Origin: Candidatus Aceula meridiana
GTDB lineage: Bacteria; Omnitrophota; Gorgyraeia; Zapsychrales; Aceulaceae
Length of the DNA stretch: 64,000 nucleotides
Assembly (NCBI GenBank): GCA_030765185.1
Contig: JAVCDE010000024.1
Coordinates: 379,538 to 443,537 of the forward strand
Direction of reading: 5' to 3'
Positions 1 through 64,000 of this stretch are shown piece after piece. The position numbers were made by a program, and so were the translations under genes. Each line of letters begins with the position of its first letter. Positions within the stretch are counted from its first letter, which is position 1. The notes below the pieces were generated by a model. The model did not search any database. It saw nothing but the letters and a program-made list of their open reading frames with translations, and was not told the DNA's origin.

Positions 1-284
1 TGATCGTGACTCATCAGATGGCGCTCGATTAAAAATTGCTTATCAAGGTTGTCGAGATCATTAATTCTTAACACAACAGAATCTTTCAAGTACCCACTTT
101 TTTCAATAGCTGACTTTACCGAATCATAAACAGCTGTTAAGTCTTTTTTGTTGGCGCGCGATGGGAAAGGAACCTTGCTAACATTGCGTGCTAGCCGAAT
201 GCGCGAAGACATAACAATATGCGACTGCGGGCCAGTCCCCTTAAGCCATTCGCCTGTATTATTGATAAGGTCGTCTATTCTCAT
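1..284 (-). CDS. mcsB: Protein arginine kinase McsB, N-terminal part (gene continues beyond window start)
   Basis: Reverse-strand translation from ATG at 284: MRIDDLINNTGEWLKGTGPQSHIVMSSRIRLARNVSKVPFPSR..., matching the McsB/ATP:guanido phosphotransferase N-terminus. The start overlaps the mcsA stop by 4 nt (ATGA). Confidence 0.75.
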   Translation of the reverse strand, partial: MRIDDLINNTGEWLKGTGPQSHIVMSSRIRLARNVSKVPFPSRANKKDLTAVYDSVKSAIEKSGYLKDSVVLRINDLDNLDKQFLIERHLMSHD

Positions 285-841
285 TTGCCTTTTCCTTTTT
301 TCTCTAGGGCTTTAATTTTATCTCTTAAAACAGCGGCTTGCTCAAAGTCCTCTGCTAAGACAGCCTGATGAAGCTGCTCTTTTAACCCTTCTAAAGCTTC
401 TGCAGGCTTTGTGCTTTTTATTTTTTTTACAGGGCCTGCAGTCGTGTCTTTAGGAGCTGTCCCTACAGGCCTTTTACCTAAATGATGTGCCGAGCCATGA
501 ATTTTTTTTAAAAGTGCGGAAAGATGCCCACGAAAAGCTGTATAGCATTCGCTGCAGCCAAGCCTACCGAACTTCCGAAAATCTTCATAACCTAAAGCAC
601 AATTTGGGCATTGCAGCTTGGTCTTTTCTTCAGACTTAATCTGCTTGCCAAAATCGGACAAACCAGCCAAAAGGTCTGCCAAGCCAAACTGTTGCTCCAT
701 CTGCACGCTGCGCTCTTTGGCACAGTCTTCACAAATATGCATCTCAGTCATTTCACCGTCTATAATTTCGGTCAAATGAACCGTGGCTTTTTTCTTTGTA
801 CAGACATCACAAATCATATTTTTTCTCCTTAATAAGCGCAT
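281..841 (-). CDS. mcsA: McsA-like activator of protein arginine kinase (two CxxC zinc-finger pairs plus C-terminal UVR motif)
   Basis: N-terminus MICDVCTKKKATVHLTEIIDGEMTEMHICEDCAKE closely resembles Bacillus McsA. A second CPNC...CSEC pair and a C-terminal UvrB/C-like helix (EDFEQAAVLRDKIKALE) follow. Confidence 0.75.
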   Translation of the reverse strand: MRLLRRKNMICDVCTKKKATVHLTEIIDGEMTEMHICEDCAKERSVQMEQQFGLADLLAGLSDFGKQIKSEEKTKLQCPNCALGYEDFRKFGRLGCSECYTAFRGHLSALLKKIHGSAHHLGKRPVGTAPKDTTAGPVKKIKSTKPAEALEGLKEQLHQAVLAEDFEQAAVLRDKIKALEKKGKGK

Positions 842-963
842 GGTTTACGGCCACGATAGCAACGTAAATCATTTGAACGAATTAATCCTTTTTTCGTTAA
901 GCGAAAAATCAGGATACATCTTTGTGGATCCCAGCCCTTCTTCCCAAGGGCGCTGGATATCCT

Positions 964-1827
964 CTAATACTTAACGCCGTCTTTAGCCGTGATGGCATGA
1001 AAGGCTTTTATCAATTTTAGGGTAGCCTTCCCGGGCTTACCGTTTGCAATCAAGCGGCCGTCCACTTTAACAATAGGAATAATTTCTGCTGCTGTTCCTG
1101 TTAAAAAACATTCATCCGCGGTATACACTTCGTGACGGGTGGTCAATTTCTCATTCGTTGCAATCTTATCTTTTTTAGCCAACGCCATAACTGCATTTCG
1201 CGTAATCCCTCTCAAGCAAGCATTAGGCGGGGTCACAAGCTCGCCATTTTTTAAAATAAAAATATTATCCCCAGTGCATTCGGCCACATACCCTTGAGCA
1301 TCAAGCATCAATGCCTCCGCATATCCAGAATTAGCGGCTTCAATCTTTGCAAAAATATTATTAAGATAATTTAAGGACTTAAGCTGCGGGTTAAGCGCCT
1401 CAGCTAAATTACGCGTTGTCGGAACCGTGATAATATCCATGCCGTTTTGATAAAGCTCTTTAGGGTAAAGCACAATCTTATCAGTAATAATAACCACGTT
1501 GGCTTTGCCTTTGCATTTACGAGGGTCGAGGCCAAGATCGCCTTCACCACGGGAAACCACAACGCGGATATATGCATCCGAAAGCTGATTGGCTTTTAAC
1601 GTCTGCACAATCGCTTGTGTCATCTGCTTTTTATCAAGTGGAATATTCATCATCATCGTATGAGCTGTCTCATAAAGCCTATCGATGTGTTCTTTAAGCT
1701 TAAAAACATTTCGTTTATACGAGCGGATGCCTTCAAAAACACCATCTCCGTAAAGATAACCATGATCAAACACAGACACCTTGGCCTGGGATTTGTCTAC
1801 GAGTTTTCCGTTGAGATAAATTTTCAT
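964..1827 (-). CDS. ilvE: Branched-chain amino acid aminotransferase (class IV PLP-dependent)
   Basis: The 287-aa product has the typical IlvE/DAAT fold signature (FDHGYLYGDGVFEGIR...ECTGDNIFI...GITR). Confidence 0.8.
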   Translation of the reverse strand: MKIYLNGKLVDKSQAKVSVFDHGYLYGDGVFEGIRSYKRNVFKLKEHIDRLYETAHTMMMNIPLDKKQMTQAIVQTLKANQLSDAYIRVVVSRGEGDLGLDPRKCKGKANVVIITDKIVLYPKELYQNGMDIITVPTTRNLAEALNPQLKSLNYLNNIFAKIEAANSGYAEALMLDAQGYVAECTGDNIFILKNGELVTPPNACLRGITRNAVMALAKKDKIATNEKLTTRHEVYTADECFLTGTAAEIIPIVKVDGRLIANGKPGKATLKLIKAFHAITAKDGVKY

Positions 1828-2510
1828 TGTTCCCCCTCTTTTTGAATAAGTTTTCCGTCTTGAATATAAATAATTCTTTTTGCTTTTTGGGCAATCATAT
1901 TGTCATGGGTAACCATCACAACCGTCTGGTTGTTTTCTTGATTAAGTTTCATCAAAAGCTCAATAATACTTTCTCCGGATTGCGAGTCTAAATTTCCTGT
2001 TGGCTCATCACAAAGGATAACCTTTGGGTCGTTCATCAAAGCCCGCGCAATGGCCACACGCTGCTGCTCCCCACCAGAAAGCTGACTCGGCTTATGTGCC
2101 AAACGCGAACTTAAGCCAACCTTAAGAAGAAGCGCCTCGCCTTTTTCTTCTAACTGTTTTTTATTTCTCAGCGAATCTCTAACTAAGCCTGGCATAACAA
2201 CATTTTCAAGTGCTGTAAACTCCGGCAAAAGATGATAAAATTGAAAAACAAATCCAACCTTTGTATTTCGCACGCTGGAGAGCTTAACATCACTTAGCCT
2301 ATAAATATCTTCACCGTCTAACGCAACGCTTCCCTTGCTTGGCCTGTCAAGGCCTCCTAATACATGCATCAGCGTTGACTTGCCGGCACCTGACGGGCCT
2401 ACCATGGCTAAGAAATCTCCTACCTCGATGGTCAAATCAATTCCTTTTAAGACTTCTAAAGGTTTGCCGACATCACGATAAATTTTATGGATACCAACGG
2501 CAATTAACAT
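1824..2510 (-). CDS. lolD: Lipoprotein-releasing system ATP-binding protein (ABC ATPase)
   Basis: Walker [13 protein letters not shown] signature LSGGEQQR and Walker [12 protein letters not shown]. It is adjacent to a LolC/E-type permease. Confidence 0.8.
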
Positions 2511-3710
2511 CTATTCGTACCGTAGCGCTTCCACCGGCTCAAGAGAACCTGCCTTTATTGCCGGATAAATAGTTGCCAAATAACTAATTAAAAGAGCCGC
2601 ACCTGTAATCATCAAAAGGTCTCCTAATTCAAGCAAAACAGGTAGGCGGTCGATATAATAAATATCCTCAGGCAATTTAATAAACTGATATTTCTTAAGA
2701 ACAAGACTTAGGCCAACACCACCAACTAAGCCCCAAAAAGTTCCCACAACCCCGATGGCAAGGCCTTTCATGATAAAAATACGCTCAATAGCTTTTCTAG
2801 GAACACCAATCGACTTTAAAACTCCAATGTCTTTAATCTTGCTAGTAACCGTGACAATCAGGGTGCTAATAATATTAAACGAGGCAACCAGAACAATAAG
2901 TGTTAAAATAATAAACATCGCAAACTTCTCAAGCTTTAAAGCTGCAAAAAAGTTTCGGTTCGAATCAATCCAAGTCTTAACTAAGAAGCTGTAGCCAATC
3001 TCTTTGTAAATTGCTTTTTTAATCTTGGGCGCATCGTAAATATTCTCAATCTTAACCGCAAGCCCTGTCACAGCTTCCTGGGGCATGCTAAAAATCTCCT
3101 GGGCCTTTTTGATATTAAGCAAGACCATGTTGCGGTCATAGTCGTACATGCCAGAACTAAAAATCCCAACAATAGCCATCTCATAACGCCATCCTTCACC
3201 GGACAATCCTGAAGCTGGGGCAATAAGCGTGACTGTGTCCCCCGGGTGCTTCCCTAAAAAAGTCGCAAGTTCACTGCCTAAAATAATTCCATCACCAACT
3301 AAATTTTCAATTTCCCCTTTAACCAGATACTCTTTAATTTTGCTAACATCGCCTTCAGTCTCCGGCAAAATCCCCCGCGCCAAAACACCCGCGGACTGGC
3401 CGGCATATTCTAAGAAAAGCGCACCCTGAACATACGGGGAAACAGCTTCAACGCCCTTAAGCCCTTTGACTGTCTGGCCAATGGCCCCATAATTCTTAAT
3501 TCCTATTTCTCTCTCAATAACAATATGCGCATTGGTTCCGACAATCTTTTCACGCAGGTCGTTATCAAACCCAGTCATAACGGCAATCACTACAATCAAT
3601 GCCATAACGCCTATCGCAACACCGGCAATCGCAATAAAATTAATGACCGCTAAAAATGGTTCTTTTTTTGCCGTGAGATAACGAAACCCTATCCAGCCTT
3701 CGTATGTCAT
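2511..3710 (-). CDS. lolC: Lipoprotein-releasing system permease LolC/LolE (FtsX-like)
   Basis: The 399-aa product has an N-terminal TM helix, a large periplasmic domain and C-terminal FtsX-like TM helices. It sits immediately upstream of lolD. Confidence 0.75.
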   Translation of the reverse strand: MTYEGWIGFRYLTAKKEPFLAVINFIAIAGVAIGVMALIVVIAVMTGFDNDLREKIVGTNAHIVIEREIGIKNYGAIGQTVKGLKGVEAVSPYVQGALFLEYAGQSAGVLARGILPETEGDVSKIKEYLVKGEIENLVGDGIILGSELATFLGKHPGDTVTLIAPASGLSGEGWRYEMAIVGIFSSGMYDYDRNMVLLNIKKAQEIFSMPQEAVTGLAVKIENIYDAPKIKKAIYKEIGYSFLVKTWIDSNRNFFAALKLEKFAMFIILTLIVLVASFNIISTLIVTVTSKIKDIGVLKSIGVPRKAIERIFIMKGLAIGVVGTFWGLVGGVGLSLVLKKYQFIKLPEDIYYIDRLPVLLELGDLLMITGAALLISYLATIYPAIKAGSLEPVEALRYE

Positions 3711-5167
3711 TAATCTTCCTTTTTCGCTTGCGGTTTCAAAAGCGGAAATAAAATGACATCCCGGATTGATGGTGCATCTGTTAAAAGCATGACAAGCCTA
3801 TCAATGCCAATGCCAAGTCCCCCGGCAGGGGGCATACCATATTCTAAAGCATTTAAAAAATCTTCATCAATGTTACGCAAGCCTGTTTCGGTGTCATCTT
3901 TTAAATCTTCAACTAAACGCTCGCGCTGGACAATCGGATCATTAAGCTCAGAATAAGCATTGCCGATTTCCATACCGCAAACAAAACATTCAAATCGCTG
4001 TGCCAAGAGTGGATTGTCGTCGCGTGCTTTGGCCAACGGCGAAAGAAACGTAAAATAATCTACTAAGAATATCGGATTACTTGTTGCCTCTTCCTCTAAA
4101 AAATCTTCAACCATCTTCATAACACCTGAGCGTGTGAGTGCCTCGCTTGAGACCACCTTCTTTTTGGCCTGAACTTTCTTAAGCATAGCTGAAGCGTCAT
4201 CGTCCGGATTAATATCAAATTTCATTTTTACCATTTCAGCAAATGACTTTCTTATCCAAGGCGGCTTAAAATCAAGAGCCTTGCCTTGATATTCAATTGT
4301 GTATCCGCCGGTTATTTCCTTCACCAGACCGCTAACCAAGTCCTCGGTTAACTTCATCATATCGTTATAATCAGCATACGATTCGTAAACCTCGAGCATG
4401 GTAAACTCAGGATTATGTCGTGTGGAAACACCTTCATTTCGAAAATTGCGGTTCATCTCATAAACTTTTTCTAAACCTCCGACTAAGAGACGCTTTAAAT
4501 AAAGTTCAGGTGCAATACGCAAAAAAACTTCCATATCGTAAGTATTGTGCATACTTTTGAAAGGGCGGCCACGTGCGCCTCCGGCCATGGGCTGAAGCAT
4601 CGGCGTTTCAACTTCTAAAAATCCTCTCTTATCTAGGAATGCTCGAATCGATGAAACGATTTTGCTGCGTTTGATAAAAACATCTTTGACGCCCTTGTTG
4701 GCAATCAGGTCAACATATCTTTGGCGGTAGCGAATTTCCACATCTTTAAGCCCATGCCACTTTTCTGGTAGGCACATTAAAGACTTAGAAAGCACAGTCA
4801 CTTTTTTTACTCGTACGCTTTCCTGTCCGGTCTTAGTTTTAAATAAAGTTCCCTCACATCCGATGATGTCGCCGATATCTATTTGATGCTGAAGAATCCC
4901 GAACGTCTCTTCGCCGACATTGTCAAGCTTAACAAAAGCCTGCATCTTGGCACTCTGGTCCATGACATCTAAAAAAACAACTTTGCCATGGCTGCGGCTT
5001 GCCATAATGCGGCCGGCAATGACAACATCTGTCTCCTCTTTGAAGTCAGCAAGAATATCAGCAATGAGTGCTGTGCGGTTAAATTTCTTTCCGTAAGGAT
5101 TAAGCCTTTTTTGCTGTAAGTCCTGAAGTTTTTGCTTCCTAATCTGTTTGATTTCTTCTATTTCCAC
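3710..5167 (-). CDS. lysS: Lysyl-tRNA synthetase, class II
   Basis: The 485-aa product has an N-terminal OB anticodon-binding domain and class II motifs (FLEVETPMLQ, FRNEGVSTRHNPEFTMLE, GGLGIGIDRLVMLL). Confidence 0.9.
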   Translation of the reverse strand: MEIEEIKQIRKQKLQDLQQKRLNPYGKKFNRTALIADILADFKEETDVVIAGRIMASRSHGKVVFLDVMDQSAKMQAFVKLDNVGEETFGILQHQIDIGDIIGCEGTLFKTKTGQESVRVKKVTVLSKSLMCLPEKWHGLKDVEIRYRQRYVDLIANKGVKDVFIKRSKIVSSIRAFLDKRGFLEVETPMLQPMAGGARGRPFKSMHNTYDMEVFLRIAPELYLKRLLVGGLEKVYEMNRNFRNEGVSTRHNPEFTMLEVYESYADYNDMMKLTEDLVSGLVKEITGGYTIEYQGKALDFKPPWIRKSFAEMVKMKFDINPDDDASAMLKKVQAKKKVVSSEALTRSGVMKMVEDFLEEEATSNPIFLVDYFTFLSPLAKARDDNPLLAQRFECFVCGMEIGNAYSELNDPIVQRERLVEDLKDDTETGLRNIDEDFLNALEYGMPPAGGLGIGIDRLVMLLTDAPSIRDVILFPLLKPQAKKED

Positions 5168-5267
5168 AATAATACTCCTATTTATATTAATATTAAGTAG
5201 CTTATTATATAGAAAAAGATTTAGAGTGTCAACGAAAAGCGGGGTTCAAAACGTACATTTTTGTGGC

Positions 5268-5858
5268 TTAATATTTGCGGATACTCGTCATAACTTTACC
5301 AGCAAGGCTTGTATCTTCATTAACTGCGATTGGCTGATAATTGGGATTAGCCGGCACAAGATAATAATGATTGTCAATTTTGTCAAGGCGTTTAACGGTG
5401 GCTTCTTCGCCGATTAACGCAACAACAATATCCCCTACCTGGGCGACAGCTTGACGCCTTACCATTACCAAATCTCCTGGCATGATACCAGCCTCAATCA
5501 TGCTGTCGCCTTTGACCCGAAGGGCGAAGTAATCGGAATCGGAAAAGAGGATTTCATCCAGATTAACATAGCCTTCGATGTCTTCTACAGCTAGGGTTGG
5601 GCTGCCGGCTGAGACAGCCCCTATAATCGGCACACGAAAGGCCTCTTTGACAAGCTCAATGGCGCGGGCTTTGCCTTCTGTGAGCTTAATGTATCCTTTT
5701 TCGGTTAAGGCACGGAGATAATCCCGCACAGTTCCCGTCGAGGAAAAACCAAATTCTTCAGCAATTTCGCGTATGGTTGGCGGAAGTTTTTCATCTCTAA
5801 TTTTATGAAAGATGAATTTTAAAACACCCTTTTGTTTGTCAGTGAGGTCTTTTGTCAT
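5268..5858 (-). CDS. lexA: LexA repressor (SOS regulator)
   Basis: N-terminal winged HTH (LTDKQKGVLKFI...PTIREIAEEFGFSSTGTVRDYLRALTEKGYI). C-terminal S24 peptidase with Ser/Lys dyad context (VKGDSMIEAGIMPGDLVMV...KRL). Confidence 0.9.
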   Translation of the reverse strand: MTKDLTDKQKGVLKFIFHKIRDEKLPPTIREIAEEFGFSSTGTVRDYLRALTEKGYIKLTEGKARAIELVKEAFRVPIIGAVSAGSPTLAVEDIEGYVNLDEILFSDSDYFALRVKGDSMIEAGIMPGDLVMVRRQAVAQVGDIVVALIGEEATVKRLDKIDNHYYLVPANPNYQPIAVNEDTSLAGKVMTSIRKY

Positions 5859-5895
5859 GAAAATACATTACCACACACTTGTGTGGTTTGTCAAG
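5859..5895 (-). promoter_or_regulatory. Candidate sigma70-type promoter of lexA: TTGACA-N18-TAATGT, 6 nt before the ATG (near-leaderless)
   Basis: Reading the minus strand upstream of lexA gives TTGACA AACCACACAAGTGTGTGG TAATGT ATTTTC ATG. Confidence 0.45.
5870..5887. promoter_or_regulatory. Perfect 8-bp inverted repeat ACCACACA-CT-TGTGTGGT, a candidate LexA operator lying in the -35/-10 spacer of the lexA promoter
   Basis: Palindrome read directly from the sequence, 11 nt upstream of the lexA start codon. The placement is classic for an autoregulatory operator. Confidence 0.5.
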
Positions 5896-5900
5896 AAAAA

Positions 5901-6077
5901 TTACAACTGCGGACTTTTTTGGAAGTTTTTACCAAGCTTTTTGTTGGCGGCTTTGCACCACATACAATGATTTTGCATAAATCGGCAAATTTTATACCAG
6001 AGGGTTTCTTTGGTGGCCTTGCGCGTATAATTGCAAAATGGACATCCGGAACACATCTCAACATTTCGATCTGCCAT
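5901..6077 (-). CDS. 58-aa cysteine-rich small protein (putative zinc ribbon): MADRNVEMCSGCPFCNYTRKATKETLWYKICRFMQNHCMWCKAANKKLGKNFQKSPQL
   Basis: Own translation in a frame not listed in the ORF track (<60 aa). Six Cys arranged as C-x2-C-x2-C ... C-x6-C-x2-C. An AGGAG RBS lies 7 nt upstream of the ATG. It has the same orientation as lexA and sits 42 bp upstream of it. Confidence 0.4.
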   Translation of the reverse strand: MADRNVEMCSGCPFCNYTRKATKETLWYKICRFMQNHCMWCKAANKKLGKNFQKSPQL

Positions 6078-6183
6078 AACGCTTCTCCTGGTTCTTTGGG
6101 CAATTATTAAGATACCCTCGCCAAAGGTTCATCCTGAAGCCGGAACGGCTTTAGGATATGTTTGCGCATATTAAATCTCTCAT

Positions 6184-7305
6184 TTAAAAAAGCTTTAAGT
6201 ACTTGCCATAGCCTTCTTGTTCTAACTCCTCTTTAGGAATAAAACGAAGCGCGGCTGAATTAATGCAAAAACGTTTTCCGTCAGGACCTGGCCCGTCAGG
6301 ACCTGGCCCATCGTCAAAAACATGGCCTAGATGCGAATCCGCGCTCTTGCTTCTTACTTCTGTGCGCTCCATTCCTAGTGATATGTCTTTTTTCTCGATA
6401 ATATTATCTTTTTTTAATGGCTTGGTAAATGATGGCCAGCCTGTATTAGACCCGAACTTATCCTTAGAGGCAAATAGCGGTTCACCGGAAACCACGTCGA
6501 CATAAATGCCTTCCTTTTTATTGTTCACATACTCATTTTGAAAAGGAAGCTCGGTTCCATTCTTCTGTGTCACGCGATATTGCAGAGGTGTCAGACTTTT
6601 CTTAAGTTCTTCATCCAAGCGCTTTGCTTTTGCTCGTGGAAGAGGGCAAAACTTCACGCCATCTTTTCCCTCCCAGGTCTTTTTTAAAAATCCTGCTCTC
6701 CCAGAACCTTTTTTGTAAAGATTATAATGCCCGGAATTTTTTTGATAATAATCTTGATGATATTCTTCAGCCGGATAAAAATTTTCGAATGGCAAAATCT
6801 CTGTAACAACCGCCCCTTTAAAAATTCCGGAATCCTGTACGGCCTGCTTTGAGACCTGTGCTAATTTCTTCTGACCGTCGCTATGATAAAAAATAGCAGT
6901 TTTATACTGACTGCCTTTGTCATTAAATTGACCATCAGCTTGTGTGGGATCGATCTGGCGCCAGAAAATTTCTAGTAAAGACGCATATGAAACTTTTGAA
7001 GGGTCAAAAATTATCTGAATAGCCTCTTTGTGCCCGGTAGCACCACCTGAGATTTCTTCATACGTTGGGTCTTTCTCTTTTCCGCCGGCATATCCGGAAG
7101 AAACTTGGCTTACGCCGTCGATCTCTTCAAAGGCTTGCTCGACACACCAAAAACATCCACCGGCAAAAGTAGCTTTTTCATCTTTGTTTTGTGCAAACGA
7201 TTCTGCGCTCATAAAGACTCCTAAACAAAAAAAGAGGATTAGAAAAGCTGTATTCTTAAAAATGATAAAAGGATTTGAATAATATCTTATGCGCAAACAA
7301 TACAT
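6184..7305 (-). CDS. msrAB: Bifunctional peptide methionine sulfoxide reductase MsrA/MsrB, probably secreted (N-terminal signal-like segment)
   Basis: MsrA active site GGCFWCVE and MsrB motifs ([24 protein letters not shown]). The hydrophobic N-terminus ends in SFAQ. The true start may lie downstream of 7305, because the ORF overlaps lpxI by 19 nt. Confidence 0.8.
6278..6307. repeat. Perfect 15-bp tandem duplication (ccgtcaggacctggc x2) inside the MsrB domain, encoding the extra PGPDG in ...[20 protein letters not shown]
   Basis: Read directly from the sequence. The duplication is in frame. Confidence 0.85.
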
Positions 7306-8102
7306 ATTTTATGCTTATTGGCAATCTTGAGGCAAGCTTTTTCGTCGATGATAAGCGTTTTTCCGGCCTCAATGGCTAAACACGAAGCCTTAGCGCACTT
7401 CATCGCTTTAATCGTCCTTGGCCCAATCACGGGAACATCAAAACGCAAGTCTTGGCCGGGCTTGCTCATCTTAACAACAACCGCACCAATTTGGGCGATT
7501 GACCCACCGCGCGCAATCGTGCTATCAGTTCCTTCCATAGCCTCAATCGCGACAATAGCCTTCTCTTTGATGACAACGGTTTGCCCGACGTCAATACCAC
7601 CCATCATTTTGGCAATGGTGCGGCCAAATTCAATGTCAGCAAGCTCGCTCTCGCTAGGACCTCTTTTGGTGAGGGTTCCTTTAGGGGCAAGATAATCTTT
7701 AAGAAGAAATGTTGAATCTAAAAGTTTCATGCCCTCTTTTTTTAATTTGTCAGCAACAGCGGTAAAAATAGTGTCTGCTTTTCGATCGGTCATCGCATCA
7801 AAAAGTTTTTGAAATTCATCATCGACAGGGACCTTCTCATCAAAAAGATTTCTTGGGCTCACCTGGCCGGCCATAATAATTTCGTTAACATTATTATTTT
7901 TAAAATAATCAAAGAGCTTTTTTAATTCTCCAGGCCCAACCCATGACATTTCATCAACAAAACTCTTAAGCAAAAAAGAAGTGTCTCCTTTGATTCCAAT
8001 AGTAACAACTTTAAAACCTTGTTTCTTTGCCTCACGGGCAAAAAGAAAGGGAAACTTTCCGTTTCCCGCAATCAGTCCTAAAATTCTTTTTGACTCAGTC
8101 AT
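7287..8102 (-). CDS. lpxI: UDP-2,3-diacylglucosamine hydrolase LpxI (DUF1009 family)
   Basis: N-terminal [11 protein letters not shown] motif and overall LpxI-like organisation. The gene is embedded in the lpx cluster next to lpxA. Confidence 0.6.
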
Positions 8103-8876
8103 TTAACTGCACAGTCCTCTTTGTGACGTTTGCACAAAATGAATTAAGTGCTTAGTCTCCTCTGTCGCCTCTAGCTCTTTTTGAATTTTCTCAACAGCTG
8201 TCTTCTTCGTAAGGTCAGAGAAAAATAATATTTTAACTGCCTTTTTTAAAAGATTCAGTTGTGCTGACGAAAACTTTGCACGTTTTAATCCCACAGAATT
8301 CAAACCATAAACACGAGCCGGATGTCCATCGCAAACTGAATATGGTGGAATATCCTGAACAACTTTTGAGCAACCGCCGACGATTGAAAGCTTTCCTAGT
8401 CGCACAAATTGATGAACAGCCGTTAACCCGCCGATGACAGCATTGTCCTCTAAAGTTACATGCCCGGCCAACGTTCCACTATTAGCTAGCGTGCAATTGT
8501 TTCCGATAATACAATCATGGGCAACATGCGAATAAGCCATGAAAAGATTGTTATCACCAATGATGGTTTTCCCGCCTTCTCCTGTTCCGGGATTAACCGT
8601 AACATATTCACGAAAAATATTATCTTCTCCAATTTCAAGATAAGTTTTTTCTTCACTATTGTATTTACGGTCCTGTGGAATACTCCCAACAACCGCACCG
8701 GTAAAAAGTTCTGTATTTTTACCAACAGTTGTGTTGCCCTCAACGACACAAAAACTTCCAATCTTAACACCTACGGCTAAGCTGACACCTTCTCCGATTA
8801 TGGCGTAAGCACCGACCTGAGCGCCTTCGTCGATCTTAGCATTGGCATGAATAATTGCAGTTTTGTGTATGCTCAT
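8103..8876 (-). CDS. lpxA: Acyl-ACP:UDP-GlcNAc O-acyltransferase LpxA (left-handed beta-helix)
   Basis: Hexapeptide-repeat protein with the LpxA-like N-terminus MSIHKTAIIHANAKIDEGAQVGAYAIIGEGV and a C-terminal helical domain. Confidence 0.85.
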   Translation of the reverse strand: MSIHKTAIIHANAKIDEGAQVGAYAIIGEGVSLAVGVKIGSFCVVEGNTTVGKNTELFTGAVVGSIPQDRKYNSEEKTYLEIGEDNIFREYVTVNPGTGEGGKTIIGDNNLFMAYSHVAHDCIIGNNCTLANSGTLAGHVTLEDNAVIGGLTAVHQFVRLGKLSIVGGCSKVVQDIPPYSVCDGHPARVYGLNSVGLKRAKFSSAQLNLLKKAVKILFFSDLTKKTAVEKIQKELEATEETKHLIHFVQTSQRGLCS

Positions 8877-8879
8877 TTT

Positions 8880-10232
8880 TTAAGTCTTAAGAAAATCCGC
8901 ATCTGTAAATGAAAGTGTCAGATCAACCTCGGTTACCAATTTTCCATCAACTTTGGCTTCCCCGTGAACTTCAGCTGCGCGTGATTTAATTTTGGTCACC
9001 GTTAATTCCATAACAAGCTGGTCGCCTGGCTCAACAACCCTGCGGAATTTTACATTATCAATAGCCATAAAAAGCGCCAACTTTCCTTTATTTTCCGGTG
9101 CTGCCAGAAGAACAATGCCTGCAACCTGCGCCATGGCCTCGACCATAATAACACCAGGCATAACAGGCCTTTGAGGAAAGTGCCCTTTAAAAAAGTACTC
9201 GTTACTTGTAACATTTTTGATTGCCACAGCACGCTTACCAGGCTCTAAATCTAAAACGCGGTCTACAAAAAGAAAAGGATATCGGTGAGGTAGAATTTCT
9301 TTAATCTGTTCAGTATCTAGTGCCTGGCCTTCAAGGTGCTGATATTCCTTAGGCTCAAAACGCTGAGTATGCTTTTTTTCCTGTTCAACAATTCTTTGCA
9401 AAAGCTTACGATTTAAACTATGTCCGCTTCTGATGCAGACTACGTGAGCCTTAAGAGGTTTTCCTAAAAGATACAAATCTCCAATAAAATCTAGAACTTT
9501 ATGTCGGACAAATTCGTCGGGAAAACGTACTTTATTATCTTTAACGCCATCCTCAGTCACAACAAGAGTATTCTGATAATTAGCACCTTTTCCTAAACCG
9601 TTTTCCTGTAATTTTTTTGCTTCGCTTTCTAGGCAAAATGTCCGTGAAGAAACAATTTCCTTCTCAAAAATATCTGCATTAATCTTTCCACTAAAAAATT
9701 GAGCGTTTAACGTAGGGTGAGCATAATCAAGAGTATAGGAAACCATCAAATGGTCTGCCGGAACAGCAAAAAGCGTGGCTCCATTTTCTTCAAGCCAGAT
9801 GGGTTCTTTAACTTCTAAATACTGACGATCTGCTTGTTGCTCAACGACCCCGGATTTCTTAATAGCTTCATAAAAAATTAAACCGCTTCCGTCTAAACCA
9901 GGCATTTCTTCACCGCTAATTTCAATAATCAAATTATCGATTTGAAGCCCATAAAGAGCAGCCATCAAATGCTCAACGGTGTGAACAACAGCCTCTCCAG
10001 CTCCAATAGAAGTACATCTGGGAAGAGCTGTTTTATCCAAAATGTGTGCCAAGTCCGCGCAAACGCTAGGGCTATCCTTTAAATCTGTGCGTATAAAACA
10101 AATGCCAGCATCTGCAACCGCTGGCTTAAAAACCACCTTGACTTTTTTCCCGGTGTGAAGACCAACACCCTCGACAGAAGTTTCTTTTTTAATTGTTTGC
10201 TGTTTCTCTCTCATGATACGATTACTTCTCAC
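8880..10232 (-). CDS. lpxC-fabZ: Bifunctional LpxC (UDP-3-O-acyl-GlcNAc deacetylase) / FabZ (3-hydroxyacyl-ACP dehydratase) fusion protein
   Basis: The N-terminal ~290 aa are LpxC-like ([30 protein letters not shown]). The C-terminal ~150 aa are FabZ hot-dog ([54 protein letters not shown]). Confidence 0.85.
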
Positions 10233-11256
10233 TTCTTTCTTGTAGCTCTTTGACTTTTCGTTCTAGCTCTTTAATAGTCTTCACATAAGTCGGAAGCCTT
10301 TGAATAATGGCATTAAGCCTAAGAGCGACCCCCTGCGGTTTTGCGGGATATCCGAAAACAACTGTATTCGGCGGAATAGACTTCGGAACACCGCTTTTGG
10401 CAGCGACGACAGAGTTTTCTCCAATTGTCAGGTGTCCTGCAATACCTACCTGGCCCGCCAAAATAACTCGATCTTCTAACGTTGTGCTTCCTGAGATGCC
10501 TGATTGCGAAATAATAAGACAGTGTTTACCGATAACAACATTGTGCGCAATTTGCACCAAATTATCAATCTTTGTCCCTTGACCAATAAATGTTTTATCA
10601 AAACGGGCGCGGTCAATTGTGACATTCGAGCCAATCTCGACATCGTCTTCTATAATAACTGTGCCAACTTGAGGAATTTTCTGATGGACTCCATCAACTT
10701 TGGCAAAACCAAAACCATCTGAGCCGATCACAGTTCCCGGATGAATAATAACACGATTCCCGATTGAAATTCGCTCGCGGATAACAACGTTAGGATAAAT
10801 TAAACACTCTGCGCCAATTTCTGTTTTTGCACCAACAAAGCACCCACTATAAATAACTGTGTTGTCCTTTATCTTTGCTTGTTTTTCAATAACAGTATGC
10901 GGGCCGACAACAACATTTTCACCAAGAACAACATCTTCGGCAATAATCGCAGTAGGATGAATTCCCTTAGGCTGATATGTTTGCGCCTCAAGAATCTCCG
11001 AAGCTAACCTTGCAAATGCCACAGAAGGATTCTCAACCTTAATAACGTTTTTCTTAGTTTCAGCAACATCTAAAGGAACAATAACGGCTGAGGCTTGAGT
11101 TTTTTCCAAAAGTGAAAAATATTTATTATTCGCTAAGAAAGTAATGTCTCCTTCCCGGGCTTCTTTAATCCCGGAGATGCCGGTAATCACAAGGTCTTTA
11201 TCCCCTCGCGCTTTTCCGTCGACAAGCTGAGCAATTTCCTGAAGTGTTTTTTGCAT
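10222..11256 (-). CDS. lpxD: UDP-3-O-acylglucosamine N-acyltransferase LpxD
   Basis: A 344-aa hexapeptide-repeat protein with an LpxD N-terminal domain ([10 protein letters not shown]...[23 protein letters not shown]). Confidence 0.85.
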
Positions 11257-11280
11257 AAATTTTAAATCTCTAAAGATTTC

Positions 11281-11781
11281 TTATTTCTTATTTAAAATCC
11301 CGACAATGATGTCGGTTAATTCTATGTTCTTGCTACCATAAATCAAAACACGGTCATTAAGGATAAGATCATATTTTTCTTTTTCTGCATAAGACTTAAC
11401 AACGCCTTCAATCTCTAGGAGAATTTCACGAATTTTTTCATCCCTCTCCTTGCGGAGGTCTGTTTGATTTTTTCGGTCAAAGCCTAAAAGAGCATCCTTA
11501 TTTTTTTGAATTTGGTCTTGAAGTTTTTGGCGTTCGCTTTCTTTAAGAAGAGTCAGTTTGCGCTCGGCCTCTTGAATCTTTTCAAGCTTGCTATTACGTT
11601 CCTTTTGATATTTAACGCTCTTTTCCTCGAGAACCTTATCAAAATCACCGGTTTTATTATACTCATCAAAAACACGGCTTAAATCGACATAGGCAATTTT
11701 TTGCGCAGTCTGTGCAAAACTTACAGGGCTTAAAACGAAAACAAAAGCTAAAACTATTAATAAAGCGATAAACTTTTTCAT
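11281..11781 (-). CDS. skp: Periplasmic chaperone Skp/OmpH
   Basis: Has a signal peptide and a 166-aa coiled-coil basic protein, AQKIAYVDLSRVFDEYNKT. It lies between bamA and lpxD. Confidence 0.8.
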   Translation of the reverse strand: MKKFIALLIVLAFVFVLSPVSFAQTAQKIAYVDLSRVFDEYNKTGDFDKVLEEKSVKYQKERNSKLEKIQEAERKLTLLKESERQKLQDQIQKNKDALLGFDRKNQTDLRKERDEKIREILLEIEGVVKSYAEKEKYDLILNDRVLIYGSKNIELTDIIVGILNKK

Positions 11782-11829
11782 CTTTGAACCTCCTTACAAT
11801 TGTTAAATAGAATTCTGCGAATACTTAAA

Positions 11830-14295
11830 TTAAAACGAACGACTAATACTAAAATAAAATTTTCCAGACCTTTCATCTTCTCCGGGTTCATCGTTTAGAG
11901 GATATCCGTAGTCAAGATTAATCGGCCCTAACGGTGTTTTAACGCGAAGGCCTAATCCCATGCCGGATTTGTATCCGCCATTTCCAAGATCCTTCATCCG
12001 ACGCCAAACATTACCTGTGTCAAAGAAAGCTGCGACTTTTACAAAATCAAGAATCGGAACCGTATATTCAACGTTACCAACAAGCAGGGCCTCACCACCG
12101 ATCGGATCTTCGCTTCGTTCATCCAGAGGACCAACTTTTCTTTCGTTGTATCCGCGAATGGTATAGGCGCCCCCGGCAAAGAATCGTTCGTAAATAGGGA
12201 CTTCGTTTGTGTCCCCATAGGCATCCGCGATTCCTACACGCCCACGAAACTCTAAGACTGTCTTTCCAAAGACAGGAATGTGATAGCTTGCTTTGCCTTG
12301 CAGGCGATAAAAATCTTTATCCCCTCCTAAAAAGCCACCGGCTAGATCAGTAGTCCCGCTTAAAACTAAACCGCGTGTTGGACTAAAAACATTGTCGCGG
12401 CTATCATGAGTAAGATTAAAGCTTAACGTGCTAACAACATTCTTTCCTTGCTCGTCCTTTAAATCATCGCTTGCATCATCAACAACGTCTTTAATCGTAA
12501 TTTCTTCTAGACGATAAATCGTTGACCCTGATAAATATTCACCAAACTGCTTACCAAGGCGGAGGTCTCCTCCTAAACGTTTTTCGCTATAACCGTAACC
12601 AACGTCCTCATCCTGGTCAATGGCGTTTCGATAAATATCAAATCCTCCAGAGACAGGATAATCAAAAAGCCAGGGCTCGGTAAAACTCAGACGCGCATTG
12701 TTACGGACGGAACCGATCTCTGCCCTTAAGGATAAATTTTGTCCTCCACCGGTAAACGTCGGCCAGTTCGCAAAGTCGAAATTCTTTTGATTAACTTCAA
12801 CAAACCCAACGAGCTTGTCGACCGTGCTATAACCGCCGCCGAAGCTAAAGCTTCCGGTCTTTGCTTCTTTGACCTGGACAACTAAATCTTTTTTGTTAGG
12901 ATATTTCGTATCTTTAACATCATAATCAATTTCTTCAAAAAATCCTAGGTTAGTCAATCGTTCTTTACTGCGACGTAACTTTGCCCCATCAAAAACATCG
13001 CCGGGCAAGAGGCGCATTTCACGACGAATAACAATGTCACGCGTACGTGCATTGCCCTGAACATAAACTTTGCTAACATAGGCAATTTCACCTTCTTCAA
13101 TAGTTAAAAGAACATCAACTTTTCCTACTTCCGTGCCCTCAGATACTGATTCACCAACCACACAAAAAATATGCCCTTTATCAAAATACTTTTCTCGAAT
13201 AGCAGCTGTATCGGTTTCGAGATTCATCGGTGTAAAGATTCCGCTGACTTTAACATTCTCCATCATGCCTAAGATCTCTTCGTCAGAAAAAATCCTTTCA
13301 TTGCCGTTAATAATAATACTGCCGACATGATACTGTTTTCCTTCTTTAACGTCGATATGTAAAATCAGCCGTGCCTTAGGCGCTTGTTCGTACGAATAAG
13401 ACGTTGCCATATCCAAAAATCCTTTACTAGCATAAAATGCCTTAAGGCGATCCATATCCTCTTCAATAATATCTTCCTTAAGATAGCCAGATGTAAAAAG
13501 CGTATCATGACGTGTTTTGATAACATGCATCAAGCGCTTATACGAAAAAGTATCATTGCCGGAGAAAACAATCTTCTTGATCTTAACGCGCTGACCTTCA
13601 TCAATTTCAAAATGAACCTTTGCTTTACCTGTCTCTTCATCAATTTCCGAGCTCGATTTAACAATAGCGCTGGTTAACCCTTTCTTAGCGTAAAGCTCCT
13701 GAATAGTCTTGATGTCGTCTTTGAGAGAACGACCATCTAAAAATCTTCCTTCTTTGCTTTTAATTTTAAGCTTTAAAGTTCGATGACTATAAAAACGTGT
13801 CTTCGAAAATGTGACATCTTCGATAACAGCCTTCTCCTTAAGATGGATAACAACCTTGATCCCGCCTTCATGGTCTTCTTTTTCAACAGCAACATCAGAA
13901 AAATATCCAGTGTTATAAAGCCGTTTAATATCATCGCTGATAATATTAGCAATATAAGGGTCTCCGACGCGTGTTTTAATCTTGGCAAGAATTGTTGTAA
14001 TACCAATGGTCTTATTTCCTTCGATCTCAATGCCCTTGACAGTCTCTTTAAGATCTAGAGGAACTTCAGGAGTCTCAATTTTTGGCACCTCCTCTATAAT
14101 GTCTTCTGGCATCCTTAGGCTGCTCTCTGATTTCTCTGCTGCGGCCTGTTGTGCAGCCAAATCAGCACTGGCCTGGCTCTGAACATCAGCAAGCATATCC
14201 TTATCGGCTGTTGCTGATCCATATTGGGCCCAAACATTTGAATTGACGATTAGAACAAAAATACTAATCCAAAGAATGAGGTTTACTTTCTTCAT
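11830..14295 (-). CDS. bamA: Outer membrane protein assembly factor BamA (POTRA repeats plus beta-barrel)
   Basis: The 821-aa product has a signal peptide, multiple POTRA-like units and a C-terminal barrel ending in an aromatic residue (…ISRSF). It has the canonical position upstream of skp-lpxD. Confidence 0.85.
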   Translation of the reverse strand: MKKVNLILWISIFVLIVNSNVWAQYGSATADKDMLADVQSQASADLAAQQAAAEKSESSLRMPEDIIEEVPKIETPEVPLDLKETVKGIEIEGNKTIGITTILAKIKTRVGDPYIANIISDDIKRLYNTGYFSDVAVEKEDHEGGIKVVIHLKEKAVIEDVTFSKTRFYSHRTLKLKIKSKEGRFLDGRSLKDDIKTIQELYAKKGLTSAIVKSSSEIDEETGKAKVHFEIDEGQRVKIKKIVFSGNDTFSYKRLMHVIKTRHDTLFTSGYLKEDIIEEDMDRLKAFYASKGFLDMATSYSYEQAPKARLILHIDVKEGKQYHVGSIIINGNERIFSDEEILGMMENVKVSGIFTPMNLETDTAAIREKYFDKGHIFCVVGESVSEGTEVGKVDVLLTIEEGEIAYVSKVYVQGNARTRDIVIRREMRLLPGDVFDGAKLRRSKERLTNLGFFEEIDYDVKDTKYPNKKDLVVQVKEAKTGSFSFGGGYSTVDKLVGFVEVNQKNFDFANWPTFTGGGQNLSLRAEIGSVRNNARLSFTEPWLFDYPVSGGFDIYRNAIDQDEDVGYGYSEKRLGGDLRLGKQFGEYLSGSTIYRLEEITIKDVVDDASDDLKDEQGKNVVSTLSFNLTHDSRDNVFSPTRGLVLSGTTDLAGGFLGGDKDFYRLQGKASYHIPVFGKTVLEFRGRVGIADAYGDTNEVPIYERFFAGGAYTIRGYNERKVGPLDERSEDPIGGEALLVGNVEYTVPILDFVKVAAFFDTGNVWRRMKDLGNGGYKSGMGLGLRVKTPLGPINLDYGYPLNDEPGEDERSGKFYFSISRSF

Positions 14296-14310
14296 GAGGC
14301 TCTTCCTTTC

Positions 14311-15690
14311 TTATTCAGAGACGCGTGCAAGGTTTTCAAATTTCATATATTCTTTTAAGAATGTAACTTTAACCGTTCCGGTTGGGCCATTTCGCTGCTT
14401 AGCCACAATAAGTTCGGCAATTCCTTTATTTTCCTCTGTCGGAGAATAATATTCTTCGCGCATTAAAAGGATGACAAGATCTGCGTCCTGTTCGATAGCG
14501 CCAGATTCACGTAAATCCGAAAGCTGCGGACGGTGATCTTGGCGACTTTCAACTGCGCGTGAAAGCTGACTAATACCAATGATGGGAACATTAAGTTCAC
14601 GTGCAAGTGCTTTTAAAGAACGTGAAATATCGGAAATTTCCTGCTGACGGCTTTCCACACGAGAACCGCCTCGCATCAGCTGGATATAGTCAACGATGAG
14701 GAGCTTAATGTCATGACGTGATTTTAAACGACGAGCTTTCGCGCGTAATTCCAAAACAGATATTGCGGGAGTATCGTCAATGAAAATCGGGGTTGTGGAC
14801 AGCTTCCCGGCTGCAGCAGTTAATTTTGGCCAATCTGATGGAAGAAGAAATCCAGTCCTTACTTTTTGAGCATCCACGCGGGCGTGCGAACACAACATAC
14901 GCTGAACAAGCTGTTCTTTAGACATTTCGATACTAAAAAGCGCAACCCCGATTTTATTCTCAACAGCCGCATGTTCAGCCACAGACATAGCCCAAGAGCT
15001 CTTCCCCATAGACGGCCGGCCGGCAACAATAATCAAGTCTGCTTTTTGCAAACCTGATGTCATTTTATCAAATTCAACAAATCCCGTTGGAATTCCGGTA
15101 ACATATTCTTTACGCTGGTAAAGATTGTCGATGGTTTCAATCGTGCCCTTGATGAGGTCTTTGATATGGGTGGCTTTTTGGCGTTCGCGGGCTGTTGCAA
15201 TTTCAAAAATAAGCTGCTCAGCGCCATCAACGAGTTGGTCTACATCTACGCCCGGCTGATAGCTTTCCGTTAAAATCTGAGAAGCGTTTCGAATCAGCTG
15301 TCTTTGAACACTTTTTTCTTTAACAATCTTTGCATAATATTCAATATTAGCAGCCGATGGCACCAAATCAATCAAGGCCGTAAGATAGCTAACTCCTCCG
15401 ATTTCCTCTAAAATCCCTTTAGATTTTAAATCATCAGAAAGAGTAATAAGATCAACGTTCTTTTGATCATTATAAAGATCTAGAATGGCTAAAAAGATTT
15501 TTTGATGGGTGAAGCTATAAAATGCTTCTTCGTCCAAAACCTCAAGAGCTAGCCCAATGGCCTCTTGATCAATAAGCATTGACCCTAAGACAGACTTTTC
15601 TGCATCCTCATTATGCGGAGCAACTCTTCCCTCCATGGAGGCGGTTACTTTTTTCGCACCAAAGACAGTTTTTACTTTTTGGTTATCCAT
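14311..15690 (-). CDS. dnaB: Replicative DNA helicase DnaB
   Basis: N-terminal domain (PHNEDAEKSVLGSMLID), Walker A GRPSMGKSSWAM and RecA-like helicase motifs. It is 459 aa with no intein. Confidence 0.9.
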   Translation of the reverse strand: MDNQKVKTVFGAKKVTASMEGRVAPHNEDAEKSVLGSMLIDQEAIGLALEVLDEEAFYSFTHQKIFLAILDLYNDQKNVDLITLSDDLKSKGILEEIGGVSYLTALIDLVPSAANIEYYAKIVKEKSVQRQLIRNASQILTESYQPGVDVDQLVDGAEQLIFEIATARERQKATHIKDLIKGTIETIDNLYQRKEYVTGIPTGFVEFDKMTSGLQKADLIIVAGRPSMGKSSWAMSVAEHAAVENKIGVALFSIEMSKEQLVQRMLCSHARVDAQKVRTGFLLPSDWPKLTAAAGKLSTTPIFIDDTPAISVLELRAKARRLKSRHDIKLLIVDYIQLMRGGSRVESRQQEISDISRSLKALARELNVPIIGISQLSRAVESRQDHRPQLSDLRESGAIEQDADLVILLMREEYYSPTEENKGIAELIVAKQRNGPTGTVKVTFLKEYMKFENLARVSE

Positions 15691-16115
15691 ACTCTTATTT
15701 TGGCGATGACTTCAGGATGAACTTTGATGCCAACTTCAAAGATTCCTAATTCCTCGATAGGTTCTTCAAAAATAATATCTTTCTTGTCAACCTCGTGCCC
15801 CTCTTCTTTAAGGGCAGCAGCAACTTCGGCCTCGGTTATAGCACCGTAAAGCTTATCGATATCATTGACTTCAGCGTTAACTGTTACCGAAACTCCGGCA
15901 AACTTATCGGCAATCGCCTGAGCCTTATTCCTAACTTCTTTAGCAACAGCTTCTCGCTTAGCCTTTTCATGTTCAATTTTCTTTAAATTTTGTTCTGTTG
16001 CCAAATAAGCTTTCTTTTGTGGCATAAGAAAATTGCGGGCAAATCCGTCTTTCACTTTAACAACATCCCCAGTTTTTCCTAAATTATCTACATCTTGTGA
16101 TAATATAACTTTCAT
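15672..16115 (-). CDS. rplI: 50S ribosomal protein L9
   Basis: MKVILSQDVDNLGKTGDVVKVKDGFARNFLMPQKKA. I placed the start at the internal MKV rather than at the ORF-track start 16142. Confidence 0.85.
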   Translation of the reverse strand: MKVILSQDVDNLGKTGDVVKVKDGFARNFLMPQKKAYLATEQNLKKIEHEKAKREAVAKEVRNKAQAIADKFAGVSVTVNAEVNDIDKLYGAITEAEVAAALKEEGHEVDKKDIIFEEPIEELGIFEVGIKVHPEVIAKIRVWITKK

Positions 16116-16119
16116 CTTT

Positions 16120-16368
16120 TTAAAACCTCTTGGTTGAGCCAACAGGTACCAGGCCTAAAAACTTGGCACGCTTGACAGCTTTTGTTAGATCTCTTTGTTG
16201 TTTGTTAGTCGCGCCGGTAAAACGTCGTGACATAATTTTTCCATTTGGCGTAACAGCTCTTATCATAAGATCCAAATTCTTATAATCAATTTTGGCATTC
16301 TTAAGCAGCGTTGACCGTGCCCTGGGTGTCATTCTACGCCTTGGTTTTCGTTTTATAATTTTTTTCAT
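16120..16368 (-). CDS. rpsR: 30S ribosomal protein S18
   Basis: An 82-aa basic protein with the typical S18 core (KIDYKNLDLMIRAVTPNGKIMSRRFTG...QR.L..A.KRAKFLGLVP). Confidence 0.85.
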   Translation of the reverse strand: MKKIIKRKPRRRMTPRARSTLLKNAKIDYKNLDLMIRAVTPNGKIMSRRFTGATNKQQRDLTKAVKRAKFLGLVPVGSTKRF

Positions 16369-16389
16369 TTTGTTTTCCTTAAAATAATG

Positions 16390-16854
16390 TTAAACAGCGT
16401 TTTCTTCTTCATCCCATGAAATATTCTCAGTTTTTATCGCACCATCGTCTTCTGCAGAAACTTCTGCATGTACTTCTGTATGGCCTTCATCTCCGTCTTC
16501 TGAGGAAGCTTTTGCTCCACGCATCGGGCCTAAAAACTGAACACGTTCAGCCCTAATTTCAATCGTGCTTCTTTTTTGTCCGTCATTGGCTTCCCAAGAA
16601 CGTGACTGCAAAGTACCCTCAACAAAAACAGGGCTTCCCTTTGCTAAATATTGATTGCATGCTTCAGCTTGTTTATCCCAAGCTGTCGTTGTCACAAAAC
16701 ATGTTTCTTCTTTAAGTTCTCCGCTTGAACGATCGCGAAACTTTCGATTAACGGCAACGCGCAAATTCACAACACCAACTCCATTAGGCGTATAACGCAG
16801 CTCTGGATCTTTTGTTAAGTTTCCAATCAAAAAAACTTTATTTAAACTCGCCAT
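16390..16854 (-). CDS. ssb: Single-stranded DNA-binding protein
   Basis: OB fold: LNKVFLIGNLTKDPELRYTPNGVGVVNLRVAVNRKF...TCFVTTTAWDKQAE. The acidic tail ends ...WDEEENAV, not the canonical DDDIPF. Confidence 0.85.
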   Translation of the reverse strand: MASLNKVFLIGNLTKDPELRYTPNGVGVVNLRVAVNRKFRDRSSGELKEETCFVTTTAWDKQAEACNQYLAKGSPVFVEGTLQSRSWEANDGQKRSTIEIRAERVQFLGPMRGAKASSEDGDEGHTEVHAEVSAEDDGAIKTENISWDEEENAV

Positions 16855-16903
16855 AAAAAACCTCCCTTATCCTCTTTCGTAAAATAATTTAACCCTGATA
16901 GTC

Positions 16904-17188
16904 TTAGACTTTGGTAATCGCAAAACGAAGTATGTCTTCATTTAATTTTAAAATAGGCCTAATTTTGGCAACGGCATCAGCTGGGCTTTCAAAATTAATC
17001 AAATAGTAAGTCCCTTCCGTGCGATGCTTCATCTTAAAAGCTAGTTTTTGTTTTTCAATCCAGACTTGACTATTAATAACCTTGCCACCTCCCTTAGCAA
17101 CAGCCTCCGTTGCATTCTTAACAATGCCATCTTTTTCGTCTTGATTAATTTTAGCGTCAACAATAACGACTAATTCATACTTACTCAT
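16904..17188 (-). CDS. rpsF: 30S ribosomal protein S6
   Basis: MSKYELVVIVDAKINQDEKDGIVKNATEAVAKGGGKVINSQVWIEKQKLAFKMKHRTEGTYYLINFES. Confidence 0.85.
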   Translation of the reverse strand: MSKYELVVIVDAKINQDEKDGIVKNATEAVAKGGGKVINSQVWIEKQKLAFKMKHRTEGTYYLINFESPADAVAKIRPILKLNEDILRFAITKV

Positions 17189-17817
17189 TTTTCTTCCTTT
17201 TTGTTCTTTGTGTTAAATAAACTCATTGCTTGATTTAGCTTAACTGTCAAAAAAGCTATGCAGCAATCTGCACCCTTTTCGATAATTCCTTCCAGCTGCT
17301 TTAATTCACTGCGACTGAAAGATGATAAAACAAAATCTGAAAATTGAGCTTTCCTTTTTGGCTCGCCAATCCCCATGCGTAACCGAGCAAATTCTTTGGT
17401 CCCTAAATGCCTGACCAAAGAAACAAGGCCGTTGTGACCACCATCAGAGCCTTTAGGCTTTAACCGAAGTTGCCCAAAATCAAGATGAAAGTCATCGCAG
17501 ACAACTAAAATATTCTCAAAAGAAATCTGTTTCTGTGAAACAATATTCTTAACCGCAACACCGGAATTATTCATATATGTTGACGGTTTTAAAATCAAAA
17601 CTTTTTTGTCCGCAATAGTTCCTTGACCTAAAAACCCTTGATATTTTGAACTACGAACAAACTTTATGCTATGCTCTCGTGCAACTTGATCAACAACACA
17701 AAACCCAAAATTATGCCGCGTCAGCTGATATTCTTTTCCTGGATTGCCTAAACCAACGATAAGAAAGCTTTTTGACAAACGATTACCCTTCTTTTTTTTC
17801 TTTTGCCGCAGGGGCAT
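17185..17817 (-). CDS. pth: Peptidyl-tRNA hydrolase
   Basis: Motifs LIVGLGNPGKEY...HNFGF, ...MNNSGVAV and ...LVVCDDFHLDFGQLRLKPKGSDGGHNG. The start is approximate: the ORF-track start 17877 overlaps rplY, so I used an internal Met. Confidence 0.85.
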   Translation of the reverse strand: MPLRQKKKKKGNRLSKSFLIVGLGNPGKEYQLTRHNFGFCVVDQVAREHSIKFVRSSKYQGFLGQGTIADKKVLILKPSTYMNNSGVAVKNIVSQKQISFENILVVCDDFHLDFGQLRLKPKGSDGGHNGLVSLVRHLGTKEFARLRMGIGEPKRKAQFSDFVLSSFSRSELKQLEGIIEKGADCCIAFLTVKLNQAMSLFNTKNKKEEK

Positions 17818-18475
17818 CGCCAAGAGCTGCTTCTTTAGGTTTCTCCTTAGTGACTTCCGGTTCCTCAGAGGCATCACCCTCTTCTGCCGATGCTTCTTCC
17901 TCTTCTTTCATAGGAGGCACCACAGAAATTATAATATCCTCAGGGTCATGGTCAGTTGTAACACCTTCCGGCAGCACGATGTCTTTAACATACACGGCAT
18001 CACCAATTTTTAATTCTGTAACATCAGCCTCGAGATTCTTAGGAATTTTCATTGGCAAGCATGTAATATTTAACTCCCAGAGATGATGATCTAGTGATCC
18101 ACCATCTTTAACGCCAATAGCATCACCACGCGCAACAACAGGAACATTGACCTCAATTTCTTCATCCAAAGAGATACGAATAAAATCAATATGCGTGATT
18201 TGATCAGAAACCGGGTGATATTGTGTTTCTTTAATAAGCGTTGCATAGTCACGCAGCTTTTTTTCGCCGTCCATCACGTTAAGATGCAACACAATGCTCT
18301 CCCCGTGATGAGCGCGTTCGATACGCTCAAAAGACCTTCGGTCAACCTTAATTGAAGTTGGCTCCTTTTCGCCGCCATAAACAATCGCCGGAATTCTGTC
18401 TTCCTTGCGAACTGCCCTTGAGCCTTCCTTGCCAACTTTTTCTCTTATTTGAACATTCAGTTGTATTTCTTCCAT
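17783..18475 (-). CDS. rplY: 50S ribosomal protein L25 / general stress protein Ctc, with acidic C-terminal extension
   Basis: IPAIVYGGEKEPTSIKVDRRSF...HHGESIVLHLNV and ...THIDF; a C-terminal beta-barrel domain and a Glu/Ala-rich tail. Confidence 0.85.
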   Translation of the reverse strand: MEEIQLNVQIREKVGKEGSRAVRKEDRIPAIVYGGEKEPTSIKVDRRSFERIERAHHGESIVLHLNVMDGEKKLRDYATLIKETQYHPVSDQITHIDFIRISLDEEIEVNVPVVARGDAIGVKDGGSLDHHLWELNITCLPMKIPKNLEADVTELKIGDAVYVKDIVLPEGVTTDHDPEDIIISVVPPMKEEEEASAEEGDASEEPEVTKEKPKEAALGDAPAAKEKKEG

Positions 18476-18511
18476 TTTTCAATAACCTACCTTCTTTTTT
18501 ATTTTACTTTT

Positions 18512-19462
18512 TTATACTTTATCGCCATCGAATAAACAGCTAATCGACTCTTCGTTATGAATACGCTTAATCGCTTCCGCTAAAAGAGGAGCAACGCTTA
18601 AGACTTGAATTTTTGGACTTTTTTCAGGATTTTCCAGGGGAATGCTGTTAGTAATAATAACTTCATTTAAGGCCTTACAACTTTGAATGCGCTCAAGGGC
18701 ATTGCCTGATAAAACACCGTGGCTTACAGCTGCATAAACTTCGGTCACGCCGCGCTTTTTCAATTCTTCAACAGCCTCAATCATCGAGCCACCGGTCGCG
18801 ATAATATCGTCAACCAAGATAGCTTTCTTTCCTTCAACCTCACCTAAGATATGCATAACTTCTGTTTTCTCTGGGCTATCGCGTCTTTTGTCAACGATGG
18901 CCAATCCTGCCCCTAATTTTTTAGCATAGGCACGAGCCATCTTAATGCCGCCAACGTCAGGCGAAACCACAACAGCGTCTTTCATTTTTTTACTTAAGAA
19001 ATAATCGCACAGCGTATTAATTCCATAAAGATGATCTACAGGAATATCAAAAAATCCCTGGATCTGATTTGCGTGTAAATCCATAGTCAAAACACGATTG
19101 GCTCCAGCACCAGTGATTAGGTTGGCAACTAGCTTTGCTGTAATCGGAACACGCGGTTGATCTTTTCTATCTTGACGGGCATAACCATAATAAGGCAAAA
19201 CAGCCGTAATTCTTCTCGCCGATGCACGGCGGACCGCATCAATTAAGACAAGAAGCTCCATAAAATTATCATTAGTAGGCTTACACGTTGGCTGAACGAT
19301 AAAAACATCTTTACCCCGAACATTTTCTTCAACCTGAACACGGATTTCTCCTTCGCTAAATTGTCCCACCAAAGCCTTCGAAACAAAAATTCCTAAATGC
19401 TGACAAATCTCTTTGGCTAAAACAGGATTAGCATTCCCCGTGATAATGGCTAGCTCGTTCAT
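18512..19462 (-). CDS. prs: Ribose-phosphate pyrophosphokinase (PRPP synthetase)
   Basis: Motifs FSEGEIRVQVEENVRGKDVFIVQ, ...RITAVLPYYGYARQDRKD and ...VSPDVGG, ...ILVDDIIATGGS. Confidence 0.9.
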   Translation of the reverse strand: MNELAIITGNANPVLAKEICQHLGIFVSKALVGQFSEGEIRVQVEENVRGKDVFIVQPTCKPTNDNFMELLVLIDAVRRASARRITAVLPYYGYARQDRKDQPRVPITAKLVANLITGAGANRVLTMDLHANQIQGFFDIPVDHLYGINTLCDYFLSKKMKDAVVVSPDVGGIKMARAYAKKLGAGLAIVDKRRDSPEKTEVMHILGEVEGKKAILVDDIIATGGSMIEAVEELKKRGVTEVYAAVSHGVLSGNALERIQSCKALNEVIITNSIPLENPEKSPKIQVLSVAPLLAEAIKRIHNEESISCLFDGDKV

Positions 19463-20718
19463 GTCTTTTTCCCTTTCGTTTTTATCTTACCCGGAACTCC
19501 GACAATAAGCTTCCCTGACGGAACCCTTTTACCTCTTGTGACAACACACCCGGCGCCTGTTTTTGCTTTTTTACCAATGGTCGCAGGAGCAATTAAAATT
19601 GTATCTGACCCGACAAAAGCCTCGTCTCCAATGTGTGTAATATTTTTATTTTTCCCATCGTAATTAGCAGTCACTGTCCCGGCGCCAATATTTACTTTTT
19701 TCCCAACGCGGGCATCACCTAAAAATCCAAAATGTTTCATAAGGCTTTTCTGACCAATATGCGTGCGAGAAACTTCAGCAAAATTTCCTATCTGTACGCC
19801 GTCTTTGAGACGAGTCCCAGGACGAATATGACAAAATGGCCCAATCGTACATCCTTTTCCGATCACGACATCTTTTTCAATAACAACACAAGGTTGAATA
19901 GTCGTATCACGGCCAATCTTCACTTTGCTATCAATATAAGCAGTTTTTGGATCAACAATTGTAACGCCTTGGCGCATTAATTTCTTTAAAATGTTTTCTC
20001 TCAAAATTGCTCCTGCCTGAGCTAATTGTTCACGACTATTGATGCCTAATCCTTCAAATGCATTTTCTGTTGTTACGGCCTCAACTTTTTTGCCAACCTT
20101 TGCTAAAAGCTCAACGATATCTGTTAAATAATATTCGCGCTTTACAGGGTTAACTTTAATTTTATTAACAAAAGAAAATAGCTCTTTGGACTTAAAAACA
20201 TAAACACCAACATTGATTTCGCAAATCTTCTTTTCACTTACGCTTGCATCTTTTTCTTCGCGAATAGCAATCGGGCTTCCCAGTGCGCTGCGGACAATAC
20301 GCCCATATCCTAACGGATTGTTTATCTTTGCTGTTAAAACTGTGCAAGCAGCTTTTGTTTTGCGATGTTTGCGCACAATCTTTTGTAATGTCTCTTTTGC
20401 CAAAAGTGGCGTGTCTCCACAGACAATTAAAACATCACCAGCATATTTATAAAAAAATTTCTGGGCACTTTTAATAGCATCAGCTGTACCCAAAAGCCTT
20501 TTTTGATAAACACACACGGCCTTTGAGCCAAGATGCTCAGCTACTTTATCAGCCTTGTGCCCTAAGACTACAAAGGCTTTTGCCTTGATAGCTATAACAG
20601 CGTCTAAAACATAATCAATGAGCGATTTTCCGCATACCTCGTGCAAAACCTTAGGCACATCTGACTTCATGCGTGTGCCTTTTCCTGCTGCTAAAATAAT
20701 CGCTTTAAGCTCTGCCAT
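19459..20718 (-). CDS. glmU: Bifunctional GlcNAc-1-P uridyltransferase / GlcN-1-P acetyltransferase GlmU
   Basis: N-terminal nucleotidyltransferase LAAGKGTRMKSDVPKVLH and a C-terminal left-handed beta-helix acetyltransferase. Sits in the conserved glmU-prs-rplY-pth order. Confidence 0.9.
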   Translation of the reverse strand: MAELKAIILAAGKGTRMKSDVPKVLHEVCGKSLIDYVLDAVIAIKAKAFVVLGHKADKVAEHLGSKAVCVYQKRLLGTADAIKSAQKFFYKYAGDVLIVCGDTPLLAKETLQKIVRKHRKTKAACTVLTAKINNPLGYGRIVRSALGSPIAIREEKDASVSEKKICEINVGVYVFKSKELFSFVNKIKVNPVKREYYLTDIVELLAKVGKKVEAVTTENAFEGLGINSREQLAQAGAILRENILKKLMRQGVTIVDPKTAYIDSKVKIGRDTTIQPCVVIEKDVVIGKGCTIGPFCHIRPGTRLKDGVQIGNFAEVSRTHIGQKSLMKHFGFLGDARVGKKVNIGAGTVTANYDGKNKNITHIGDEAFVGSDTILIAPATIGKKAKTGAGCVVTRGKRVPSGKLIVGVPGKIKTKGKKT

Positions 20719-20745
20719 ATATAAAAATTGCTACCTAAAATTAAA

Positions 20746-20816
20746 CTGCCCAGCCAGGATTCGAACCTGGAAAACAAGATCCAAATTCTTGCGTGTTGCC
20801 ATTACACCACCGGGCA
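20746..20816 (-). tRNA. tRNA-Gln (anticodon UUG)
   Basis: Cloverleaf folded by eye: acceptor UGCCCGG/CUGGGCA with discriminator G, D arm GUGU/ACAC and anticodon stem CAAGA/UCUUG. The loop AUUUGGA gives anticodon UUG; T arm CCAGG-UUCGAAU-CCUGG. No encoded CCA. Confidence 0.8.
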
Positions 20817-20912
20817 ATAGTTATAAAATTATCAAAGATGTTTCGCTTTAAACCTCGCGGAGACGGAACACCGCCAATGCAATAAATTACTATTATTAAA
20901 TTCTTTATAAAA

Positions 20913-21371
20913 CTACTCTGTAGTCTCACCCTCAGAAACATCAACACTGTCTAAAATAGATGTTTCTTTCTCAGCTGTCTTATCGCCTTGCTTACCGCCT
21001 TCTTTGGCCTCTTTTTGATAAGCCTCAAGAACTTTAGTTTGCAGATATTCACGAAATTCCTTTGTTACCGGATGCGCGATATCGCGATGCTCGGCTTTAG
21101 CATCTTCGCCTCGCACATTTGAGGATTCATGAGGGGCAATAGCGGCTGCACAATGATTGCAGAACTTGCTTCCTGCCTCATTTCTAAAATGACACTTCTC
21201 ACAAGAAAGTTTAACTTTTCTCGACGGCATTGCAATAAAAAGCCCGTTAGAGCTTTGGATGACTTTGATATTCCTGACAACAAAACAATTGTCAAATGTC
21301 ACCGTTGTATATGCCTTCAGCTTTTTGTCCTGCCCATCCTTTAAAAATACACGAATTTCAGTAATTTCCAT
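20913..21371 (-). CDS. spoVG: SpoVG-family protein carrying an inserted C4 zinc-ribbon and an acidic C-terminal tail
   Basis: MEITEIRVFL...KLKAYTTVTFDNCFVVRNIKVIQSSNGLFIAMPSRK, then the insert KLSCEKCHFRNEAGSKFCNHCAAAIAPH, then the conserved RDIAHPVTKEFREYLQTKVLEAY. Confidence 0.75.
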   Translation of the reverse strand: MEITEIRVFLKDGQDKKLKAYTTVTFDNCFVVRNIKVIQSSNGLFIAMPSRKVKLSCEKCHFRNEAGSKFCNHCAAAIAPHESSNVRGEDAKAEHRDIAHPVTKEFREYLQTKVLEAYQKEAKEGGKQGDKTAEKETSILDSVDVSEGETTE

Positions 21372-21403
21372 TGGTTGTTCCTCCTCCAGTTATAAGGGTA
21401 TCC

Positions 21404-22261
21404 CTACAACGTCCTTAAGGCAAACACCTGGGCGTAGTGTTTAGATAAAATCGATTTTAATTGCTTGGCTTTGTGTTCGGATTCAACGAGACCAAATAGG
21501 GACGGTCCGCTTCCAGAAAAAATCACTTTGGTGCCAATCATTTTCTCGATGTTCTTCTTTATCTGTAGCAATTTTGGATGGGCATGCACAATCGATGCCT
21601 CCAAATCATTTGAGAGGAGTGCACTCACCTTGGCTACGCTCCCTTTCTTCAATGTGCGAGTAAGGATATTAACATTATCGTATCTTTTTGTCAACTTCAA
21701 TTTAAATGCCCTAAATACCTCGCGCGAATACACTTTGATGCGTGGAATAACCACAATATGCCACATTTTTTTGCTTAAATCGGCCTTTTTTAGCTCATCT
21801 CCGCGCCCTTTTCCTATTGCATACTTATAGGTATATATAAATAGGGGAACATCTGCTCCAAGCTTTTTCGCATAAAAGACAAGCTCCCCCTCTTTAAGCC
21901 CTAGTTTCCAAATTTTATTAAGCCCCAAAAGGGTTGTGGCCCCATTGCTAGAGCCTCCGGCTAGTCCTGCAGCCACCGGAATACGTTTTTTAATATGGAT
22001 ATCTGCACCGCAACTTAAAGCAAAATCTTGCTGCAAAAGTTTTGCGGCCTTATAAGCTAAGTTTCTTGGGCCTATGGGAACAGCCGGATGCGCACAAAAA
22101 ACACGAATTCTTTTAGATTGCGTACGTGTTAAACGCACCTCATCACAAAGGTCAACCTTCTCAAAAAGAGTGGAAAGATTATGATATCCGTCTAAGCGTT
22201 TGTTGATAACTTTTAAGGTAAGATTTAATTTAGCGGGAGAAAAAAGGCAAATGCTTTTCAT
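21404..22261 (-). CDS. ispE: 4-diphosphocytidyl-2-C-methyl-D-erythritol kinase
   Basis: GHMP kinase motifs (PAKLNLTLKV, PVAAGLAGGSSNGATTL). ispE-spoVG synteny as in Firmicutes. Confidence 0.85.
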   Translation of the reverse strand: MKSICLFSPAKLNLTLKVINKRLDGYHNLSTLFEKVDLCDEVRLTRTQSKRIRVFCAHPAVPIGPRNLAYKAAKLLQQDFALSCGADIHIKKRIPVAAGLAGGSSNGATTLLGLNKIWKLGLKEGELVFYAKKLGADVPLFIYTYKYAIGKGRGDELKKADLSKKMWHIVVIPRIKVYSREVFRAFKLKLTKRYDNVNILTRTLKKGSVAKVSALLSNDLEASIVHAHPKLLQIKKNIEKMIGTKVIFSGSGPSLFGLVESEHKAKQLKSILSKHYAQVFALRTL

Positions 22262-22295
22262 AAATAACTTTCGCGAACAAGCTTAAAAGCAAGTC

Positions 22296-23273
22296 TTAGG
22301 GTGTCTGGTTTTCTTGAATCTTCTTTAAAACATTCTCTTGGTCGGGGAGCATCTCAAGAGATTTTTCCCAATTTTCCAAAGCCTTCTGAGGTTTTTTCAA
22401 TCCTAAATACGCGTCGCCTAAGTGGTCATAGACAATGGGGTCTTCAATAAATTTAATGGCGCGCTCTAAAAATAAAACAGCCTTTTCATAATCGCCTTGT
22501 TTATAATAAACCCAACCCATGCTATCTAAGTAAGCACCATTTTCAGGGTCGACCTCTAACGATCGCTTGACAAGCTCTCGAGCTTCACCAAGATTAATGC
22601 CGTCTTCCGCATACATATACCCTAAAGAATTCAAGCTCCCATCGTGCTTAGGATTATTCTTGATCGAACGTTTGAAAAACTCAATGGCTTTTTTACGATT
22701 TGGAACTTCTAAAAACAAAGACCCCAAGATAGACAAAATTTCTGCATCATTGGAATTAAGGGTGAGGACTTTTTCAAATTGTTCAATCGCAGGGGTGATT
22801 CGCCCTTGCGAATAATAAAGCTGCCCTAAATAGGCATAACCTTCACTGCTATCAGGATCTTTCTCGATAACTTTTTGAAGGATTAATTCATATTCATCAG
22901 TGGCTTCTTCTTCTTTAGATTGAGAAGAATAAATAATGGCAAGTAAATAATGGGCTTGGACGTCTTTAGGTCTCAGGGTTGCGGCTTTTTTAAGCTGCAC
23001 GACAGCCTTTTCAAAATCGCCTAGGCGGCCATAACTGGCACCTAGGCGAAGAGCAACAGAATAATTATCACTTTCAATTTGCGTGGCTTTTTCTAAAGAC
23101 TCGACAGCTTTATCGAGTGAGCCATTCCAGTCATAAATCAAGCCCATCGTATAATGCGCAAGGGTTTGCGCTTTGTCATCGATATCTTGGACAAAAAGCG
23201 TGTCATAGGCAAAAGCAGAAAAAGCAGTTGCCAGAAAAAAGGTGCTTAAGATAACACAAACAAATAGACGCAT
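22296..23273 (-). CDS. Secreted tetratricopeptide-repeat (TPR) protein
   Basis: Signal peptide followed by repeated W-LG-Y-G-A-F--A---P TPR units throughout 325 aa. Confidence 0.7.
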   Translation of the reverse strand: MRLFVCVILSTFFLATAFSAFAYDTLFVQDIDDKAQTLAHYTMGLIYDWNGSLDKAVESLEKATQIESDNYSVALRLGASYGRLGDFEKAVVQLKKAATLRPKDVQAHYLLAIIYSSQSKEEEATDEYELILQKVIEKDPDSSEGYAYLGQLYYSQGRITPAIEQFEKVLTLNSNDAEILSILGSLFLEVPNRKKAIEFFKRSIKNNPKHDGSLNSLGYMYAEDGINLGEARELVKRSLEVDPENGAYLDSMGWVYYKQGDYEKAVLFLERAIKFIEDPIVYDHLGDAYLGLKKPQKALENWEKSLEMLPDQENVLKKIQENQTP

Positions 23274-23287
23274 CTTAACTCTTTATC

Positions 23288-23389
23288 TTATTTATGGTCG
23301 CGTTTCTTCAAATGGCGAAGAGATTTTCTTAATTTTTTTCTCTTATGAGTTGTAATCTTTTTTCTTTTTTTCTTTTTTCCGCAAGGCAT
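23288..23389 (-). CDS. 33-aa ultra-basic small protein MPCGKKKKRKKITTHKRKKLRKSLRHLKKRDHK (candidate bS22-like small ribosomal protein)
   Basis: Own translation of the gap between the TPR gene and hisG; it is not in the ORF track (<60 aa). Its composition and the KKRKK...HKRKKL...R pattern resemble the bS22 family (actinobacterial/Bacteroidetes bS22: ..KKRRKRM.KKKHRKLL..TR.QRR). Confidence 0.4.
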   Translation of the reverse strand: MPCGKKKKRKKITTHKRKKLRKSLRHLKKRDHK

Positions 23390-23408
23390 AACTTGTTTTC
23401 CTCAAGGG

Positions 23409-24299
23409 TTAATAAATAACTTTGTTTAATGGATACTCAATAATTCCTTTTGCCCCGGCGTCTTTAAGCTTTGGAATAATATTGCGTACAACGCTTTCGG
23501 GGATAACCGTTTCAATCGCAACCCAACCTGCTTCAGCTAAAGGAGCAATGGTTGGATTTTCTAAAGATGGAAGCAGGCTAATTGCTTTCATCAAATCTTT
23601 TTCTTTAAGGTTCATTTTAAGGCCAACCATATTTTCAGCTTCAAGGGCACCCTTTAAAAGCATAACAATTTGCTCCATCTTTTTTGCTTTCCAGGCATCT
23701 TGTATAGTCTTTTTGTTAGCAATAAATTGCGTAACAGACTCACATACTGTTGCAACAATGCGCAGATTATTAGCTTTAAGGCTGCTGCCTGTCTCGGTAA
23801 GCTCGACGACAGCATCAACTAAGCCAGATGTTACTTTAGCTTCGGTAGCCCCCCAAGAAAATTCTACATCAGCTTTAACTTTGTTCTTTTTTAAGTAACC
23901 TTTAGTCGCATTGACAAGTTCTGTGGCGATGCGTTTGCCCTGCAAGCCTTTGACAGACTTGATTGATGAAGCTTCCGGCACAGCTAATACCCAACGTACT
24001 TTGTTCGTGCTTTGTTTGGCGTAGCAAAGGTCGGCTAAACCTACAACTTTAGAGTTGTTTTCGACAATCCAGTCCGCGCCTGTAATGCCGCAATCGAGCG
24101 TTCCATCTTCAACATAGCGCGACATCTCCTGTGCACGCAAAAGCACACATTCAATCTCACCATCATCAATGGCCGGAAAATAAGAACGGCTTGAAACATG
24201 CACTTTGAATCCTGCCTTTTCAAACAGCTTGATAGTGGCTTCTTGGAGACTTCCTTTTGGAAGTCCTAATTTTAATTTTCTCATGAGGATACCCTTCAT
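23409..24299 (-). CDS. hisG: ATP phosphoribosyltransferase, long form with C-terminal regulatory domain
   Basis: [26 protein letters not shown]..., ...[12 protein letters not shown] and ...[10 protein letters not shown]. It is 296 aa and no other his genes are adjacent. Confidence 0.85.
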
Positions 24300-24369
24300 T
24301 TAATAAAATTCGATACTAATATAACTATAATAGTATATCAAAAGTGAAGTGAATTATACATGGAGTTTT

Positions 24370-24416
24370 GTAAAAAGTAAAGGGAAGAAAACTTGAGCCT
24401 AATTTAAATAGCTCAA
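24370..24416 (-). terminator. Putative intrinsic terminator of the giant gene (stem UUGAGC/GCUCAA spanning its last codons and stop, followed by GUUUUCUUCCCUUUACUUUUU)
   Basis: Read from the sequence. The 6-bp stem has a 12-nt loop and a U-rich tract on the minus-strand RNA. Confidence 0.35.
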
Positions 24417-27400
24417 CTCTTTGGGTTCATCGGCCTCTATCTCCTGCGCCCACTCACTATCATCAAAATCTTCCTTATTAAGGCCCATTAAAGTCCAAAT
24501 ATTCGTGACAGGCGTAATATTAATAATAACAGGCACAAAACCTTCAATATTGTTAAAGTCTATGCCTTGGAGTTCTACCGGCAGTTCAAACTCAACCCCT
24601 TCGCCTTGGATTTGAAGATCAAGGGCTTGCGGGTTGAAGTCGATACCACCAGGGGCCGAGGAAAGTTCAGCAGCAGACAAATCCCGTAAAGGCTTATTTG
24701 CAATCTCAATAAGTGCATCAAGATATCTTTCGGTAATCAGCCTATCAATGACAACATATGGCCTACCCTTCAAAACACCATCTTTATCCTTAACCGATAT
24801 TTCTGCAGAATGCCATTGGATTAAATTTAATATCCTTCTCTGAAACTGATTCGAGTCTTCGAAATCTAATGCAAAAGTTGTATATGGAAATAAATAATCA
24901 TCCCTAGTCATCAGCTGTTGTTCCTTCAATCCTGAATCATAATCTACGAAGATCGTCACAGGAACACTTGGTTCGTTATCTTCTATACGATATCCATAAT
25001 GAAAAGTTTCCGAAACCGCCTTAATAAACTTCTTAAAAAATAGTTCAGCAACTTCCTTCTCAGTTGAGATAGACCCCTCAAATAAAGGAACTCTTTTCTT
25101 TGATTCCTCATTATGTTTCTTTTTTATTAATTCCAAAAACCCTGGCTTAATAATCATTGCATGCCCTGTATGTCTGAATTCTGTCATTCTCGCTACACGC
25201 TCTGCTGCCAAAACATGGATGGCAATCGTCTTATCTAATATGCGCGCCAACTCCAATATTTTTGCAACCATTCTCTCCTCAAACATTTTATCCGCACTTA
25301 CTTCCACACCTGAAACGGGAGAGAAATAATCCACGGTTGGCTGCTTCCCTACTAAATCAAAATTCATACCCAGGCTTTCCAAATATTTCTTCGCCTCAAA
25401 AGTCGCCTTTTGCACAGAAGTAGCTGCTATACCGCCAGATTTTCTCACCTCCGCAGATACCGTTGGGCTAGTCTTGCCCTTGACCCAAATTTTACATACA
25501 TCCGGCAAAAGAAAAGCTTTTGCATCATCGCCTGTCCTAGTCGGAGGGCCGGAAGGTCCAAGGTTCACATTCAAAATATCAAAAAATCCTAATTCTTTTT
25601 CCTGCGGCCCATGCAGCAGATCTACCTGCCGCAACATCACGACAGAATCACCCTCGTTGATAAGAACTTCTTCTATAATCTTTTGAACGATCTGCAAAGA
25701 TTTCTCGTATTGATTGTCTCCGGGCCAAACGACAAAATTCAAAAGCCCCTTAAACAAAAGCACCTTCTTGCCGGATATAATTTTTAATTCTGCAATATAG
25801 CTCTCTGCATCATCAATAAAATTCTTAGCCGTTCTATCAACCAGATTAACTCTCTCTGCCAAAGGCACACCAAGGTTGCGGCTAATCAACTCTTCTCCTC
25901 GGTCAAAATCATTTTGATCCTTGTTTATAGGAAAAGTCTTTCTAAAAATCGCTGGGATAGAATCGGCACCGCTGACCGGATAAATATAAGTAGTATTCTC
26001 TCCGAAATAATCCGATAAAGCTTTCATGAGATCAAAATATGCCTGTACTTCTATTTTTTCTTTTTCCGTCTTACCTCTCTCCGGTTTTCCTAAGACATTT
26101 TTTACGAGATTAATCGCATCCCGATATTTTTGTAGCGCTGCATTTACATACTCAATATTTCCCTTGATGCCTAATGGCTCGTTCTCATTCATCAGCGAGA
26201 AATTGGTTCCTTCCGAATCCGTTGCTGAACCCTCCGCCCCCTGCGCAGGCGACGAAATACTTTCCCCCTGCACGAAGTCGCTCTTTTCTCCTCCAAATGG
26301 CGAAGGCCTTATATCATTTGTATTTTCACCACTTGAACTGTTTTGAGGAAGATCAGGCTCATCCTTAACAAATCTTCTTAAATATTCAAATGCAATATGA
26401 ATAGCAGATAATTGATCATGAGCTTCTTTATACTCAGAATTCTCTCCGGTTTTCATCTCATCTAAACCTAATCTTGTCTGTATTTGATCGGGCGACCTTT
26501 CTTCTTTATACATTTCCTTTACTTTTGCGTTTCTTGTTCTTTTTAAACCTTTTAAATTTCCAGGTATTTCGTCTAGACCCAAAACAGCCAATGAATTTTG
26601 ATACATTTCATTATCCTTTGTGAAGCCATCACTATCATATCCTGACTGTTCACCTTGAGAATATGATCCTCTGGAATAATCTCTAACCGACTCATACACT
26701 TCATCCATAAAAACATTTAAATTTCTTAAATCTGTAATGCGTTCTTTATTTCTTCGCATAACATCACCTAAGGCTCTATAAAAATGATCCTGCTGACCAT
26801 CAAACCGATGTTCAAGAGAAACAAAAGCATTAACAATAACCTCTAAACTTGATAGATCCGTAATTAAGTGCTGCAAAACCATTACTCCATCGCTGAGAAG
26901 ATCATAATTTTTTCTATCTCTGTATCGCAGCCTTAGAAAAGCATCTAACAATATTTTACTCATAGTCCTATAGTCATCCTCAGAATCCAAAATAGCAACA
27001 ATATCACTTGCGCCATGTTCAATAATCTTCCAAGCTTCATCGCCTGCATCAACACTAGTTTCAACAATAGCTGGCCAGAATTGCCTAAAACGATCTTCTC
27101 CTAATCTTCTAGACAAAACACTTAAACTGCGAAAAAGTATTTCTTCGCTATCTGTAGCAGATTCTCTCATTCGAGCTAATTCAGAACCTACACTCAGCAC
27201 ATCCTCTGAGCTATTAATTAAAGAAACTGCTGCTTTAAGTCCTCCAGAAAAAGCATTAAATGTCTTACCCGAGCCAAGCCTTTGAGCTAATAACAATAAT
27301 TGGTCTCCTACAGATTTAAGAGATTCCTCGTCTTGAACTAAGTGTTTCAGATTTCCGATTCCATAATTTAATATATGAGGTGCGTATTCGCCTGCCTTAT

Positions 27401-30400
27401 TAACTAAATCTTTTGTAGAAGCCCAAGACTGACGAAAGGCTTCGTCTCCAAGTATTTTTCTCAAATTTCCCAATCCCCGAAAAACGTCACTTCTTTCATC
27501 TTCAGATATCTGTAGTCCAATAAGCTCATCAGCCATAGGAACAATTCCATCCAAGCTATCGATTAGGATGTTAACCACTTCAAATCCAGTTCCTAAAATC
27601 TGCCAATCACCCTTTTGATGAACTTTAATTAGTTCTTCACCAGCTTTTTTTAATTCAGGAATTGTTGTTATCAAATTCTTAATACTCTCAAGTGTCGCAC
27701 TAATCGTCCATTCATCATGTTGACCAAAAATATTTTGTAATTCTCTCATCACCGATTTTAAATCCTCATTAGTATTTACTAAAGGTCCCATTGCATTAAG
27801 AGTTTTAAATGCATTAAACCCTGCTGTCTCTTTATACTGTAAAAATTCATCTATCAATCTATTAAATCCATCAAAATCGTCATACAATGTTTTATATGTT
27901 TCAGCAACACTAAATAACCAACTTGCATTGTCTCCAAATCTTTTCTCGCTCTCAATGAGAGCCTGTCCGCGAACTCTTAATTCTTCTGGTGAATTTACGA
28001 ATGGACTTACAAGAGCGACCCCCCCAAGCAATGTTGGTGATTCATTAAAATGATCACTTGGTTCCATTGAATTATTCGCAAGCTCTAGCAGAACAGCCCC
28101 ATATTGACGCACATCTTCTGGCGTGTGAAGTTTATCCGTAATTCCTGCCAAAGCCGTCATTATTGCCGTTATTTTTTTAACCCCAGCTTCTTCGCCTAAT
28201 TTTACAATCTCAGGCCAAATAGTTTTTAGAGTCTCGCTATCAATACCTTTAAGCAATGTTGGTAAATTTCTTCTAAATAGAGGCTGAGCGCCTCGCCCAG
28301 CTGTATCAGATAATCGCACATAATCTCTCGCAATCTTTCCTGCATCATCAGGATCTTCGTACAACGCCTTAGCGTCTAAAAATGCATTGAAAGAGTCTGC
28401 TCGGGAGTCTGTTCGGGAATTTTTCAAATGTTTCCATGCCTCAATTAGTTCAGGCAGCAAAAGATCTAGCTGTGCAGACGGAAATTCCTCAATCATTCTT
28501 TTAAGCAAATGTCTGAAGAAATATTTACTTTCGCCGCCCACCCAGTCTACTTCCGACCAATCATAAATATCATTAAACATATCAATGCTATGACGTTCAA
28601 CGAGACGATCAAAATCTTTCTTATATTCTGCTATCAATTCCTGAAAATGAGGATTATTGCTAATAAAGTCCCTCTTTCTTCGTTCATTAGAAAGCAAAAG
28701 CGACTGCGCGGGGGTGTGGGCGGAAGAGGAAATCTTTTTTCCATCTTCGGAATAAATAGGCTCAATTATTTTTTCCTCTTCCTTCGCGCTATCAGTAACC
28801 TCGTTCCCCGCCCCGCTCGACGCATGAGCGTCATCAGGATTATAAACTTTTGCTTGAGCATCCTGCCCATCATCAATCGTGCTAGAAGAACCACTTCCAC
28901 TCTGCGCAAGGCGCGCTAAAGCACGATAGAGCGTACTATCGTTACCTTTTAAAGTTATAACTTTCTGAGTAGAATTCTCCCAAAGATGTTGAAATAAAGA
29001 ATTGTATAATTGAGGTCTACTATTTCTTAAAAATTCACACATTTCTTTGAGAGTTTTAGCTTTCGTGGAAGAAACAATAATGTCCGGAACAAAAACCTTG
29101 AAAACTTCTTTAACATGATTATTTGAGCATATTTCGAGAAAGTATTCTTTTGCCTTCTCACCATTCTTAAAATCTCCATCCTTCTCAACAAAGGTTATGT
29201 ACTTGCTAATTAAACTATCTGCAGTTGTTTTCCCACGAACTCCCGTTGGCACGATCGTACTATTTACCCCTACACTAATACTACTATGACTAAGGTCCAA
29301 TACTTCACCTATCATACGTGTTGTAATCTTTCTATCGTATTCATTCTCAAGCCGCTCCGTTAAATATGCGGCAAAACCCCGGGCAAACCAAAAGGTAACC
29401 CCCTTTTCCTTTTCAACGAAATCAATAACATATTGTGCAAACCCTCCTTCCTTTAAGAATTCTTTAATCTCTTCAACCAACTGTGCCTGCGAACGAGAAT
29501 TCTTCACTTGCTCAGTATTCTCCCAATCTTGAGTCAAACTTTTCCTTGGAATATAGGTAATAAACTCTTCTTTCGCTGTAATCCCAATACAGTCTGCAAG
29601 GGCACCTGCAATACTTTTTCCTTGCAGTGTGTCGCACTTTTCAATATTACTAATTCTTTTCTTTCCATTTGTTACTTTAATATTTTTTAAATCTTCCTGT
29701 CCGGCAGATACTGCCTTCCAAAAATCTTCTTGCGACTGAAATCTCTGAAGGCGTATTTGCCTGATCATATCTCCAATCGTAAAACCGTCTTCTTTTCTCA
29801 CATCTTCGAAAAGCTCATCAGCGCTTTTTTCCTTAACGATGCCAAACATTAAAAGCCCTAAAGAACGTGCGAGATCTTCATTAAAAGGAGCGGCCCAATC
29901 TGCAATTTTCTTGATTTCCTGAGGCGCACGAGGAAATAATATCCCTCCTTCTCGCCACAAGCGGATTGTCTCCTGGTGTCTGTCCAAACTCTTACTAATC
30001 AAAAAATTTAACATGCCCGTTTTCTTACAGAGTTCATCAAAGACTTCAGAAAATATATTATGCTCTTTAAAATAATCAGGATCTTCTAAAATAGTATTTT
30101 GTTTTCGCTCAATAAGGTCACGAATAAATTCTTCATCTAAAGGAGACAATATTTTCGATATCTCTTGCTCAAGAGAGTCTTCCCCAGTAAGAAGTTTTTG
30201 TTTCTTGTCAACTCGATAAGCCTCCCACGTGTGAGATTTCATCTGAGGATGAGAGGGCTCGCTACCTTTGGCCAAGGGTTGACCTTGAATTTTATAACCA
30301 GCCAATTCAATAATTTCTTTTGTTCTTTTTATTTCATTCTCAAAAAAGACCTTTCCTCTAGAATCCCCATAATCATTATAATAACCCAAAACAATAACAC

Positions 30401-33400
30401 CTTCATCCTCTAACTCTAACGCGTTCATCGCATTCTGAAAAATCTTAACCCTTGTCTTTTTCAAAATAGACGGATCTGATAAAATAGACATCATCACTAG
30501 CACCTGGGCAGGTTTTTTTATTATTTCAGCCTGATCAAAACTTGCTTTCCCATCAGGCACAACAGTCAAGTTATTGTTTTTTACCTTATTAGCCCATTCC
30601 TGCCATAATCCATTGATCCGCTTATCTGGCTCATAAAGGGACACCTTAGCGCCTGCTTCCAAAAACATCTCTTCCCAAAATATCATATTCGCAAATTCTT
30701 CTTCAGCAATAAATCCCATATTGACATATAGTTTGTTATGTAAGTAATCCTCTCCCGGCCCAACTACAATAACTTCTTGATCTTTAAGATCGGGCAAAGA
30801 CTCTACAAAAGAATGGGCCTGGGCAATGCTCTTGGGTTCTATAGGAGTAGCACTTGACTGTTTTTCATTTCTGCCTATTGCCGCAAGATCTTCTTTCTTT
30901 TTCGGTATTTCCATATTATTAACAACAGCGCTAAAAGAACCGGGCTTCTGCGCGAGATCGGGGGCAAAAGAAGATATTTTATCGCCGGAGGTCAAAGTCG
31001 AGGAACTGCTCACCGTCAATCCTTCTTCAAAACCTCGGGCCAGGTCTTCAGGATTCTCCGAATAACTATTAACAATGGTAATAATATTCTTAATATTGGA
31101 AGGAACGCGGTCAAGGTCACTGTAGCGACTGGAAGAGATGTCCGAAAGTCTTTCCACCTCGACTAAGCTTAATTCTCGTTCTTTTATTTTTCGCTTTCTT
31201 TTTTCTTCATTAACAGGAACGACTCTCACCAGCAAAAGGCGGTCAGGATCCTTCCAGTCATAGGAAACTGGTTGGCGTACTGTCTCTAAAATGACGACAT
31301 CGATCCTATTAATGAGGTTCTCCAAGGCTTCGAAATATTCTACGCCATCCCGCTCATCAAATTCATCATAATATTTTATTCCATAATTCACCAACTCTTT
31401 TCTGGCCGCTTGTTTCTCGGAATCACCTTCGCCATCCTTCCAGTCAAAATCAGTAATCCCTTCTTCCTTCAGCAATGTTTCAATAATGGCCCTTATGGCT
31501 ATGGTCTTTCCTGCGCCTGGCGGACCGTTGACGCAAATGACAGGATACTTCTTCCCTTTTTCGCTTCGTTTGAGGCCAAGCCATCGGCCGATTTCCTTCA
31601 TCTTATCCGCTGTCGTGACTAAAGCGCTATCCGCCCCCTGCGCAGGGTCGGCAAACTGTCCCTCTTCTTTTTTCTTTTGCTTAATAAGCTTTAACTGTTC
31701 AAGAGTAGGAATCGTCCCTTCTAAAGCTTCAATATTAACATGAGAAGGATTAAAATATTCAATAAACCGATCTTCTGCCCAAGAATCAACAACATAAGAT
31801 CTAATTTTAAGACCAGGATATTTTAAGCTTAAAGACTCAACTGTTTTTTCATATATTTCAGAGCCAAAACCCTTTCGTTGAATGTTGCTTTCTGAAAACC
31901 TTGAATTATCACCACGACCTACAGAAATCTCGTCCCTCATAAATTCTTTCCTTTTCCTGTCATAATCAATTCTTAAATATAATATATTATCATTTAAACT
32001 CTTGCTGGATGAAGAATCTACAATAAAATGAGATAGTCCTTCTTCAAGATTTTCAATTTCATCAAGAATCACAATATGGCTTGTCTTGTGATCTCTAATG
32101 ATTTCCGCAAACAAAAAGGTCAAATTATTATTTTTCTTAGCTTCTTCTAATTTCTGTCTCACCTTTTTAAAAACATCCTCTAAGCTACCTACGGCATTAA
32201 TGACAGCCGGCTCTTTATTATTATTTAACCGAGTGATTTCTTTTAAAAAATCTGTTTTCTGCACTAAGCTCTCATAAGTAAACAATTCTGGGTTATCTGT
32301 CCTCTGCTCTGGGGCGGAGGCGACAGAACTTGCAACGCTCCATACTGCCTCACGATCTTCTTCAACAACCATGACCTTTAAATTAACAGCTTTTCCTCCT
32401 TCAGGGTAATTTACGCGCTGATCAACAATCATAGCGCGAGGATTTTCTATCTTAATTTTTGCTGCTCTGTTCCTTGCCTTTTGCATTATTTCTTCCTTGT
32501 TAGAATCATAAACAGAAGCGCTTTTCTCAAATAAAACTTTCCCAGGAAATTGCGACTCAACCCTTACTAATTCTTTCGAACCTTCCTCCAAGATGGCAAC
32601 TTTCGTTCCAGGATAATCCTGAGCTATCTTTTGAGCTTCTCGAATTATTTTGGCTCTATTTCTCCTTTTTGAAATAATACCCTCATATAAAATAGCGTTT
32701 TTCAGATATCGATATGATTTCTTTTCAACAATCTGGATTAAAGGAATTTCACTTGTTTTTAGATTAAAATAAAGATGTTTATTAATATTAGAAATTCGAC
32801 CCTCAAAACCCATTTCATAAAAGAATGAAAAATCCAAAACATTGTTGGCCTCCAAGAAATCCCTCGAATTTCTTTTGCAGAGGGCGAGGGCAAAAGAAAC
32901 CAAAGCCCTTCCTAATCCTCGATAGTTCTTCTCTTCAACCCTAATTGCAACACGAACCTCTTTACGATTTAATCCTACTTGATCAGCGCGCAAATAATAA
33001 TGCCCTACTTCTTTATCCTCTCGAATCACTGCGAAACGATAACTGCCAGGGGTAGTGTCCTCCTTTAGCTGAAATTTAAATTCTTCCCCATCATTCGATT
33101 GAAGAACAATCTCTCCTTTTTCGACAAGCTTATCAATCAAACTTTCTGGATTATAAACCTTTATTGAACTTGCCTGAATGCTGCTATCGGAAGGGCTCTT
33201 CCTAGGATTATCTCTTTCGTCAAACCTCCTAAGTCCAATCTTGGTAAAAATATTGTTATACCCCTCTACAATTTTCTTCCGTAATGACGAAGACGCCTCC
33301 TGCGCGGGGTCAGAAATAGCAGACGAAACAACCAAATCGCCTAAGTCATCTACGATGCCGTCTGCATGAGGGTCCATCTTTTCTGCCTTGCCTTCGTTGC

Positions 33401-36400
33401 CTTCGATTAATCCAACAACATAAATCTTTTCTTTTTGCTCCTCTCTTTGCGTAAGAATGTTTCTAAATTCTTTAACATTCTTAGCTGAATCGTCAACGAT
33501 AATAACATTTTCATTAGGATCAATTTCATCAATCAACTTCTTAAAGACTTCGACTTTATTCTTGCTCGTTCTTGCAAAATGGATATCTTTAAAACTTTCC
33601 ATTAATCCAAGCTTCTCTAGAATAGGTTGCTTATCTTCCTTCTTAGCTCCTGAAAGAACCACAAGGGTTGCCCCTTGCGCTATCTTATCTTTTAAGAATT
33701 CAGCAACGCCCGGCTTAAACAGTATTCTCTCAACTTGATCCTTAGGGCGGGTCAAAACCTTATTAACTGCATCGTTTCTTGACTGCTGATAAAACTTATA
33801 AAGTTTGTCCACGAAGACATCTATATCAGTATCTGACGCAAACGAAAACTTATCCGCAAATTTAGATGTAATCAGTTGTTTAAAAATTGGCCCTGTAGAT
33901 TGGCCTGGGGGTTTTTGGAACTGATGACCCTCTTGCAGATCTGCTTCTTTGGGGGTAAACCCTTCAGGGTCTTTAACACCATTTTTTATCATGGCGTACA
34001 CGAAGGCAAAGGGAGCTTGGTCAAACTTTTCAACATCTATGATGACTCCGGCCAAATCGAGAATATAATAATTAACATCTTTTAAATCTAGCTGTCTAAA
34101 GGCTTCCTTTTTCTTTCTGCTCTCAAAAATACTTGTGCCAGGTTTGACTGTTGTTTCCACAGCAATATCCGGAGACCCTGGTAAAAAGAAATAGCCATCA
34201 ACGATTGGCTTTTCCAAATCTTTTTTTGCTTCTTTCTTTTTAGAAGAACTCGACGCCTTTTGTGCAACGATAACTTTTTCTAAGGATATGCTAAAATTCT
34301 CAAACCCTAAGCCTTTTAGGATGACGAAACTTTTTTCAGCATAAGATAAGGCATCTCCTGCAAGATACCCATTCGGTTTTAAAACACGGCCCATCTCTTT
34401 AAAAATTGCTTTAGGATTTTGTTCAGCTAAAAAATACGCATCAATTTCTGAGCCAAACATGACCGTTGAAACAGACGCATCTTTAAAAATACTTTTTAAA
34501 TTATGCGGCTTGTTTCCAATAAGATGAAATCGTCTTTTGATGTCTTCGCTCATCGCGCCAAAGCTTGTCTTAAGGCTTTCGAAGTAGCTCGGATTCCACT
34601 CTAAAACATAAATCTCTGCGCTCGGGAATTCCCTGGCAAGTCTAAAAAATTGATTTGCCCCTCTTTTAGCCCCAACAAAAAGAACTTTTCCTTTTTCTTG
34701 ACGAGTTTTATATCCTTTTTGCCCTAAAGCCTTTACCATGTCTCCAATCACGCGAACATTTTCATTATCATCAAGGATGTCGTCATATTCAAAAAGACGA
34801 AATTCTGGCATAGGTGCCGGTCCGTTCATAGCAACATTGCTAGCACGATTCAAATATGGGCGCACATATCCAAGTTCTTCGACCTTAGCTTTAAGTTCTT
34901 TTTCAGTCTGCCGGTCATTTAAGTCTACTAATCGATAATTGAGGACACCGCTCAAATTATTTTTTAAGATTGAAAATTGATCAACAAGGCCTGGCAAAAA
35001 TTTTAAAAGTTCTTTTCGGCTAATACCGGCATTGAGCAAAACAGTCTCAGAAAAAAATTTAGGAAAAGCAAAGCCCGAATCAATAATAGGAGTTGGTGAC
35101 TGCGTAGAAAAATGCTGACGGGATTTTCGCTCACCCTCATTAAGCTGTTGCTCACTGTGGACCACGCTAAAAACGTCGGGGCTATCAATTCTTGTTCTGT
35201 CCCAAACTCCGGCATAAGTCATATATTTTAATTTTTTCGGATTAAACACGCCCTCGTCAATCAAATCATAAGTCGCAGAAATTACGATGGCTTCGGTATT
35301 TGAATGGGCACGGTAATCGGCAAAGCCTTCACCATTAGAAATAATAAGATCTGGTTTTCGTTTGCGTAAAATATTTTTAACTCTTTCGATGTCTTCTTCT
35401 CCTGCGGCTCCACCCCATCCTTCTTCTGAATAAAAAGTCGAATCCATAGGGTCATGAATTTTTTCGTAAGGAATTCCCAAGCTCATCATGGCAGTTTTGT
35501 TTTCAAAAATTCTAATAGCTGCTTTAATATGCCCTATCGACTCAACATCCCGTGCACCCCAGCGAGCTTTTTCGTTAAAAGATTCTAAAAGAGCATCTAT
35601 AAGATGCAGTAAATGTTGTCGGTTCTCTTGAATAGAATGCGGATGAAAAATCTCTAAAAAGAGCGCCTGAGCGCGCAGGTCTTTTTCTTTTTCCGTCATG
35701 TGTGTCCAAGGGTCAAAATCTGACGGGCTTGTATGAAGATTTTGACTTTCTAAGGTCGGGATAAGCTCTTGCGCCACTTGACTTGTAGTTCTTTTGCTCA
35801 CAGCATCGAGCTTTGCCTTATCCCATCTCTTAATACGCCTCAAAACTTGAGCAACATAAAGATCATCAACAGCCGTAGTACCTTTGGCCGTATAATGAAT
35901 CTCAATGTCGTATCCTTGCTTTGCCAAAACGCGAATATTCTCCCTTTTTGCAAAATAATCATCATCGAGATGCGGGTTAATAATATCTACTTTTTTATCT
36001 CTGTCGCCGGGCTCCCAGCCAAGTTTCTCAATAATGCCATTAGGGGTAATCGTATTGTCTCGGATAGCTTGAGCAATTTCTTTCTTTAGCTCTTCCCAAG
36101 CACCATACTTTTTAAGAGATTTTAAATTGTACTCGACAATCTTGCGGACAATCGGTGGCGCACCAAAAAGTTTGGCAGCATCACTTTCTAGAAATTCAAA
36201 CACATCTTTCTGTTTAAAATTAAGGAGAGTTTTTTCCGGGTTATTCTTTTTTACATCATCGACAAGATATACAAAAAATTTCCTAATCATTTTAGGTGTC
36301 CACTCGTCAATCAAATCAAAATGCCAAAAATGACGCCTGAGCCGCAAGTTTTCTTCAGATCCACCTGCGACTAAATAACTGCCGCGTTGATCGCGCACCG

Positions 36401-38750
36401 CCTGTAGAGGATAAACAACCTTGCGCTCTTTTCCTGACCCTTTAAAGACACGGCCTTCTTCGATACCATAATGCATAGAGTTACGTTTGCTAGCAGTTGT
36501 GGCAAACACGATATGTTTTGGATTCTTTTTACGATTTAAAAGTTCTTTAAAACCATAGGTCATGAACCCATAGCCACGTTTGACCATGTTGCGATAACCG
36601 CCATTTTCCTTGGCATGTCCGGCTAAAACATAGTGGCCAGGAACACCTAAAAATGCATCTTGAATGAGGCGTATCCCCTCCTCTAAAAATGCCATATGGC
36701 CTTTACCTTCATAAGAAGGCCCTACTCCCCAGATCACCATATTCGGTCCGTTACGCAGTTTTAGCTTTCCAGACATCTGCTTGGTTTGCTTTTTCATGGC
36801 ATTCCAAAAGCGATACTGGGCATCTGTTTCGCTTAATTTACCGGATAAAAATTCTTCAATTTTGCTGCCGTGGGTATCAATATCTTTTAAAAGACTTTCA
36901 TATTCTTTGCTTGTCATCTTGCGAAGCTTTTTGCCATCAGCAACAAGATCGCCGTAAAAGAAATAACGCTGAGTTTCAGGAACCTGCAAGAGATCAAGCA
37001 TATTGTTTAAAATATTGGGGAAAGAGTGATAGTCTGTGCGCTTTTGAGGAGCAAGGCCGTCTAAGGCAAAGGCCTCAACACGATTCATATCTGGCTTGTG
37101 ACCAAAATCGATGTTGGGTTTGTTTAAAAATTCTTGCGTTTTTGCTTTATCCCAAGTATTGAGAATATCAGCGAGTAGACGGTACGACACCCAAGGCGTA
37201 TCGCCTGTTGCAAAGTTGACTACAAATTTCTCACCCGATTTAGCAGTGCGCTCCCAAGCTTGGTACTCAGCAATAAATTCTTCAACAAATTTCTCAGCTA
37301 CGGCCACGATATCCTTTAGGATGTGGGCATCCATAGTCTCAGATTGATTAACCGTAAAATTATAAATCGCCTGGGCTGGATTTTGATAATATCCGAGCTC
37401 TCTAAGCTTTTCAAAAGCTGTGCGGACCTCTTGCTCTGATGAGTCTTCCTTAATAGAGGTGATGATTTTCTTTGCCTGCTTTTTGGCTTGTACTGCGCTA
37501 GAGACAAAAAAACTTGCCGCACTCTTATCTCCAGCTGACACAAAAACAAGATCAATATCCTGAAAGCTTGAGGATGTTACCCATTGCGGCAGAGGTGCGG
37601 ATATGGTTGAAGTAAAACTTAAAACTTGGGTAATATTCCAATTGATTCCACCGGAAAAATACTTGCGTGGAACATTCTTTTGCGTATATTTATCATATTC
37701 AACTTTAATATAATCGCAAACACCTTTTTTAAATGACTCGATATACTGAGAATAAATTTCTTCAGTGGCGCCTTCTTTAGCTAAATCAACGCCTTTAACT
37801 TTGCTTTTATCCGCGTACGCTTTTGTTAAAAATGCGTTTTTAAGTTTTGTTTTAAACCATGTTGCCAAAATCATGGAGTGATAGATTTGACGAAGCTGGG
37901 AAAAATTACGCCCGAAGTTAACTTCATGTTCAAGCTCAGGAATAATAATTTCACGGACAATATCAGAAGTAAGCGTAGAACTTTTAGCATTGTTAGCGCT
38001 TAACGTAGAGCGTTTAGCGTTTAGATTATTTATTTCTTCTATGCGTTGCGCACTATCCGCTATCCGCTGTTCGCTATGCGCTAGATAGTCTTCCTCCAAC
38101 ATTACTTTTAGTTTGCTCTCAGCAACAAACGCCCTATCCCCGTTCTCGTACACAACTGCTTTTTCAGGTACAATCCATACCTTACTAAAAGTATCGACCG
38201 GAATGTCCGTTGTCCCATATTCTTCGTAGGCCCTTTCATAAACTCTTTCCCAGAACTTTTTGCCCATCTCATCTTCAGGATAAATTAAGGAAGCTGTGAC
38301 TTGTTTTAACAAATAATCTTGGGCAAGCATGTCACGGCCCATTTCGGTTACGCCTAAAGACTCTGGCACAATACGGCCTTTTTCATAAGGCGAAAGGTTG
38401 ACCCAGAGATCATCCTCAGGAAGAGTTAAAGATGCTAAGAAGTAACGTACAAGTTTTTCGCTCTCTCCTTTTAATTCCGCCGTTTCAAGCCGAGATTGGC
38501 CTTTATCCAGAATAAAATTAAACTTCAATGGCTCTTTGGGATAGACTTGAATTCCTCTTAAAATCGCCGGAGTAAATGAGGGGCTTAAAGGCACTGTAGC
38601 GCCAGGGATAGGAAGGCCTAAAACATTGGAGGCTATTGCCTTAGGAAGATACTGGGGAAGGCATACGTTCTCTGTAAAGGCCACTAAAATAAGTATAGCA
38701 ATAGCCTTAAAAACAGATCGAAATCTATATCTGTTAATAATAAGATTCAT
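24399..38750 (-). CDS. Giant 4,783-aa multidomain protein with an N-terminal signal anchor, a string of enzyme-like domains, a helical tandem-repeat array and a large unassigned C-terminal region
   Basis: Single uninterrupted ORF of 14,352 nt in the provided six-frame track. N-terminus MNLIINRYRFRSVFKAIAILILVAFTENVCLP. Domain motifs are listed as separate features below. The antisense ORFs inside it are short shadow ORFs. Confidence 0.8.
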   Translation of the reverse strand: MNLIINRYRFRSVFKAIAILILVAFTENVCLPQYLPKAIASNVLGLPIPGATVPLSPSFTPAILRGIQVYPKEPLKFNFILDKGQSRLETAELKGESEKLVRYFLASLTLPEDDLWVNLSPYEKGRIVPESLGVTEMGRDMLAQDYLLKQVTASLIYPEDEMGKKFWERVYERAYEEYGTTDIPVDTFSKVWIVPEKAVVYENGDRAFVAESKLKVMLEEDYLAHSEQRIADSAQRIEEINNLNAKRSTLSANNAKSSTLTSDIVREIIIPELEHEVNFGRNFSQLRQIYHSMILATWFKTKLKNAFLTKAYADKSKVKGVDLAKEGATEEIYSQYIESFKKGVCDYIKVEYDKYTQKNVPRKYFSGGINWNITQVLSFTSTISAPLPQWVTSSSFQDIDLVFVSAGDKSAASFFVSSAVQAKKQAKKIITSIKEDSSEQEVRTAFEKLRELGYYQNPAQAIYNFTVNQSETMDAHILKDIVAVAEKFVEEFIAEYQAWERTAKSGEKFVVNFATGDTPWVSYRLLADILNTWDKAKTQEFLNKPNIDFGHKPDMNRVEAFALDGLAPQKRTDYHSFPNILNNMLDLLQVPETQRYFFYGDLVADGKKLRKMTSKEYESLLKDIDTHGSKIEEFLSGKLSETDAQYRFWNAMKKQTKQMSGKLKLRNGPNMVIWGVGPSYEGKGHMAFLEEGIRLIQDAFLGVPGHYVLAGHAKENGGYRNMVKRGYGFMTYGFKELLNRKKNPKHIVFATTASKRNSMHYGIEEGRVFKGSGKERKVVYPLQAVRDQRGSYLVAGGSEENLRLRRHFWHFDLIDEWTPKMIRKFFVYLVDDVKKNNPEKTLLNFKQKDVFEFLESDAAKLFGAPPIVRKIVEYNLKSLKKYGAWEELKKEIAQAIRDNTITPNGIIEKLGWEPGDRDKKVDIINPHLDDDYFAKRENIRVLAKQGYDIEIHYTAKGTTAVDDLYVAQVLRRIKRWDKAKLDAVSKRTTSQVAQELIPTLESQNLHTSPSDFDPWTHMTEKEKDLRAQALFLEIFHPHSIQENRQHLLHLIDALLESFNEKARWGARDVESIGHIKAAIRIFENKTAMMSLGIPYEKIHDPMDSTFYSEEGWGGAAGEEDIERVKNILRKRKPDLIISNGEGFADYRAHSNTEAIVISATYDLIDEGVFNPKKLKYMTYAGVWDRTRIDSPDVFSVVHSEQQLNEGERKSRQHFSTQSPTPIIDSGFAFPKFFSETVLLNAGISRKELLKFLPGLVDQFSILKNNLSGVLNYRLVDLNDRQTEKELKAKVEELGYVRPYLNRASNVAMNGPAPMPEFRLFEYDDILDDNENVRVIGDMVKALGQKGYKTRQEKGKVLFVGAKRGANQFFRLAREFPSAEIYVLEWNPSYFESLKTSFGAMSEDIKRRFHLIGNKPHNLKSIFKDASVSTVMFGSEIDAYFLAEQNPKAIFKEMGRVLKPNGYLAGDALSYAEKSFVILKGLGFENFSISLEKVIVAQKASSSSKKKEAKKDLEKPIVDGYFFLPGSPDIAVETTVKPGTSIFESRKKKEAFRQLDLKDVNYYILDLAGVIIDVEKFDQAPFAFVYAMIKNGVKDPEGFTPKEADLQEGHQFQKPPGQSTGPIFKQLITSKFADKFSFASDTDIDVFVDKLYKFYQQSRNDAVNKVLTRPKDQVERILFKPGVAEFLKDKIAQGATLVVLSGAKKEDKQPILEKLGLMESFKDIHFARTSKNKVEVFKKLIDEIDPNENVIIVDDSAKNVKEFRNILTQREEQKEKIYVVGLIEGNEGKAEKMDPHADGIVDDLGDLVVSSAISDPAQEASSSLRKKIVEGYNNIFTKIGLRRFDERDNPRKSPSDSSIQASSIKVYNPESLIDKLVEKGEIVLQSNDGEEFKFQLKEDTTPGSYRFAVIREDKEVGHYYLRADQVGLNRKEVRVAIRVEEKNYRGLGRALVSFALALCKRNSRDFLEANNVLDFSFFYEMGFEGRISNINKHLYFNLKTSEIPLIQIVEKKSYRYLKNAILYEGIISKRRNRAKIIREAQKIAQDYPGTKVAILEEGSKELVRVESQFPGKVLFEKSASVYDSNKEEIMQKARNRAAKIKIENPRAMIVDQRVNYPEGGKAVNLKVMVVEEDREAVWSVASSVASAPEQRTDNPELFTYESLVQKTDFLKEITRLNNNKEPAVINAVGSLEDVFKKVRQKLEEAKKNNNLTFLFAEIIRDHKTSHIVILDEIENLEEGLSHFIVDSSSSKSLNDNILYLRIDYDRKRKEFMRDEISVGRGDNSRFSESNIQRKGFGSEIYEKTVESLSLKYPGLKIRSYVVDSWAEDRFIEYFNPSHVNIEALEGTIPTLEQLKLIKQKKKEEGQFADPAQGADSALVTTADKMKEIGRWLGLKRSEKGKKYPVICVNGPPGAGKTIAIRAIIETLLKEEGITDFDWKDGEGDSEKQAARKELVNYGIKYYDEFDERDGVEYFEALENLINRIDVVILETVRQPVSYDWKDPDRLLLVRVVPVNEEKRKRKIKERELSLVEVERLSDISSSRYSDLDRVPSNIKNIITIVNSYSENPEDLARGFEEGLTVSSSSTLTSGDKISSFAPDLAQKPGSFSAVVNNMEIPKKKEDLAAIGRNEKQSSATPIEPKSIAQAHSFVESLPDLKDQEVIVVGPGEDYLHNKLYVNMGFIAEEEFANMIFWEEMFLEAGAKVSLYEPDKRINGLWQEWANKVKNNNLTVVPDGKASFDQAEIIKKPAQVLVMMSILSDPSILKKTRVKIFQNAMNALELEDEGVIVLGYYNDYGDSRGKVFFENEIKRTKEIIELAGYKIQGQPLAKGSEPSHPQMKSHTWEAYRVDKKQKLLTGEDSLEQEISKILSPLDEEFIRDLIERKQNTILEDPDYFKEHNIFSEVFDELCKKTGMLNFLISKSLDRHQETIRLWREGGILFPRAPQEIKKIADWAAPFNEDLARSLGLLMFGIVKEKSADELFEDVRKEDGFTIGDMIRQIRLQRFQSQEDFWKAVSAGQEDLKNIKVTNGKKRISNIEKCDTLQGKSIAGALADCIGITAKEEFITYIPRKSLTQDWENTEQVKNSRSQAQLVEEIKEFLKEGGFAQYVIDFVEKEKGVTFWFARGFAAYLTERLENEYDRKITTRMIGEVLDLSHSSISVGVNSTIVPTGVRGKTTADSLISKYITFVEKDGDFKNGEKAKEYFLEICSNNHVKEVFKVFVPDIIVSSTKAKTLKEMCEFLRNSRPQLYNSLFQHLWENSTQKVITLKGNDSTLYRALARLAQSGSGSSSTIDDGQDAQAKVYNPDDAHASSGAGNEVTDSAKEEEKIIEPIYSEDGKKISSSAHTPAQSLLLSNERRKRDFISNNPHFQELIAEYKKDFDRLVERHSIDMFNDIYDWSEVDWVGGESKYFFRHLLKRMIEEFPSAQLDLLLPELIEAWKHLKNSRTDSRADSFNAFLDAKALYEDPDDAGKIARDYVRLSDTAGRGAQPLFRRNLPTLLKGIDSETLKTIWPEIVKLGEEAGVKKITAIMTALAGITDKLHTPEDVRQYGAVLLELANNSMEPSDHFNESPTLLGGVALVSPFVNSPEELRVRGQALIESEKRFGDNASWLFSVAETYKTLYDDFDGFNRLIDEFLQYKETAGFNAFKTLNAMGPLVNTNEDLKSVMRELQNIFGQHDEWTISATLESIKNLITTIPELKKAGEELIKVHQKGDWQILGTGFEVVNILIDSLDGIVPMADELIGLQISEDERSDVFRGLGNLRKILGDEAFRQSWASTKDLVNKAGEYAPHILNYGIGNLKHLVQDEESLKSVGDQLLLLAQRLGSGKTFNAFSGGLKAAVSLINSSEDVLSVGSELARMRESATDSEEILFRSLSVLSRRLGEDRFRQFWPAIVETSVDAGDEAWKIIEHGASDIVAILDSEDDYRTMSKILLDAFLRLRYRDRKNYDLLSDGVMVLQHLITDLSSLEVIVNAFVSLEHRFDGQQDHFYRALGDVMRRNKERITDLRNLNVFMDEVYESVRDYSRGSYSQGEQSGYDSDGFTKDNEMYQNSLAVLGLDEIPGNLKGLKRTRNAKVKEMYKEERSPDQIQTRLGLDEMKTGENSEYKEAHDQLSAIHIAFEYLRRFVKDEPDLPQNSSSGENTNDIRPSPFGGEKSDFVQGESISSPAQGAEGSATDSEGTNFSLMNENEPLGIKGNIEYVNAALQKYRDAINLVKNVLGKPERGKTEKEKIEVQAYFDLMKALSDYFGENTTYIYPVSGADSIPAIFRKTFPINKDQNDFDRGEELISRNLGVPLAERVNLVDRTAKNFIDDAESYIAELKIISGKKVLLFKGLLNFVVWPGDNQYEKSLQIVQKIIEEVLINEGDSVVMLRQVDLLHGPQEKELGFFDILNVNLGPSGPPTRTGDDAKAFLLPDVCKIWVKGKTSPTVSAEVRKSGGIAATSVQKATFEAKKYLESLGMNFDLVGKQPTVDYFSPVSGVEVSADKMFEERMVAKILELARILDKTIAIHVLAAERVARMTEFRHTGHAMIIKPGFLELIKKKHNEESKKRVPLFEGSISTEKEVAELFFKKFIKAVSETFHYGYRIEDNEPSVPVTIFVDYDSGLKEQQLMTRDDYLFPYTTFALDFEDSNQFQRRILNLIQWHSAEISVKDKDGVLKGRPYVVIDRLITERYLDALIEIANKPLRDLSAAELSSAPGGIDFNPQALDLQIQGEGVEFELPVELQGIDFNNIEGFVPVIINITPVTNIWTLMGLNKEDFDDSEWAQEIEADEPKELSYLN
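26650..28450 (-). repeat. Giant protein: array of >=5 degenerate ~95-aa alpha-helical repeats (approx aa 3440-4030)
   Basis: Recurring signature around a conserved Trp. Examples: TIWPEIVKLGEEAG, DNASWLFSVAETYK, HDEWTISATLESIK, FRQSWASTKDLVNKAGEYA and FRQFWPAIVETSVDAGDEA. Confidence 0.5.
30350..30786 (-). other. Giant protein: second Rossmann/methyltransferase-like domain (approx aa 2655-2800)
   Basis: EVIVVGPGEDYL (G-x-G), an acidic strand end VSLYEPD, and ...ELEDEGVIVLGYY. Confidence 0.3.
31190..31566 (-). other. Giant protein: P-loop NTPase, kinase-like (approx aa 2395-2520)
   Basis: Walker A KKYPVICVNGPPGAGKTIAIRAI and a Walker B-like RIDVVILET. Confidence 0.55.
31700..32030 (-). other. 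Giant protein: second GNAT-like segment (approx aa 2240-2350)
   Basis: NIQRKGFGSEIYEKTVESL resembles GNAT motif A. The match is weaker than for the first GNAT. Confidence 0.25.
32750..33140 (-). other. Giant protein: GNAT N-acetyltransferase domain (approx aa 1870-2000)
   Basis: Motif A EEKNYRGLGRALVSFALALC (R-x-x-G-x-G/A) with flanking beta-strand pattern. Confidence 0.55.
33410..34075 (-). other. Giant protein: HAD-like hydrolase fold with degenerate motif I (approx aa 1560-1780)
   Basis: YYILDLAGVIID is motif I-like but not DxD. LVVLSGAKKED is motif II. The Lys in FARTSKNK and the IIVDDSAKNV motif IV are also present. Confidence 0.35.
34300..34850 (-). other. Giant protein: class I SAM-dependent methyltransferase domain (approx aa 1300-1480)
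   Basis: Motif I VLFVGAKRGANQF and an acidic beta-2 end at IYVLEWNPS. Post-II motif RVLKPNGYLAGD, the canonical LLKPGG-type. Confidence 0.6.
36440..37270 (-). other. Giant protein: NagB/Pgl-like sugar-phosphate isomerase-deaminase domain (approx aa 495-770)
   Basis: Three collinear matches to GlcN-6-P deaminase / 6-phosphogluconolactonase signatures. VVNFATGDTPW matches LGLPTGGTP. FALDGLAPQKRTDYHSF matches FNMDEYVGL..ESY.SF. VIWGVGPSYEGKGHMAFLEEG matches LFMGGVGNDGHIAFNEP. Confidence 0.5.
38661..38750 (-). other. Giant protein: N-terminal signal peptide / signal-anchor (aa 1-30)
   Basis: Positively charged n-region (RYRFR) followed by the hydrophobic stretch AIAILILVAF. Confidence 0.6.
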
Positions 38751-38830
38751 ATATTTATATTTGTATAAGAGTTAATTTTTTCAAGTATAGCATATTCCCC
38801 CCAGATTGCCAGAAACCCACAGACCTAAAA

Positions 38831-38853
38831 AATGGGTTAAAATGGGTTAAAAT
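38831..38853. repeat. Tandem direct repeat AATGGGTTAA x2.3 in the divergent promoter region between the giant gene and the ppiD-like gene
   Basis: Sequence aatgggttaaaatgggttaaaat lies 80-100 bp upstream of the giant gene start. Confidence 0.8.
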
Positions 38854-39017
38854 CCTTGCCAAAAGCAATAGAGGTAGATATAATTATCAAAAGATTTTTA
38901 AAATTTAAAACAATCCCGATTTTTCGCTTTGCGAAAAACGAGATAAATTCGCCCTTCAAATTTACACTCACTAACGTTCTGTACCATTGGGGCTTGATTA
39001 TTGAGAAAGGCTCATTT

Positions 39018-40511
39018 ATGTTAAAAATTTTACGTAAAAAAGGCATCGCTAAAAAGCTGCTTTGGGTTTTGGCTATAATCATTACCCTTTCTTTTATGCT
39101 CTGGGGCGTCTCTTCATCTTTACAACAAACAAGTTCTGTTAAATCTGCCGGTAGAATTTTCAACCGTAAAGTATCTTTTGAAGACTTCCAAAGGGCCCTA
39201 TTGCACGTGCGTAATCAGGCCATCATGCGCTACGGAGAAAACTTTTACCAAATCAGCCAATTTCTAGATTTGGACTCTCAAGCCTGGGACCGATTGATTC
39301 TTTTGCATGAGGCCAAAGAACGTAAAGTCAAAATTCCTGACGCGCAAGTTGTGGCGGCTGTCTCGGAGTTTCCTTTCTTCCAACGTGACGGCGCCTTTGA
39401 CAAAGCTCTTTATGATCAAATTGTTCAATATGTTTTTCGCTGCCGGCCGCGTGATTTTGAAGAAGGCGTACGCGAATCTTTAATGTTTAAGAAAATCTTT
39501 GATGATGAGACAGCGTTTATTAATGTTTCTGAAGATGACGTTCTTAAAGAATACCAAAAACAAAACGAAAAAGTCCAGGTCGAGTATGTTTTGTTCTCTA
39601 CCTCGGATTATGAAAAAGAAGTCTCTTCCCTGGAGGAAGAAGTTCAAAAATATTATGAGAGTCATAAAAATGACTTCAAAATCCCATCGACCATTAATGT
39701 CTCCTACCTTGCCTTAGAATACCCTAAAGAAGCCACAGATGAACAAAAGGATTCTATCAAAAAGAAAGCAGCGGATATTGCTGGTGATATTGCGGGTGAA
39801 CTTTCTTTAGAAGACATTGCTAAGAAATATGAGTTAGAAATAAAAACAAGTGGATTCTTTAGCAAGGAACAGCCTAAAATGGACTTAGGCTGGCCTTTAG
39901 AAATTTTTCAGCGTGCACTTTCTTTAAAAATAGACGAACTGGCAGGACCGATGGAAACAAACAAAGGCTACTATCTTCTTAAGCTTCAAGACCAAAAAGA
40001 ATCTTATGTTCCTGATTTTGAACAAGCGAAAGAAAAAGCTCGAAAAGCTATTGTTACCCAAAAAGCAAAAATTATTGCCCAAGAAAAAGCAAAACAAGCT
40101 TTAGCGCAAATTCAAGAATTTCTCGTTCAAAACCCTAACGCAAAATTCGCCCAAGCTGTCAAAAAAGTCGGCCAAAACATTCAGCAAAGCCCTCTTTTTA
40201 CGCACGGACAATATCTTCCGCAGATAGGCCCGGCTCCTCAATTTCATCAAGCTGCCTTTATGCTTTCCGACGAAGAAAAAATTAGTGATGTCATCGAGAC
40301 ATCGGGTGGTTACGCGATTTTGTCGCTTGTTTCATTTGAACCAATTGATGAGGCAAAATTTGAAGAAGAAAAAGAAGTTCTTTCCGAGAAGCTCTTAGTG
40401 CAGAAAAAAGAGGAAGCCTTTAATGCATTCTTAACGCGCTTAAGAATAAAAGCGCAGCTTCAGAATAACCTGAAGGCTTTGGAAAAATCCACTGAAAATT
40501 CACAAAACTAA
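39018..40511 (+). CDS. ppiD: Membrane-anchored periplasmic chaperone of the PpiD/SurA type (degenerate parvulin domain)
   Basis: Start chosen at the internal Met MLKILRKKG, which is preceded by a GAGAAAGG RBS; the ORF-track start is 38856. The N-terminal TM helix LLWVLAIIITLSFMLWGV is followed by a long K/E-rich periplasmic region with a parvulin-like remnant (DLGWPLEIF...GYYLLKL). Confidence 0.55.
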   Translation: MLKILRKKGIAKKLLWVLAIIITLSFMLWGVSSSLQQTSSVKSAGRIFNRKVSFEDFQRALLHVRNQAIMRYGENFYQISQFLDLDSQAWDRLILLHEAKERKVKIPDAQVVAAVSEFPFFQRDGAFDKALYDQIVQYVFRCRPRDFEEGVRESLMFKKIFDDETAFINVSEDDVLKEYQKQNEKVQVEYVLFSTSDYEKEVSSLEEEVQKYYESHKNDFKIPSTINVSYLALEYPKEATDEQKDSIKKKAADIAGDIAGELSLEDIAKKYELEIKTSGFFSKEQPKMDLGWPLEIFQRALSLKIDELAGPMETNKGYYLLKLQDQKESYVPDFEQAKEKARKAIVTQKAKIIAQEKAKQALAQIQEFLVQNPNAKFAQAVKKVGQNIQQSPLFTHGQYLPQIGPAPQFHQAAFMLSDEEKISDVIETSGGYAILSLVSFEPIDEAKFEEEKEVLSEKLLVQKKEEAFNAFLTRLRIKAQLQNNLKALEKSTENSQN

Positions 40512-41011
40512 TCGATTAAAGCTTCAGCATATCCCTTAGGAAGGCTGTGTCCGACTGAAATAACAATGCCTTCCTTGTCTACAAGCACAAAGGTCGGAAC
40601 CCCCACGACTTGATACTCATCAGCAACGCTATTTCTTTCATCTAAAAAAATCTCTAAGCTAATACCCGCGCGTTTAACATAAGAGACGACCTGTTTCTTG
40701 CTTTCCCCTAAGTCAACAACAACAAGTTTAATCCCATTACTCTCGATGTTCAGGTATTCTCTATCAAGACCTTTTAGTGCCGTGCGGCAATGAGGACACC
40801 ATGTTGCCCAAAAAAATAAAATGGCAGGCTTGTCGTCACGATATTCTGTTAAACTAACATCGCTACGCGTTAAGGTTGGCAGACTAAATTCTGGAGCAGG
40901 CTCTCCCTCTAGACTATTCCCAAAAAGAAAAAACTGGGCCCCACTTTTTGACAAACCAAAAACCAAAAGGCCCAGGATAACAAGCATAACAACACGGCTA
41001 AAAATTTTCAT
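40508..41011 (-). CDS. tlpA: TlpA/ResA-family thiol:disulfide oxidoreductase (thioredoxin fold, periplasmic)
   Basis: Signal or TM anchor and a thioredoxin fold with FWATWCPHCR (CxxC). Confidence 0.75.
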   Translation of the reverse strand: MKIFSRVVMLVILGLLVFGLSKSGAQFFLFGNSLEGEPAPEFSLPTLTRSDVSLTEYRDDKPAILFFWATWCPHCRTALKGLDREYLNIESNGIKLVVVDLGESKKQVVSYVKRAGISLEIFLDERNSVADEYQVVGVPTFVLVDKEGIVISVGHSLPKGYAEALID

Positions 41012-41034
41012 ATCTTTTCCTCGCTTCTCCTAAG

Positions 41035-41349
41035 TTAACAAAAGGTTGAATCTTTAATCCACTTTAAATATTTCTTTTCTCCGGCTATAATCGGTAATGC
41101 AATAATCTCAGGAACCGAATAGCTATGGAGCGCTTTTACAGCTTTTACAATCTTAGGAAAACATTTCTTTTGGATCTTTAAAATAAGCAAAGTCTCTTTA
41201 GCATTATCTACCTTACCCTCCCACCAAAAAAAAGACTCAATATCTTTAACAATATTAACACAGGCAACTAACTTCTTGGCAACAAGAGCCTTGCTGATTT
41301 TCTTAGCCTCTGCACCACTTTTCACTGTTATTAAGACAACCATATTCAT
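41035..41349 (-). CDS. cutA: Divalent-cation tolerance protein CutA
   Basis: A 104-aa protein with LVACVNIVKDIESFFWWEGKV...HSYSVPEIIALPIIAGEKKYLKWI, matching CutA1-family conservation. Confidence 0.7.
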   Translation of the reverse strand: MNMVVLITVKSGAEAKKISKALVAKKLVACVNIVKDIESFFWWEGKVDNAKETLLILKIQKKCFPKIVKAVKALHSYSVPEIIALPIIAGEKKYLKWIKDSTFC

Positions 41350-41413
41350 AGACTACTATTTTCTTTTTGTGGGCTCATTGTATCTAAAAGAAGCCCCGAG
41401 ACAAAGCCCTTTT

Positions 41414-42169
41414 TTAAATTTTTAGCATGATGACGGAAAGGATGCGGCCGGTATCCTTTCCGTCTCTACGATAAGAAAAAAACTGTTTATTACAATATGT
41501 GCATACTCTCTTATCATAAATATTTTTAGGCACCACGCCAAGTGATGCTAGTTGCCTCTTGTTGGCTGCGGCGTTATCGAAATAAAACTTTCCACCTTCT
41601 AAAACGGTATCTTCTGGGAAGCGCCGCAAAAAAGTTCTATCAGTCTCAAAGCAACACACATGCATCGCTGGTCCAAAAGCAACTTTAACATCTTTGTATT
41701 GTGTGCGGTACTTGCGCTTCATGGCTTTCAGAGCGTGGATGACAATTCTTTTATCTGTAGATTTCCACCCTGCGTGAACGATACCAATAGCTTTGTGTTT
41801 TGAATCGTAAAGAAAGACCGGGAGACAGTCCGCAGTGCGGACTGTAAGCGCAACGCCAGGGATATTTGTTATTGAGGCATCAGCTTTAAGAATTTCGGCT
41901 TGATGCGGCCTTCCTAAAACAGTACGACGTCCATGAATTTGCTGAATGTTAAAAAGCGCTGCGCTATCTAAGCCGGCATGACTCTTTAAAAATATTTTTT
42001 GCGCGCGATTAAGAATAGGCGTGCTTTTTTTAAAATGAAAATCCGCTGCCCTATCGGTTGTAAAGGCGAGAATGTTTTTTGGGAAAATTTTCTCAAACGT
42101 AACGATATGTTTCACAATATTAAACTTTATTTGGAAACTCTTTTTGTTTGGGCTCTGGGACGAAATCAA
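41414..42169 (-). CDS. pgeF: YfiH/PgeF family (DUF152) purine nucleoside phosphorylase / peptidoglycan editing factor
   Basis: AFTTDR, ...HGRRTV, ...ADASIT, ...ALTVRTADCLPVFLYD, ...GIVHAGWKST and a C-terminal CTYC...YFSYRRDG. The annotated start overlaps rmuC by 50 nt; the true start may be later or non-ATG. Confidence 0.7.
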   Translation of the reverse strand: MISSQSPNKKSFQIKFNIVKHIVTFEKIFPKNILAFTTDRAADFHFKKSTPILNRAQKIFLKSHAGLDSAALFNIQQIHGRRTVLGRPHQAEILKADASITNIPGVALTVRTADCLPVFLYDSKHKAIGIVHAGWKSTDKRIVIHALKAMKRKYRTQYKDVKVAFGPAMHVCCFETDRTFLRRFPEDTVLEGGKFYFDNAAANKRQLASLGVVPKNIYDKRVCTYCNKQFFSYRRDGKDTGRILSVIMLKI

Positions 42170-43229
42170 TAACCTCTTTTTCCTCTAAAGATGATAGATT
42201 TCCTTTTTTGTGTCCCTCGATCTTCTTGATATGAGCATCGAGTCTTTTAAAATTTTTATCGTTAATGTCGTCATACGTGCTGCCTGTTTTCTTAATAGCA
42301 TCCCCGAGGCCTTGAAAGCGATCTTTGAACCTGTCATATTCTTTAGAAAAAAGATTGATCGTTTCAATAATCTTTTTAATCGAATTCTCATAATGAAAAT
42401 TCTCAAAAGCCTGTCGGATAATCGAAAGCATCGCATACAACGTAAACGGTGAACAGAGGACAACTTTCTTCAAAAGGGCCTCATCCATAATGCTAGCATC
42501 GTTTTCCTGAATAAATCCATAAACTTGTTCGTTGGGGATAAAAAGTAAAACAAAATCCAGCGTGCCCTCTCCTGGATTAATATAATCACGATTTTGAATT
42601 TCTTTAACGCGGTTGCGTGCATCAGTAATAAAAGTTTTTTTATACATATCCTTTTGAGCTGCATCAGGCGCATTAACCATGTTCAAATAGCTATTGAGAG
42701 GAAACTTTACATCCATGTTGATTTTGTGCTCATTAGGAAGAAAAAAAGTATAATCAGGCTTACTCGTTGAGGAATCCATCTTTTTTTGTTTTTTATAGTT
42801 CTTCCCCTCTATCAGGCCACAAAGCTGAATAATATCTTCAGCCATACGCTCACCCCATTCGCCTCGCTTTTTGACATTGCCTAAGATGCTCGTTAAATGA
42901 TTTGTTGTCTCCTGTAGCTTAGATGTCGCCTGGGACGCGCTTTTAAGCTCGTTAGAAAGATTCCCATATTTTTCCGCACGATCTTTTTCGAATTCACGCA
43001 CCATCTGGCCATACTTGTTAAGTTCGTCTTTCAAGTCCTTTAAAGAATGTTCGACAGATCTCTTTCTTTCATCGAGTTCAGAAGTAGATTTTTCTTCCAA
43101 TTGCTTGCGAGAAAAATCAAACTCTGTTCGAATTTCCTTCTTGAGAAGCTCCTTTTGAACAAACAACATAATTACAAATCCTAAAAGGACGGCTAATCCT
43201 ACTAAAATAATCAATACCGATACGCTCAT
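42120..43229 (-). CDS. rmuC: DNA recombination protein RmuC
   Basis: An N-terminal TM helix is followed by a long coiled coil. The C-terminal RmuC nuclease-like domain has GEWGE, PDYTFFLP, ...NMDVKFPL and DFVLLFIPNE. Confidence 0.75.
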   Translation of the reverse strand: MSVSVLIILVGLAVLLGFVIMLFVQKELLKKEIRTEFDFSRKQLEEKSTSELDERKRSVEHSLKDLKDELNKYGQMVREFEKDRAEKYGNLSNELKSASQATSKLQETTNHLTSILGNVKKRGEWGERMAEDIIQLCGLIEGKNYKKQKKMDSSTSKPDYTFFLPNEHKINMDVKFPLNSYLNMVNAPDAAQKDMYKKTFITDARNRVKEIQNRDYINPGEGTLDFVLLFIPNEQVYGFIQENDASIMDEALLKKVVLCSPFTLYAMLSIIRQAFENFHYENSIKKIIETINLFSKEYDRFKDRFQGLGDAIKKTGSTYDDINDKNFKRLDAHIKKIEGHKKGNLSSLEEKEVIDFVPEPKQKEFPNKV

Positions 43230-43238
43230 AGTCTATTC

Positions 43239-43616
43239 CTAATCTTCCTCTTGAATAATAACGGGTTGGTCTTCTTGTACGGTTTTTAGAATTTCCCAAT
43301 CATCATCAAGCTTTCCAATAAGATTAATTGCTGATGCAGGGCGAATCTCGCCGGGCTTGCTTACAGGTGTTGCCCCAAAAAAGATGCAAAAACAATCTCC
43401 TTCAGGCCAATAGCCTAAATCACCTAATTCTGCGGTTTCAGATGAAAAGCCTTCTTCAAGCTTTGCCTTAACCGGAATTTGAAAATAAATCTCTTTGCCC
43501 CAAGTCGAAATAAATGACTTGATAGGCAAAGCATCCCAAATCAGGCCTGCTGCTTGTGACCCGTTAAGCTTGGCGCGTACCTTTATGTCTCCTAGTTGAA
43601 TAACAATATTTTTCAT
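43239..43616 (-). CDS. Cyclophilin-like DUF3830-family protein
   Basis: The pattern IKVRAKLNGSQAAGLIWDALP...WGKEIYF..PVKAKLEE...ELGDLGYWPEGDCFCIFFG.TP matches the DUF3830 cyclophilin-like consensus as I remember it. Confidence 0.45.
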   Translation of the reverse strand: MKNIVIQLGDIKVRAKLNGSQAAGLIWDALPIKSFISTWGKEIYFQIPVKAKLEEGFSSETAELGDLGYWPEGDCFCIFFGATPVSKPGEIRPASAINLIGKLDDDWEILKTVQEDQPVIIQEED

Positions 43617-43721
43617 GGTCCTTATAGTATCTTTAACGATCCTATTTCTGTAAAGTCTTTTTTATCCGCTTCATAAAACTCGAGAAGCAATAAAGACCTT
43701 TGGGGAAAAGTCCATAGGGCT

Positions 43722-44882
43722 TTAAGTCGCGCGGTGGATCGAACGCTCTCCAAACTTATCTTTGATGTTATCAACCGCTTTATGGACCCGCTCCTTCCTG
43801 TCTTTTCCTTTATCTTCAAAAAGGTTTTCTTGAATGTAAAGATTCTTAAAATTTGTAACCCTCACCCCTAAAAGACGAATAAAGGTTCCTTGCGTATATA
43901 AGCCTTTAAAAAGACCTTGGGCCGTCATAAAAATATCTTCAATAAAATTAGTGGATTCAGGCAAAGTTAAAGCGCGCGTATATGTTTTAAACCCCTTAAG
44001 GCGAACTTTAAGAGTAACTGTCCTGCCTTTAAGCTCATCTTGACGCAAGCGCCTGGAAACTTTTTCGCTTAAATGAAGGAGCGTTTTATTAACAAGCTCT
44101 TTATCGCTAGTATCTTTTTCAAAAGTATGCTCATGGCCAACTGATTTAACTTCTTCATCAAAAACAACGTCTCTCTCATCAATACCATTGGCCAAATTAA
44201 AAAGATGATCGCCATGTTCGCCAAGGTCATCAATTAAGCGTTCGCGCGAAACTTTAGCCAGATCTCCAATCAAATAGATACCCTTTTGATTTAAAAAATT
44301 TTTTGTCTTAGGTCCCACACCCCAAAGTTTTTCTATTGGTAACGGCCATAAAAAATTAAGGACATCCTCCTGCGCAATTTCTAGGAGCCCATCGGGCTTA
44401 CACAAATCTGAAGCAATCTTGGCTACCATTTTAACAGGGGCAATGCCGATCGAGGCTGTTAAACCGGTTTCGCTATGAACACGTTCTCGAATCTTCTGAC
44501 ATGTGTCCTTTGGCGTTTTATAAAAATGATAGGTCCCTGTAATATCTAAAAAAGCTTCATCAATGCTAATAGGTTCGATGTCTGGCGTAAAATCATAAAG
44601 AATACGAAAAATCTGGTCAGAAATTTCCGAATACCGACTGTGGCTGCCTCTTAAAAAAGCAGCCTGCGGGCACAAACGATAAGCCTGCGAAATAGGCATC
44701 GCGGAATGAATGCCGAATTTACGCGCCTCATACGAACACGTTGAAACAACTCCTCGCCCTTTTCCCTCTTTCGGGTCTGCGCCAATGACAACAGGCTTAC
44801 CCTTCAAGCGCGGATTATCATTTTGTTCAACAGCGGCAAAAAAGGCATCCATGTCCATGTGAGCAATGATTTTTGTGGACAT
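43722..44882 (-). CDS. dinB: DNA polymerase IV (Y-family translesion polymerase)
   Basis: IAHMDMDAFFAAVE, ...KPVVIGA, ...RGVVSTCSYEARKFGIHSAMP, ...SIDEAFLDITG and little-finger domain motifs. Confidence 0.9.
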   Translation of the reverse strand: MSTKIIAHMDMDAFFAAVEQNDNPRLKGKPVVIGADPKEGKGRGVVSTCSYEARKFGIHSAMPISQAYRLCPQAAFLRGSHSRYSEISDQIFRILYDFTPDIEPISIDEAFLDITGTYHFYKTPKDTCQKIRERVHSETGLTASIGIAPVKMVAKIASDLCKPDGLLEIAQEDVLNFLWPLPIEKLWGVGPKTKNFLNQKGIYLIGDLAKVSRERLIDDLGEHGDHLFNLANGIDERDVVFDEEVKSVGHEHTFEKDTSDKELVNKTLLHLSEKVSRRLRQDELKGRTVTLKVRLKGFKTYTRALTLPESTNFIEDIFMTAQGLFKGLYTQGTFIRLLGVRVTNFKNLYIQENLFEDKGKDRKERVHKAVDNIKDKFGERSIHRAT

Positions 44883-44907
44883 TGGACAATGAAAATCAGA
44901 AACGATT

Positions 44908-45051
44908 TATTTTTTCTCTAAAAGTTTAATGATTTTATCAAGTCTCCATAAAATCATTATCGGAACAACAATCGCCCAGATAATAATAGCAGCTTTCACT
45001 AACATAAAATACGACATGCTGCATCCTGATCCCATCGTTGGGCACATCATC
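44908..45051 (-). CDS. 47-aa hydrophobic small ORF (MMCPTMGSGCSMSYFMLVKAAIIIWAIVVPIMILWRLDKIIKLLEKK), possible small membrane protein
   Basis: Own translation of the 184-bp gap between the endoIII-like gene and dinB. A single predicted TM helix; no RBS check was done. Confidence 0.2.
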
Positions 45052-45066
45052 AGCAACCTCCTTGTT

Positions 45067-45747
45067 TTAGGTTAAAATAGGGGTTAAATAATTTAACGGG
45101 CACCTCTTACAAAGCGGCTTTCTCTTGCAAAATTTTTTTGCCAGGTGAACAATCAAAGCATGGTACTCATTGAAAAGCTTTGTGTTCTGTATTAAAGATT
45201 TCATAAATATTTCCTGGACCTCATCATATGTAGCATCTTTTAAAATAAGTTTATGCCTTAAAAGAATTCTTTTCGTGTAAGCATCAACAACAAAAAACGA
45301 CTTGTTTAAAGCATAAAGCAAAATAGAATCTGCGGTTTCAGGGCCAATGCCATTGACGCTAAGCAATTGCCTACGAAGCAACTGGCTATCTTCTTTTGCC
45401 ATCGTAGAAATCCGGCCGCTGTACTTATCAAACAAGAAATCAATAAAATTCTTTAAACGCCTAGCCTTCACATTAAAATAACCGGCCTGCCTAATAACTG
45501 CTGCCAAACGCTTATGAGATATATTTTTAAGCTTTTGAGGATTAAGCAATTTCTTTGTTTTAAGATTCTTAATAGCTGCAGCCGTATTAGTCCAGTTGGT
45601 GTTTTGCACTAAAATCGCACCCACAACAACCTCAAAAGGTGTTTTTGCCGGCCACCAATGCTGGGGCCCAAATTTGACAAAAAGCGTTTTATAAATCTTT
45701 TTTAAAACAGCAGGCCTTATTGTGACTCGGCTTGGCGATGTTCCCAT
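45067..45747 (-). CDS. Endonuclease III-like HhH-GPD base-excision DNA glycosylase
   Basis: PFEVVVGAILVQNTNW with the helix-hairpin-helix LLSVNGIGPETADSILLYAL, then the catalytic Asp in ..VVDAYTKR. C-terminal Cys cluster CKRKPLCKRC. Confidence 0.65.
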   Translation of the reverse strand: MGTSPSRVTIRPAVLKKIYKTLFVKFGPQHWWPAKTPFEVVVGAILVQNTNWTNTAAAIKNLKTKKLLNPQKLKNISHKRLAAVIRQAGYFNVKARRLKNFIDFLFDKYSGRISTMAKEDSQLLRRQLLSVNGIGPETADSILLYALNKSFFVVDAYTKRILLRHKLILKDATYDEVQEIFMKSLIQNTKLFNEYHALIVHLAKKFCKRKPLCKRCPLNYLTPILT

Positions 45748-46100
45748 CTTAATAACTTTCCTGACTTGTCAAAGTAGAGATAAACTTTTTCTGAACCCCA
45801 CATCTTTGCATAATATCGATAAAGCCACAAGTGGTCATATTCTTGGCCTTCTCTCGAGTCTTTTCTAAAAACAGGCTCATCAAAATCTTTTAAAAAATCA
45901 TCTTGAGTTTTATAATTAGTGATCTCTCCGGACTTAACAATTTTAAGAAGGGCTTCGAACTTCGCATCTTTTTGCTCAACATGCTTCTGCTTCAAATCCC
46001 CATCTTTTGAGTACGCCTGAACACGCTTAATTTCGCTAACATGGCGCGCAGCGCATCCGCTTAAAGTAAAAATCAGAAATAATATCAAATATTTTTTCAT
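45717..46100 (-). CDS. Small lipoprotein of unknown function
   Basis: Start at the internal Met MKKYLILFLIFTLSGC (lipobox LSGC). Confidence 0.5.
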   Translation of the reverse strand: MKKYLILFLIFTLSGCAARHVSEIKRVQAYSKDGDLKQKHVEQKDAKFEALLKIVKSGEITNYKTQDDFLKDFDEPVFRKDSREGQEYDHLWLYRYYAKMWGSEKVYLYFDKSGKLLRWEHRQAESQ

Positions 46101-46119
46101 AAGCTTTTGTCTCCTTATA

Positions 46120-46368
46120 TTACCACCGAAAATGAACAAAGATTCTTCCAAAATTCTTATCATCCTTTTCTATCCTATGATAAACGTTTTTGTACCCTTT
46201 TTCCAGGAATCTTAAAACATGCTTCTTTAGTTGCCCTGAGCCTTTGCCGGGAATAATTTCAATGAGCTTAATACGTTTATCCTGAGCCTTTTGCATAGCC
46301 TCAGCAATTGCTCTCTCAATCTTATCAGAACTGCCATAGATAGAATGTAAATCGACCTTGAGTTTCAT
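46120..46368 (-). CDS. Smr (small MutS-related) domain protein
   Basis: VDLHSIYGSS...A...IIPGKGSGQLKKHVLRFL is Smr-domain-like. Confidence 0.6.
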   Translation of the reverse strand: MKLKVDLHSIYGSSDKIERAIAEAMQKAQDKRIKLIEIIPGKGSGQLKKHVLRFLEKGYKNVYHRIEKDDKNFGRIFVHFRW

Positions 46369-48305
46369 TTTTTAATTGCTCGGTTTTCTTCTAAAAGTTC
46401 TTCAATTTCATTTTCAATCTGACGAACACGCTTTTGGATAAATTTTAAACGCTGGCCGTATTCTTTGAGTGTCTGTGGATCACGCCGGCTTTGAAAATCA
46501 GAAAGAACACGCGCCTTGATGTAATTTTCATTCTCTAAACCTTCTTTTTCCTTCTCAAGTATCTTTATTTTCTTTTTGTTATCAGCAACCTTCTTTAAAG
46601 CCTCTTTGTGTTTTTGATGAAGCTTATCCACTGCCGAATTGACGGGCCCTTTTTGCTTCTTTGTTTTTTTATCTTGCTTTTGTTTTTCTTTTAGCTCTTT
46701 CTGAGTTTTAGAGTTTTGTTCATCTTTTTCCTGACGCTTGCCAAGATAATAGCCTAATCCTCCATAAAAATGCCTTACCTGTCCATGGTCAACCTCGACA
46801 ATATGATTGGCGAGTTCTTTGACAAAAAACAAATCGTGGCTAATAAAGCATATCGTTCCCTCGTAAGCCTTAAAAGCCTTGGTTAGGGCCTCGACTCCAT
46901 CGATATCTAAGTGTGTTGTCGGCTCGTCTAAAAGAAGAAAATTGGGCGGGCTAATCAAAAGCTTGGCTAAAATAACACGGCTTTTTTCTCCACCGGACAA
47001 AATCCTAACTTTTTTAAAAACATCATCATCATGAAAGTTAAAAAGGCCTAAAAGGCTTCGGGCCTCTTGTGCTCGAACGCCGGCTTGAGCCACCGCACAA
47101 ACTTCCTCTAAAACAGTTCTCTCAGGATTTAAAACATCCAGTCGTGTCTGCGAAAAATATCCTAGATCAACCTGATGTCCAAGCCGCCTGTTGCCACCTT
47201 CAAAATCAAGGACACCGGCAAGTATTTTTAAAAGCGTAGACTTTCCGGCTCCATTCTCGCCAACTAAGCAGACACGTTGACCACGTGTAATTTCAAAATC
47301 TAAACCTTGATAAACACGCGTGTCTCCGTAGGACTTATTAATTTTATTGAGGGTTATTGTGTTGTAACCACTTCGCCTTGCTTGCGGAAATTCAAAATCT
47401 TTCATGCTCTTTCGGTGCTGGTCAAGCTCAAGAGATTCCATACGTTCAATCATCTTGCGTTTATTACGCACAGATGCCGCGCGGTTAGGTTGCGCATGAA
47501 ACCGTTCACAAAAACGTTCGAGCTGCAGCTTCTTTTTCTCAAGCACCTTCTGTTTCTTTTCTAAAGTTATCTGTTCTTGAGCCTTAGTTTGCTCATATTC
47601 TGCGTAATTTCCTTTAACCTTAACGATGCGCCCATTTTCCAAAACAATGGTATAGTTCGTAACATCGTTTAAGAAAATCTTATCATGGGAAATAATAACA
47701 AAGGCGCCCTGATATGAGGATAGAAAATCTTTTAGCCAAAGCGTGGCATTAAGATCAAGATAATTAGTAGGCTCATCGAGGAGCAAGACATCGTAATGAT
47801 ACGTCAAAAGCTTCGCTAAAAGTGTGCGCATTTGCCAACCGCCTGAAAGCTGAGACACAGGCTTATGAAAGTCACGGCTGTGAAACCCAAGCCCACTCAA
47901 AATCTTTTCTGCCCTATGCTCTAGTTCATAAATCCCAAGCTGCTCGAGCTCATGCAAAACATCCCCATAACGCATCGTATGGGCCTTATCTTCTTCCTCA
48001 AGCTTGTGCTTTTCTTTTTGGAGCTTGATGATCCTGTCATCACCGGAGGTAAGCTCTTCGAGAACGGTCCTCTTTGATGGAAAAGAAGATTCTTGCGGCA
48101 GGTAACCAATGTTGATATTTTTTTGAATTTGCACCTCTCCGGCGGTTGACTCCATCTCTCCTCTTATAATAGAGAAAAGCGTAGTTTTTCCTGTACCGTT
48201 AGCACCGGTTAATCCAATCTTTTCATTGCGATAAATGCTAATCGAGATATTCTGAAAAAGCGTACGGTTAGCGAATCCTTTTGAAAGATTATTAATGGTA
48301 ATCAT
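46365..48305 (-). CDS. ABC-F family ATPase (two ABC cassettes, no TM domain, C-terminal coiled coil; Uup/YheS/EttA-like)
   Basis: Two Walker A sites (GANGTGKTT, GENGAGKST), two LSGG signatures and a K/E-rich C-terminal tail. Confidence 0.8.
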   Translation of the reverse strand: MITINNLSKGFANRTLFQNISISIYRNEKIGLTGANGTGKTTLFSIIRGEMESTAGEVQIQKNINIGYLPQESSFPSKRTVLEELTSGDDRIIKLQKEKHKLEEEDKAHTMRYGDVLHELEQLGIYELEHRAEKILSGLGFHSRDFHKPVSQLSGGWQMRTLLAKLLTYHYDVLLLDEPTNYLDLNATLWLKDFLSSYQGAFVIISHDKIFLNDVTNYTIVLENGRIVKVKGNYAEYEQTKAQEQITLEKKQKVLEKKKLQLERFCERFHAQPNRAASVRNKRKMIERMESLELDQHRKSMKDFEFPQARRSGYNTITLNKINKSYGDTRVYQGLDFEITRGQRVCLVGENGAGKSTLLKILAGVLDFEGGNRRLGHQVDLGYFSQTRLDVLNPERTVLEEVCAVAQAGVRAQEARSLLGLFNFHDDDVFKKVRILSGGEKSRVILAKLLISPPNFLLLDEPTTHLDIDGVEALTKAFKAYEGTICFISHDLFFVKELANHIVEVDHGQVRHFYGGLGYYLGKRQEKDEQNSKTQKELKEKQKQDKKTKKQKGPVNSAVDKLHQKHKEALKKVADNKKKIKILEKEKEGLENENYIKARVLSDFQSRRDPQTLKEYGQRLKFIQKRVRQIENEIEELLEENRAIKK

Positions 48306-49117
48306 AAACTTTTAAGACTTTCAAGTTCCTTTGATGTTAATTTACGCCACGCGCCGGTCTTTAAGCTTCCCAAAATTAAAGGGCCTTGCTTTTCTCTCCT
48401 AAGGTAAATAACTTTGTATCTCAAGGCAGAAAACATTAAACGGATTTGCCGCTTGCGGCCTTCATGAATCGTCATGCGCAAAGATATTTCTCCCTGGATC
48501 GACCTAATATCATCGATACGGCACGGAAAGGTTTTCTTCCCTTCTAGGATAATACCTTTTTCTAGCCTTATTTTATCTTTTGTCTTTAAAGGTTTTGAAA
48601 TAGTCACAAAATAAACTTTATCAATATTAAATTTTGGATGCGTTAATTTATGCGCTAAGTCACCGTCGTTGGTTAAAAACAAAAGTCCTTCAGTGTTTTT
48701 ATCAAGCCGTCCAACAGGATTCAAATGTTTCAAGTTCTGAGGCAAAATATCTATAACTGTTTTCTTTGCAAAAGGATCTTTCAACGTTGTCGTAACATCG
48801 ACCGGCTTATTTAAAAGAACATAATCAAATTCTTTCTTTGTGACAGGCTTACCTAAGAAAGAAACTTTATCACTTTCTGATGTGCCATACGACGGCTCCT
48901 TAACAACTTGACCATTAACGCTGACCTTTCCGTCTTGAATCAGTTCCATAGCGCGGCGGCGCGAGCAGACGCCGCTTCTTGACAAGAAAACCTGAAGACG
49001 TATTTTTTTATCCGTCCTTCGTGAAAGATTAGAAGAATTGTTCTTCGCTTCAAAGGACGTTCGCCTATCCATAGCTTTAGTCATGATGGCTCCGTTTTCG
49101 TTGACGGATGGCTTCAT
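48302..49117 (-). CDS. rluB: 23S rRNA pseudouridine synthase, RluB/RsuA family (S4 domain plus catalytic domain)
   Basis: S4: RLQVFLSRSGVCSRRRAMELIQDGKVSVNG. Catalytic: LLNKP...PVGRLDKNTEGLLFLTNDGDLAHKL. Confidence 0.75.
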   Translation of the reverse strand: MKPSVNENGAIMTKAMDRRTSFEAKNNSSNLSRRTDKKIRLQVFLSRSGVCSRRRAMELIQDGKVSVNGQVVKEPSYGTSESDKVSFLGKPVTKKEFDYVLLNKPVDVTTTLKDPFAKKTVIDILPQNLKHLNPVGRLDKNTEGLLFLTNDGDLAHKLTHPKFNIDKVYFVTISKPLKTKDKIRLEKGIILEGKKTFPCRIDDIRSIQGEISLRMTIHEGRKRQIRLMFSALRYKVIYLRREKQGPLILGSLKTGAWRKLTSKELESLKSL

Positions 49118-49892
49118 AAATAATAACGGACGTTGTTACAGATACGTTTAGGGAATCCGCTTTTCCCTTCATTGGAATTCTTACTTTTTGGTCAGCCTTC
49201 ATTTGCCATATTTTAGATAGCCCTTTTTGCTCATTACCCATGACAAGAGCCAAAGGAATGTTCATGTCAACGTCGGCATAATCTTTTTCAGCATCAGGCA
49301 AGGTTGCGCAAATAAGGATTTGATGATCTTTCAGAAAATCAATCGCCTCTTGGCTCGTTGCTTGTATAACAGGAATGGAAAAAACTACTCCGGTACTCGC
49401 ACGAACAACATTTGGATTATAAATATCCGTTATGCCATCACAGATAATAAGTCCATCAACGCCCGCCCCATCGCATGTTCTTAAGACGGCTCCAAGATTT
49501 CCCGGCTTTTCCAACCCCTCAAGGATAACTAGCAAAGGTTTCTTGCCAAGCCTTAGATCAGCCCATGTCTTTTTTGGCTGAAGACATACAGCTAAAATGC
49601 CTTCATTGCGCTGCCCGAAACAAATCTTTTCAAAAACATTATCTTCCACGTCAAAAATATCTTCAATATCTTCGCTCACCTGCATTTGAAATTCTTGATT
49701 AGCATCTTGCGCTAGAAAATCCTTTGAGAAATAAATTTCTTTAAAAACAATGCCTGCCTGCTTTGCTCTTGAAATCTCTCTTTTGCCTTCCACAATCATA
49801 AGGCCGGTCTGATCCCGATGCTTCTTATCTCGAAGCTTCACTACGGCTTTAATGTGCGAATTCTGTAGGCTTGTAATCTCTTGACTTAGCAT
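49077..49892 (-). CDS. rlmB: SpoU/TrmH-family rRNA 2'-O-methyltransferase (RlmB-like)
   Basis: LMIVEGKREISRA, ...LEGLEKPGNLGAVLRTCDGAGVDGLII and ...VRASTGVVFSIP. Confidence 0.75.
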   Translation of the reverse strand: MLSQEITSLQNSHIKAVVKLRDKKHRDQTGLMIVEGKREISRAKQAGIVFKEIYFSKDFLAQDANQEFQMQVSEDIEDIFDVEDNVFEKICFGQRNEGILAVCLQPKKTWADLRLGKKPLLVILEGLEKPGNLGAVLRTCDGAGVDGLIICDGITDIYNPNVVRASTGVVFSIPVIQATSQEAIDFLKDHQILICATLPDAEKDYADVDMNIPLALVMGNEQKGLSKIWQMKADQKVRIPMKGKADSLNVSVTTSVIIYEAIRQRKRSHHD

Positions 49893-50695
49893 TACAACAA
49901 TTCCTGACCGGTTAAGAACCTAAAAATAGTCTTTGAAAGTATTTCTTCAGATTCTTCATAGCTTGTATTATGACCACCTTTAATTTCCACAAATTCCTTA
50001 GGTTTGACAGCCGCATCAAAAAGCTTCCTTCCTAATTCAAACGGCACCACCTCATCATCGCGGCTATGAAGAAACAACTTTGGAATTTCAATTGTCTTGA
50101 CTTTTGCCTGCGAATCCATCTTTGTTGATATCAAAATTGATGGAACAAAAGGATAAACTTGTTTCGCGATATCTTTTGCTGTTGAAAAAGACGAGTCAAC
50201 AATCAAAGCTACTAAATCACGATGCGTTGCCAAGTCAATAGCGGCAACTCCGCCTAATGATGCCCCATAAGCAATAATTTTGTCCTTCTGGATATCGTGT
50301 CGTGTTAAAAGATAATCATAGGCTGCACGGGCATCCTTATACAGACCCTCTTCTGTGGGTCGTCCATCACTTTTTCCATAGCCGCGATAGTCAACAATAA
50401 AAACATTAAGGCCTAGGTTGTGAAACAAATTAATTTTATGAAGACGGTGGCTAATATTGCCTGCATTGCCATGGAAAAATAAAAGTGTAGACTCTGCCGT
50501 TAGATTTTTAATAAACCATCCGTTTATCAAAATTCCATCTTCGGTCTTAAAATAAATATCTTCGTATTCAAGTCCAATGTCGTTTGGACGATCTGTAATT
50601 TCTTTCTCAGGATAAAAAATACTAGTTTGTTCAAGATACTTAACAGCCAAAATAAAAATAACAATCGAAACAATAAGAATTACAAGAAATTTCAT
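49892..50695 (-). CDS. Alpha/beta hydrolase (membrane-anchored)
   Basis: N-terminal TM helix. FHGNAGN with the nucleophile elbow GASLGG, plus conserved Asp/His positions. Confidence 0.65.
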   Translation of the reverse strand: MKFLVILIVSIVIFILAVKYLEQTSIFYPEKEITDRPNDIGLEYEDIYFKTEDGILINGWFIKNLTAESTLLFFHGNAGNISHRLHKINLFHNLGLNVFIVDYRGYGKSDGRPTEEGLYKDARAAYDYLLTRHDIQKDKIIAYGASLGGVAAIDLATHRDLVALIVDSSFSTAKDIAKQVYPFVPSILISTKMDSQAKVKTIEIPKLFLHSRDDEVVPFELGRKLFDAAVKPKEFVEIKGGHNTSYEESEEILSKTIFRFLTGQELL

Positions 50696-50708
50696 AAAAC
50701 TCCTTTTC

Positions 50709-51098
50709 CTATCCTTTTTGTTTAATTTGACTAGCCATAATATCGACAGCCTTCAAGACAGTTTCTATGGTGCAAGGCTTGGTAATGTAGTGATCAGCTT
50801 CAAGAGAAAATCCCTTTTTGACATCTTCTAGCTCGCCTAAAGCAGAAATGATAACAACCGGTTGCCATTTATCCGGTGAAGGGTTTTCCTTGAGTCTTTT
50901 TAGAATTGTTAACCCATGCATTTCCGGCATAATAAGGTCTAACAAAACAATATCAGGATTATCTTCTTTAATTTTATCCCAGGCTTCTTGGCCATTTTCA
51001 GCGCTTACAACATCATACCCATGACCTTTAACAGCTTTTACCATCACCTCCAAAATGTCTGGTTCATCATCAGCGATTAATACTTTGAGTGTTTTCAT
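50709..51098 (-). CDS. Stand-alone response regulator receiver domain (CheY-like)
   Basis: A 129-aa protein: VLIADDEPDI, ...DIVLLDLIMP (phospho-acceptor Asp context) and ...YITKP. Confidence 0.75.
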   Translation of the reverse strand: MKTLKVLIADDEPDILEVMVKAVKGHGYDVVSAENGQEAWDKIKEDNPDIVLLDLIMPEMHGLTILKRLKENPSPDKWQPVVIISALGELEDVKKGFSLEADHYITKPCTIETVLKAVDIMASQIKQKG

Positions 51099-51289
51099 GG
51101 GCTATCTCTTTGTCAGAATCGAGGGGCAACCTGTGGCTGCCCCTTCTTGATCCCTCGGCGGAAATCCTCAGGTTTCAACAAGGAATGAATATTCTGCTGC
51201 CTCGGGAGGGAATCCCTAATTTAGCAGCAGCGCCATATAATATATTGTTAAAAAAATGTCCCGGATTTTGTTCAGGGGTTCCACTAAAA

Positions 51290-51766
51290 TTACTTCCGAG
51301 CGGAAGAATAGCTTCCCAGGTCATATTTAATTTCGTTTTCGGGCTTGTCAGCTTTATCAATCAAGATGCCAGCTTTGGCGAAAAACTGTGATGCCAGAGT
51401 ATCATGGAAGTCAGAAAAAACAACAACACGCGCAATTCCAGAGGCGATCAAAGCCTTAGCGCACGTCGTGCAAGGCATATTCGTAACATAAGCCGTTGCT
51501 CCTCCGACAGCATGCCCTCTTTTAGCGGCTTGTGTTAATGCATTCATCTCCGCGTGATTAGTACGAATGCAGTGATTGTCCACAACCCAGCATCCAACAT
51601 CATCGCAATGGTCATCTCCGGGAATAGAACCGTTATAGCCCGTTGCTACAACATGCTTATCCTTAACTAAAATGCACCCACAATGCATACGCGGACACGT
51701 GGCTCTCTCTGAGGCTAGCATGGCGAGCTTCAAAAAATATTGGTCCCAATCCGGTCTATTTCCCAT
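51290..51766 (-). CDS. comEB: dCMP deaminase (ComEB/cytidine-deoxycytidylate deaminase family)
   Basis: Zinc-binding HAEMNA and PCTTCA motifs. Confidence 0.8.
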   Translation of the reverse strand: MGNRPDWDQYFLKLAMLASERATCPRMHCGCILVKDKHVVATGYNGSIPGDDHCDDVGCWVVDNHCIRTNHAEMNALTQAAKRGHAVGGATAYVTNMPCTTCAKALIASGIARVVVFSDFHDTLASQFFAKAGILIDKADKPENEIKYDLGSYSSARK

Positions 51767-52004
51767 GAATCCTCCTAATACTAATATTTCTATAAATATA
51801 ATAATTTACTTAAACTGTCGGACTTTTGGCTGCCCTGCCCGACAGGTCATCCTGTGCGAATACAAAAACGCAGGATCCTAAGAAATCCTTCGTCGTTTTT
51901 CTCCTCAGGACAAAGAGTCGTGAAATATCTGACTCATCGCTTACTTATAGTATCAAATCGCCGTGACTTTTCAAAACGAATTTTTCATTTGGGTATTTTG
52001 ATCT

Positions 52005-53168
52005 TTAAAGATATTTGTAAATACTTTTAAGGCCTTGAGCAAAAATCTTTGGCTCTGTCAAAAAACTAATAACAAGATGATGTCCTTGGTCAAAATCAAA
52101 AAAATAGCCCGGATGAACAAAAACATGGGCTTCTGCTAATAGAGCGAAAGCTAACTCCTCTTCACATACTTCTTCGCTCACCCGCAAAATACCGTACCAG
52201 CCTCCCTGCACTTTGAGTGGTATAGCAGAACAAGATTCAGGAAAGGTATCAAAAAAAACTTTCTGGTTTTCTCTTAACCGCTCCTTAATTGAATTTTGAA
52301 TAGCGGGTTTTAACGAAAACCATTTTCCCAAAGCGTTTTGAGAAGGCGTGTTAACTGACAAATATGTATCCGCGATAATCTCAAGACGCTTTAGAGCTTC
52401 TTGTGTCTGCGCCTCAGGCCCATTGACAGCAATCCAAGATAATTTCATCTGGGGGAGCCCTAAACTTTTTGAGAGCCCTCCTAAGGCAAACGTTAAAACT
52501 TTGCTGTTGGCAGCCAAGCTCGCGCATCGGCTCTTGCTCTCCTCTAAAGAATAATCGAGAAATACCTCATCGCAAATAATCGCTAAGTGATGTTTTCCGC
52601 AAAAAGCGTTGATTGCGGCTAATTCTTCACTTTGGAGATACGACCCGGTCGGATTGTTAGGGTGCACAAGAACAATAGCTTTTGTCTTTGGGCCAATGGC
52701 CCTCTCAATACTTAAAAGGTCAATACTCCATTGATCCTGATAGCAAAGTGAATAAAAATCCATCGCAGCATCATTAAGATTTCCTAAAAACTCAAATAAA
52801 GGATAGCTAGGTTTTGGCAATAAAAGATGGTCATCAGGATTTAAGAGCAAGCGAAATAAAAAAGAATAGCTCTCCGAACTGCTGGACGTAAGGACAATAT
52901 TTTCTTCGCTTAAGGAAATATTCCTCTTCTGATAATCTTGAGAAACAAGCTTTCGGGCTTTTGGGGAGCCAAAAGCTTGCGGCGCATAACCCATGTTCTC
53001 AGACAAGGAAAGGGCTTTTAAAATCTCTTCCTGAGGATAAACAAAACCACAGCGCGTCGGATTAGACACCGTTAAATCAAAAACAAAAGTTCCTTCGCTT
53101 TTAAATTTATCAAAAAGAGTAATGAGACGGTTAGGAGTTAGCGGCCAACCAGTGCGATTAGAAAACAT
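52005..53168 (-). CDS. PLP-dependent aminotransferase, class I/II fold
   Basis: VHPNNPTGSY and the PLP-lysine context LGGLSKSLGLPQMKLSW. Confidence 0.7.
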   Translation of the reverse strand: MFSNRTGWPLTPNRLITLFDKFKSEGTFVFDLTVSNPTRCGFVYPQEEILKALSLSENMGYAPQAFGSPKARKLVSQDYQKRNISLSEENIVLTSSSSESYSFLFRLLLNPDDHLLLPKPSYPLFEFLGNLNDAAMDFYSLCYQDQWSIDLLSIERAIGPKTKAIVLVHPNNPTGSYLQSEELAAINAFCGKHHLAIICDEVFLDYSLEESKSRCASLAANSKVLTFALGGLSKSLGLPQMKLSWIAVNGPEAQTQEALKRLEIIADTYLSVNTPSQNALGKWFSLKPAIQNSIKERLRENQKVFFDTFPESCSAIPLKVQGGWYGILRVSEEVCEEELAFALLAEAHVFVHPGYFFDFDQGHHLVISFLTEPKIFAQGLKSIYKYL

Positions 53169-53178
53169 AAAGAAAAGA

Positions 53179-53883
53179 CTATCTTCTCCAGTCTTTTTTG
53201 AGTTTTTCGACTTCTTTTTCTTTTTCCTTAAAAGCTTTTTCTATCTTTTCAAATTCAGACTTAGCAATCCATTGACTACCTTCTTCATTTTTCTTAGCAG
53301 CTTCACGGGCAAGGTCGTGGTTGGCTTTTTTAAGGTCATCGATTTCTTCTTTTAAAGTACGAATCGTAAAATCAAGATGAGTCGTTTTTAAAATGTATTC
53401 TTTTTTCTCTTTGTTCAGTCTATCAAAATCTTTTTTAAAATCCTTTTTTTCCCGCTCAGCGGCAAGCCTTAAGGAATATTCTTTTTCACTCTCGGTTTGG
53501 GCGCGGACGAGGTCCATTTTTATCTGCCTCATTTCTTTGGTGCGCCGGTCAAGATTCGACTCTTGCTCAGAAAACCATTTCTTTTCACGCTTGAGCTTAT
53601 CTTCAATCCGCACATTCTTGTCTTTCTCTTCTTTTAAATTCAGCAAAAGCTTCTTTTCTTGCTGATTCTTACGCTCAATCTCTTTCTTGAACCCTTGGAT
53701 ACGGTCTCTTAAGGCAAAGGCGGTTTCCTGCCATTTTTTCTCACCCTTAGAAAGTTCTTCCTCTTGTGTCTTTTTCTTTTTCTTTTTACGCCTCTTTTCT
53801 TCTGACGGAAAGAAAAAAATAAGAACAGCAAAAATAACAGCAACAAAAACGCCTAATAAAACAAGAAGATCTTTCGTGGGCAT
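53179..53883 (-). CDS. Membrane-anchored highly charged coiled-coil protein of unknown function
   Basis: An N-terminal TM helix and a poly-Lys tract (RRKKKKKKT) are followed by ~190 aa of K/E-rich heptad-like sequence. Confidence 0.5.
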   Translation of the reverse strand: MPTKDLLVLLGVFVAVIFAVLIFFFPSEEKRRKKKKKKTQEEELSKGEKKWQETAFALRDRIQGFKKEIERKNQQEKKLLLNLKEEKDKNVRIEDKLKREKKWFSEQESNLDRRTKEMRQIKMDLVRAQTESEKEYSLRLAAEREKKDFKKDFDRLNKEKKEYILKTTHLDFTIRTLKEEIDDLKKANHDLAREAAKKNEEGSQWIAKSEFEKIEKAFKEKEKEVEKLKKDWRR

Positions 53884-54170
53884 AAAACTCCTTTTTGACC
53901 AAATTCTAAAAACTTCCTTACTATTTATTATACTGAAAAGGCTCTAAAATCAATATAAAAAGTTCTTTTAAAACGAAACCCCGCTTACGCTTACCACAAA
54001 AAAGGCAAACGAAACGGGGTTTCAGCCGAGAAAATATTATAACATTACTATAAAAGAACGATCCAACTACTCAAAGGATATCATATTTAAACAAGAAGAC
54101 AAGACCTTAAAGGCCTTGTCCAGAAAACGCTTCCTTTAAAAAGGAATAAACTTAAAATTATCGTTTGTTT

Positions 54171-54413
54171 TTATTCAGCAGGTTGACCAGCTTGAGATAT
54201 TTCTGCAGCTGCCCGTCTTAACAAAACCATCGTTGAAAGAAGTTTTTGCTCTCTGTCCTCTAAAGATGCCCTTAATCCATAAATAGCTGAGTTTTGAGTG
54301 CTTAAAGTTCTCTGCTGCTGGCTGGCGAATGTAGCCAAGGCAATGATCAAAATCATTTGGACAAGAACAATAACTTGCCAAATCTTTAATTTCTTATTCA
54401 AGTCTTCTTTCAT
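54171..54413 (-). CDS. 80-aa single-pass membrane protein of unknown function
   Basis: One TM helix (IWQVIVLVQMILIIALATFA) plus a short helical tail. Confidence 0.4.
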   Translation of the reverse strand: MKEDLNKKLKIWQVIVLVQMILIIALATFASQQQRTLSTQNSAIYGLRASLEDREQKLLSTMVLLRRAAAEISQAGQPAE

Positions 54414-54489
54414 CTGCTCCCCTTTCGGTTAATAAATAATCGTAATGGTCATTATACTCTATCGCTTTAAAAACACAACTGATTCTTTC

Positions 54490-56628
54490 TTAAGCCACTG
54501 CGCTCTCATGATGAGAATCACGTAAAAACAAAACAGAAGTTTCAATCTCTTGAGAAATCTTACGGATAAGTCCAATGTCTGGAACTTCCGGCATGCCAAA
54601 GATATCAATATCAGCTTTAGGCGCCTGCATGAGAACATCTGGAAATTTTCCGACCAAAACCTGAATATCAACATCTGCAGGAAAACGCATCAAGTCGCCT
54701 AACCGCGAAAGATAAGCAACAGACTCATCAATTTCCTCTTTTACGTCTACAATTTGAACAAGACGAATGCGCCCATCCCAATTCTTCTGAAGCTGAATTG
54801 CCGTTAAAATCGATAGGTCAAGATTCGGACTTCCTTTTCGGATCCACAAGTTAATTTGCTTGAGATCGTCGGAAAGCTCTGCCTTCCCCTGCTGAAGAAT
54901 CACAATTCCTAACTTCTCTAGGCAGGTCTGTTTAATCATTTCAATGATGCTCTGATCTCGCGCCTCGTCTTTCGGTAAAATATAAAACAAAATATTTGGA
55001 GGAAAATGCGTTCCCTTGAGTGTTTGCAGAATTGTTTTTACTCCCTTTAAGCTATCAGCACCCTCGACATTAATAGCTTCTGAAAAAATTCCTTCCTGTT
55101 TAAATTCCTCAATAGATTCATTCAGCTCCTTTGACAAGCTCTCAGTTACTTTAGGAACAATGCGAAAAACCGCTAGCCGTCCGCTTGGGCTGACAATCGC
55201 GAGAAGAACCCCAAAGGCTTTAGCAAAATTTTTAATATCTTCGACGGCCACCACAACATTCGGTTTCCAAATTTTTGGATAATAAGGAAGCTTTGCCGCT
55301 GCCTTGGCCATCTGCTCAGAAAGAAAAATAAGAAGACCACTTCGAACATCCGGAGAATAGCGTTCTGTTTCTCGCCGGATAAGGCCGATGTAAAGCAAAA
55401 TGATAACAAGCCAGGCAACCAAGCTAAACATTGGGTTAATGAGAAACATGACAACAAGGCATCCAACCCACCCTAAGAAAGAAATAATTCTTGGGACATT
55501 AAACGAAGGACGAAAACTTGTAATTCCGATGGTTTGTTCAACAAAAACAGAAAAATTAATCAACCCGTAAGTGATTAAGAAAAACATTGTCAAAAGAGTC
55601 GCCACTTGGTTAAGAGTTCCCATCAAAAGCGTAATCAAAGCAATAAGAGCTGTCAAAAGAATCGCAGCGGTAGGCTCGTTTCTCTGATTGCGGTGAACAA
55701 AAAATCTTGATAAAGGAAGTGTGTCACTCTGGCTTAATGCGAACAGTGTTCTTGGCGCGGTCACGCACATATTCAGAGCCGAAGAAAGTGTGGCTCCCAT
55801 AATCCCAGCAATAACAAAAGATGGCCAGCGCCCCATATCAATAACAATATTTGTATTGTTCACAAGGGCTTGAGGTGTGGCACTTTTTGCAAACCAAAAA
55901 GCTAAAGCAACGTAAGCGATAATACTGACACCAACCGCCGCTAATGTTCCGTTAGGAATATTCTTTTTAGGCTCGTTAAGCTCCCCGGACATCGAAAGAC
56001 CGGCCATAAATCCTGTAACCGCCGGAAAGAAAACAGCAAAGGCCTCAAAAAAACTTCCTGACGAAACGGCAACAGCACTAAAATCTTGCGCCGGCGCAGC
56101 ACCGGAAGTCTTTCCTAAAAAAATCGAAATAAAAGACAAACCCACAATAACCAAGACCACATATTGAATACGGAAAGCTAATCGAGCGCTATAGTAGGAA
56201 ACCATCAAAACTCCTATCCAGGCGATAAGGCAAACCAATAAAAAACTATGCATCGGAAAAACATACTTCCAGCATTCAGCAAAACCCACAATATAAAAAG
56301 CAACAGAAATGGCTTGCGCTAAATAAAGCGGCAAACCAATAGCTCCACCGGCTTCAAGTCCTAAAGATTTTGTGATGATGGAATAGGCTCCGCCATGGCC
56401 AATGCGGATATTGGTAACAATCGAGGATACAGAAAGGCCTGTTGAAAGACTGATAAAATTACTAAGAGCGATAATAGAAATAGCCGCAGCAATCCCAACG
56501 CTGCCAACAACCCAGCTTAAGCGCAAATACATAATAACGCCAAAAATGCTTAAAAGGCTAGGGATAAAAACACCTTCAAAAGTTCCAAAACGCTTTGAGG
56601 ACATATCGTCTCCTTTTTCAGGTATCAT
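54490..56628 (-). CDS. SLC12-like cation-chloride cotransporter homologue (APC superfamily) with large cytoplasmic C-terminal domain
   Basis: The N-terminus FGTFEGVFIPSLLSIFGVIMYLRLSWVVG closely parallels the eukaryotic NKCC/KCC TM1 signature (LGT.MGVY.PCLQNI.GVILFLRL.WVVG). It is followed by ~12 TM segments and a ~250-aa soluble tail. Confidence 0.6.
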   Translation of the reverse strand: MIPEKGDDMSSKRFGTFEGVFIPSLLSIFGVIMYLRLSWVVGSVGIAAAISIIALSNFISLSTGLSVSSIVTNIRIGHGGAYSIITKSLGLEAGGAIGLPLYLAQAISVAFYIVGFAECWKYVFPMHSFLLVCLIAWIGVLMVSYYSARLAFRIQYVVLVIVGLSFISIFLGKTSGAAPAQDFSAVAVSSGSFFEAFAVFFPAVTGFMAGLSMSGELNEPKKNIPNGTLAAVGVSIIAYVALAFWFAKSATPQALVNNTNIVIDMGRWPSFVIAGIMGATLSSALNMCVTAPRTLFALSQSDTLPLSRFFVHRNQRNEPTAAILLTALIALITLLMGTLNQVATLLTMFFLITYGLINFSVFVEQTIGITSFRPSFNVPRIISFLGWVGCLVVMFLINPMFSLVAWLVIILLYIGLIRRETERYSPDVRSGLLIFLSEQMAKAAAKLPYYPKIWKPNVVVAVEDIKNFAKAFGVLLAIVSPSGRLAVFRIVPKVTESLSKELNESIEEFKQEGIFSEAINVEGADSLKGVKTILQTLKGTHFPPNILFYILPKDEARDQSIIEMIKQTCLEKLGIVILQQGKAELSDDLKQINLWIRKGSPNLDLSILTAIQLQKNWDGRIRLVQIVDVKEEIDESVAYLSRLGDLMRFPADVDIQVLVGKFPDVLMQAPKADIDIFGMPEVPDIGLIRKISQEIETSVLFLRDSHHESAVA

Positions 56629-56662
56629 CTTATCGCAGATTTTATAAAAATTCTACTTTTAA

Positions 56663-56701
56663 AATAAAAAAAACCCGCCGTTGCTACAGTGGCGGGCTTT
56701 T
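56663..56701 (-). terminator. Rho-independent terminator downstream of the spy/cpxP-like gene (CCCGCC-N11-GGCGGG followed by U8 on the minus strand; bidirectional shape)
   Basis: Read from the sequence: aaaaaaaacccgccgttgctacagtggcgggctttt. Confidence 0.75.
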
Positions 56702-56732
56702 AAAAATTAAATTTTAAAATACTTCTTATCCT

Positions 56733-57224
56733 TTAAGGGCGGTCGCTTTCCTCCTCTTCAGCTCCTGAGAATTTACGACGGCCTCCTTTTTTTCCTTTTC
56801 TATCATGACGAGCCTTTTTCATTTTCTCGGAAAACTGAACATATTGTTCAGGCGTTAAAACTGAACGCAGATAGGAAACCCCATCAATGCGCAAATCCGA
56901 AAGCTGTCCCTTAAAAGCTTGAATTTCTCCCGAAATCTGGCGTGCCTGCGCCTCATCAAAATTAGGATCCTGCAACATAGCCTTCAGTTCTTCTTTCTTC
57001 TGCTTTACAGCACTTTGAATTTCTTTCCGCTTCTGCTTTGTTTGCTGACGGTGCTCTTTAAGCGCTTGCTGCTGCTCAGGTGTGAGATTAAGACTCTGGA
57101 TAAAATTCTCATGATGCTTCCCCTTGTTTTTTTCGTGACTCCCTTCCTTCTCTCCCCATCCAGCATAAGCTAGCTGAGAAAAAAGGAACAATCCTAAAAC
57201 AGTTAGTAGTGCAACTTTTTTCAT
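56733..57224 (-). CDS. Periplasmic Spy/CpxP/ZraP-family stress chaperone
   Basis: Signal peptide and two LTPEQ motifs (LNLTPEQQQALKEH, LTPEQYVQF) in a helical K/Q-rich protein. Confidence 0.6.
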   Translation of the reverse strand: MKKVALLTVLGLFLFSQLAYAGWGEKEGSHEKNKGKHHENFIQSLNLTPEQQQALKEHRQQTKQKRKEIQSAVKQKKEELKAMLQDPNFDEAQARQISGEIQAFKGQLSDLRIDGVSYLRSVLTPEQYVQFSEKMKKARHDRKGKKGGRRKFSGAEEEESDRP

Positions 57225-57247
57225 AATCCATTTCCTCCTTTCACCCT

Positions 57248-57276
57248 CTTAGACAACGAGAGTAGCCAAAAAGTTC
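57248..57276 (-). promoter_or_regulatory. SigmaE-type (ECF) promoter GGAACTT-N16-GTCTAA upstream of the spy/cpxP-like gene
   Basis: The minus-strand reading is AGGAACTTTTTGGCTACTCTCGTTGTCTAAGAG. It is the same motif as the promoter in front of the ECF sigma gene. Confidence 0.55.
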
Positions 57277-57283
57277 CTTATGT

Positions 57284-57760
57284 TTACAAAAAATATTCAT
57301 CAACCCAAGTATCGCTTAGCCCTACGTCAGTTTGATCGTCAGAATAAACAAGGTATTCAAACTGTTCATTCAAATAATCATTAGCTGCCGTTTGTGTTTG
57401 CCATGCAGGAATTTTAACAACCGCAACAAGCAAAAGAATAGTTGCAGCAACCGTCGAAAGAGCAAAAACCGGCTTGTGTGCAGCAAAGGTACCCGACAAA
57501 GCATCCCATGCTTTTTGGATAAGACTTTCCTGCCGATGTTTTTCAATAGCACCCTCAATCTTATTCCATAAATGGTCAGGAGCTTTTATAGGCTGCACAC
57601 TCTCGAAAGGATTTTTCAAAACCTCCTTAGCCTCTGCGGCAAATTCTCGGCAAGCCGTGCATTGGGTTAAATGCTCCTCAATACTTTGCTTTTGCTCTTT
57701 GGAAACCTGATCGTCTAAATAATCCGTTAAAACAAGCTCTTTAATTTGTTTACACTTCAT
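57284..57760 (-). CDS. Membrane-spanning anti-sigma factor with N-terminal zinc-binding anti-sigma domain
   Basis: HLTQCTACREF (H-x3-C-x2-C) and a central TM helix (ALSTVAATILLLVAVV). The start overlaps the ECF sigma stop by 11 nt. Confidence 0.6.
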   Translation of the reverse strand: MKCKQIKELVLTDYLDDQVSKEQKQSIEEHLTQCTACREFAAEAKEVLKNPFESVQPIKAPDHLWNKIEGAIEKHRQESLIQKAWDALSGTFAAHKPVFALSTVAATILLLVAVVKIPAWQTQTAANDYLNEQFEYLVYSDDQTDVGLSDTWVDEYFL

Positions 57761-58298
57761 AAGGCACGACCTCCTTTCTTAAACTTAAGAGTTTTTCGCG
57801 GGCACGCTTTAAACGCGTGCGTACCGTATTGATATTAATTTTTAAAGATTGCGCGATTTCTTCGTAGCTTAATCCTTCAATGTTTCGCAGAATCATACAT
57901 ATCTTTTGATCATCATTTAAAACAGAAAGCAGCTTGTTCACGCGATCTTGAATTTCTTCATCCGGCGAAGATGGCAACGGCGAAGCAAATTTCTCAATTC
58001 CAACTTCATCAAGAGAAACCGGTGTTTTGAGATGTTTTCTTTTTTGATAATTAATCGTCGTGTTAATTGTGATGCGGTAAATCCATGTTTTCAAAGAGGA
58101 ACGCCGTTCAAAATTCTTTAAACTCTTATGAACCTTCAAAAAAACATCCTGCGTAATCTCCTCGGCATCCTCGTTGTTCCCGGACATCCGCCATGAAATG
58201 CTGTAGACAAAATTACAAAAGGTACGATAGATCTCCTCAAAGGCATATAAATCGCCCTGGGCGGCCTTGGTAATTGTCTCAAGCGCAACAGGCTTCAT
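57750..58298 (-). CDS. ECF (group IV) RNA polymerase sigma factor
   Basis: Region 2 (AFEEIYRTF...ITQDVFLKVHK...FERRSSLKTWIYRITIN) and region 4 (LSYEEIAQSLKININTVRTRLKRAREKL). GGAGG RBS 7 nt upstream. Confidence 0.8.
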   Translation of the reverse strand: MKPVALETITKAAQGDLYAFEEIYRTFCNFVYSISWRMSGNNEDAEEITQDVFLKVHKSLKNFERRSSLKTWIYRITINTTINYQKRKHLKTPVSLDEVGIEKFASPLPSSPDEEIQDRVNKLLSVLNDDQKICMILRNIEGLSYEEIAQSLKININTVRTRLKRAREKLLSLRKEVVPYEV

Positions 58299-58315
58299 TT
58301 CCTACCTCCACTCTT

Positions 58316-58344
58316 TTAGACATCTTAAAAAGTAAAAAAGTTTC
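58316..58344 (-). promoter_or_regulatory. SigmaE-type autoregulatory promoter GAAACTT-N16-GTCTAA upstream of the ECF sigma / anti-sigma operon
   Basis: The minus-strand reading is TGAAACTTTTTTACTTTTTAAGATGTCTAAAAGAGTGGAGGTAGGAAATG. Confidence 0.55.
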
Positions 58345-58358
58345 ATAAATTAAGAGTA

Positions 58359-58778
58359 TTATTGTCCTAAGAGCCAATTTTCAATCTTGGCCTTAATCTG
58401 GTCGCGGATTATCCTTATATTATTAAGTTTTTCTTGGTCTAAGCCTTGCAACTGGGATGGATCTTGAAAGCCCCAATGCAACCTTTGGGCACTACCGGGA
58501 AAGGTTGGACACTTTTCTGCGCTGGCCTCATCACAGACAGTGATGACATAGTCATACTGCTTTCCATTCTTGAGAATGTCAGAAACACTTTGCGTTTTTT
58601 TGCCGGCAATATCAACACCCAGGTCTTTTAAGGCCTCAACAACCAAAGGATTTAGTTCCCCAGGCTCAAGCCCTGCGCTTGCCACTTCAAATTTATCCGG
58701 AGATAGTAAACGTAAAATTTCCTCAGCCATCTGACTTCGAGCAGAATTGTGGATACAGATAAAAAGAACTTTCTTCAT
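58359..58778 (-). CDS. arsC: Arsenate reductase, LMW-PTP / thioredoxin-coupled family
   Basis: P-loop [17 protein letters not shown] (CX5R) and downstream Cys residues ([11 protein letters not shown]). Confidence 0.8.
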
Positions 58779-59746
58779 TTCAGAGGGGCCATTAAAATAT
58801 TCTGCAGAAAATTAAAAAGATATCCTGTAAAAATAATTCCTAAGGTTGTGATGCCGAAAAAAATGGCAATCAGCTTCAATTTCATTGCTCGCCTCAGGAT
58901 GACAGCCTCAGGAAAGCTTAAAGCGCTTATGGCCATCATAAAAGCCAACGCAGTTCCTAAAGGTACCCCCTTGCGGAATAATGCAACCGCAATCGGCACA
59001 ATAGCCGCGCAGCTGCCATACATCGGCACCCCTAAAGCCGTTGCCAACGGCACAGAGAAAATTCCTGTCTTGTTAATAACTGAGAGGATAACCTCTCTTG
59101 GGACATAATTGTGAATAACAGCGCCAATGCCAACACCAACAAGAATCCAAATCCATAATTTTTTTAAAATGGAAATTGACTCATCTAAACCAAATCTAAC
59201 TCTTTCGCGAATGCTGTTATACGTTGGCTGTTTCTCCTCACCGCCCTCATTTCCTATAATATCTTTTTCGAGATACCTTTCTAAATTCATTTTTCCTGCA
59301 AGTATTCCCACCAAGACTCCGATAGTCATTCCGCTTGCAACATAAAGTACTGTTATTTTCCAACCAAAAAAACCAAGCATCAAAACTACCAAGTATTCAT
59401 TAATTAAGGGCGATGTAATTAAGAAAGAAAACATAACTCCGACGGGGATTCCAATGCGCACAAAACTTAAAAAGATTGGGATTGAGGAGCACGAGCAAAA
59501 CGGCGTGAGTGCTCCAAAAAGCGCCGCGTAAAAATTAGAAAAAATTTTCTGCTGGGTAAGCCATCGTTTTAACCTTTGCTGATCTAAAAAACTCCGAAAA
59601 AATCCCAATACAGATATCATCACAAAAAGCAAAAGGAAAATTTTTACCGTATCATACAAAAAGAAATGGATGGCTCCGGTTAGATGAGACTCCGGGTTGA
59701 GCTTTAGTAACGAATAAACAAACCAATCAATAGACCCTAACAACAT
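58775..59746 (-). CDS. arsP: ArsP-type organoarsenical efflux permease (DUF318/UPF0718 family)
   Basis: An eight-TM permease with the diagnostic [10 protein letters not shown] motif. It is translationally coupled to arsC by a 4-nt overlap. Confidence 0.65.
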
Positions 59747-59883
59747 GATTTTTTCTTCTCCCCGCTCTTAGAGCAGCATGGTTTTTCTTTGGCTTTCTCT
59801 TTTAAATTCTCATCAAGCTTATTAAAAAAATTTTTAAAAAACTTTGTAATTAGGTTTTGTTTTTTTGCACAGCATTCTGACAT
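59737..59883 (-). CDS. 48-aa peptide with three vicinal Cys-Cys pairs ([48 protein letters not shown]); candidate As(III)/metal-binding metallochaperone or sensor, first gene of the arsP-arsC operon
   Basis: Own translation; not in the ORF track (<60 aa). A strong RBS, AAAAGGAGGGAATACCC, precedes the ATG. The stop overlaps the arsP start by 10 nt, and a sigma70-like promoter lies upstream. Confidence 0.5.
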
Positions 59884-59911
59884 GGGTATTCCCTCCTTTT
59901 AGTGTTCCCTC

Positions 59912-59940
59912 ATGCTAGAATCAAAACGAAGAGCTGTCAA
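59912..59940 (-). promoter_or_regulatory. Candidate sigma70 promoter TTGACA-N17-TAGCAT for the Cys-pair peptide-arsP-arsC operon
   Basis: The minus-strand reading is TTGACAGCTCTTCGTTTTGATTCTAGCAT. Two CCCTCATG direct repeats flank this region. Confidence 0.35.
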
Positions 59941-60025
59941 CTTCTTTCTCGTGCAAACCCTCATGAAATCATCTGGACAACATGAAAAAATCGCTTATAA
60001 TAAAAACAATAAAAAAGGAGGAGTT

Positions 60026-60493
60026 ATGAAAAAGGGTTCATTCTTTATCATCATCTGTTTTTTGTTTAGTCTTGCCGCTAGCGGCTGTGCAACAACCGGC
60101 TCACAAGCCAATATCGATAATCTTTCAAACCGAGTTCACATTCTTGAAGATACGCTTCGCAGTAAGGACCACGAAATCAATAAGCTAGAAAAACAAATCA
60201 ATACCCTCTCTCGAGATATCAGTGCAAAGGATAAAACCATCCGCGACTTAACACCAGCACCAAAACCAATTACAAAAACTGACGATCACCTCGGCGTGAT
60301 TCGCGTGGATGCAACTGTTGAAGATGTTCAAAATGCCCTTAAAAGTACAGGTTACTATAATGGAAATGTTGATGGAAAGCTTGGTCCTTTGACAATTAGT
60401 GCAATTGCAGATTTTCAAAAAGAAAATGGCCTTACCTCCGATAGCGTTGTCGGCAAGCAAACATGGGACAAGCTTAAAAGTTATCGCCCCTAA
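60026..60493 (+). CDS. Lipoprotein with coiled-coil segment and C-terminal peptidoglycan-binding (PG_binding_1-like) domain
   Basis: Start placed at the internal Met MKKGSFFIIICFLFSLAASGC (lipobox), preceded by an AGGAGG RBS; the ORF-track start is 59912. The C-terminus VEDVQNALKSTGYYNGNVDGKLGPLTISAIADFQKENGLTSDSVVGKQTWDKL is PG-binding-like. Confidence 0.6.
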   Translation: MKKGSFFIIICFLFSLAASGCATTGSQANIDNLSNRVHILEDTLRSKDHEINKLEKQINTLSRDISAKDKTIRDLTPAPKPITKTDDHLGVIRVDATVEDVQNALKSTGYYNGNVDGKLGPLTISAIADFQKENGLTSDSVVGKQTWDKLKSYRP

Positions 60494-60535
60494 CAGGCAT
60501 AACTTGTTTATTTTCAATAACTTTAGAGTGGAGTG

Positions 60536-60571
60536 AAAAACCCATAAATTCCAATAATTTATGGGTTTTTT
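60536..60571. terminator. Bidirectional rho-independent terminator (AAAAACCCATAAATT-CCAAT-AATTTATGGGTTTTTT) between convergent genes
   Basis: A perfect 12-bp stem flanked by an A-run and a T-run. Confidence 0.8.
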
Positions 60572-60664
60572 CTATATAATTCGAGATTCTTACTAAAAAG
60601 TGGAGCATTCTTCCATTCATCATAGCACTATTTTTAACTTAAAAATGACAAAAAATTAATAAAA

Positions 60665-61111
60665 CTATCGAATAAGGATAGCGTCTGGGTCCTCTAGAGG
60701 ACTTGATAAGTCAGAAGGTTTTGGAGGCAAAACTGGTGCAGGCGGACTTGAAGCCTCTGGCTTTTCACCTTTGATAACTTTGATTTCTTCTTTAAGCTCT
60801 TCAATAGTTGCAGTCACCTCATCAAAGCGTTTTCTCATTTCTTCAAAATGACGGGACATATATTCTTTTTGGCCTTCCACAATAATCTGAGCGCCTACCT
60901 TACGAAGTTTTGATCCTTTAGGAACAATAAGCTTGTATCCTCCTGTAACAGCAACAACCTCCATGCCTTCCGGAACATCTTGGGGAGAATACTCCTCATA
61001 CACTGGCTGTTTTTCCTCTGGAGCCTTCTGAGAAACATCTTGAGCACAAACGACTAAAGGTAAAAACCCAATAGTAACACTAACAAAAAAGGCAAAAAAC
61101 ATCTTTTTCAT
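60665..61111 (-). CDS. Secreted protein of unknown function (signal peptide, Pro-rich C-terminus)
   Basis: Signal peptide MKKMFFAFFVSVTIGFLPLVVCAQ. No recognisable domain. Confidence 0.5.
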   Translation of the reverse strand: MKKMFFAFFVSVTIGFLPLVVCAQDVSQKAPEEKQPVYEEYSPQDVPEGMEVVAVTGGYKLIVPKGSKLRKVGAQIIVEGQKEYMSRHFEEMRKRFDEVTATIEELKEEIKVIKGEKPEASSPPAPVLPPKPSDLSSPLEDPDAILIR

Positions 61112-61249
61112 AATTAAGGATCCCTAAAATATTTAAATTAAAAGTTAAAATAATTTAATATTATACTCTTTAGGAGAAATTTGTCCACATCTTCAAAGTG
61201 TCCCAAAATGTCTTGACTTAGGATACGAAACTCATTATTCTAATTCTTA

Positions 61250-62266
61250 ATGGAAACATCACCTCGTGAACACAGAGTCTTATTGTCTTGTCTCGTTATT
61301 CTGACTGCCATAGCTGTGGCTTTTTCTTTAGCCTGGTTGCGTCCTATGATGGTTCCTTTTGTTTTGGCAATCTTTGTTGTTTTGATGCTAACGCCAGCTA
61401 TTGATTTCCAAAGACGTTTTCTAAAAATCCCTCATCCTCTCGCTGTTTTGATTACCTTTTTCTTAGGCGTTATTATTGTCTTTGTATTCTACCTGCTCAT
61501 TTCAAGCTCAATTGTCCAAATCGCGCCTTATGTTGATTCCTATGACTCACGCATCAAAGATGTTTTAGGAAAACTTATGACAACGCTGCCCCTTGAAAAG
61601 CTTGGAATAGACGGGCAATCACTCCTAAGCCCTATTGTCGAAAATGCTACAAAGACAGCTGGCTTTGTGGTCAAAAGCATCCTCTCCGTTATACTGGGGA
61701 TTCTTTCGAGCACGGTCCTTGTTCTTATTTTTGTTTTATTCTTGCTTTTGGGAAGGCCTTCGCGTTCTCATCAGAACGAAACATGGCAAAAAGGTGAAGC
61801 AAAAATAAAACACTATATCTCGACTAAATTCTTCCTGTCTGTTTTCTTAGGAATTATGGTGGGTTCGATTTTAAAACTTTTAGGTGTTGATATGGCTTTG
61901 ATTTTTGGCGTAGCCGCGTTTATCTTAAATTTTATCCCTACCATAGGGCCGGTTATTGCAACACTCTTGCCCCTACCGGTTGTCATGTTTAATTCCAACA
62001 TATCGCTAGCAGCGGGGGTTTCCGCAATTGTAATCCCTGGCATCCTTCAGTTTATTTTTGGTAATGTTGTCGAACCAAAAATCCTAGGCGATTCTTTAGA
62101 TATTCATCCTGTCGTTGTCTTAATGGCGCTTATTTTTTGGGGAATGCTCTGGGGAATTCTCGGAATGTTTCTCGCCATCCCTTTAACAGCCGTTATAAAA
62201 CTCATCTTAGAAGAGTTTGACCAAACCAAGCCCATTGCCAATTTAATGGCTGGCCACCTCAGCTAA
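61250..62266 (+). CDS. AI-2E family transporter (UPF0118/PerM-YhhT-like)
   Basis: A 338-aa polytopic membrane protein with the family-typical arrangement. A TTGACT-N17-TATTCT promoter-like element ends 8 nt before the ATG. Confidence 0.65.
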   Translation: METSPREHRVLLSCLVILTAIAVAFSLAWLRPMMVPFVLAIFVVLMLTPAIDFQRRFLKIPHPLAVLITFFLGVIIVFVFYLLISSSIVQIAPYVDSYDSRIKDVLGKLMTTLPLEKLGIDGQSLLSPIVENATKTAGFVVKSILSVILGILSSTVLVLIFVLFLLLGRPSRSHQNETWQKGEAKIKHYISTKFFLSVFLGIMVGSILKLLGVDMALIFGVAAFILNFIPTIGPVIATLLPLPVVMFNSNISLAAGVSAIVIPGILQFIFGNVVEPKILGDSLDIHPVVVLMALIFWGMLWGILGMFLAIPLTAVIKLILEEFDQTKPIANLMAGHLS

Positions 62267-62338
62267 ACATCCACCCCTAAAACATACCATAACCCTAAGG
62301 CGATTTTTGTGCCCTTCTTTGATTCATTAAAAGATTCA

Positions 62339-63643
62339 TTAAAAATATCGTACAGCTAAATAAATTGTGCAGATAATAACAGACTGAAGCATAAAAAATA
62401 GACCGTATTTGAAAAAATGAAGAAAAGAGACATGATAGTTATTTTTCTTGCTAATACGCGCCATAACAATATTGGCGGAAGCGCCAATTAATGTTCCGTT
62501 TCCGCCTAAACACGCGCCTAATGCAAGCGCCCACCACAATGGCTGAACTGACTGCAAATGGATTGTGCCAGCAGCCACAGACCCTGATGCTTCTGAAAAA
62601 TGCGCAATAAAATGCTTAATAAGAGGGATCATTGTAATGACAAAAGGAATATTGTCAAGAATCGCTGAAAGCAAAGCCGAACCCCATAACACAATGATGC
62701 AAACTAAAAATAAATTCTTACCGGCCAAATGCAAAATTTTATATCCAATCCAGCCGATGACACCATTCACCTCCAACGCCGAAATAATCATAAACATTCC
62801 AATAAAAAAGAAAATAACACCCCACTCTACTTGTGCCAGGGAATCTTCGCTTTCAGAGCGGCACGCCAAGACCATTATCATGCTCCCACTTAAGGCGATT
62901 ATCCCGGGTTCTACCCCGATAATTTCATGCAGAAAAAATCCTAAAAAAATCAGCCCCATAACACAAAGAGAACGAATCATATTTTTTTTATCAACAATCG
63001 CTAAACGAGGAATTGCGTCTTTAACGCGCATTTTTATTCTTTCGGGAACATGAAATTTTTTTCTAAAAAGAACCCAGACTGTCATCAAAAAGACTGCAAA
63101 AACTATCAAAATAACAGGGCCCAAATGAATAAGAAAATCATTAAATGATAAATTCCCTTTTGATCCGATGACAATATTCGGAGGGTCTCCAATCAGCGTC
63201 GCCGCTCCCCCAATGTTCGAAACAATGGCCTCAAGCATAACAAACGGAATAGGCGAAATTTCAAGCAGCTGTGTAATTAAGATGGTGATAGGAACAAGAA
63301 GGATAATCGTTGTAACATTATCAAGAAAAGCAGAAAGTACCGCCGTAACCGAAAGCAGCAAAAGCAGAATAAAAAGTGGCTTTCCTTTGGAAAATTTTGC
63401 AACACTGATTGCAGTCCATTCAAAAAATCCTGTTTTAGCAAGAACATGGACGGAAGTCATCATCCCAATAAGCAGAAAAATAACATTAAAATCTACCGCA
63501 TCAACGGCCTGCTGGAAGGTGACTAATTTTAAAAAAAGAACAGCTGACGCCCCGAGAATAGCAACAGTGGTTTTGTTTACCTTCTCGGTTACAATAAAAA
63601 TATAAACGATAATAAATATCAATATCGACAAAAATGCAGCCAC
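62339..63643 (-). CDS. ArsB/NhaD-superfamily anion permease (possible arsenite efflux pump)
   Basis: The 434-aa product has ~12 TM helices and a LIGDPPN-type motif, giving a two-repeat topology typical of the ArsB/NhaD/CitMHS group. Confidence 0.55.
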   Translation of the reverse strand: MAAFLSILIFIIVYIFIVTEKVNKTTVAILGASAVLFLKLVTFQQAVDAVDFNVIFLLIGMMTSVHVLAKTGFFEWTAISVAKFSKGKPLFILLLLLSVTAVLSAFLDNVTTIILLVPITILITQLLEISPIPFVMLEAIVSNIGGAATLIGDPPNIVIGSKGNLSFNDFLIHLGPVILIVFAVFLMTVWVLFRKKFHVPERIKMRVKDAIPRLAIVDKKNMIRSLCVMGLIFLGFFLHEIIGVEPGIIALSGSMIMVLACRSESEDSLAQVEWGVIFFFIGMFMIISALEVNGVIGWIGYKILHLAGKNLFLVCIIVLWGSALLSAILDNIPFVITMIPLIKHFIAHFSEASGSVAAGTIHLQSVQPLWWALALGACLGGNGTLIGASANIVMARISKKNNYHVSFLHFFKYGLFFMLQSVIICTIYLAVRYF

Positions 63644-63662
63644 CGCTTAAAACCTTCCTCTC

Positions 63663-64000
63663 TTAAAAAAATAATATTTTATCAATAATGGTAAACCGGT
63701 CAATAACCCCTATCAAGGTCTTGTCCTCTCGAACAACAAACAGATGAGATCTTTTTTTGACGGTCATCTCAAAAATAATTTCAACCAAAGTTTTATCTTC
63801 AAATAAAACGTCAACATTCTTAATATACAAATCTTTTACTTTTAAATTCTTCCGAATATGAAAATACTTCTCAAAAGGATCGATATGCCGAACAAAAGAA
63901 ATAGTATTCAATTGCTTAAAAAAGTCCGGCATTCCGTATTGAAAAACCTCAAGACAAGACAACTCCCCGCAAAAACGGCGACAATCATCAACCACCGGCA
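63663..64000 (-). CDS. CBS-domain protein, C-terminal part (gene likely continues beyond window end)
   Basis: CBS pair pattern: VKDLYIKNVDVLFEDKTLVEII...HLFVVREDKTLIGVIDRFTII. Confidence 0.5.
   Translation of the reverse strand, partial: PVVDDCRRFCGELSCLEVFQYGMPDFFKQLNTISFVRHIDPFEKYFHIRKNLKVKDLYIKNVDVLFEDKTLVEIIFEMTVKKRSHLFVVREDKTLIGVIDRFTIIDKILFF

Follow-up and report, generated by a model that had tools for sequence, protein, structure and literature searches.

A giant multi-enzyme protein of Candidatus Aceula meridiana belongs to a very large Omnitrophota-type family with conserved ends and may be exported

The minus-strand gene at positions 24399 to 38750 of the window (the 64,000-nucleotide stretch of a Candidatus Aceula meridiana contig that was analyzed) encodes a protein that, judged by sequence comparison, is one member of a very large modular family found only in Omnitrophota-type genomes. 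The reading that we favor, with moderate confidence, is that this protein belongs to a family of exported modular multi-enzyme proteins that leave the cytoplasm via Sec, share a common cassette at their ends, and carry enzymes that act outside the cytoplasm of the producer. A fixed head and tail around reshuffled enzymes suggests that suspected tiny predators export working enzymes as cargo.

The giant gene is a genuine single gene and not a fusion artifact. An ORF scan gave an uninterrupted frame of 4,783 aa that begins with ATG. The GC content by codon position was even along the length of the gene (GC1, 0.48 to 0.52; GC2, 0.31 to 0.37; GC3, 0.24 to 0.38), and the two alternative frames contained 23 to 70 stops per 500 codons. 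Neither result points to several genes joined by frameshift. The longest plus-strand ORF within the gene encodes 157 aa (positions 36689 to 37162). NCBI holds an identical 4,783-aa protein, labeled hypothetical, from a metagenome-assembled genome (MAG) of Candidatus Aceula meridiana (Omnitrophota). These results, together with the presence of both family ends (see below), agree with a sequence-only reading that had seen one uninterrupted giant ORF with only short plus-strand ORFs inside it, had not favored a fusion artifact, and had linked giant genes with Omnitrophota-like lineages. The Ser/Asp/Lys-rich linkers described in that reading correspond to 13 low-complexity, linker-like stretches. 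Tandem Repeats Finder reported one weak 49-bp array only, with no internal repeats or recent tandem expansion in the ORF, and PADLOC and PHROGs yielded nothing meaningful to indicate a defense-system or phage origin.

Table 1. Features of the giant gene and its divergent neighbor (coordinates are positions in the window; aa, residues of the giant protein)
Feature	Residues	Coordinates	Strand	Basis or remarks
PpiD/SurA-like periplasmic chaperone, divergent neighbor		38856..40511	+	Membrane helix, SurA_N, Rotamase_2
Sec-type signal peptide (predicted)	aa 1-40	38631..38750	-	Basic n-region, h-region aa 13-31, predicted SPase I site AIA↓SN
Family-defining N-domain	aa 41-372	37635..38630	-	LPxPG, NPLxFDF, WVNLSPYE (aa 116-123), GRDLLAQDYxLKQ, EVNxGxNFxxLRQ, PRKYFSGG (aa 361-368)
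NagB-like + PIG-L/LmbE module, mobile, ~870 aa	aa 444-1315	34806..37421	-	Profile and module recurrence
Class I SAM-methyltransferase-like domain (weak)	aa ~1330-1500	34251..34763	-	Methyltransf_25, Methyltransf_11
HAD-superfamily hydrolase	aa 1562-1779	33414..34067	-	PF00702 above cut-off
GNAT-like acetyltransferase (weak)	aa 1905-1983	32802..33038	-	Motif A-like YRGLGRAL, aa 1943-1950
Segment earlier read as second GNAT	aa 2010-2370	31641..32723	-	No domain match
P-loop NTPase, small-kinase-like	aa 2395-2530	31161..31568	-	Walker A GPPGAGKT, aa 2409-2416
Segment earlier read as second Rossmann-like fold	aa 2650-2860	30171..30803	-	No match
Shared module with XRE-type HTH-like segments	aa 2893-3235	29046..30074	-	For example, aa 3143-3162
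Non-enzymatic helical-repeat-like scaffold	aa 3350-4020	26691..28703	-	Weak ~38-aa periodicity
Globular region	aa 4195-4690	24681..26168	-	No Pfam/NCBIfam match; not common to listed homologues
Family C-domain	aa 4701-4757	24480..24650	-	GGIDFNP...LP...GFVPVIINITPVTNIWTLMGL, Pro-rich hydrophobic stretch at end
Acidic C-terminal tail	aa 4758-4783	24402..24479	-	Ends ...KELSYLN

The N terminus has the features expected of a Sec substrate. The h-region is the sole strongly hydrophobic segment of the protein (Kyte-Doolittle score, 2.07; threshold, 1.6), and the absence of a second membrane-helix-grade segment beyond it supports export. The signal region of the family has an n-region with a net charge of +3.3, Pro-Pro at positions -8/-7, and A, S, V, or G at -3; Ala occupies -1 in 109 of 119 sequences and Gln occupies +1 in 102 of 119. 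At this column the protein studied here has AIA↓SN (aa 38 to 42), versus the small-x-Ala↓Gln of the family. The signal peptide was judged via rule-based statistics, from which we infer that it is cleaved. Because the SPase I features are family-wide, a cleavable signal peptide is a better fit than the signal anchor previously proposed; the earlier call of an export signal stands, but that of an anchor does not. A strong N-terminal hydrophobic segment was lacking at the threshold used in 10 of 120 family members, possibly because their starts were miscalled.

The N-domain directly follows. Its invariant columns (WVNLSPxE, QDYxLKQ, ExNxGxxFxxLRQ, and YFxGG) are all present in the protein, which matched the family profile with an E value of 9.2e-170; this score is partly circular because the profile was built with the protein included, whereas the pairwise identities of 46 to 58% are independent. 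The N-domain had no match in Pfam, NCBIfam, or PDB (profile against PDB sequences, E up to 10). Its predicted model is mixed alpha/beta, and the model matched no fold; with a moderate model confidence (pLDDT, 70.5), the lack of a known fold for these ~330 aa is provisional. The C-domain has the family pattern GGIDxNP...GFxPVIINITP...LLLG followed by an acidic tail, and it lies at the C terminus in 110 of 119 homologues. Its hydrophobic stretch forms a second Kyte-Doolittle peak near the C terminus in many members. No Pfam or NCBIfam match was found for it, and a C-domain profile search returned only Omnitrophota-type proteins and short contig-end fragments, with no new context. The tails of the homologues are variable and acidic, often ending in (E)LS(L/Y)x.

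The two ends define the family. The 118 listed homologues match the protein only at aa 1 to ~400 and ~4690 to 4783; between the conserved ends lie 2,000 to 6,000 residues of unrelated, shuffled modules with Ser-rich linkers, for a total length of about 2.6 to 7 kaa. The N-domain profile retrieved 8,372 clusters at 50% identity (6,727 at E ≤ 1e-30), and the domain was always N-terminal. Species-representative genomes contain at least 578 family loci, nearly all labeled Omnitrophota/Omnitrophica or belonging to unverified, automatically labeled MAGs; all family sequences come from MAGs. Single MAGs carry at least 4 to 6 copies, one contig has a tandem array of three, and at 10 of 79 loci a further family member is located upstream. 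For the middle 4,290 aa, the homologues were six proteins, all detected via the NagB/PIG-L module. Cargo modules occupy differing positions in different members. The Ca. Aceula lacicola gene in the syntenic position carries different cargo. At the syntenic locus L009 the N-domain, the HTH module, and the NagB module are in one frame, which, like the recurrence of the NagB/PIG-L module inside five other giant ORFs, supports a real gene. Judged on these comparisons, the domain order of the protein is unique, and the protein is not an orphan. The previous statement that no described family has this architecture holds for the exact domain order only; its ends place the protein in a family of more than 8,000 clusters. 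The comparison with related MAGs that had been proposed did find relatives, which share the first ~370 and last ~80 residues but differ completely in cargo.

One part of the cargo is the NagB/PIG-L module. Its NagB-like deaminase/isomerase half (~aa 480 to 810) has the motifs FATGDTP (aa 513 to 519) and GKGHMAFLEE (aa 682 to 691), and its PIG-L/LmbE-type deacetylase half (aa 924 to 1206) has PHLDDD (aa 926 to 931) and AHS (aa 1148 to 1150). The module recurs, with 32 to 45% identity, at residues 466, 1624, 1706, 2229, and 5224 of family members P0121, P0122, P0123, P0038, and P0124, respectively. Against PDB the module profile matched glucosamine-6-phosphate (GlcN6P) deaminase 1ne7 (E, 1.4e-6), in line with the NagB/Pgl-like fold reported earlier, as well as diacetylchitobiose deacetylase (E, 3e-3). 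PIG-L was detected in five of the six module members (best E, 2.9e-8); this deacetylase, fused with the NagB-like domain, was absent from the sequence-only reading. The stand-alone NagB-like plus LmbE-like protein PRK02122 (653 aa) has the same two-domain combination. The NCBIfam model of PRK02122 matched the protein with an E value of 3.3e-17 and 61.9 bits, versus a family cut-off of 384 bits, and the alignment joined the PIG-L half to model positions 431 to 594. In contrast to PRK02122, the module is ~870 aa long, has large insertions, and is embedded in giant, putatively exported proteins. On these scores it is related to PRK02122 but is not a member, with a match over the LmbE-like half only.

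Support for the remaining enzyme-like domains varied. The HAD domain scored above cut-offs with PF00702 (33.6 bits; cut-off, 26.4), NIF (26.4; 21.8), and HAD_2 (24.0; 23.8) and is 44% identical with aa 2268 to 2520 of P0003. Its motif IV is DD (aa 1753 and 1754), and its motif I is DLAGV (D-x-A, not D-x-D); with the second Asp replaced by Ala, its chemistry may differ from that of standard phosphatases. The P-loop domain scored 30 bits with AAA_22 (cut-off, 27), aligned with positions 1 to 115 of the 128 of AAA_18, thus over the whole domain, and resembles P0024 and P0094, both of which bear PF13238. The HAD-like fold and the kinase-like P-loop previously read from the sequence were thereby supported. 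The methyltransferase call received weaker support, just under cut-offs: Methyltransf_25 matched at an E value of 6e-4 and Methyltransf_11 at 1e-3 (20.1 bits; cut-off, 21.2), and the region aligns with aa 424 to 624 of P0002, itself Methyltransf_11-positive. One or two GNAT domains had also been proposed. The first is suggestive only, with Acetyltransf_7 at an E value of 0.07 (model positions 4 to 83 of 84) and the tabtoxin-resistance acetyltransferase 1ghe at 0.6. The second (aa ~2190 to 2370) found no support, as aa 2010 to 2370 had no Pfam, NCBIfam, or PDB match at E values up to 10. Neither did the proposed second Rossmann-like fold (aa ~2640 to 2860), since aa 2650 to 2860 had no match in the same three databases. 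Signature motifs are intact in the protein (PHxDD, GH.AF.E, Walker A, and HAD motif IV), and because active-site motifs are kept, the cargo enzymes appear functional.

The HTH module aligns with P0121 (aa 133 to 371), P0002 (aa 1819 to 1948), and P0003 (aa 3311 to 3424); P0121 has a significant HTH_3 match at aa 340 to 390, and the matches of the protein itself are weak (HTH_92; E, 0.2). The region at aa 3350 to 4020, which is presumably helical, gives several offset alignments with P0005, P0006, and P0012. Its self-similarity peaks at offsets of 38 and 75 in an offset-score scan, a weak signal (z, 3.3 and 2.7); no Pfam match was found, and a relaxed self-BLAST was empty. The sequence-only reading mentioned neither of these regions, nor the conserved family N- and C-domains.

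Cysteine content bears on where these enzymes work. The family median is 0.06%, and 10 of the 4,783 residues of the protein are Cys (0.21%; p, 4e-11), compared with 1.01% for the other 45 ORFs of the window. Catalytic cysteines are nevertheless kept: the SCTTN motif of GAPDH is present once in P0040 and twice in P0085, and the isocitrate lyase motif K[KR]CGH is kept in six members; the Cys of this motif is the only one among the 4,294 residues of P0076. Paucity of cysteine is tied to secretion in autotransporter and TpsA passengers, a basis that comes from outside the Omnitrophota phylum. Depletion of Cys with retention of the catalytic residues fits active enzymes that leave the cytoplasm. 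A family-wide purge of this kind is a simple argument, made on sequence, for glycolytic-type enzymes operating outside the cytoplasm of the producer.

The genomic neighborhood adds an envelope context. The window encodes BamA, LpxC-FabZ, and a LolCE-like gene, and because of these genes the organism is, on gene content, diderm. The divergent neighbor of the giant gene matched Pfam SurA_N_3 (E, 1e-21) and Rotamase_2 (E, 9.5e-21); its true start is probably the ATG near 39018. A PpiD-like chaperone gene stands in the equivalent position at loci L001 and L009, and a Rotamase_2 peptidyl-prolyl isomerase (PPIase) has been reported near giant genes (10.1101/2023.11.21.568195, section 11). We infer a functional link between this chaperone and the giant protein. 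Housekeeping genes make up the other neighbors (HisG, IspE, SpoVG, GlmU, a thioredoxin-like protein, and RmuC). The window contains a single Omp85 gene, of the 5-POTRA BamA type, 10 kb from the giant gene. Clustering of the upstream ORFs of 79 loci revealed no recurring accessory gene except family members; no outer-membrane translocator or sorting enzyme for the family was identified at these 79 loci, a point against the export reading, and there were no gspD/E/F or pilZ genes among the ORFs scanned around the giant gene.

A model consistent with these observations is that the whole polypeptide would be threaded from the cytoplasm via Sec, possibly aided by the adjacent PpiD-like chaperone. 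The constant N- and C-domains may then form a shared handling cassette, which would serve either to keep the protein in the envelope or to transport it further, and the variable enzymes would act beyond the cytoplasm of the producer. The final destination could be the periplasm, the cell surface, or a partner or prey cell. The protein most plausibly would act on amino sugars, by de-N-acetylation followed by deamination or isomerization, with accessory methyl, acetyl, and phosphoryl transfer alongside. The NagB-like/deacetylase module and the evidence for export are in keeping with an earlier suggestion of a surface toolbox for prey envelope sugars. However, the protein has SAM-, acetyl-CoA-, and ATP-dependent domains, and its paralogues have NAD-, ATP-, or CoA-dependent central-metabolic enzymes. 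These domains have no obvious cofactor supply in the periplasm or at the surface and are therefore a poor fit with a purely surface-exposed role. The paralogues carry glycolytic and glyoxylate enzymes, which also need cytoplasm-type cofactors.

A bolder reading, which we hold only tentatively, is that the head and tail are a dedicated export and delivery cassette, with which Omnitrophota would move strings of active enzymes and regulators of the cytoplasmic type out of their own cells. The recipient would be the cytoplasm of an attached host or prey cell or else a shared compartment. The proteins might then, though this is doubtful, form a new class of "metabolic effector polyproteins," handled by a putative envelope machinery and diversified by module shuffling that parallels, by analogy, that of polymorphic effector systems. 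Examples of such cargo are glycolysis, glyoxylate-shunt, amino-sugar, methyl-, acetyl-, and phosphoryl-transfer, response-regulator, and HTH modules.

An unlikely alternative, for which the need for cofactors also speaks, is a membrane-tethered cytoplasmic metabolon, in which the N-terminal helix would serve only as an inner-membrane anchor, with the enzymes left on the cytoplasmic face next to their cofactors. Such a fusion would save space and fix stoichiometry in an ultra-small cell. Nearly all cargo domains are cytoplasm-type and cofactor dependent. Almost half of the Omnitrophota proteins of at least 10 kaa have been read as inner-membrane-anchored with cytoplasmic domains (Nielsen and Lui, 10.64898/2026.06.07.730766), and West-Roberts et al. 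have warned that an extracellular call for glycolytic domains may be a topology error (10.1101/2023.11.21.568195). However, the positive charges precede the hydrophobic segment rather than follow it, a conserved A-x-A↓Q site comes next, and conservation across the family is highest immediately past this site. Furthermore, depletion of Cys with the catalytic Cys kept has no rationale in the cytoplasm, and the syntenic neighbor is a periplasmic chaperone.

Also to be considered, but quite unlikely, is a polyprotein precursor that is cut in its linkers, before or after export, to yield separate small enzymes; this is compatible with the export reading. The tripeptide PAQ occurs 6 times in the protein, versus 0.42 expected (p, 5e-6). 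All but one of these occurrences are at module junctions (aa 458, 1815, 2369, 3347, and 4168), and several come after a phi-S-S motif. The signal-peptide site of the family is likewise A↓Q, and posttranslational cleavage was previously proposed for Omnitrophota giants. In contrast, PAQ occurs family-wide 63 times versus 56 expected (17 versus 12 in linkers), and the phi-S-S motif is enriched 1.8-fold family-wide and no more. PAQ was therefore rejected as a family-wide cleavage motif, its enrichment being confined to this protein and a few others. The giant protein has no peptidase domain, and conserved domains at both ends argue for handling as a single unit, at least initially.

It is highly improbable that the protein is a surface adhesin or structural coat whose enzyme-like domains serve mainly as binding modules for host attachment. 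Such roles were previously proposed for giant Omnitrophota ORFs, and the protein would suit them with its export signal, its conserved ends, and its extended helical-repeat-like region. However, Pfam revealed no Ig, cadherin, lectin, discoidin, dockerin, or beta-helix repeats, and there are no internal repeats. The family conserves catalytic residues, including otherwise purged Cys, and this speaks for catalysis over binding alone. Next to no credence attaches to an assembly or annotation artifact, in which adjacent genes were joined by sequencing error or the gene is a decaying pseudogene: the genome has a single assembly, the exact product is absent from the contig index, and no Shine-Dalgarno sequence is evident 5' of the ATG, but fusion or frameshift is ruled out by the frame statistics and by the family architecture, with the N- and C-terminal domains each at the proper end and the same end-to-end architecture (2.6 to 6.9 kaa) in hundreds of independent assemblies.

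The closest relatives in organization are the giant proteins already described from the same phylum. Long multi-enzyme proteins with methyltransferase, GNAT, and HAD domains are known in Omnitrophota (10.1101/2023.11.21.568195; 10.64898/2026.06.07.730766). The Nielsen/Lui clusters and the Archaeovorins have many tiled enzyme Pfams of these types, as does the protein studied here, and they share with its paralogues PGM, glycolytic enzymes, PPDK, response regulators, and frequent signal peptides. The class 1 "multi-enzyme metabolic cluster" proteins of Nielsen and Lui are tiled with many Pfams, none dominant by copy number, and their module 1 content is methyltransferase, GNAT, and HAD; this protein has HAD, P-loop, PIG-L, methyltransferase, and weak GNAT domains, each once. 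The adjacent Rotamase_2 PPIase is a further likeness to Archaeovorins and giant genes. In contrast, the giants in those studies, of at least 10 kaa (Nielsen/Lui) or at least 30 kaa (Archaeovorins), have membrane helices that number in the tens to hundreds; they also contain C39/S8 peptidase and SecA-like domains and are flanked by type II/IV secretion clusters. In Archaeovorins the C39 or S8 peptidase is near the N terminus, the secretion-like cluster precedes the gene, and pilZ genes are downstream. With 4,783 aa, the protein is below both the 10,000 aa of the former and the 30,000 aa with many transmembrane segments of the latter; it has a single hydrophobic segment, no Pfam match to C39/S8 peptidase or SecA-like domains at E values up to 1 to 5, and, the PPIase aside, housekeeping neighbors. 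The conserved N- and C-domains that define its family are mentioned in neither Omnitrophota giant-protein paper.

Secretion systems of other bacteria offer parallels. Type IX secretion cargo follows, by analogy, the same logic of a Sec signal, variable cargo, and a conserved ~80-aa C-terminal sorting domain common to many paralogues in one genome, but it lacks a conserved N-domain, whereas this family has one of 330 aa. Type IX secretion is a system of Bacteroidota, and no Por_Secre_tail was found in the C-terminal 133 aa or in the whole protein (Pfam and NCBIfam). TpsA proteins and polymorphic toxins (CdiA and Rhs) resemble the family in having a Sec signal, an N-proximal domain of ~250 to 330 aa, a long variable chain, multiple copies, module swapping between paralogues, and few Cys. 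However, Pfam gave no Haemagg_act/TPS, filamentous-hemagglutinin, Rhs/YD, or toxin-domain match; the N-domain model is mixed alpha/beta rather than a beta-helix, no TpsB gene is adjacent, and the variable part consists of metabolic enzymes in midchain rather than a C-terminal toxin tip. The acidic C-terminal tail is a loose resemblance only to RTX or type I substrates, as no HemolysinCabind match was found and a Sec signal peptide is present. Likewise, no KS, AT, ACP/PCP, C, or A domain was found (Pfam, E up to 5). Membership in the adhesin, RTX, Rhs, NRPS/PKS, TPS, and type IX groups was rejected because their defining domains are absent, as the sequence-only reading had already concluded for adhesins, RTX, Rhs, and NRPS/PKS.

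Among the features of Omnitrophota that still lack an explanation, none is more conspicuous than their giant multi-enzyme genes, and prior work has concentrated on proteins of 10 to 147 kaa, which are experimentally intractable. The head/tail cassette family, at 2.6 to 7 kaa and lacking internal membrane helices, is apparently undescribed in the literature searchable here and, with its more than 8,000 clusters, represents a larger and more tractable class. It offers three experimental handles: its textbook signal peptide, an invariant-rich domain of 330 aa without a known relative, and a 57-aa C-terminal motif. If the proteins are cytoplasmic, the family would still be a striking large-scale enzyme fusion in minimal-volume cells. 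If they are exported, the family would be a secreted cargo system of a new kind and would bear directly on how ultra-small suspected predators or parasites exploit their partner cells.

We consider it fairly probable that the giant protein of Candidatus Aceula meridiana is exported through Sec and belongs to a very large cassette family, confined to Omnitrophota, in which a constant head (signal peptide and N-domain) and a constant tail (C-domain and acidic end) enclose shuffled, active enzyme modules, here centered on amino-sugar deacetylation and deamination. Its destination and the role of its two constant domains are points that we infer. A search among 5.8 billion proteins recovered 528 relatives. 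The 119 listed relatives (query excluded) were 2,637 to 6,393 aa long and covered 7 to 18% of the query. Alignment mapping demonstrated that residues 1 to ~400 were common to essentially all of them (~50 to 55% identity) and residues ~4690 to 4783 to about 110, with almost no residues in common between the two ends. The middle 4,290 residues, as sole query, matched six proteins. Because sharing was confined to both ends, the exact domain order is unique, as a sequence-only reading had proposed in knowing no described family with this order, yet the protein belongs to a family defined by its ends.

The N-terminal profile matched 8,372 clusters at 50% identity among 1.84 billion representatives (6,727 at E<=1e-30), and the match was N-terminal in all 150 of the 150 matches listed. 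In one-genome-per-species contigs this part was encoded at 578 loci or more, with titles of Omnitrophota/Omnitrophica or of MAGs with unverified automatic labels ("uncultured Planctomycetales ... binchicken"). Among the top 80 loci, single MAGs carried 4 to 6. The upstream neighbor was another family member at 10 of 79 loci, across which no other upstream neighbor gene recurred. Some genomes had same-strand tandem arrays of family members, such as three consecutive loci on contig CAZYOA010000005.1 (L004, L055, and L074, at ~55.6, 64.6, and 81.1 kb), and the members P0079 and P0108 were both on one 29-kb contig; the query stands alone amid housekeeping genes. Nearly all family members had the C-domain motif at the C-terminus, and in many of them its Pro-rich hydrophobic end produced a second peak of hydrophobicity close to that terminus. 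No Pfam or NCBIfam model matched the C-domain, and its profile retrieved Omnitrophota-type proteins only, chiefly contig-end fragments. Many members had a D-x-A-M-[LI] motif ahead of it.

Features of the giant protein (aa) and of its neighborhood (window positions)
Feature	Position	Strand	Remarks
NagB-like + PIG-L module	aa 444-1315	-	single ~870-aa unit
SAM-methyltransferase	aa ~1330-1500	-	slightly below threshold; aligns with like domain of P0002 (family member)
HAD hydrolase	aa 1562-1779 (window 33414-34067)	-	above Pfam thresholds
GNAT	aa 1905-1983	-	two independent weak signals
P-loop, small-kinase-like domain	aa 2395-2530	-	above threshold in tiled scans; Walker A GPPGAGKT
XRE-HTH-like segments	aa 2893-3235	-	common to P0121 (family member), whose HTH_3 match is significant
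Helical-repeat-like region	aa 3350-4020	-	weak ~38-residue periodicity; alignments with three other members at several offsets
C-domain	aa 4701-4757	-	GGIDFNP...LP...GFVPVIINITPVTNIWTLMGL, then acidic tail
LolCE-like permease	window 2511-3710		
LpxC + FabA/FabZ-like dehydratase fusion	window 8880-10232	-	one 450-aa ORF
BamA	window 11830-14295		five POTRA domains
Peptidyl-tRNA hydrolase-like and L25/Ctc-like genes	window 17185-17877 and 17783-18475	-	ORFs overlap ~95 nt
PpiD/SurA-like periplasmic chaperone	window 38856-40511	+	divergent from giant gene; position kept at family loci L001 and L009

The sequence-only interpretation of a multi-enzyme protein was supported in part. Its HAD-like fold, kinase-like P-loop, and NagB-like fold held up, the last through a profile of six module copies that matched solved GlcN6P deaminases (E 1.4e-6) and diacetylchitobiose deacetylases (E 3e-3). 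Its methyltransferase fell just short of the threshold but had a counterpart in P0002; one of its one or two GNATs was retained as a weak candidate, and neither a second GNAT nor a second Rossmann-like fold found support. The NagB-like/PIG-L module recurs in five other giant proteins, at positions 466, 1624, 1706, 2229, and 5224, with PIG-L detected in five of the six copies, and PRK02122, the NCBIfam NagB-LmbE fusion model, matched its second half (E 3.3e-17). GH.AF.E and PHxDD, which we take to be the catalytic signatures of these enzyme families, are unbroken in the query. HAD motif I (aa 1565-1569) is D-L-A-G-V, with Ala replacing the usual second Asp; a D-x-A motif I is known in phosphonatase and certain other HAD enzymes that are not phosphatases, and to judge by this motif the domain may differ from a standard phosphatase. 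Residues 4195 to 4690 were assigned no domain.

The same modules occurred at differing positions in different family members. L009, a syntenic locus that shares the divergent PpiD-like gene, had the order N-domain, HTH module, NagB module. At L001, the syntenic locus in the congeneric Ca. Aceula lacicola, the N-domain was 57% identical to that of the query, and the next ~1,000 residues were unrelated to it, with methyltransferase-like cargo. Precomputed Pfam matches of paralogues included central carbon metabolism (PGM, PGK, PGI, TIM, aldolase, GAPDH, enolase, PPDK, PEPCK, malate synthase, isocitrate lyase, and acyl-CoA dehydrogenase), UbiB along with an M48 peptidase, and signaling or modification domains (response regulators, HATPase, methyltransferases, GNATs, and HTH domains).

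Residues 13 to 31 are the sole membrane-grade hydrophobic stretch of the query. In 119 aligned family N-termini, the net charge of the n-region averaged +3.3, positions -8/-7 were Pro-Pro, position -3 was A/S/V/G, position -1 was Ala in 109, position +1 was Gln in 102, and the next 25 residues were net uncharged. This pattern suggests, by the -3/-1 rule, a cleavable SPase I signal peptide rather than the signal anchor proposed earlier. On the site of action, composition was the most telling evidence. Of the 4,783 residues of the query, 10 are Cys (0.21%); the median was 0.06% in 124 family members versus 1.01% in the other 45 window ORFs (p 4e-11). The GAPDH motif SCTTN was kept in the member P0040 and twice in P0085, which has two GAPDH domains, and the isocitrate lyase motif K[KR]CGH was kept in six members. 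The single Cys of P0076 (4,294 aa) is the isocitrate-lyase active-site Cys. These three proteins sharply illustrate an apparent purge of every Cys except catalytic ones. Purging of all dispensable Cys is known from passengers (autotransporter, TpsA) that pass through the envelope in an unfolded state or function in an oxidizing compartment, and retention of catalytic Cys indicates that activity has been selected for. Combined with the signal peptide, this pattern favors enzymes that would be active outside the producer's cytoplasm over a tethered cytoplasmic metabolon, which we regard as rather unlikely.

Processing of the chain as a polyprotein would be compatible with an exported cassette protein; we regard it as unlikely. 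The tripeptide PAQ occurs six times in the query versus 0.42 expected (Poisson p 5e-6), at aa 458, 1815, 2369, 2747, 3347, and 4168, with five of the six at module junctions and several reading phi-S-S-x(0-3)-PAQ. The family signal-peptide cleavage site is likewise A|Q, as within PAQ, and FSPAQRD is found in the syntenic gene of A. lacicola. Family-wide, PAQ was not enriched (63 versus 56 expected; P0002 and P0049 have four each). As a motif, PAQ could mark a lineage-specific processing or recombination junction. Among the query and 123 homologues, [VILFM]-S-S-[SAPFTV] stood at many linker starts (query, 9 versus 2.3 expected; family, 281 versus 157), and "SSP," "VSS," and "SSS" were enriched 3.5- to 4.7-fold in linker segments. 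That the protein is an adhesin is very improbable.

An artefactual ORF is scarcely credible: the ORF scan found an ATG-started frame without a stop over 4,783 codons (38750 to 24399, minus strand), GC at codon positions 1/2/3 was steady at ~0.50/0.33/0.35 per 500-codon block, and the other two frames had 23 to 70 stops per block, which indicates a single coding frame rather than frameshift-joined genes. The identical protein is on deposit as "hypothetical protein P9M07_05260" from a 537,930-bp contig of a Candidatus Aceula meridiana MAG (NCBI lineage PVC group, Candidatus Omnitrophota). The giant ORF, its short antisense ORFs (the longest 157 aa), and the lineage were thus all read correctly from sequence. 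The gene had no DNA tandem repeats besides one weak 49-bp array. No Shine-Dalgarno-like sequence preceded its ATG in window 38751-38812; the leader is A/T-rich (...ACAAATATAAATAT ATG), and a -35/-10-like pair with extended TG lies at 38812-38784.

BamA, the LpxC-FabZ fusion, and the LolCE-like protein indicate a diderm organism; these genes form a lipid A/outer-membrane biogenesis neighborhood. The chaperone's mechanical TTG start (38856) is probably too far upstream, and its real start looks like an ATG near 39018 (MLKILRKKG..., then a membrane helix), which would leave a divergent intergenic region of ~270 bp before the giant gene. The GTG start at 17877, of the downstream gene in the overlapping pair, is also probably too early. 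West-Roberts et al. 2023 (10.1101/2023.11.21.568195) likewise described a PPIase of the Rotamase_2 type close to giant genes.

Giant multi-enzyme Omnitrophota proteins were already described by Seymour et al. 2023 (PMC10066038), as Archaeovorins (>=30 kaa, glycolytic domains predicted extracellular) by West-Roberts et al., in the >=10-kaa catalogue of Nielsen and Lui 2026 (10.64898/2026.06.07.730766), whose class 1 ("multi-enzyme metabolic clusters") has methyltransferase/GNAT/HAD modules, and in the lipocone paper of Burroughs and Aravind. The query shares their multi-enzyme principle but lacks their size, many membrane helices, C39/S8/SecA domains, and, among the neighboring ORFs scanned, their flanking secretion cluster. 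Neither a common N-terminal domain nor the GGID...PVIINITP tail is mentioned in these four papers. In its logic the query is similar to T9SS cargo, where variable enzymes lie between a signal peptide and a short C-terminal sorting domain, and to TpsA or polymorphic-effector proteins, where a signal peptide and a conserved N-proximal domain precede a long variable chain and shuffling occurs among paralogues, but Pfam and NCBIfam detected none of their defining domains in it. PF18962, presumably the T9SS Por_Secre_tail domain, was among the precomputed matches of one family member, P0021.

Another Omnitrophota species, the cultured Ca. Velamenicoccus archaeovorus, is reported to make open cytoplasmic contact with its prey and to transfer its RNA into the prey (PMC13153191). 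If the enzymes of the giant protein act outside the cytoplasm, cofactor supply would be a problem for that view, and delivery into a partner cell would be one way out of it.

Follow-up and report, generated by a model that had tools for sequence, protein, structure and literature searches.

The role of the very long multi-enzyme proteins of Omnitrophota is an open question, and such proteins are too large for direct study. The window analyzed here, a 64,000-nucleotide stretch from the uncultured Omnitrophota bacterium Candidatus Aceula meridiana, encodes a protein in which several enzyme-like domains follow one another, raising the question of whether their succession can be read as a single pathway. 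An initial annotation had read it in this way, as a co-linear amino-sugar tailoring theme. The motifs it quoted were all present, in the place and order it gave, within one ORF whose product exactly matches the hypothetical protein MDP8266336.1:

24399-38750, minus strand: single ORF, 4,783 aa, stop included

Within MDP8266336.1, the flagged stretch makes up the enzyme-like central part. Its motifs run from ATGDTP (aa 514), DYHSF (573) and GVGPSYEGKGHMAF (675) in the NagB part through VLFVGAKRG (1356) and VLKPNGYL (1456) in the methyltransferase part to DLAG (1565) and IIVDD (1750) in the HAD part, RGLGRAL (1944) in the GNAT part and GPPGAGKT (2409) in the P-loop. The window contained no internal repeats or paralogues at the protein level and short DNA repeats at chance level only, on which grounds we rejected a recent internal duplication; an Rfam scan of the window returned tRNA only. 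Our results suggest that this stretch is probably the enzyme-like cargo of one Sec-exported modular protein built as head, cargo and tail, in which only the NagB/PIG-L pair forms an amino-sugar unit and the rest is generic.

The case for an amino-sugar unit comes from the first three cargo features:

36351-37367, minus strand: NagB-like domain (glucosamine-6-phosphate deaminase fold), aa ~462-800, from profile and fold searches
35106-36008, minus strand: PIG-L/LmbE de-N-acetylase-like domain, aa ~915-1215, with a ~100-aa helical insertion
34791-35105, minus strand: conserved extension at the C-terminal end of the module, aa ~1216-1320, which aligns in all module homologues

Single-sequence phmmer searches against the PDB were uninformative both for the NagB/PIG-L segment and for aa 1261-2800, and family profiles were required. 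The NagB-like family profile matched 3hn6 (E 3.6e-10), and Foldseek with a structural model (pLDDT 77.8) returned NagB 1ne7 (E 1.6e-8, target TM-score 0.72-0.80), ranking NagB entries above 6-phosphogluconolactonases. Profile and fold searches thus bear out the proposal of a NagB/Pgl-like fold carrying three ordered blocks. Pfam PF01182 did not match MDP8266336.1, which stays below the curated family threshold; TIGR00502 was matched by seven of nine module homologues (best E 2.1e-10), and MDP8266336.1 itself matched only the NCBIfam model PRK02122 (E 4.4e-18).

The initial annotation had called for a check of the catalytic His, Asp and Glu of NagB, which we take to be Asp72, Asp141, His143 and Glu148 in E. 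coli numbering. D564, H685, E690 and K755 align with E. coli D72, H143, E148 and K208 and are invariant among module homologues, so that the Asp, His and Glu are kept, whereas the position of D141 is K683 (Ala in one homologue), past a 4-residue insertion. Because this Asp141 equivalent is a Lys, the NagB-like domain may perform a different chemistry, or may merely bind a sugar.

The PIG-L-like domain, which the initial annotation did not mention, sits between the NagB-like domain and the methyltransferase-like segment. PF02585 scored 27.5 bits on MDP8266336.1, below its cut-off of 28.2; homologue L003 passes (29.0 bits) and several homologues have a precomputed match. A PIG-L profile matched diacetylchitobiose deacetylase in the PDB (E 8e-6), and Foldseek returned LnmX, BC1534, BshB and MshB. 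In PIG-L/LmbE proteins the (A/P)H(P)DD motif is the source of metal ligands and the general base. The corresponding motif here is NPHLDDD (aa 925-931), whose invariant residues H927, D929 and D930 align with the pHpDD of 8bgn and 3we7. D1145 and H1149 are also invariant, in a segment (F-x-D-x-x-x-H-S-x-T-E) outside the profile alignment to solved structures; from this invariance, rather than from alignment, the second His motif is the putative source of the third metal ligand. Invariance was scored over nine module homologues for the NagB-like and thirteen for the PIG-L-like alignment, with and without signal peptides, and most catalytic residues of the module are kept.

Together the two domains and the extension form a conserved unit of ~860 aa (aa ~460-1320). 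We found it at 17 species-representative loci, of which 10 carry an Omnitrophota label and the others are labelled as Planctomycetota-, Parachlamydiales- or Clostridia-type MAGs, either in stand-alone proteins of 870-1,460 aa or in ORFs of 5,475 aa or at least 4,355-6,657 aa. At loci L010 and L015 and in metagenome protein P0009, the module is followed by a fused hexokinase, although P0009 closely resembles L015 and may not count as independent. The stand-alone module proteins P0006 and P0008, as well as L003, begin with signal peptides; some relatives, including hexokinase-fused ones, lack them, which argues that the native setting of the module is cytoplasmic. As judged by these sequence comparisons, a PIG-L-type de-N-acetylase is linked to the NagB-like domain both physically and in evolution, and a coherent amino-sugar reading of the NagB/PIG-L (with or without hexokinase) unit is supported. 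In such a unit the PIG-L-like domain would most likely catalyze the Zn-dependent de-N-acetylation of a sugar, or sugar phosphate, of the GlcNAc type, and the NagB-like domain, if competent, would then deaminate or isomerize the amino sugar, yielding acetate, ammonia and a keto-sugar overall. The module would thus resemble NagA and NagB in one unit, with PIG-L replacing NagA.

The segments downstream of the module do not extend this reading:

34266-34748, minus strand: Rossmann segment resembling methyltransferases, aa ~1335-1495; motif I degenerate
33306-34088, minus strand: HAD-superfamily domain, aa ~1555-1815, whose motifs I and II are separated by a cap insertion
32742-33170, minus strand: GNAT acetyltransferase-like domain, aa ~1861-2003; its motif A reads YRGLGRAL
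32196-32741, minus strand: conserved GNAT-companion domain, aa ~2004-2185, aligning with P0013, P0015, P0016 and P0022
31020-31634, minus strand: P-loop NTPase domain, aa ~2373-2577, with Walker A GPPGAGKT

The first had been called a canonical class I methyltransferase, a description that we could not sustain. Pfam Methyltransf_25, 11, 31 and 12 matched with E values of 1.3e-3 to 0.17, all under cut-off (19.8 bits against 27 for Methyltransf_25, 19.3 against 21.2 for Methyltransf_11), and their alignments start past motif I, which is VGAKRG and not GxGxG. An exhaustive search of 1.84 billion representatives found no relative of this segment, and the bona fide methyltransferase of L003 resembled neither it nor a second Rossmann-like segment. 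Membership in the class I methyltransferase fold is plausible from the sequence.

The HAD domain scored 35.4 bits with PF00702, over the cut-off of 26.4. Its motif IV had been described as intact and its motif I as degenerate, and both observations hold, with the damage narrowed to a single position: motif I reads D1565-L-A1567-G-V, which retains the nucleophile Asp and has Ala at the Asp+2 position. Asp+2, the general acid/base of HAD phosphatases and mutases, is acidic in seven of eight aligned relatives (six Asp, as DxDG[VT], and one Glu, in the DLEGV of P0014). S1700 of motif II, the motif III Lys and D1753-D1754 are kept and shared with relatives. The earlier suggestion that the chemistry of this domain is altered or lost is right, as far as its motifs indicate.

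The degenerate methyltransferase-like motif I, the lost HAD Asp+2 and the replaced NagB Asp141 could also be taken to mean that the protein is mostly non-catalytic, its folds kept as ligand-binding or scaffold pseudo-enzymes of a surface adhesin-like protein. That its ~2,000 C-terminal residues are helical or without annotation, and that an adhesin role has been proposed for giant ORFs in the literature, would fit. Against this stand the conserved D/H/E of NagB, H/D/D/H of PIG-L, GNAT motif A, and HAD nucleophile and motifs II-IV; several of these residues are invariant across distant homologues, which indicates selection on the active sites. We consider a pseudo-enzyme scaffold very unlikely.

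For the GNAT domain, the family profile matched almost exclusively GNATs in the PDB (best 8osp, E 4.8e-5), and family members matched Acetyltransf_7 (six of eight) and Acetyltransf_1 (four of eight); the domain of MDP8266336.1 alone reached 14.6 bits in Pfam, which is sub-threshold. Family profile and motif A (consensus R/Q-x-x-G-x-G/A) together uphold its identification as a GNAT with RGLGRAL. The companion domain directly follows the GNAT unit in relatives too. The P-loop domain had been likened to small-molecule kinases rather than AAA+ ATPases. Its Walker A is real, but the kinase assignment was not confirmed as worded: the profile matched only AAA+ P-loops in the PDB (best Lon, E 0.0046) in alignments barely exceeding Walker A, and in Pfam the domain matched nSTAND_NTPase5 and AAA_18, the latter spanning the whole domain at E 3e-4, under cut-off. 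Its lid region may resemble uridine-kinase-type motifs, a likeness given no weight here. Its one relative is P0012, at 49-57% identity.

These results allow the initial proposal to be weighed as a whole, namely that all the domains form one amino-sugar or nucleotide-sugar tailoring line, with successive steps fused for channelling. GNAT, methyltransferase, HAD and kinase chemistries do all occur in sugar tailoring, the NagB/PIG-L pair is amino-sugar-related, and in P0001 the module is directly followed by the same GNAT type. However, damage affects both motif I of the methyltransferase-like segment and Asp+2 of the HAD domain, and the P-loop matches are not kinase-specific. Methyltransferase, GNAT and HAD domains moreover co-occur widely in Omnitrophota long proteins generally (Nielsen & Lui 2026, bioRxiv 10.64898/2026.06.07.730766).

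The composition and order of the cargo also vary. Homologue searches recovered no second protein combining NagB/PIG-L with the methyltransferase-like, HAD, GNAT and P-loop modules. With the methyltransferase-HAD-GNAT segment (aa 1261-2060), a word-indexed search had no match and an exhaustive search found 17 proteins only, none matching the methyltransferase-like part; because the word-indexed search is non-exhaustive, rarer proteins with the same co-linear set may have been missed. Elsewhere the module is partnered by a radical-SAM-like domain and a methyltransferase (L003) or by TPR, HATPase_c and GT5 domains (L011). A further block, lying outside the flagged stretch, illustrates the shuffling:

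29541-30074, minus strand: HTH-containing block, aa 2893-3070, matching P0007 (PF01381/PF13560), L002 and L004

In L004, L002 and P0007 the order is head, HTH block, NagB module; in MDP8266336.1 the HTH block lies 1,600 aa downstream of the NagB module.

The clearest comparison is with the positional orthologue P0011, a protein of 3,824 aa encoded at a syntenic locus. Both loci share the order dinB, rmuC, Cu-oxidase_4, AhpC, ppiD-like, giant, hisG, ispE, spoVG, glmU, and the flanking proteins are 46-80% identical. What the two giants have in common is limited to the head, HAD, a piece of ~130 aa and the tail, and P0011 has no NagB, PIG-L, GNAT or P-loop domain, four of the six in question. Within this syntenic pair the frame persists and its cargo is exchanged, which argues against a pathway reading of the domain order. 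We also considered glmU, 3.7 kb away, as support for an amino-sugar theme and rejected it, as this gene is part of a housekeeping cluster (ispE, spoVG, a tRNA gene, glmU) that is conserved; at locus L019, prs follows glmU.

The theme therefore stands for the NagB/PIG-L module and falls for the whole set, whose order varies in homologues and most of which P0011 lacks, and a single tailoring line is in our judgment quite improbable. The methyltransferase-like, HAD, GNAT and P-loop segments do not make up one pathway; they are generic modules swapped between related genomes. The cargo would thus be a mosaic of independently mobile modules, and its remaining part, with two modules carrying damaged catalytic motifs, would not imply a common substrate with NagB/PIG-L.

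What holds this mosaic together is the frame. MDP8266336.1 is laid out as a Sec-signal head, a variable cargo whose modules are joined by Ser-rich linkers, and a tail:

38628-38750, minus strand: predicted Sec signal peptide, aa 1-41 (R7/R9/R11/K15, hydrophobic core aa 13-31, cleavage site AIA/S)
37641-38627, minus strand: conserved head domain, aa ~42-370, with C-terminal end RKYFSGG
24402-24650, minus strand: conserved C-terminal tail, aa 4701-4783, GGIDFN...GFVPVIINITPV...LMGL

The head, a ~330-aa domain plus signal peptide, recurs in over 1,400 proteins of Omnitrophota. The tail, ~70-80 aa long, ends 20 head-bearing proteins, among them the 438-aa P0088, which is hardly more than head and tail; it is 49% identical between MDP8266336.1 and P0011. 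Complete head-tail proteins recovered here start at ~440 aa, with short members of 440-770 aa.

The signal segment is the sole stretch of MDP8266336.1 with a Kyte-Doolittle value above 1.6, and there is no further membrane segment. Its n-h-c pattern, ending YAQ/AQA, is seen in 27 of the 28 head homologues that have a complete N-terminus. The claim that the protein is exported is supported as a prediction by this family-wide, classic Sec signal peptide, from which we infer export itself; the exported cargo would act at the cell surface, in the periplasm or in a partner cell. SAM, acetyl-CoA and ATP have no obvious supply outside the cytoplasm, which is awkward for export of the whole cargo.

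This difficulty would vanish if the signal were an uncleaved anchor and the protein a membrane-tethered, cytoplasmic multi-enzyme serving the cell's own (amino-)sugar metabolism, as every cargo chemistry needs cytoplasmic co-substrates and the module also exists in signal-less and in hexokinase-fused form. Almost half of the long proteins have been interpreted as facing the cytoplasm (Nielsen & Lui 2026). In MDP8266336.1, however, the positive charges ahead of the hydrophobic core predict an N-in/C-out orientation, the core is followed by an AXA-type cleavage site in a pattern conserved family-wide, no further TM helices are present, and P0006, P0008 and L003 have N-terminal signal peptides as well. 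We regard a tethered enzyme as unlikely.

Cytoplasmic co-substrates for a Sec-signal protein could alternatively be found in another cell. The protein would then be a delivered, MARTX-like multi-effector toxin whose head and tail translocate enzymes that act inside a host or prey cell on its pools of ATP, SAM, acetyl-CoA and amino sugars, the NagB/PIG-L unit draining cell-wall precursor sugars. Conserved termini around a mosaic, fast-turnover cargo fit this reading, as does effector-typical cargo in other head-family proteins (Zeta-toxin-like, Ser/Thr kinase, NUDIX, ankyrin and HEAT domains). A host-dependent or predatory lifestyle is presumed for Omnitrophota, and the literature has tied giant proteins to cell-envelope attack. 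The head has no Pfam match and no significant PDB fold match; ClyA-family pore-forming toxins top its Foldseek list, though non-significantly. On the other hand, RTX/glycine-rich repeats, an autoprocessing cysteine protease and T1SS components gave no Pfam or NCBIfam match in the protein and ten neighbouring proteins, no known translocation domain was detected, no secretion-system genes lie beside the gene, and the cargo of most head-family members could not be annotated. We assign delivery as a toxin a low probability. In its broadest form, the head-cargo-tail frame would be a phylum-wide polymorphic effector chassis, with MDP8266336.1 as its longest known member, whose enzymes reach a host or prey and destroy or rewire amino-sugar wall precursors; this idea is speculative and, on present evidence, improbable.

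We therefore retain the Sec-exported modular protein with a single amino-sugar unit as the probable reading. MDP8266336.1 ties the Omnitrophota giants to a compact NagB-like/PIG-L (with or without hexokinase) unit with an assayable prediction, GlcNAc-type deacetylation followed by deamination. Its head-tail frame is common to well over a thousand proteins and, from ~440 aa, is small enough for expression and localization; were the effector chassis true, members of 440-770 aa would be tractable models of how the giants work. Such mosaic proteins also caution against reading themes off co-linear domains.

Among known systems, MARTX toxins have conserved terminal regions around a mosaic array of effector domains and measure about 3.5-5.3 kaa. 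MDP8266336.1 shares this size class, the conserved termini and a central cargo varying between related genomes as an architectural analogue only; it differs in its N-terminal Sec signal and in a head and tail of unrelated families. For the module, the separate cytoplasmic enzymes NagK, NagA and NagB offer a metabolic parallel, as the hexokinase-fused forms (P0009, L010, L015) would mirror the sequence kinase, deacetylase, deaminase. In contrast to that pathway, the module fuses its domains and uses a PIG-L/LmbE deacetylase instead of the NagA amidohydrolase, and MDP8266336.1 has a signal peptide, no hexokinase and a predicted substrate.

The closest domain-level counterpart is PRK02122 (NCBIfam NF002557; ~650 aa), labelled a 'glucosamine-6-phosphate deaminase-like protein', which has the same domains in the same order, NagB then PIG-L. 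Its model was matched by all nine module homologues (best E 5.8e-34), most of which also matched the NagB models TIGR00502 and PRK00443. With 64.7 bits against a cut-off of 384, MDP8266336.1 is a distant relative and a non-member. Compared with PRK02122, the module is longer (~860 aa), with a helical linker, the ~100-aa PIG-L insertion and a C-terminal extension of ~100 aa, its NagB Asp141 is replaced, and it is embedded in long proteins predicted to be exported.

At the level of the whole protein, the relevant systems are the giant 'Archaeovorins' of Omnitrophota (West-Roberts et al. 2023, bioRxiv 10.1101/2023.11.21.568195) and the 'class 1 multi-enzyme metabolic clusters' of the same phylum (Nielsen & Lui 2026). 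Published Omnitrophota long proteins tile many enzyme domains, and 94% have a signal peptide or TM helix. Points of agreement are the phylum, many divergent enzyme domains per polypeptide, low sequence conservation, the co-occurrence of methyltransferase, GNAT and HAD domains, hexokinase and HATPase_c as partners, and the signal-peptide/TM bias. MDP8266336.1 is shorter (4,783 aa, against catalogue thresholds of ≥10 kaa and >30 kaa), has a signal peptide only and no TM helices, and brings a NagB/PIG-L module and a head-cargo-tail frame, the latter shared with proteins of 440-770 aa, that are absent from both catalogue papers. MDP8266336.1 thus represents a variant among the long multi-enzyme proteins already described from Omnitrophota.

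The region spanning 30350-37270 sits within a single minus-strand ORF (24399-38750) and corresponds to residues ~494-2801 of its 4,783-aa product, hereafter the window protein. All motifs quoted in the initial annotation were found in this one translation, in the order claimed. The protein is identical to MDP8266336.1, annotated 'hypothetical protein' on a 538-kb contig of the Candidatus Aceula meridiana MAG (phylum Omnitrophota). Neither base composition nor strand skew changes across the giant gene and its neighbours, and the neighbours that were scanned resemble a normal stretch of chromosome: glmU, a tRNA, spoVG, ispE, a TPR protein and hisG on one flank, and a divergent ppiD/SurA-like chaperone gene, an AhpC/TSA-family redoxin, a Cu-oxidase_4 protein, rmuC and dinB on the other. 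The periplasmic chaperone gene (38856-40511, plus strand) lies 105 bp from the giant gene start, and this adjacency is kept in the syntenic locus L019. We rejected the amino-sugar-related glmU as support for an amino-sugar theme: the housekeeping cluster downstream of the giant gene (19459-22261: glmU, tRNA at 20746-20816, spoVG, ispE) is conserved in L019 and unconnected with the cargo.

Landmarks of the giant gene and its counterpart (P and L numbers denote homologous proteins and loci):
37641-38627, minus strand: conserved head domain (aa ~42-370), defining a homologue family
29541-30074, minus strand: HTH-containing block (aa 2893-3070), common to P0007, L002 and L004; PF01381/PF13560 in P0007
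24402-24650, minus strand: tail (aa 4701-4783), pattern GGID[FL]N...PVIINIxP...LLG
L019 8001-19475: gene for P0011, counterpart of window 24399-38750

The head, comprising the first ~370 residues, has at least 1,402 homologues (E about 1e-115 for the best 120) and 39 invariant columns; those of the best 120 that carry an organism name all come from Omnitrophota/Omnitrophica bacteria. It has no Pfam match, and its confident model (pTM 0.73) gave no significant PDB fold match; the top Foldseek matches, all non-significant, are the ClyA-family pore-forming toxins NheA, Cry6Aa, SmhA, ClyA and MakE (E 0.06-2.6, TM about 0.15). Complete N-termini in the family are classic Sec signal peptides ending in YAQ or AQA. 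The window protein carries R7/R9/R11/K15, a hydrophobic core at aa 13-31 and AIA|S, with no membrane-like segment elsewhere, so the export proposed initially holds as a prediction. The tail, the last ~70-80 residues (GGIDFN...PVIINITPV...LMGL), recurs C-terminally in head-bearing proteins and is possibly a sorting signal, an anchor or a partner of the head. One homologue, P0088 (438 aa), is hardly more than head and tail. Among eight complete head-to-tail proteins chosen by motif, the intervening cargo measures 192-352 aa in six short ones, 1,756 aa in P0017 and 4,332 aa in the window protein. Cargo of other head-family proteins is mostly unannotatable; annotated examples are NUDIX, HAD, Ser/Thr kinase, Zeta-toxin-like, KTI12-like, ankyrin and HEAT domains. 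The tripeptide PAQ occurs six times in the window protein (0.42 expected), four times within Ser-rich inter-domain linkers ([SD]PAQ[GE]A at 33294-33314, 31632-31652, 28698-28718 and 26235-26255). Since PAQ is missing from the homologues, it may have a role particular to this protein, in linkers or as a processing motif.

The window sequence by itself matched neither Pfam Glucosamine_iso nor, for the NagB-like segment, any PDB entry by phmmer. A search of 5.8 billion proteins recovered nine homologues of aa 441-1260, those with an organism name all being Omnitrophota MAGs except one Parachlamydiales-labelled MAG. A profile of these homologues retrieved solved NagB structures (3hn6, E 3.6e-10; E. 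coli 1cd5, 7e-9), and NCBIfam PRK02122 was matched by all nine and TIGR00502 nagB by seven. In an AlphaFold model built from the homologue alignment (pLDDT 77.8), NagB structures rank first (1ne7, E 1.6e-8, TM 0.72-0.80) and 6-phosphogluconolactonases second (1e-5 to 1e-4). Profile, family and fold matches thus bear out the NagB-like domain, and its catalytic residues are largely but not wholly kept: D564, H685, E690 and K755 align with E. coli Asp72, His143, Glu148 and Lys208 and are invariant across the homologue alignments, whereas the Asp141 position holds Lys behind a four-residue insertion. The lid region contains an invariant, family-specific AGHAKE loop.

A PIG-L domain absent from the initial domain list begins at NPHLDDD (aa 925). 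Its Pfam score is 27.5 bits, under the 28.2 cut-off; a 13-sequence profile found diacetylchitobiose deacetylases (E 8e-6) in an alignment spanning the pHpDD motif, and the AlphaFold model also matches LnmX, BC1534, BshB and MshB. H927, D929, D930 and H1149 are invariant.

The NagB-like and PIG-L pair (aa ~460-1320) behaves as a single module. It is present at 17 species-representative genome loci, 10 labelled Omnitrophota and the rest Planctomycetota-, Parachlamydiales- or Clostridia-type MAGs. It stands alone without a signal peptide in P0004 and P0005 (870 aa) and with one in P0006 and P0008, is fused to a C-terminal hexokinase in P0009, L010 and L015, and lies inside very long ORFs at L003 (5,475 aa, complete) and at L008, L011 and L012 (at least 4,355-6,657 aa). 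Given that the module is fused to hexokinase in some proteins and related to PRK02122, the most economical reading is a GlcNAc-type route. Phosphorylation would come first in it, de-N-acetylation second and deamination/isomerisation last. We infer this route, with its putative substrate, from homology and fusion patterns; the PIG-L domain would take the usual place of NagA at the deacetylation step.

The HAD domain clears the Pfam threshold, and motifs II-IV are intact. Eight relatives from the exhaustive search, which covered 1.84 billion representatives, were aligned; seven are acidic at the Asp+2 position, six with Asp (DxDG[VT]) and one with Glu (P0014, DLEGV). DLAGV is seen only in the window protein; therefore the nucleophile is retained and the Asp+2 general acid/base lost, in keeping with the degenerate motif I described at the outset. 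The GNAT domain, weak in Pfam alone, is confirmed by an eight-member profile: the structures it retrieves are nearly all GNATs (best E 4.8e-5), and Acetyltransf_1 or Acetyltransf_7 is matched by most of the members. A conserved domain of unknown function, ~180 aa long (32196-32741, aa ~2004-2185), comes next and is shared with P0013, P0015 and P0016. P0022 carries this companion without GNAT, and P0025 has at least four repeats of the GNAT unit.

The methyltransferase-like segment, first called canonical class I, is the weakest domain call: four related Pfam models match one stretch below threshold (E 1e-3 to 0.2), all beginning past motif I, which reads VGAKRG. The exhaustive search of 1.84 billion representatives found no relatives, and the segment showed no similarity to the genuine methyltransferase of a related long protein. 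The P-loop has one relative in the exhaustive search, P0012, where it is flanked by two segments that look by eye like HATPase_c type (GHKL-type motifs). P0012 is a 976-aa metagenome protein whose flanking segments are set apart by repeated Ser-rich linkers (…INASKGPxRSSQKENNG…). Database matches to the P-loop do not extend past the surroundings of Walker A and point equally often to AAA+ proteins and to kinases, so either class is a candidate.

Cargo composition varies around the module. In L004, L002 and P0007, the HTH block stands between the common head and the NagB module; the block of the window protein comes 1,600 residues past the module. An XRE-type HTH is odd within a predicted exported protein. 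Partners of the module include a strong methyltransferase and a weak match to radical-SAM in L003, and TPR, HATPase_c and a starch-synthase-type glycosyltransferase in L011. The positional orthologue P0011 (3,824 aa) occupies the identical position, with the ppiD-like gene on one side and hisG on the other. Synteny of the two loci extends over at least ten genes, and the flanking proteins are 46-80% identical to their window counterparts. What P0011 has in common with the window protein is limited to the head (43%), the HAD domain (44%), the tail (49%) and one ~130-aa piece; it has no NagB, PIG-L, GNAT or P-loop signatures. Its cargo is mostly different, with a precomputed Pfam match to a DOT1-like methyltransferase. 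Head and tail (43-49%) are less identical than the flanking proteins, and the giant gene therefore evolves faster than its neighbours. Methyltransferase, GNAT and HAD domains are widely found together in long proteins of Omnitrophota, as reported by Nielsen & Lui 2026 (bioRxiv 10.64898/2026.06.07.730766). Because order is unconserved, partners vary, the orthologous locus differs and these domains are generically common, the co-linear set is a lineage-specific mosaic rather than a conserved pathway. The amino-sugar theme survives for the NagB/PIG-L module and is not supported for the whole set; a single tailoring line is quite improbable. Pfam supports neither what may be another GNAT motif A (RKGFGSEIY, aa 2292; 31851-31877) nor another Rossmann-like glycine loop (VIVVGPGED, aa 2660; 30747-30773). 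An orphan KVYNPDD in a linker (28830-28850, aa 3301-3307) may be the scar of a lost module; the GNAT module opens with the same motif (KVYNPES, 33141-33161), and similar openings occur in P0001 (KVYRPED) and P0015 (RAYRPQD).

The most likely account, which we hold to be probable, is an exported head-cargo-tail protein with mutually independent cargo modules, in which the NagB/PIG-L unit would act as an amino-sugar deacetylase and deaminase and the chemistry of at least two other modules, the methyltransferase-like segment and HAD, would be altered or lost. Predicted export sits uneasily with the need of GNAT, methyltransferase and P-loop enzymes for cytoplasmic co-substrates. Delivery of the cargo into a partner cell, by a logic analogous to that of MARTX, would supply them, as would a tethered enzyme facing the cytoplasm; we consider the former unlikely and the latter doubtful to a similar degree. 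Largely non-catalytic binding modules would also ease the tension and are less probable still.

The co-linear domain set as first described is largely ordinary for Omnitrophota. The NagB/PIG-L module and the common head-tail frame are not mentioned in West-Roberts et al. 2023 (bioRxiv 10.1101/2023.11.21.568195) or Nielsen & Lui 2026, a limited literature in which absence is no proof of novelty. Together with the syntenic cargo turnover, the conserved module and frame offer useful handles on the open problem of Omnitrophota long proteins. Although shorter than the length thresholds of those studies, the window protein fits the published picture of long multi-enzyme proteins in this phylum (West-Roberts et al. 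2023; Nielsen & Lui 2026; Seymour et al. 2023).

Follow-up and report, generated by a model that had tools for sequence, protein, structure and literature searches.

RESULTS

Gene organization of the locus

The window analyzed here is a 64-kb stretch of the genome of Candidatus Aceula meridiana, a member of the Omnitrophota, and the locus lies on its minus strand. The first gene (57750 to 58298, minus strand) encodes a sigma factor of 182 amino acids with the Pfam domains Sigma70_r2 (57.7 bits) and Sigma70_r4_2 (56.7 bits). The protein has regions 2 and 4 only, falls within the size range of about 180 to 200 amino acids and passes the TIGR02937 model (107.8 bits, cutoff of 42.9), which identifies it as an ECF (group 4) sigma factor. 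Its sequence shares 100% identity with a protein from the metagenome-assembled genome of Candidatus Aceula meridiana. None of the NCBIfam equivalog models was passed by this protein, and its score against the RpoE model TIGR02939 was 94.7, below the cutoff of 236.

The sigma gene is overlapped by 11 nt by an anti-sigma gene (57284 to 57760, minus strand) encoding 158 amino acids (zf-HC2, 31.6 bits; cutoff of 22.2). The product consists of an N-terminal HxxxCxxC zinc-finger anti-sigma domain, a single transmembrane helix at approximately residues 97 to 117, as judged by hydropathy, and an outward-facing tail of about 40 amino acids that ends in DEYFL. In 21 aligned orthologues, the tail contains a conserved EQxEY and a C-terminal GTxIEEYFL.

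The third gene (56733 to 57224, minus strand) encodes a secreted protein of 163 amino acids of the LTXXQ/Metal_resist family, which includes Spy, CpxP, ZraP and CnrX. It was assigned to the family because it begins with a hydrophobic signal peptide, carries the LTXXQ motif twice, as LTPEQ (residues 47 and 123), and scores above the Pfam cutoffs for both PF13801 (55.2 bits, cutoff of 29.2) and PF07813 (39.1 bits); the C-terminus is basic. In comparisons with solved structures, the protein matched E. coli Spy (3oeo; E value of 3.7e-5) and, weakly, CnrX (E value of 0.13), and none of the NCBIfam equivalogs Spy, CpxP and ZraP was matched above its cutoff. The Pfam domains of all three products bear out the preliminary description of a sigma factor, an anti-sigma factor and a Spy-like protein, and the grouping of the three genes into one module is supported.

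An intrinsic terminator follows the third gene at 56664 to 56698 (minus strand), in which a GC-rich stem of 7 bp closes a loop of 11 nt and is followed by a U8 run. With a loop exceeding 8 nt, the terminator escaped a consensus scan, and it was found by folding: the segment from 56650 to 56735 of the minus strand folds with -19.2 kcal/mol (z = -2.6). The terminator scan found none after the anti-sigma gene. The only match of a search against Rfam was a tRNA at 20746 to 20816, and neither the locus nor its surroundings contained an RNA family.

Two sites with matching elements

Direct reading of the minus strand confirmed the two motifs with identical 16-nt spacing that had been described previously. 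The first, P1, lies upstream of the sigma/anti-sigma operon (58316 to 58344, minus strand) and reads 5'-GAAACTT-TTTTACTTTTTAAGAT-GTCTAA-3', with the -35 element at 58344 to 58338, the -10 element at 58321 to 58316 and a spacer of exactly 16 nt. The second, P2, lies upstream of the LTXXQ gene (57249 to 57277, minus strand), beginning 6 nt past the anti-sigma stop codon, and reads 5'-GGAACTT-TTTGGCTACTCTCGTT-GTCTAA-3'; its -35 element is found at 57277 to 57271 and its -10 element at 57254 to 57249, again with exactly 16 nt between them.

From the end of the -10 element to the ATG there are 17 nt at P1 and 24 nt at P2. The sigmaE promoters of E. coli have a discriminator of 5 or 6 nt (PMC1312014). 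Applied to this locus, that value predicts transcription starts at about 58309 to 58310 for P1 and about 57242 to 57243 for P2, with leaders of only about 11 nt for the sigma gene, whose Shine-Dalgarno sequence would fall at the extreme 5' end, and about 18 nt for the LTXXQ gene. The distance from the start codons had been described as the expected one. The predicted leaders are rather at the short end of normal, but orthologous loci are alike in this respect, with 14 to 23 nt between the -10 element and the ATG.

Frequency of the motif in the window

When up to two mismatches were allowed, the pattern matched the window 4 times, with 1.97 matches expected. This excess is not significant by itself, and a stricter score and a position weight matrix (PWM) derived from orthologues were therefore needed. 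Sites that matched at least 12 of the 13 positions with a spacer of 15 to 17 nt numbered 3, as opposed to 0.235 expected per window on both strands in 200 Markov simulations.

For the PWM, 22 sites at orthologous loci in other genomes were used, and the sites of the window were left out. P1 scored 30.9 bits and P2 scored 30.8 bits. No other site in the 64-kb window scored above 6.6 bits, which is 24 bits lower, and the highest score in 50 shuffles was 16.8 bits. Within the window, the regulon comprises P1 and P2 only.

Three other sites were rejected as promoters. The site at 28351 on the plus strand matches 12 of 13 positions but lies antisense within an open reading frame of 4,783 amino acids and has a PWM score of only 4.2 bits. 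Of two sites with 11 of 13 matches, the one at 59171 (plus strand) is on the wrong strand within the ArsP gene, and the one at 60552 (minus strand) has no credible gene downstream.

The 64-kb window also contains a bamA-skp-lpxD-lpxC/fabZ-lpxA cluster, the kind of genes before which the preliminary description had proposed to look for the motif. Upstream of bamA, skp, lpxD, lpxC/fabZ and lpxA, the best matches in this window covered 8 to 9 of the 13 positions, which is the background mode.

Conservation in relatives

The triple of sigma factor, HxxxCxxC anti-sigma factor and LTXXQ protein was found at all 16 genome loci of 42 to 54% identity, and the gene at +2 encoded a PF13801 protein at 16 of 16. 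These loci come from Omnitrophota and from metagenome-assembled genomes labeled Planctomycetia, Nitrospiraceae, Endomicrobiales, Desantisbacteria and Pseudomonadota. The triple is also present at metagenome loci L081 to L085, and no relative with about 45% identity or more, in any of several phyla, lacked it. The metagenome scan yielded about 5 further close relatives, and its other loci were distant ECF genes of other groups.

Orthologous sigma genes are mostly preceded by GGAACTT-N16-GTCTAA. A motif with at least 11 of 13 matches occupies the P1 position, upstream of the sigma gene, at 19 of 25 loci; at two loci (L001 and L008) the motif lies one gene farther upstream. The P2 position carries a site with at least 12 of 13 matches at 11 of 20 orthologous loci, and P2 is missing from loci at which no gap separates the anti-sigma and LTXXQ genes or the two overlap. 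For comparison, 4 of 593 background windows of 200 nt reached 12 of 13. In the closest relative (L161; 77% identity), which is syntenic, the boxes of both P1 and P2 are kept and the spacers have diverged.

In relatives, the same motif also precedes genes for TolC-like efflux proteins and for His/Gly-rich secreted DUF6515 proteins. The "minimal autoregulated regulon" proposed earlier holds for the 64-kb window only.

Probable recognition of the motif by the sigma factor

In a BLASTP comparison, the sigma factor scored 118 and 110 bits against the ECF281s3 and ECF281s4 exemplars of S. wolfei, as opposed to 86 bits against E. coli RpoE and 86 to 87 bits against the ECF02 and ECF248 exemplars. Specificity positions of RpoE include R171, R176, N84, S172 and F175, the last of which contacts position -33 (Todor 2020; Lane & Darst 2006). 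The first three are conserved in the sigma factor of the locus as R159, R164 and N82. S172 is replaced by T160 and F175 by K163, and the latter replacement counts against the explanation favored below.

In a small set of phylogenetically related loci, the base at -34 covaries with region 4 of the sigma factor: sigma factors with TVRSR have GGAAC sites only, all 6 GAAAC sites belong to sigma factors with TVRTR, and at the 3 GTAAC loci the sigma factor has [A/V]VRSR. According to a published rule, S172 pairs with G and T172 with A at -34, and the covariation seen in these sequences fits that rule. The loci offer a clean natural case of the rule tying region 4 to the -34 base.

Because region 4 residues covary with the -34 base, it appears that the sigma factor of the locus itself reads the motif. 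Phylogenetic footprinting, taken together with this covariation, indicates that P1 and P2 are very probably promoters read by the locus's own sigma factor.

DISCUSSION

A probable member of ECF281

We consider it highly probable that the three genes form a self-contained ECF sigma factor signaling unit of the ECF281 type, an assignment that rests on gene context, on the motif and on BLASTP against exemplars of subgroups s3 and s4. As published, subgroup ECF281s2 has a one-helix zinc-finger anti-sigma factor at +1 and a PF13801 heavy-metal-resistance protein at +2, the predicted ECF281 promoter is GGAACTT-Xn-GTCTAA, and the hosts are mostly Firmicutes, Actinobacteria and Deinococcus (Casas-Pastor et al. 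2021, NAR; bioRxiv 10.1101/2019.12.11.873521). The locus resembles this description in its one-helix zf-HC2 anti-sigma factor at +1, its PF13801 protein at +2 and the GAAACTT-N16-GTCTAA of P1 upstream of the sigma gene. It differs in that Omnitrophota are missing from the published list of taxa and in that an internal second promoter ahead of the +2 gene and a conserved C-terminal tail of the anti-sigma factor are both absent from the published description. To our knowledge, no member of ECF281 has been studied experimentally, and a literature search on LTXXQ proteins in connection with ECF sigma factors and on sigma factors of Omnitrophota found nothing specific.

A promoter of this kind outside proteobacteria had been called notable, a view that the literature does not support. 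The predicted ECF281 motif has been published for a group found mostly in Firmicutes, Actinobacteria and Deinococcus, a GTCWAA / AAC sigmaE motif has been shown by experiment in Fusobacterium (PMC9546586), and as early as 2006 the -35 element of ECF promoters was recognized as conserved (Lane & Darst 2006). With its motif already predicted in print for ECF281, the locus is an ordinary, solid case. It leaves the known promoter grammar of ECF sigma factors unchanged, and it indicates that the published motif holds in phyla outside those first sampled. The uncultured Omnitrophota genome gains a well-supported annotation of two promoters, one operon and one terminator, and a search matrix is now ready for the regulon of ECF281.

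Proposed mechanism

By analogy with the family, the single-pass zinc-finger anti-sigma factor would keep the sigma factor at the membrane when no signal is present. A signal, for which we propose periplasmic protein-folding stress or metal/metalloid stress, would free the sigma factor to read GGAACTT-N16-GTCTAA together with RNA polymerase. Transcription from P1 would yield the sigma and anti-sigma factors, presumably translationally coupled through the 11-nt overlap, an arrangement that would provide positive autoregulation with a built-in reset. Because there is no terminator after the anti-sigma gene, transcripts from P1 probably continue into the Spy-like gene. P2 would serve as a second sigma-dependent start for this gene, so that the Spy-like protein could exceed the sigma and anti-sigma factors in amount, and the unit would close at the terminator.

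The Spy-like protein might be more than an effector, although we regard this as rather doubtful. It would dock on the conserved anti-sigma tail (EQxEY ... GTxIEEYFL-COOH) and stabilize the anti-sigma factor until unfolded proteins or metals titrated it away, and P2 would set the gain of this negative feedback independently of sigma/anti-sigma dosage. The model for this idea is the action of CpxP on CpxA. CpxP feeds back on its sensor, and CpxP and Spy of the E. coli Cpx/Bae responses are, like the protein described here, LTXXQ periplasmic proteins induced by a pathway encoded at their own locus. In contrast, the regulator there is a two-component system, whereas it is an ECF sigma factor here and feedback through the anti-sigma factor is hypothetical. 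If such feedback exists, Omnitrophota, Planctomycetota, Nitrospirota, Elusimicrobiota and others would share a widespread and hitherto unstudied ECF switch of three components.

Alternative explanations

A possible, if less probable, reading is that the module senses metals or metalloids in a way similar to CnrYXH, with the PF13801 protein acting as a periplasmic sensor or co-regulator on the anti-sigma tail and with targets that serve detoxification rather than general envelope repair. This alternative takes P1 and P2 to be promoters and departs from our reading in the signal and in what the third gene does. In its favor, the product of the third gene, which weakly matches CnrX, has its best Pfam score with Metal_resist (PF13801); heavy-metal stress is the signal guessed for ECF281 in the literature (Casas-Pastor et al. 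2021; bioRxiv 10.1101/2019.12.11.873521); the genes preceded by the motif in relatives include those for TolC-like efflux and His/Gly-rich DUF6515 proteins; and the short anti-sigma tail shows the strong conservation that a docking site would have. An ArsP permease and an ArsC-like reductase are also encoded directly upstream on the same strand, both here and in L161, but these arsenic-type neighbors are common only to this close relative and thus comprise one observation, not two.

CnrYXH of Cupriavidus metallidurans (ECF291) likewise combines an ECF sigma factor, a membrane anti-sigma factor of which only a very short stretch is periplasmic, and a PF13801-family protein in the periplasm, and both ECF281 and ECF291 descend from the original group ECF20. 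However, cnrH is preceded by cnrY and cnrX, the anti-sigma factor is of the CnrY type rather than a zinc-finger protein, CnrX is membrane anchored, and CnrYXH adjoins an efflux operon. The structural match of the LTXXQ protein, far better to the chaperone Spy than to CnrX, also argues against this reading.

It is improbable that the sigma factor is the counterpart of E. coli RpoE, a global envelope-stress regulator of outer-membrane protein and lipopolysaccharide biogenesis, with P1 and P2 as the first of many sites. The promoter grammar does resemble the E. coli sigmaE consensus, GGAACTTTT / (T/C)GGTCAAAA (PMC1312014), as stated in the preliminary description: the -35 element is GGAACTT(TT), the -10 element contains GTC, and the spacing is similar. 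The equivalents of R171, R176 and N84 are conserved, and RpoE is also autoregulated and co-transcribed with its anti-sigma factor. Moreover, the scan covered 64 kb of the genome, and the RpoE-like regulon of Fusobacterium includes bamA, skp and lpxD under the GTCWAA motif (PMC9546586).

On the other hand, the sigma factor is only 31% identical to RpoE, is nearer to the ECF281 exemplars and scores well under the cutoff of the RpoE equivalog model. Its anti-sigma factor is of the zinc-finger type (zf-HC2 only) instead of RseA, RseB and RseC are absent, and the next gene encodes an LTXXQ protein. Counted by the convention of Rhodius 2006 (from GGAACTT to TCAAA), the spacer comprises 17 nt, whereas RpoE prefers 16. 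The upstream regions of the bamA-skp-lpxD-lpxC/fabZ-lpxA cluster are at background, and PWM scores elsewhere in the window do not exceed 6.6 bits. The RpoE-type regulon implied earlier is not supported by the genes of the window that it would include. Because this cluster lacks the motif, we read the sigma factor of the locus as a local regulator rather than a functional sigmaE, and the locus gives no evidence of an RpoE-type envelope regulon in Omnitrophota.

That P1 and P2 are not promoters of this sigma factor at all, being chance matches, sites of another regulator or sites of a different ECF sigma factor of overlapping specificity, is very unlikely: the two-mismatch search is not significant alone, -35 elements are similar among different ECF groups (Lane & Darst 2006) and more distant ECF genes also have GGAAC...GTCTA-like sites upstream, but the position of the motif is kept across many phyla while flanks and spacers have diverged, the PWM sets P1 and P2 24 bits apart from all other sites of the window, the -34 base covaries with region 4 of this very sigma factor, and the motif is identical to the ECF281 group prediction.

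For the autoregulated ECF281 unit that we favor, one further source of transcripts is suggested by the neighboring genes. The arsC-like and ArsP genes lie upstream of P1 on the same strand, and ArsP/ArsC-like neighbors are found in L161 as well. A consensus scan detected no terminator between these genes and P1, so read-through from them may add to transcription from P1.

Organization of the ECF sigma module

Three minus-strand genes encode, in order, a 182-aa ECF sigma factor (57750..58298; Pfam Sigma70_r2 and r4_2), a 158-aa anti-sigma factor (57284..57760; Pfam zf-HC2) whose gene overlaps the sigma gene by 11 nt, and a 163-aa secreted LTXXQ protein (56733..57224). The anti-sigma factor carries an HxxxCxxC motif and a single transmembrane helix (residues ~97-117), together with a ~40-aa tail that faces outward. 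The LTXXQ protein combines a signal peptide with two LTPEQ motifs, and its matches to PF13801 Metal_resist (55.2 bits) and PF07813 LTXXQ (39.1 bits) both exceeded the curated Pfam cut-offs. Its best solved relative was E. coli Spy (E 3.7e-5); the match to CnrX was weak. A terminator scan found no terminator-like sites between the three genes, and folding placed a hairpin with a U8 run, a terminator-like end of the unit, at ~56664..56698 (-).

Two predicted sigma-dependent promoters

The motifs and 16-nt spacers reported in the preliminary description were confirmed to the base. P1, before the sigma gene, reads GAAACTT-N16-GTCTAA (58344..58316, -), and P2, before the LTXXQ gene, reads GGAACTT-N16-GTCTAA (57277..57249, -), beginning 6 nt past the anti-sigma stop codon. 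Transcription is predicted to start at ~58309 and ~57242, respectively, each after a T-G pyrimidine-purine step, with leaders of ~11 and ~18 nt that both contain GGAGG.

A pattern search allowing up to two mismatches found four sites in the window versus 1.97 expected, which is not significant by itself. Sites matching at least 12 of the 13 box positions with a 15- to 17-nt spacer were expected 0.235 times per window, counting both strands. The strongest of the chance tests was a weight matrix made from 22 sites of other genomes and thus independent of the window: the two sites scored 30.9 and 30.8 bits, as opposed to 6.6 bits for the next best in 64 kb and a maximum of 16.8 bits over 50 shuffles. 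As predicted sigma-dependent promoters, the motif pair is well supported. A third 12/13 site, at 28351 (+), was rejected; it scored 4.2 bits with the matrix and lies antisense within a 4,783-aa ORF, and there was no other 12/13 site. This single ORF (24399..38750, -) encodes a giant protein in which Pfam matched only two segments, both weakly: one HAD-like hydrolase and one STAND/AAA NTPase.

Conservation of the module and its motifs

The window sigma was 100% identical to a protein of the MAG 'Candidatus Aceula meridiana' (phylum Omnitrophota), and more than 2,000 database proteins matched it at E <= 1e-10. Scanning one genome per species with it yielded 16 loci at 42-54% identity; besides Omnitrophota, their sources were MAGs labelled Planctomycetia, Nitrospiraceae, Endomicrobiales, Desantisbacteria and Pseudomonadota. 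The gene triple (sigma, HxxxCxxC anti-sigma and LTxxQ gene) was present in all 16, as well as in the close metagenome loci L081-L085 and in the syntenic locus L161 (77% identity). Loci of ~40% identity (L086-L088) encode longer anti-sigmas and lack the LTxxQ gene; possession of the triple therefore sets a distinct group apart.

Upstream of the sigma gene, 19 of 25 loci had a match of at least 11/13, the majority being exactly GGAACTT-N16-GTCTAA. Between the anti-sigma and LTxxQ genes, a match of at least 12/13 occurred in 11 of 20 loci; loci in which these genes are abutting or overlapping lacked it. Background 200-nt windows from the same loci reached 12/13 in 4 of 593 cases. In L161, both boxes were conserved and the spacers had diverged. 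GGAAC...GTCTA-like sites were also found 5' of more distant ECF genes in the collected loci, from Acidobacteriota, Elusimicrobia and Methylomirabilota.

Two relatives, L001 and L008, had the motif one gene farther upstream (at 2215 and 2354), before genes for secreted, His/Gly/Tyr-rich DUF6515 proteins encoded just 5' of the sigma gene (2279..2908 and 2404..2949). Since the sigma gene there has no motif of its own, the operon seems to begin one gene earlier. A few kilobases 3' of the module, L001 and L002 also had motifs (6143 and 5781) before TolC-like outer-membrane efflux genes (Pfam OEP; 6210..6533 and 5852..6553), which are candidate regulon members. Thus, the regulon can reach beyond the triple.

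Covariation of region 4 with the -35 element

In RpoE, R171 reads -31, S172 reads -34, N84 reads -13/-12 (PMC7776599) and R176 reads -35 (PMC1540707); the window sigma has R159, T160, N82 and R164 at the equivalent positions of R171, S172, N84 and R176. Lane and Darst noted a pairing between the -34 base (G or A) and residue 172 (S or T) (PMC1540707). Across loci, TVRSR sigmas were found with GGAAC only, whereas all six GAAAC sites, P1 included, accompanied TVRTR sigmas. The one apparent mismatch of the preliminary description, GAAACTT in P1, is accounted for by the TVRTR type of the window sigma. At the three loci with GTAACTT promoters (L003, L004 and L009), A or V replaces the T preceding VRSR. 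Although the counts are small and come from related loci, the series looks like natural protein-DNA covariation, the pattern predicted by direct recognition of the motif by sigma.

Relation to sigmaE and ECF281

The likeness to E. coli sigmaE promoters is real. Their consensus is GGAACTTTT and (T/C)GGTCAAAA, with a preferred GGAACTT-to-TCAAA spacer of 16 nt (range, 15-19) and a 5/6-nt discriminator (PMC1312014); measured likewise, the window spacer is 17 nt. Such a grammar outside Proteobacteria, which the preliminary description considered notable, is not new: the same motif and gene order are published for ECF281, and an RpoE-like GTCWAA with a -35 AAC has been shown experimentally in Fusobacterium nucleatum (PMC9546586).

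In ECF281, the +1 gene encodes a zinc-finger anti-sigma with one helix, the +2 gene of subgroup s2 encodes a heavy-metal resistance protein, and the predicted promoter is GGAACTT-Xn-GTCTAA. Its members come from Firmicutes, Actinobacteria, Deinococcus and Proteobacteria, and also Elusimicrobia and Armatimonadetes; none has been studied, and a role in the heavy-metal response was guessed (PMC7826278; bioRxiv version supplement). Two published ECF281 sequences matched the window sigma at 118 and 110 bits, compared with 86-87 bits for RpoE and a member of ECF248. Judged by sequence, the module is probably a new member of this group, in a new phylum (Omnitrophota); the group's architecture and promoter motif had both been published earlier as predictions.

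The preliminary description was correct about the sigma/anti-sigma/Spy-like module and its promoter grammar; the RpoE-type regulon that it implied did not hold in these 64 kb. The cluster dnaB-bamA-skp-lpxD-lpxC/fabZ-lpxA spans 8103..15690 (-), with bamA at 11830..14295 and skp at 11281..11781 (both -). In the 300 nt 5' of each of these genes, the best ECF motif matches were 8-9/13, the background mode, and the weight matrix found no site over the bamA-skp-lpx cluster. The sigma failed the RpoE equivalog model (94.7 versus a cut-off of 236), and the anti-sigma is not RseA. Because of these three results, the sigma is predicted, on the evidence of these 64 kb, to be what Todor et al. call a local regulator rather than a functional sigmaE. 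Within the cluster, a single 450-aa ORF (8880..10232) is a fusion of LpxC with a FabA/FabZ-like dehydratase.

Proposed mechanism and signal

In the best-supported picture, the anti-sigma would retain sigma at the membrane until a periplasmic signal freed it. Sigma would then activate both promoters. P1 would provide positive autoregulation of the sigma/anti-sigma pair, its transcripts probably continuing into the third gene, and P2 would add a separate source of the Spy-like protein.

The outward tail of the anti-sigma (C-terminal part, 57284..57400) is conserved across phyla (L001-L016, L081-L085 and L161), with EQxEY after the membrane helix and GTxIEEYFL-COOH at the extreme C terminus, where the window reads DTWVDEYFL. 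This conservation goes beyond the published ECF281 description, the available portions of which do not mention it. The tail may serve for docking or for recognition by a protease; purely as a hypothesis, the docking partner could be the co-conserved Spy-like protein.

The evidence on the signal leans two ways. The Pfam name, the ArsP and ArsC-like neighbors, and the efflux and His-rich targets of the relatives favor metals, and the closer match to Spy favors protein-folding stress. The neighbors, an ArsP-type permease and a low-molecular-weight phosphatase/ArsC-like arsenate reductase (58359..59746, -), immediately precede P1 in the same orientation, and no terminator was found in between. Their transcripts may continue into the sigma operon, or the genes may have a functional tie to metalloid stress. 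L161 (77% identity) has a syntenic arrangement at 2552..3940. Gene orientation is strongly biased throughout the 64 kb, the minus strand carrying 47 of the 52 ORFs that are at least 140 aa long, and the G+C content is 39.9%.
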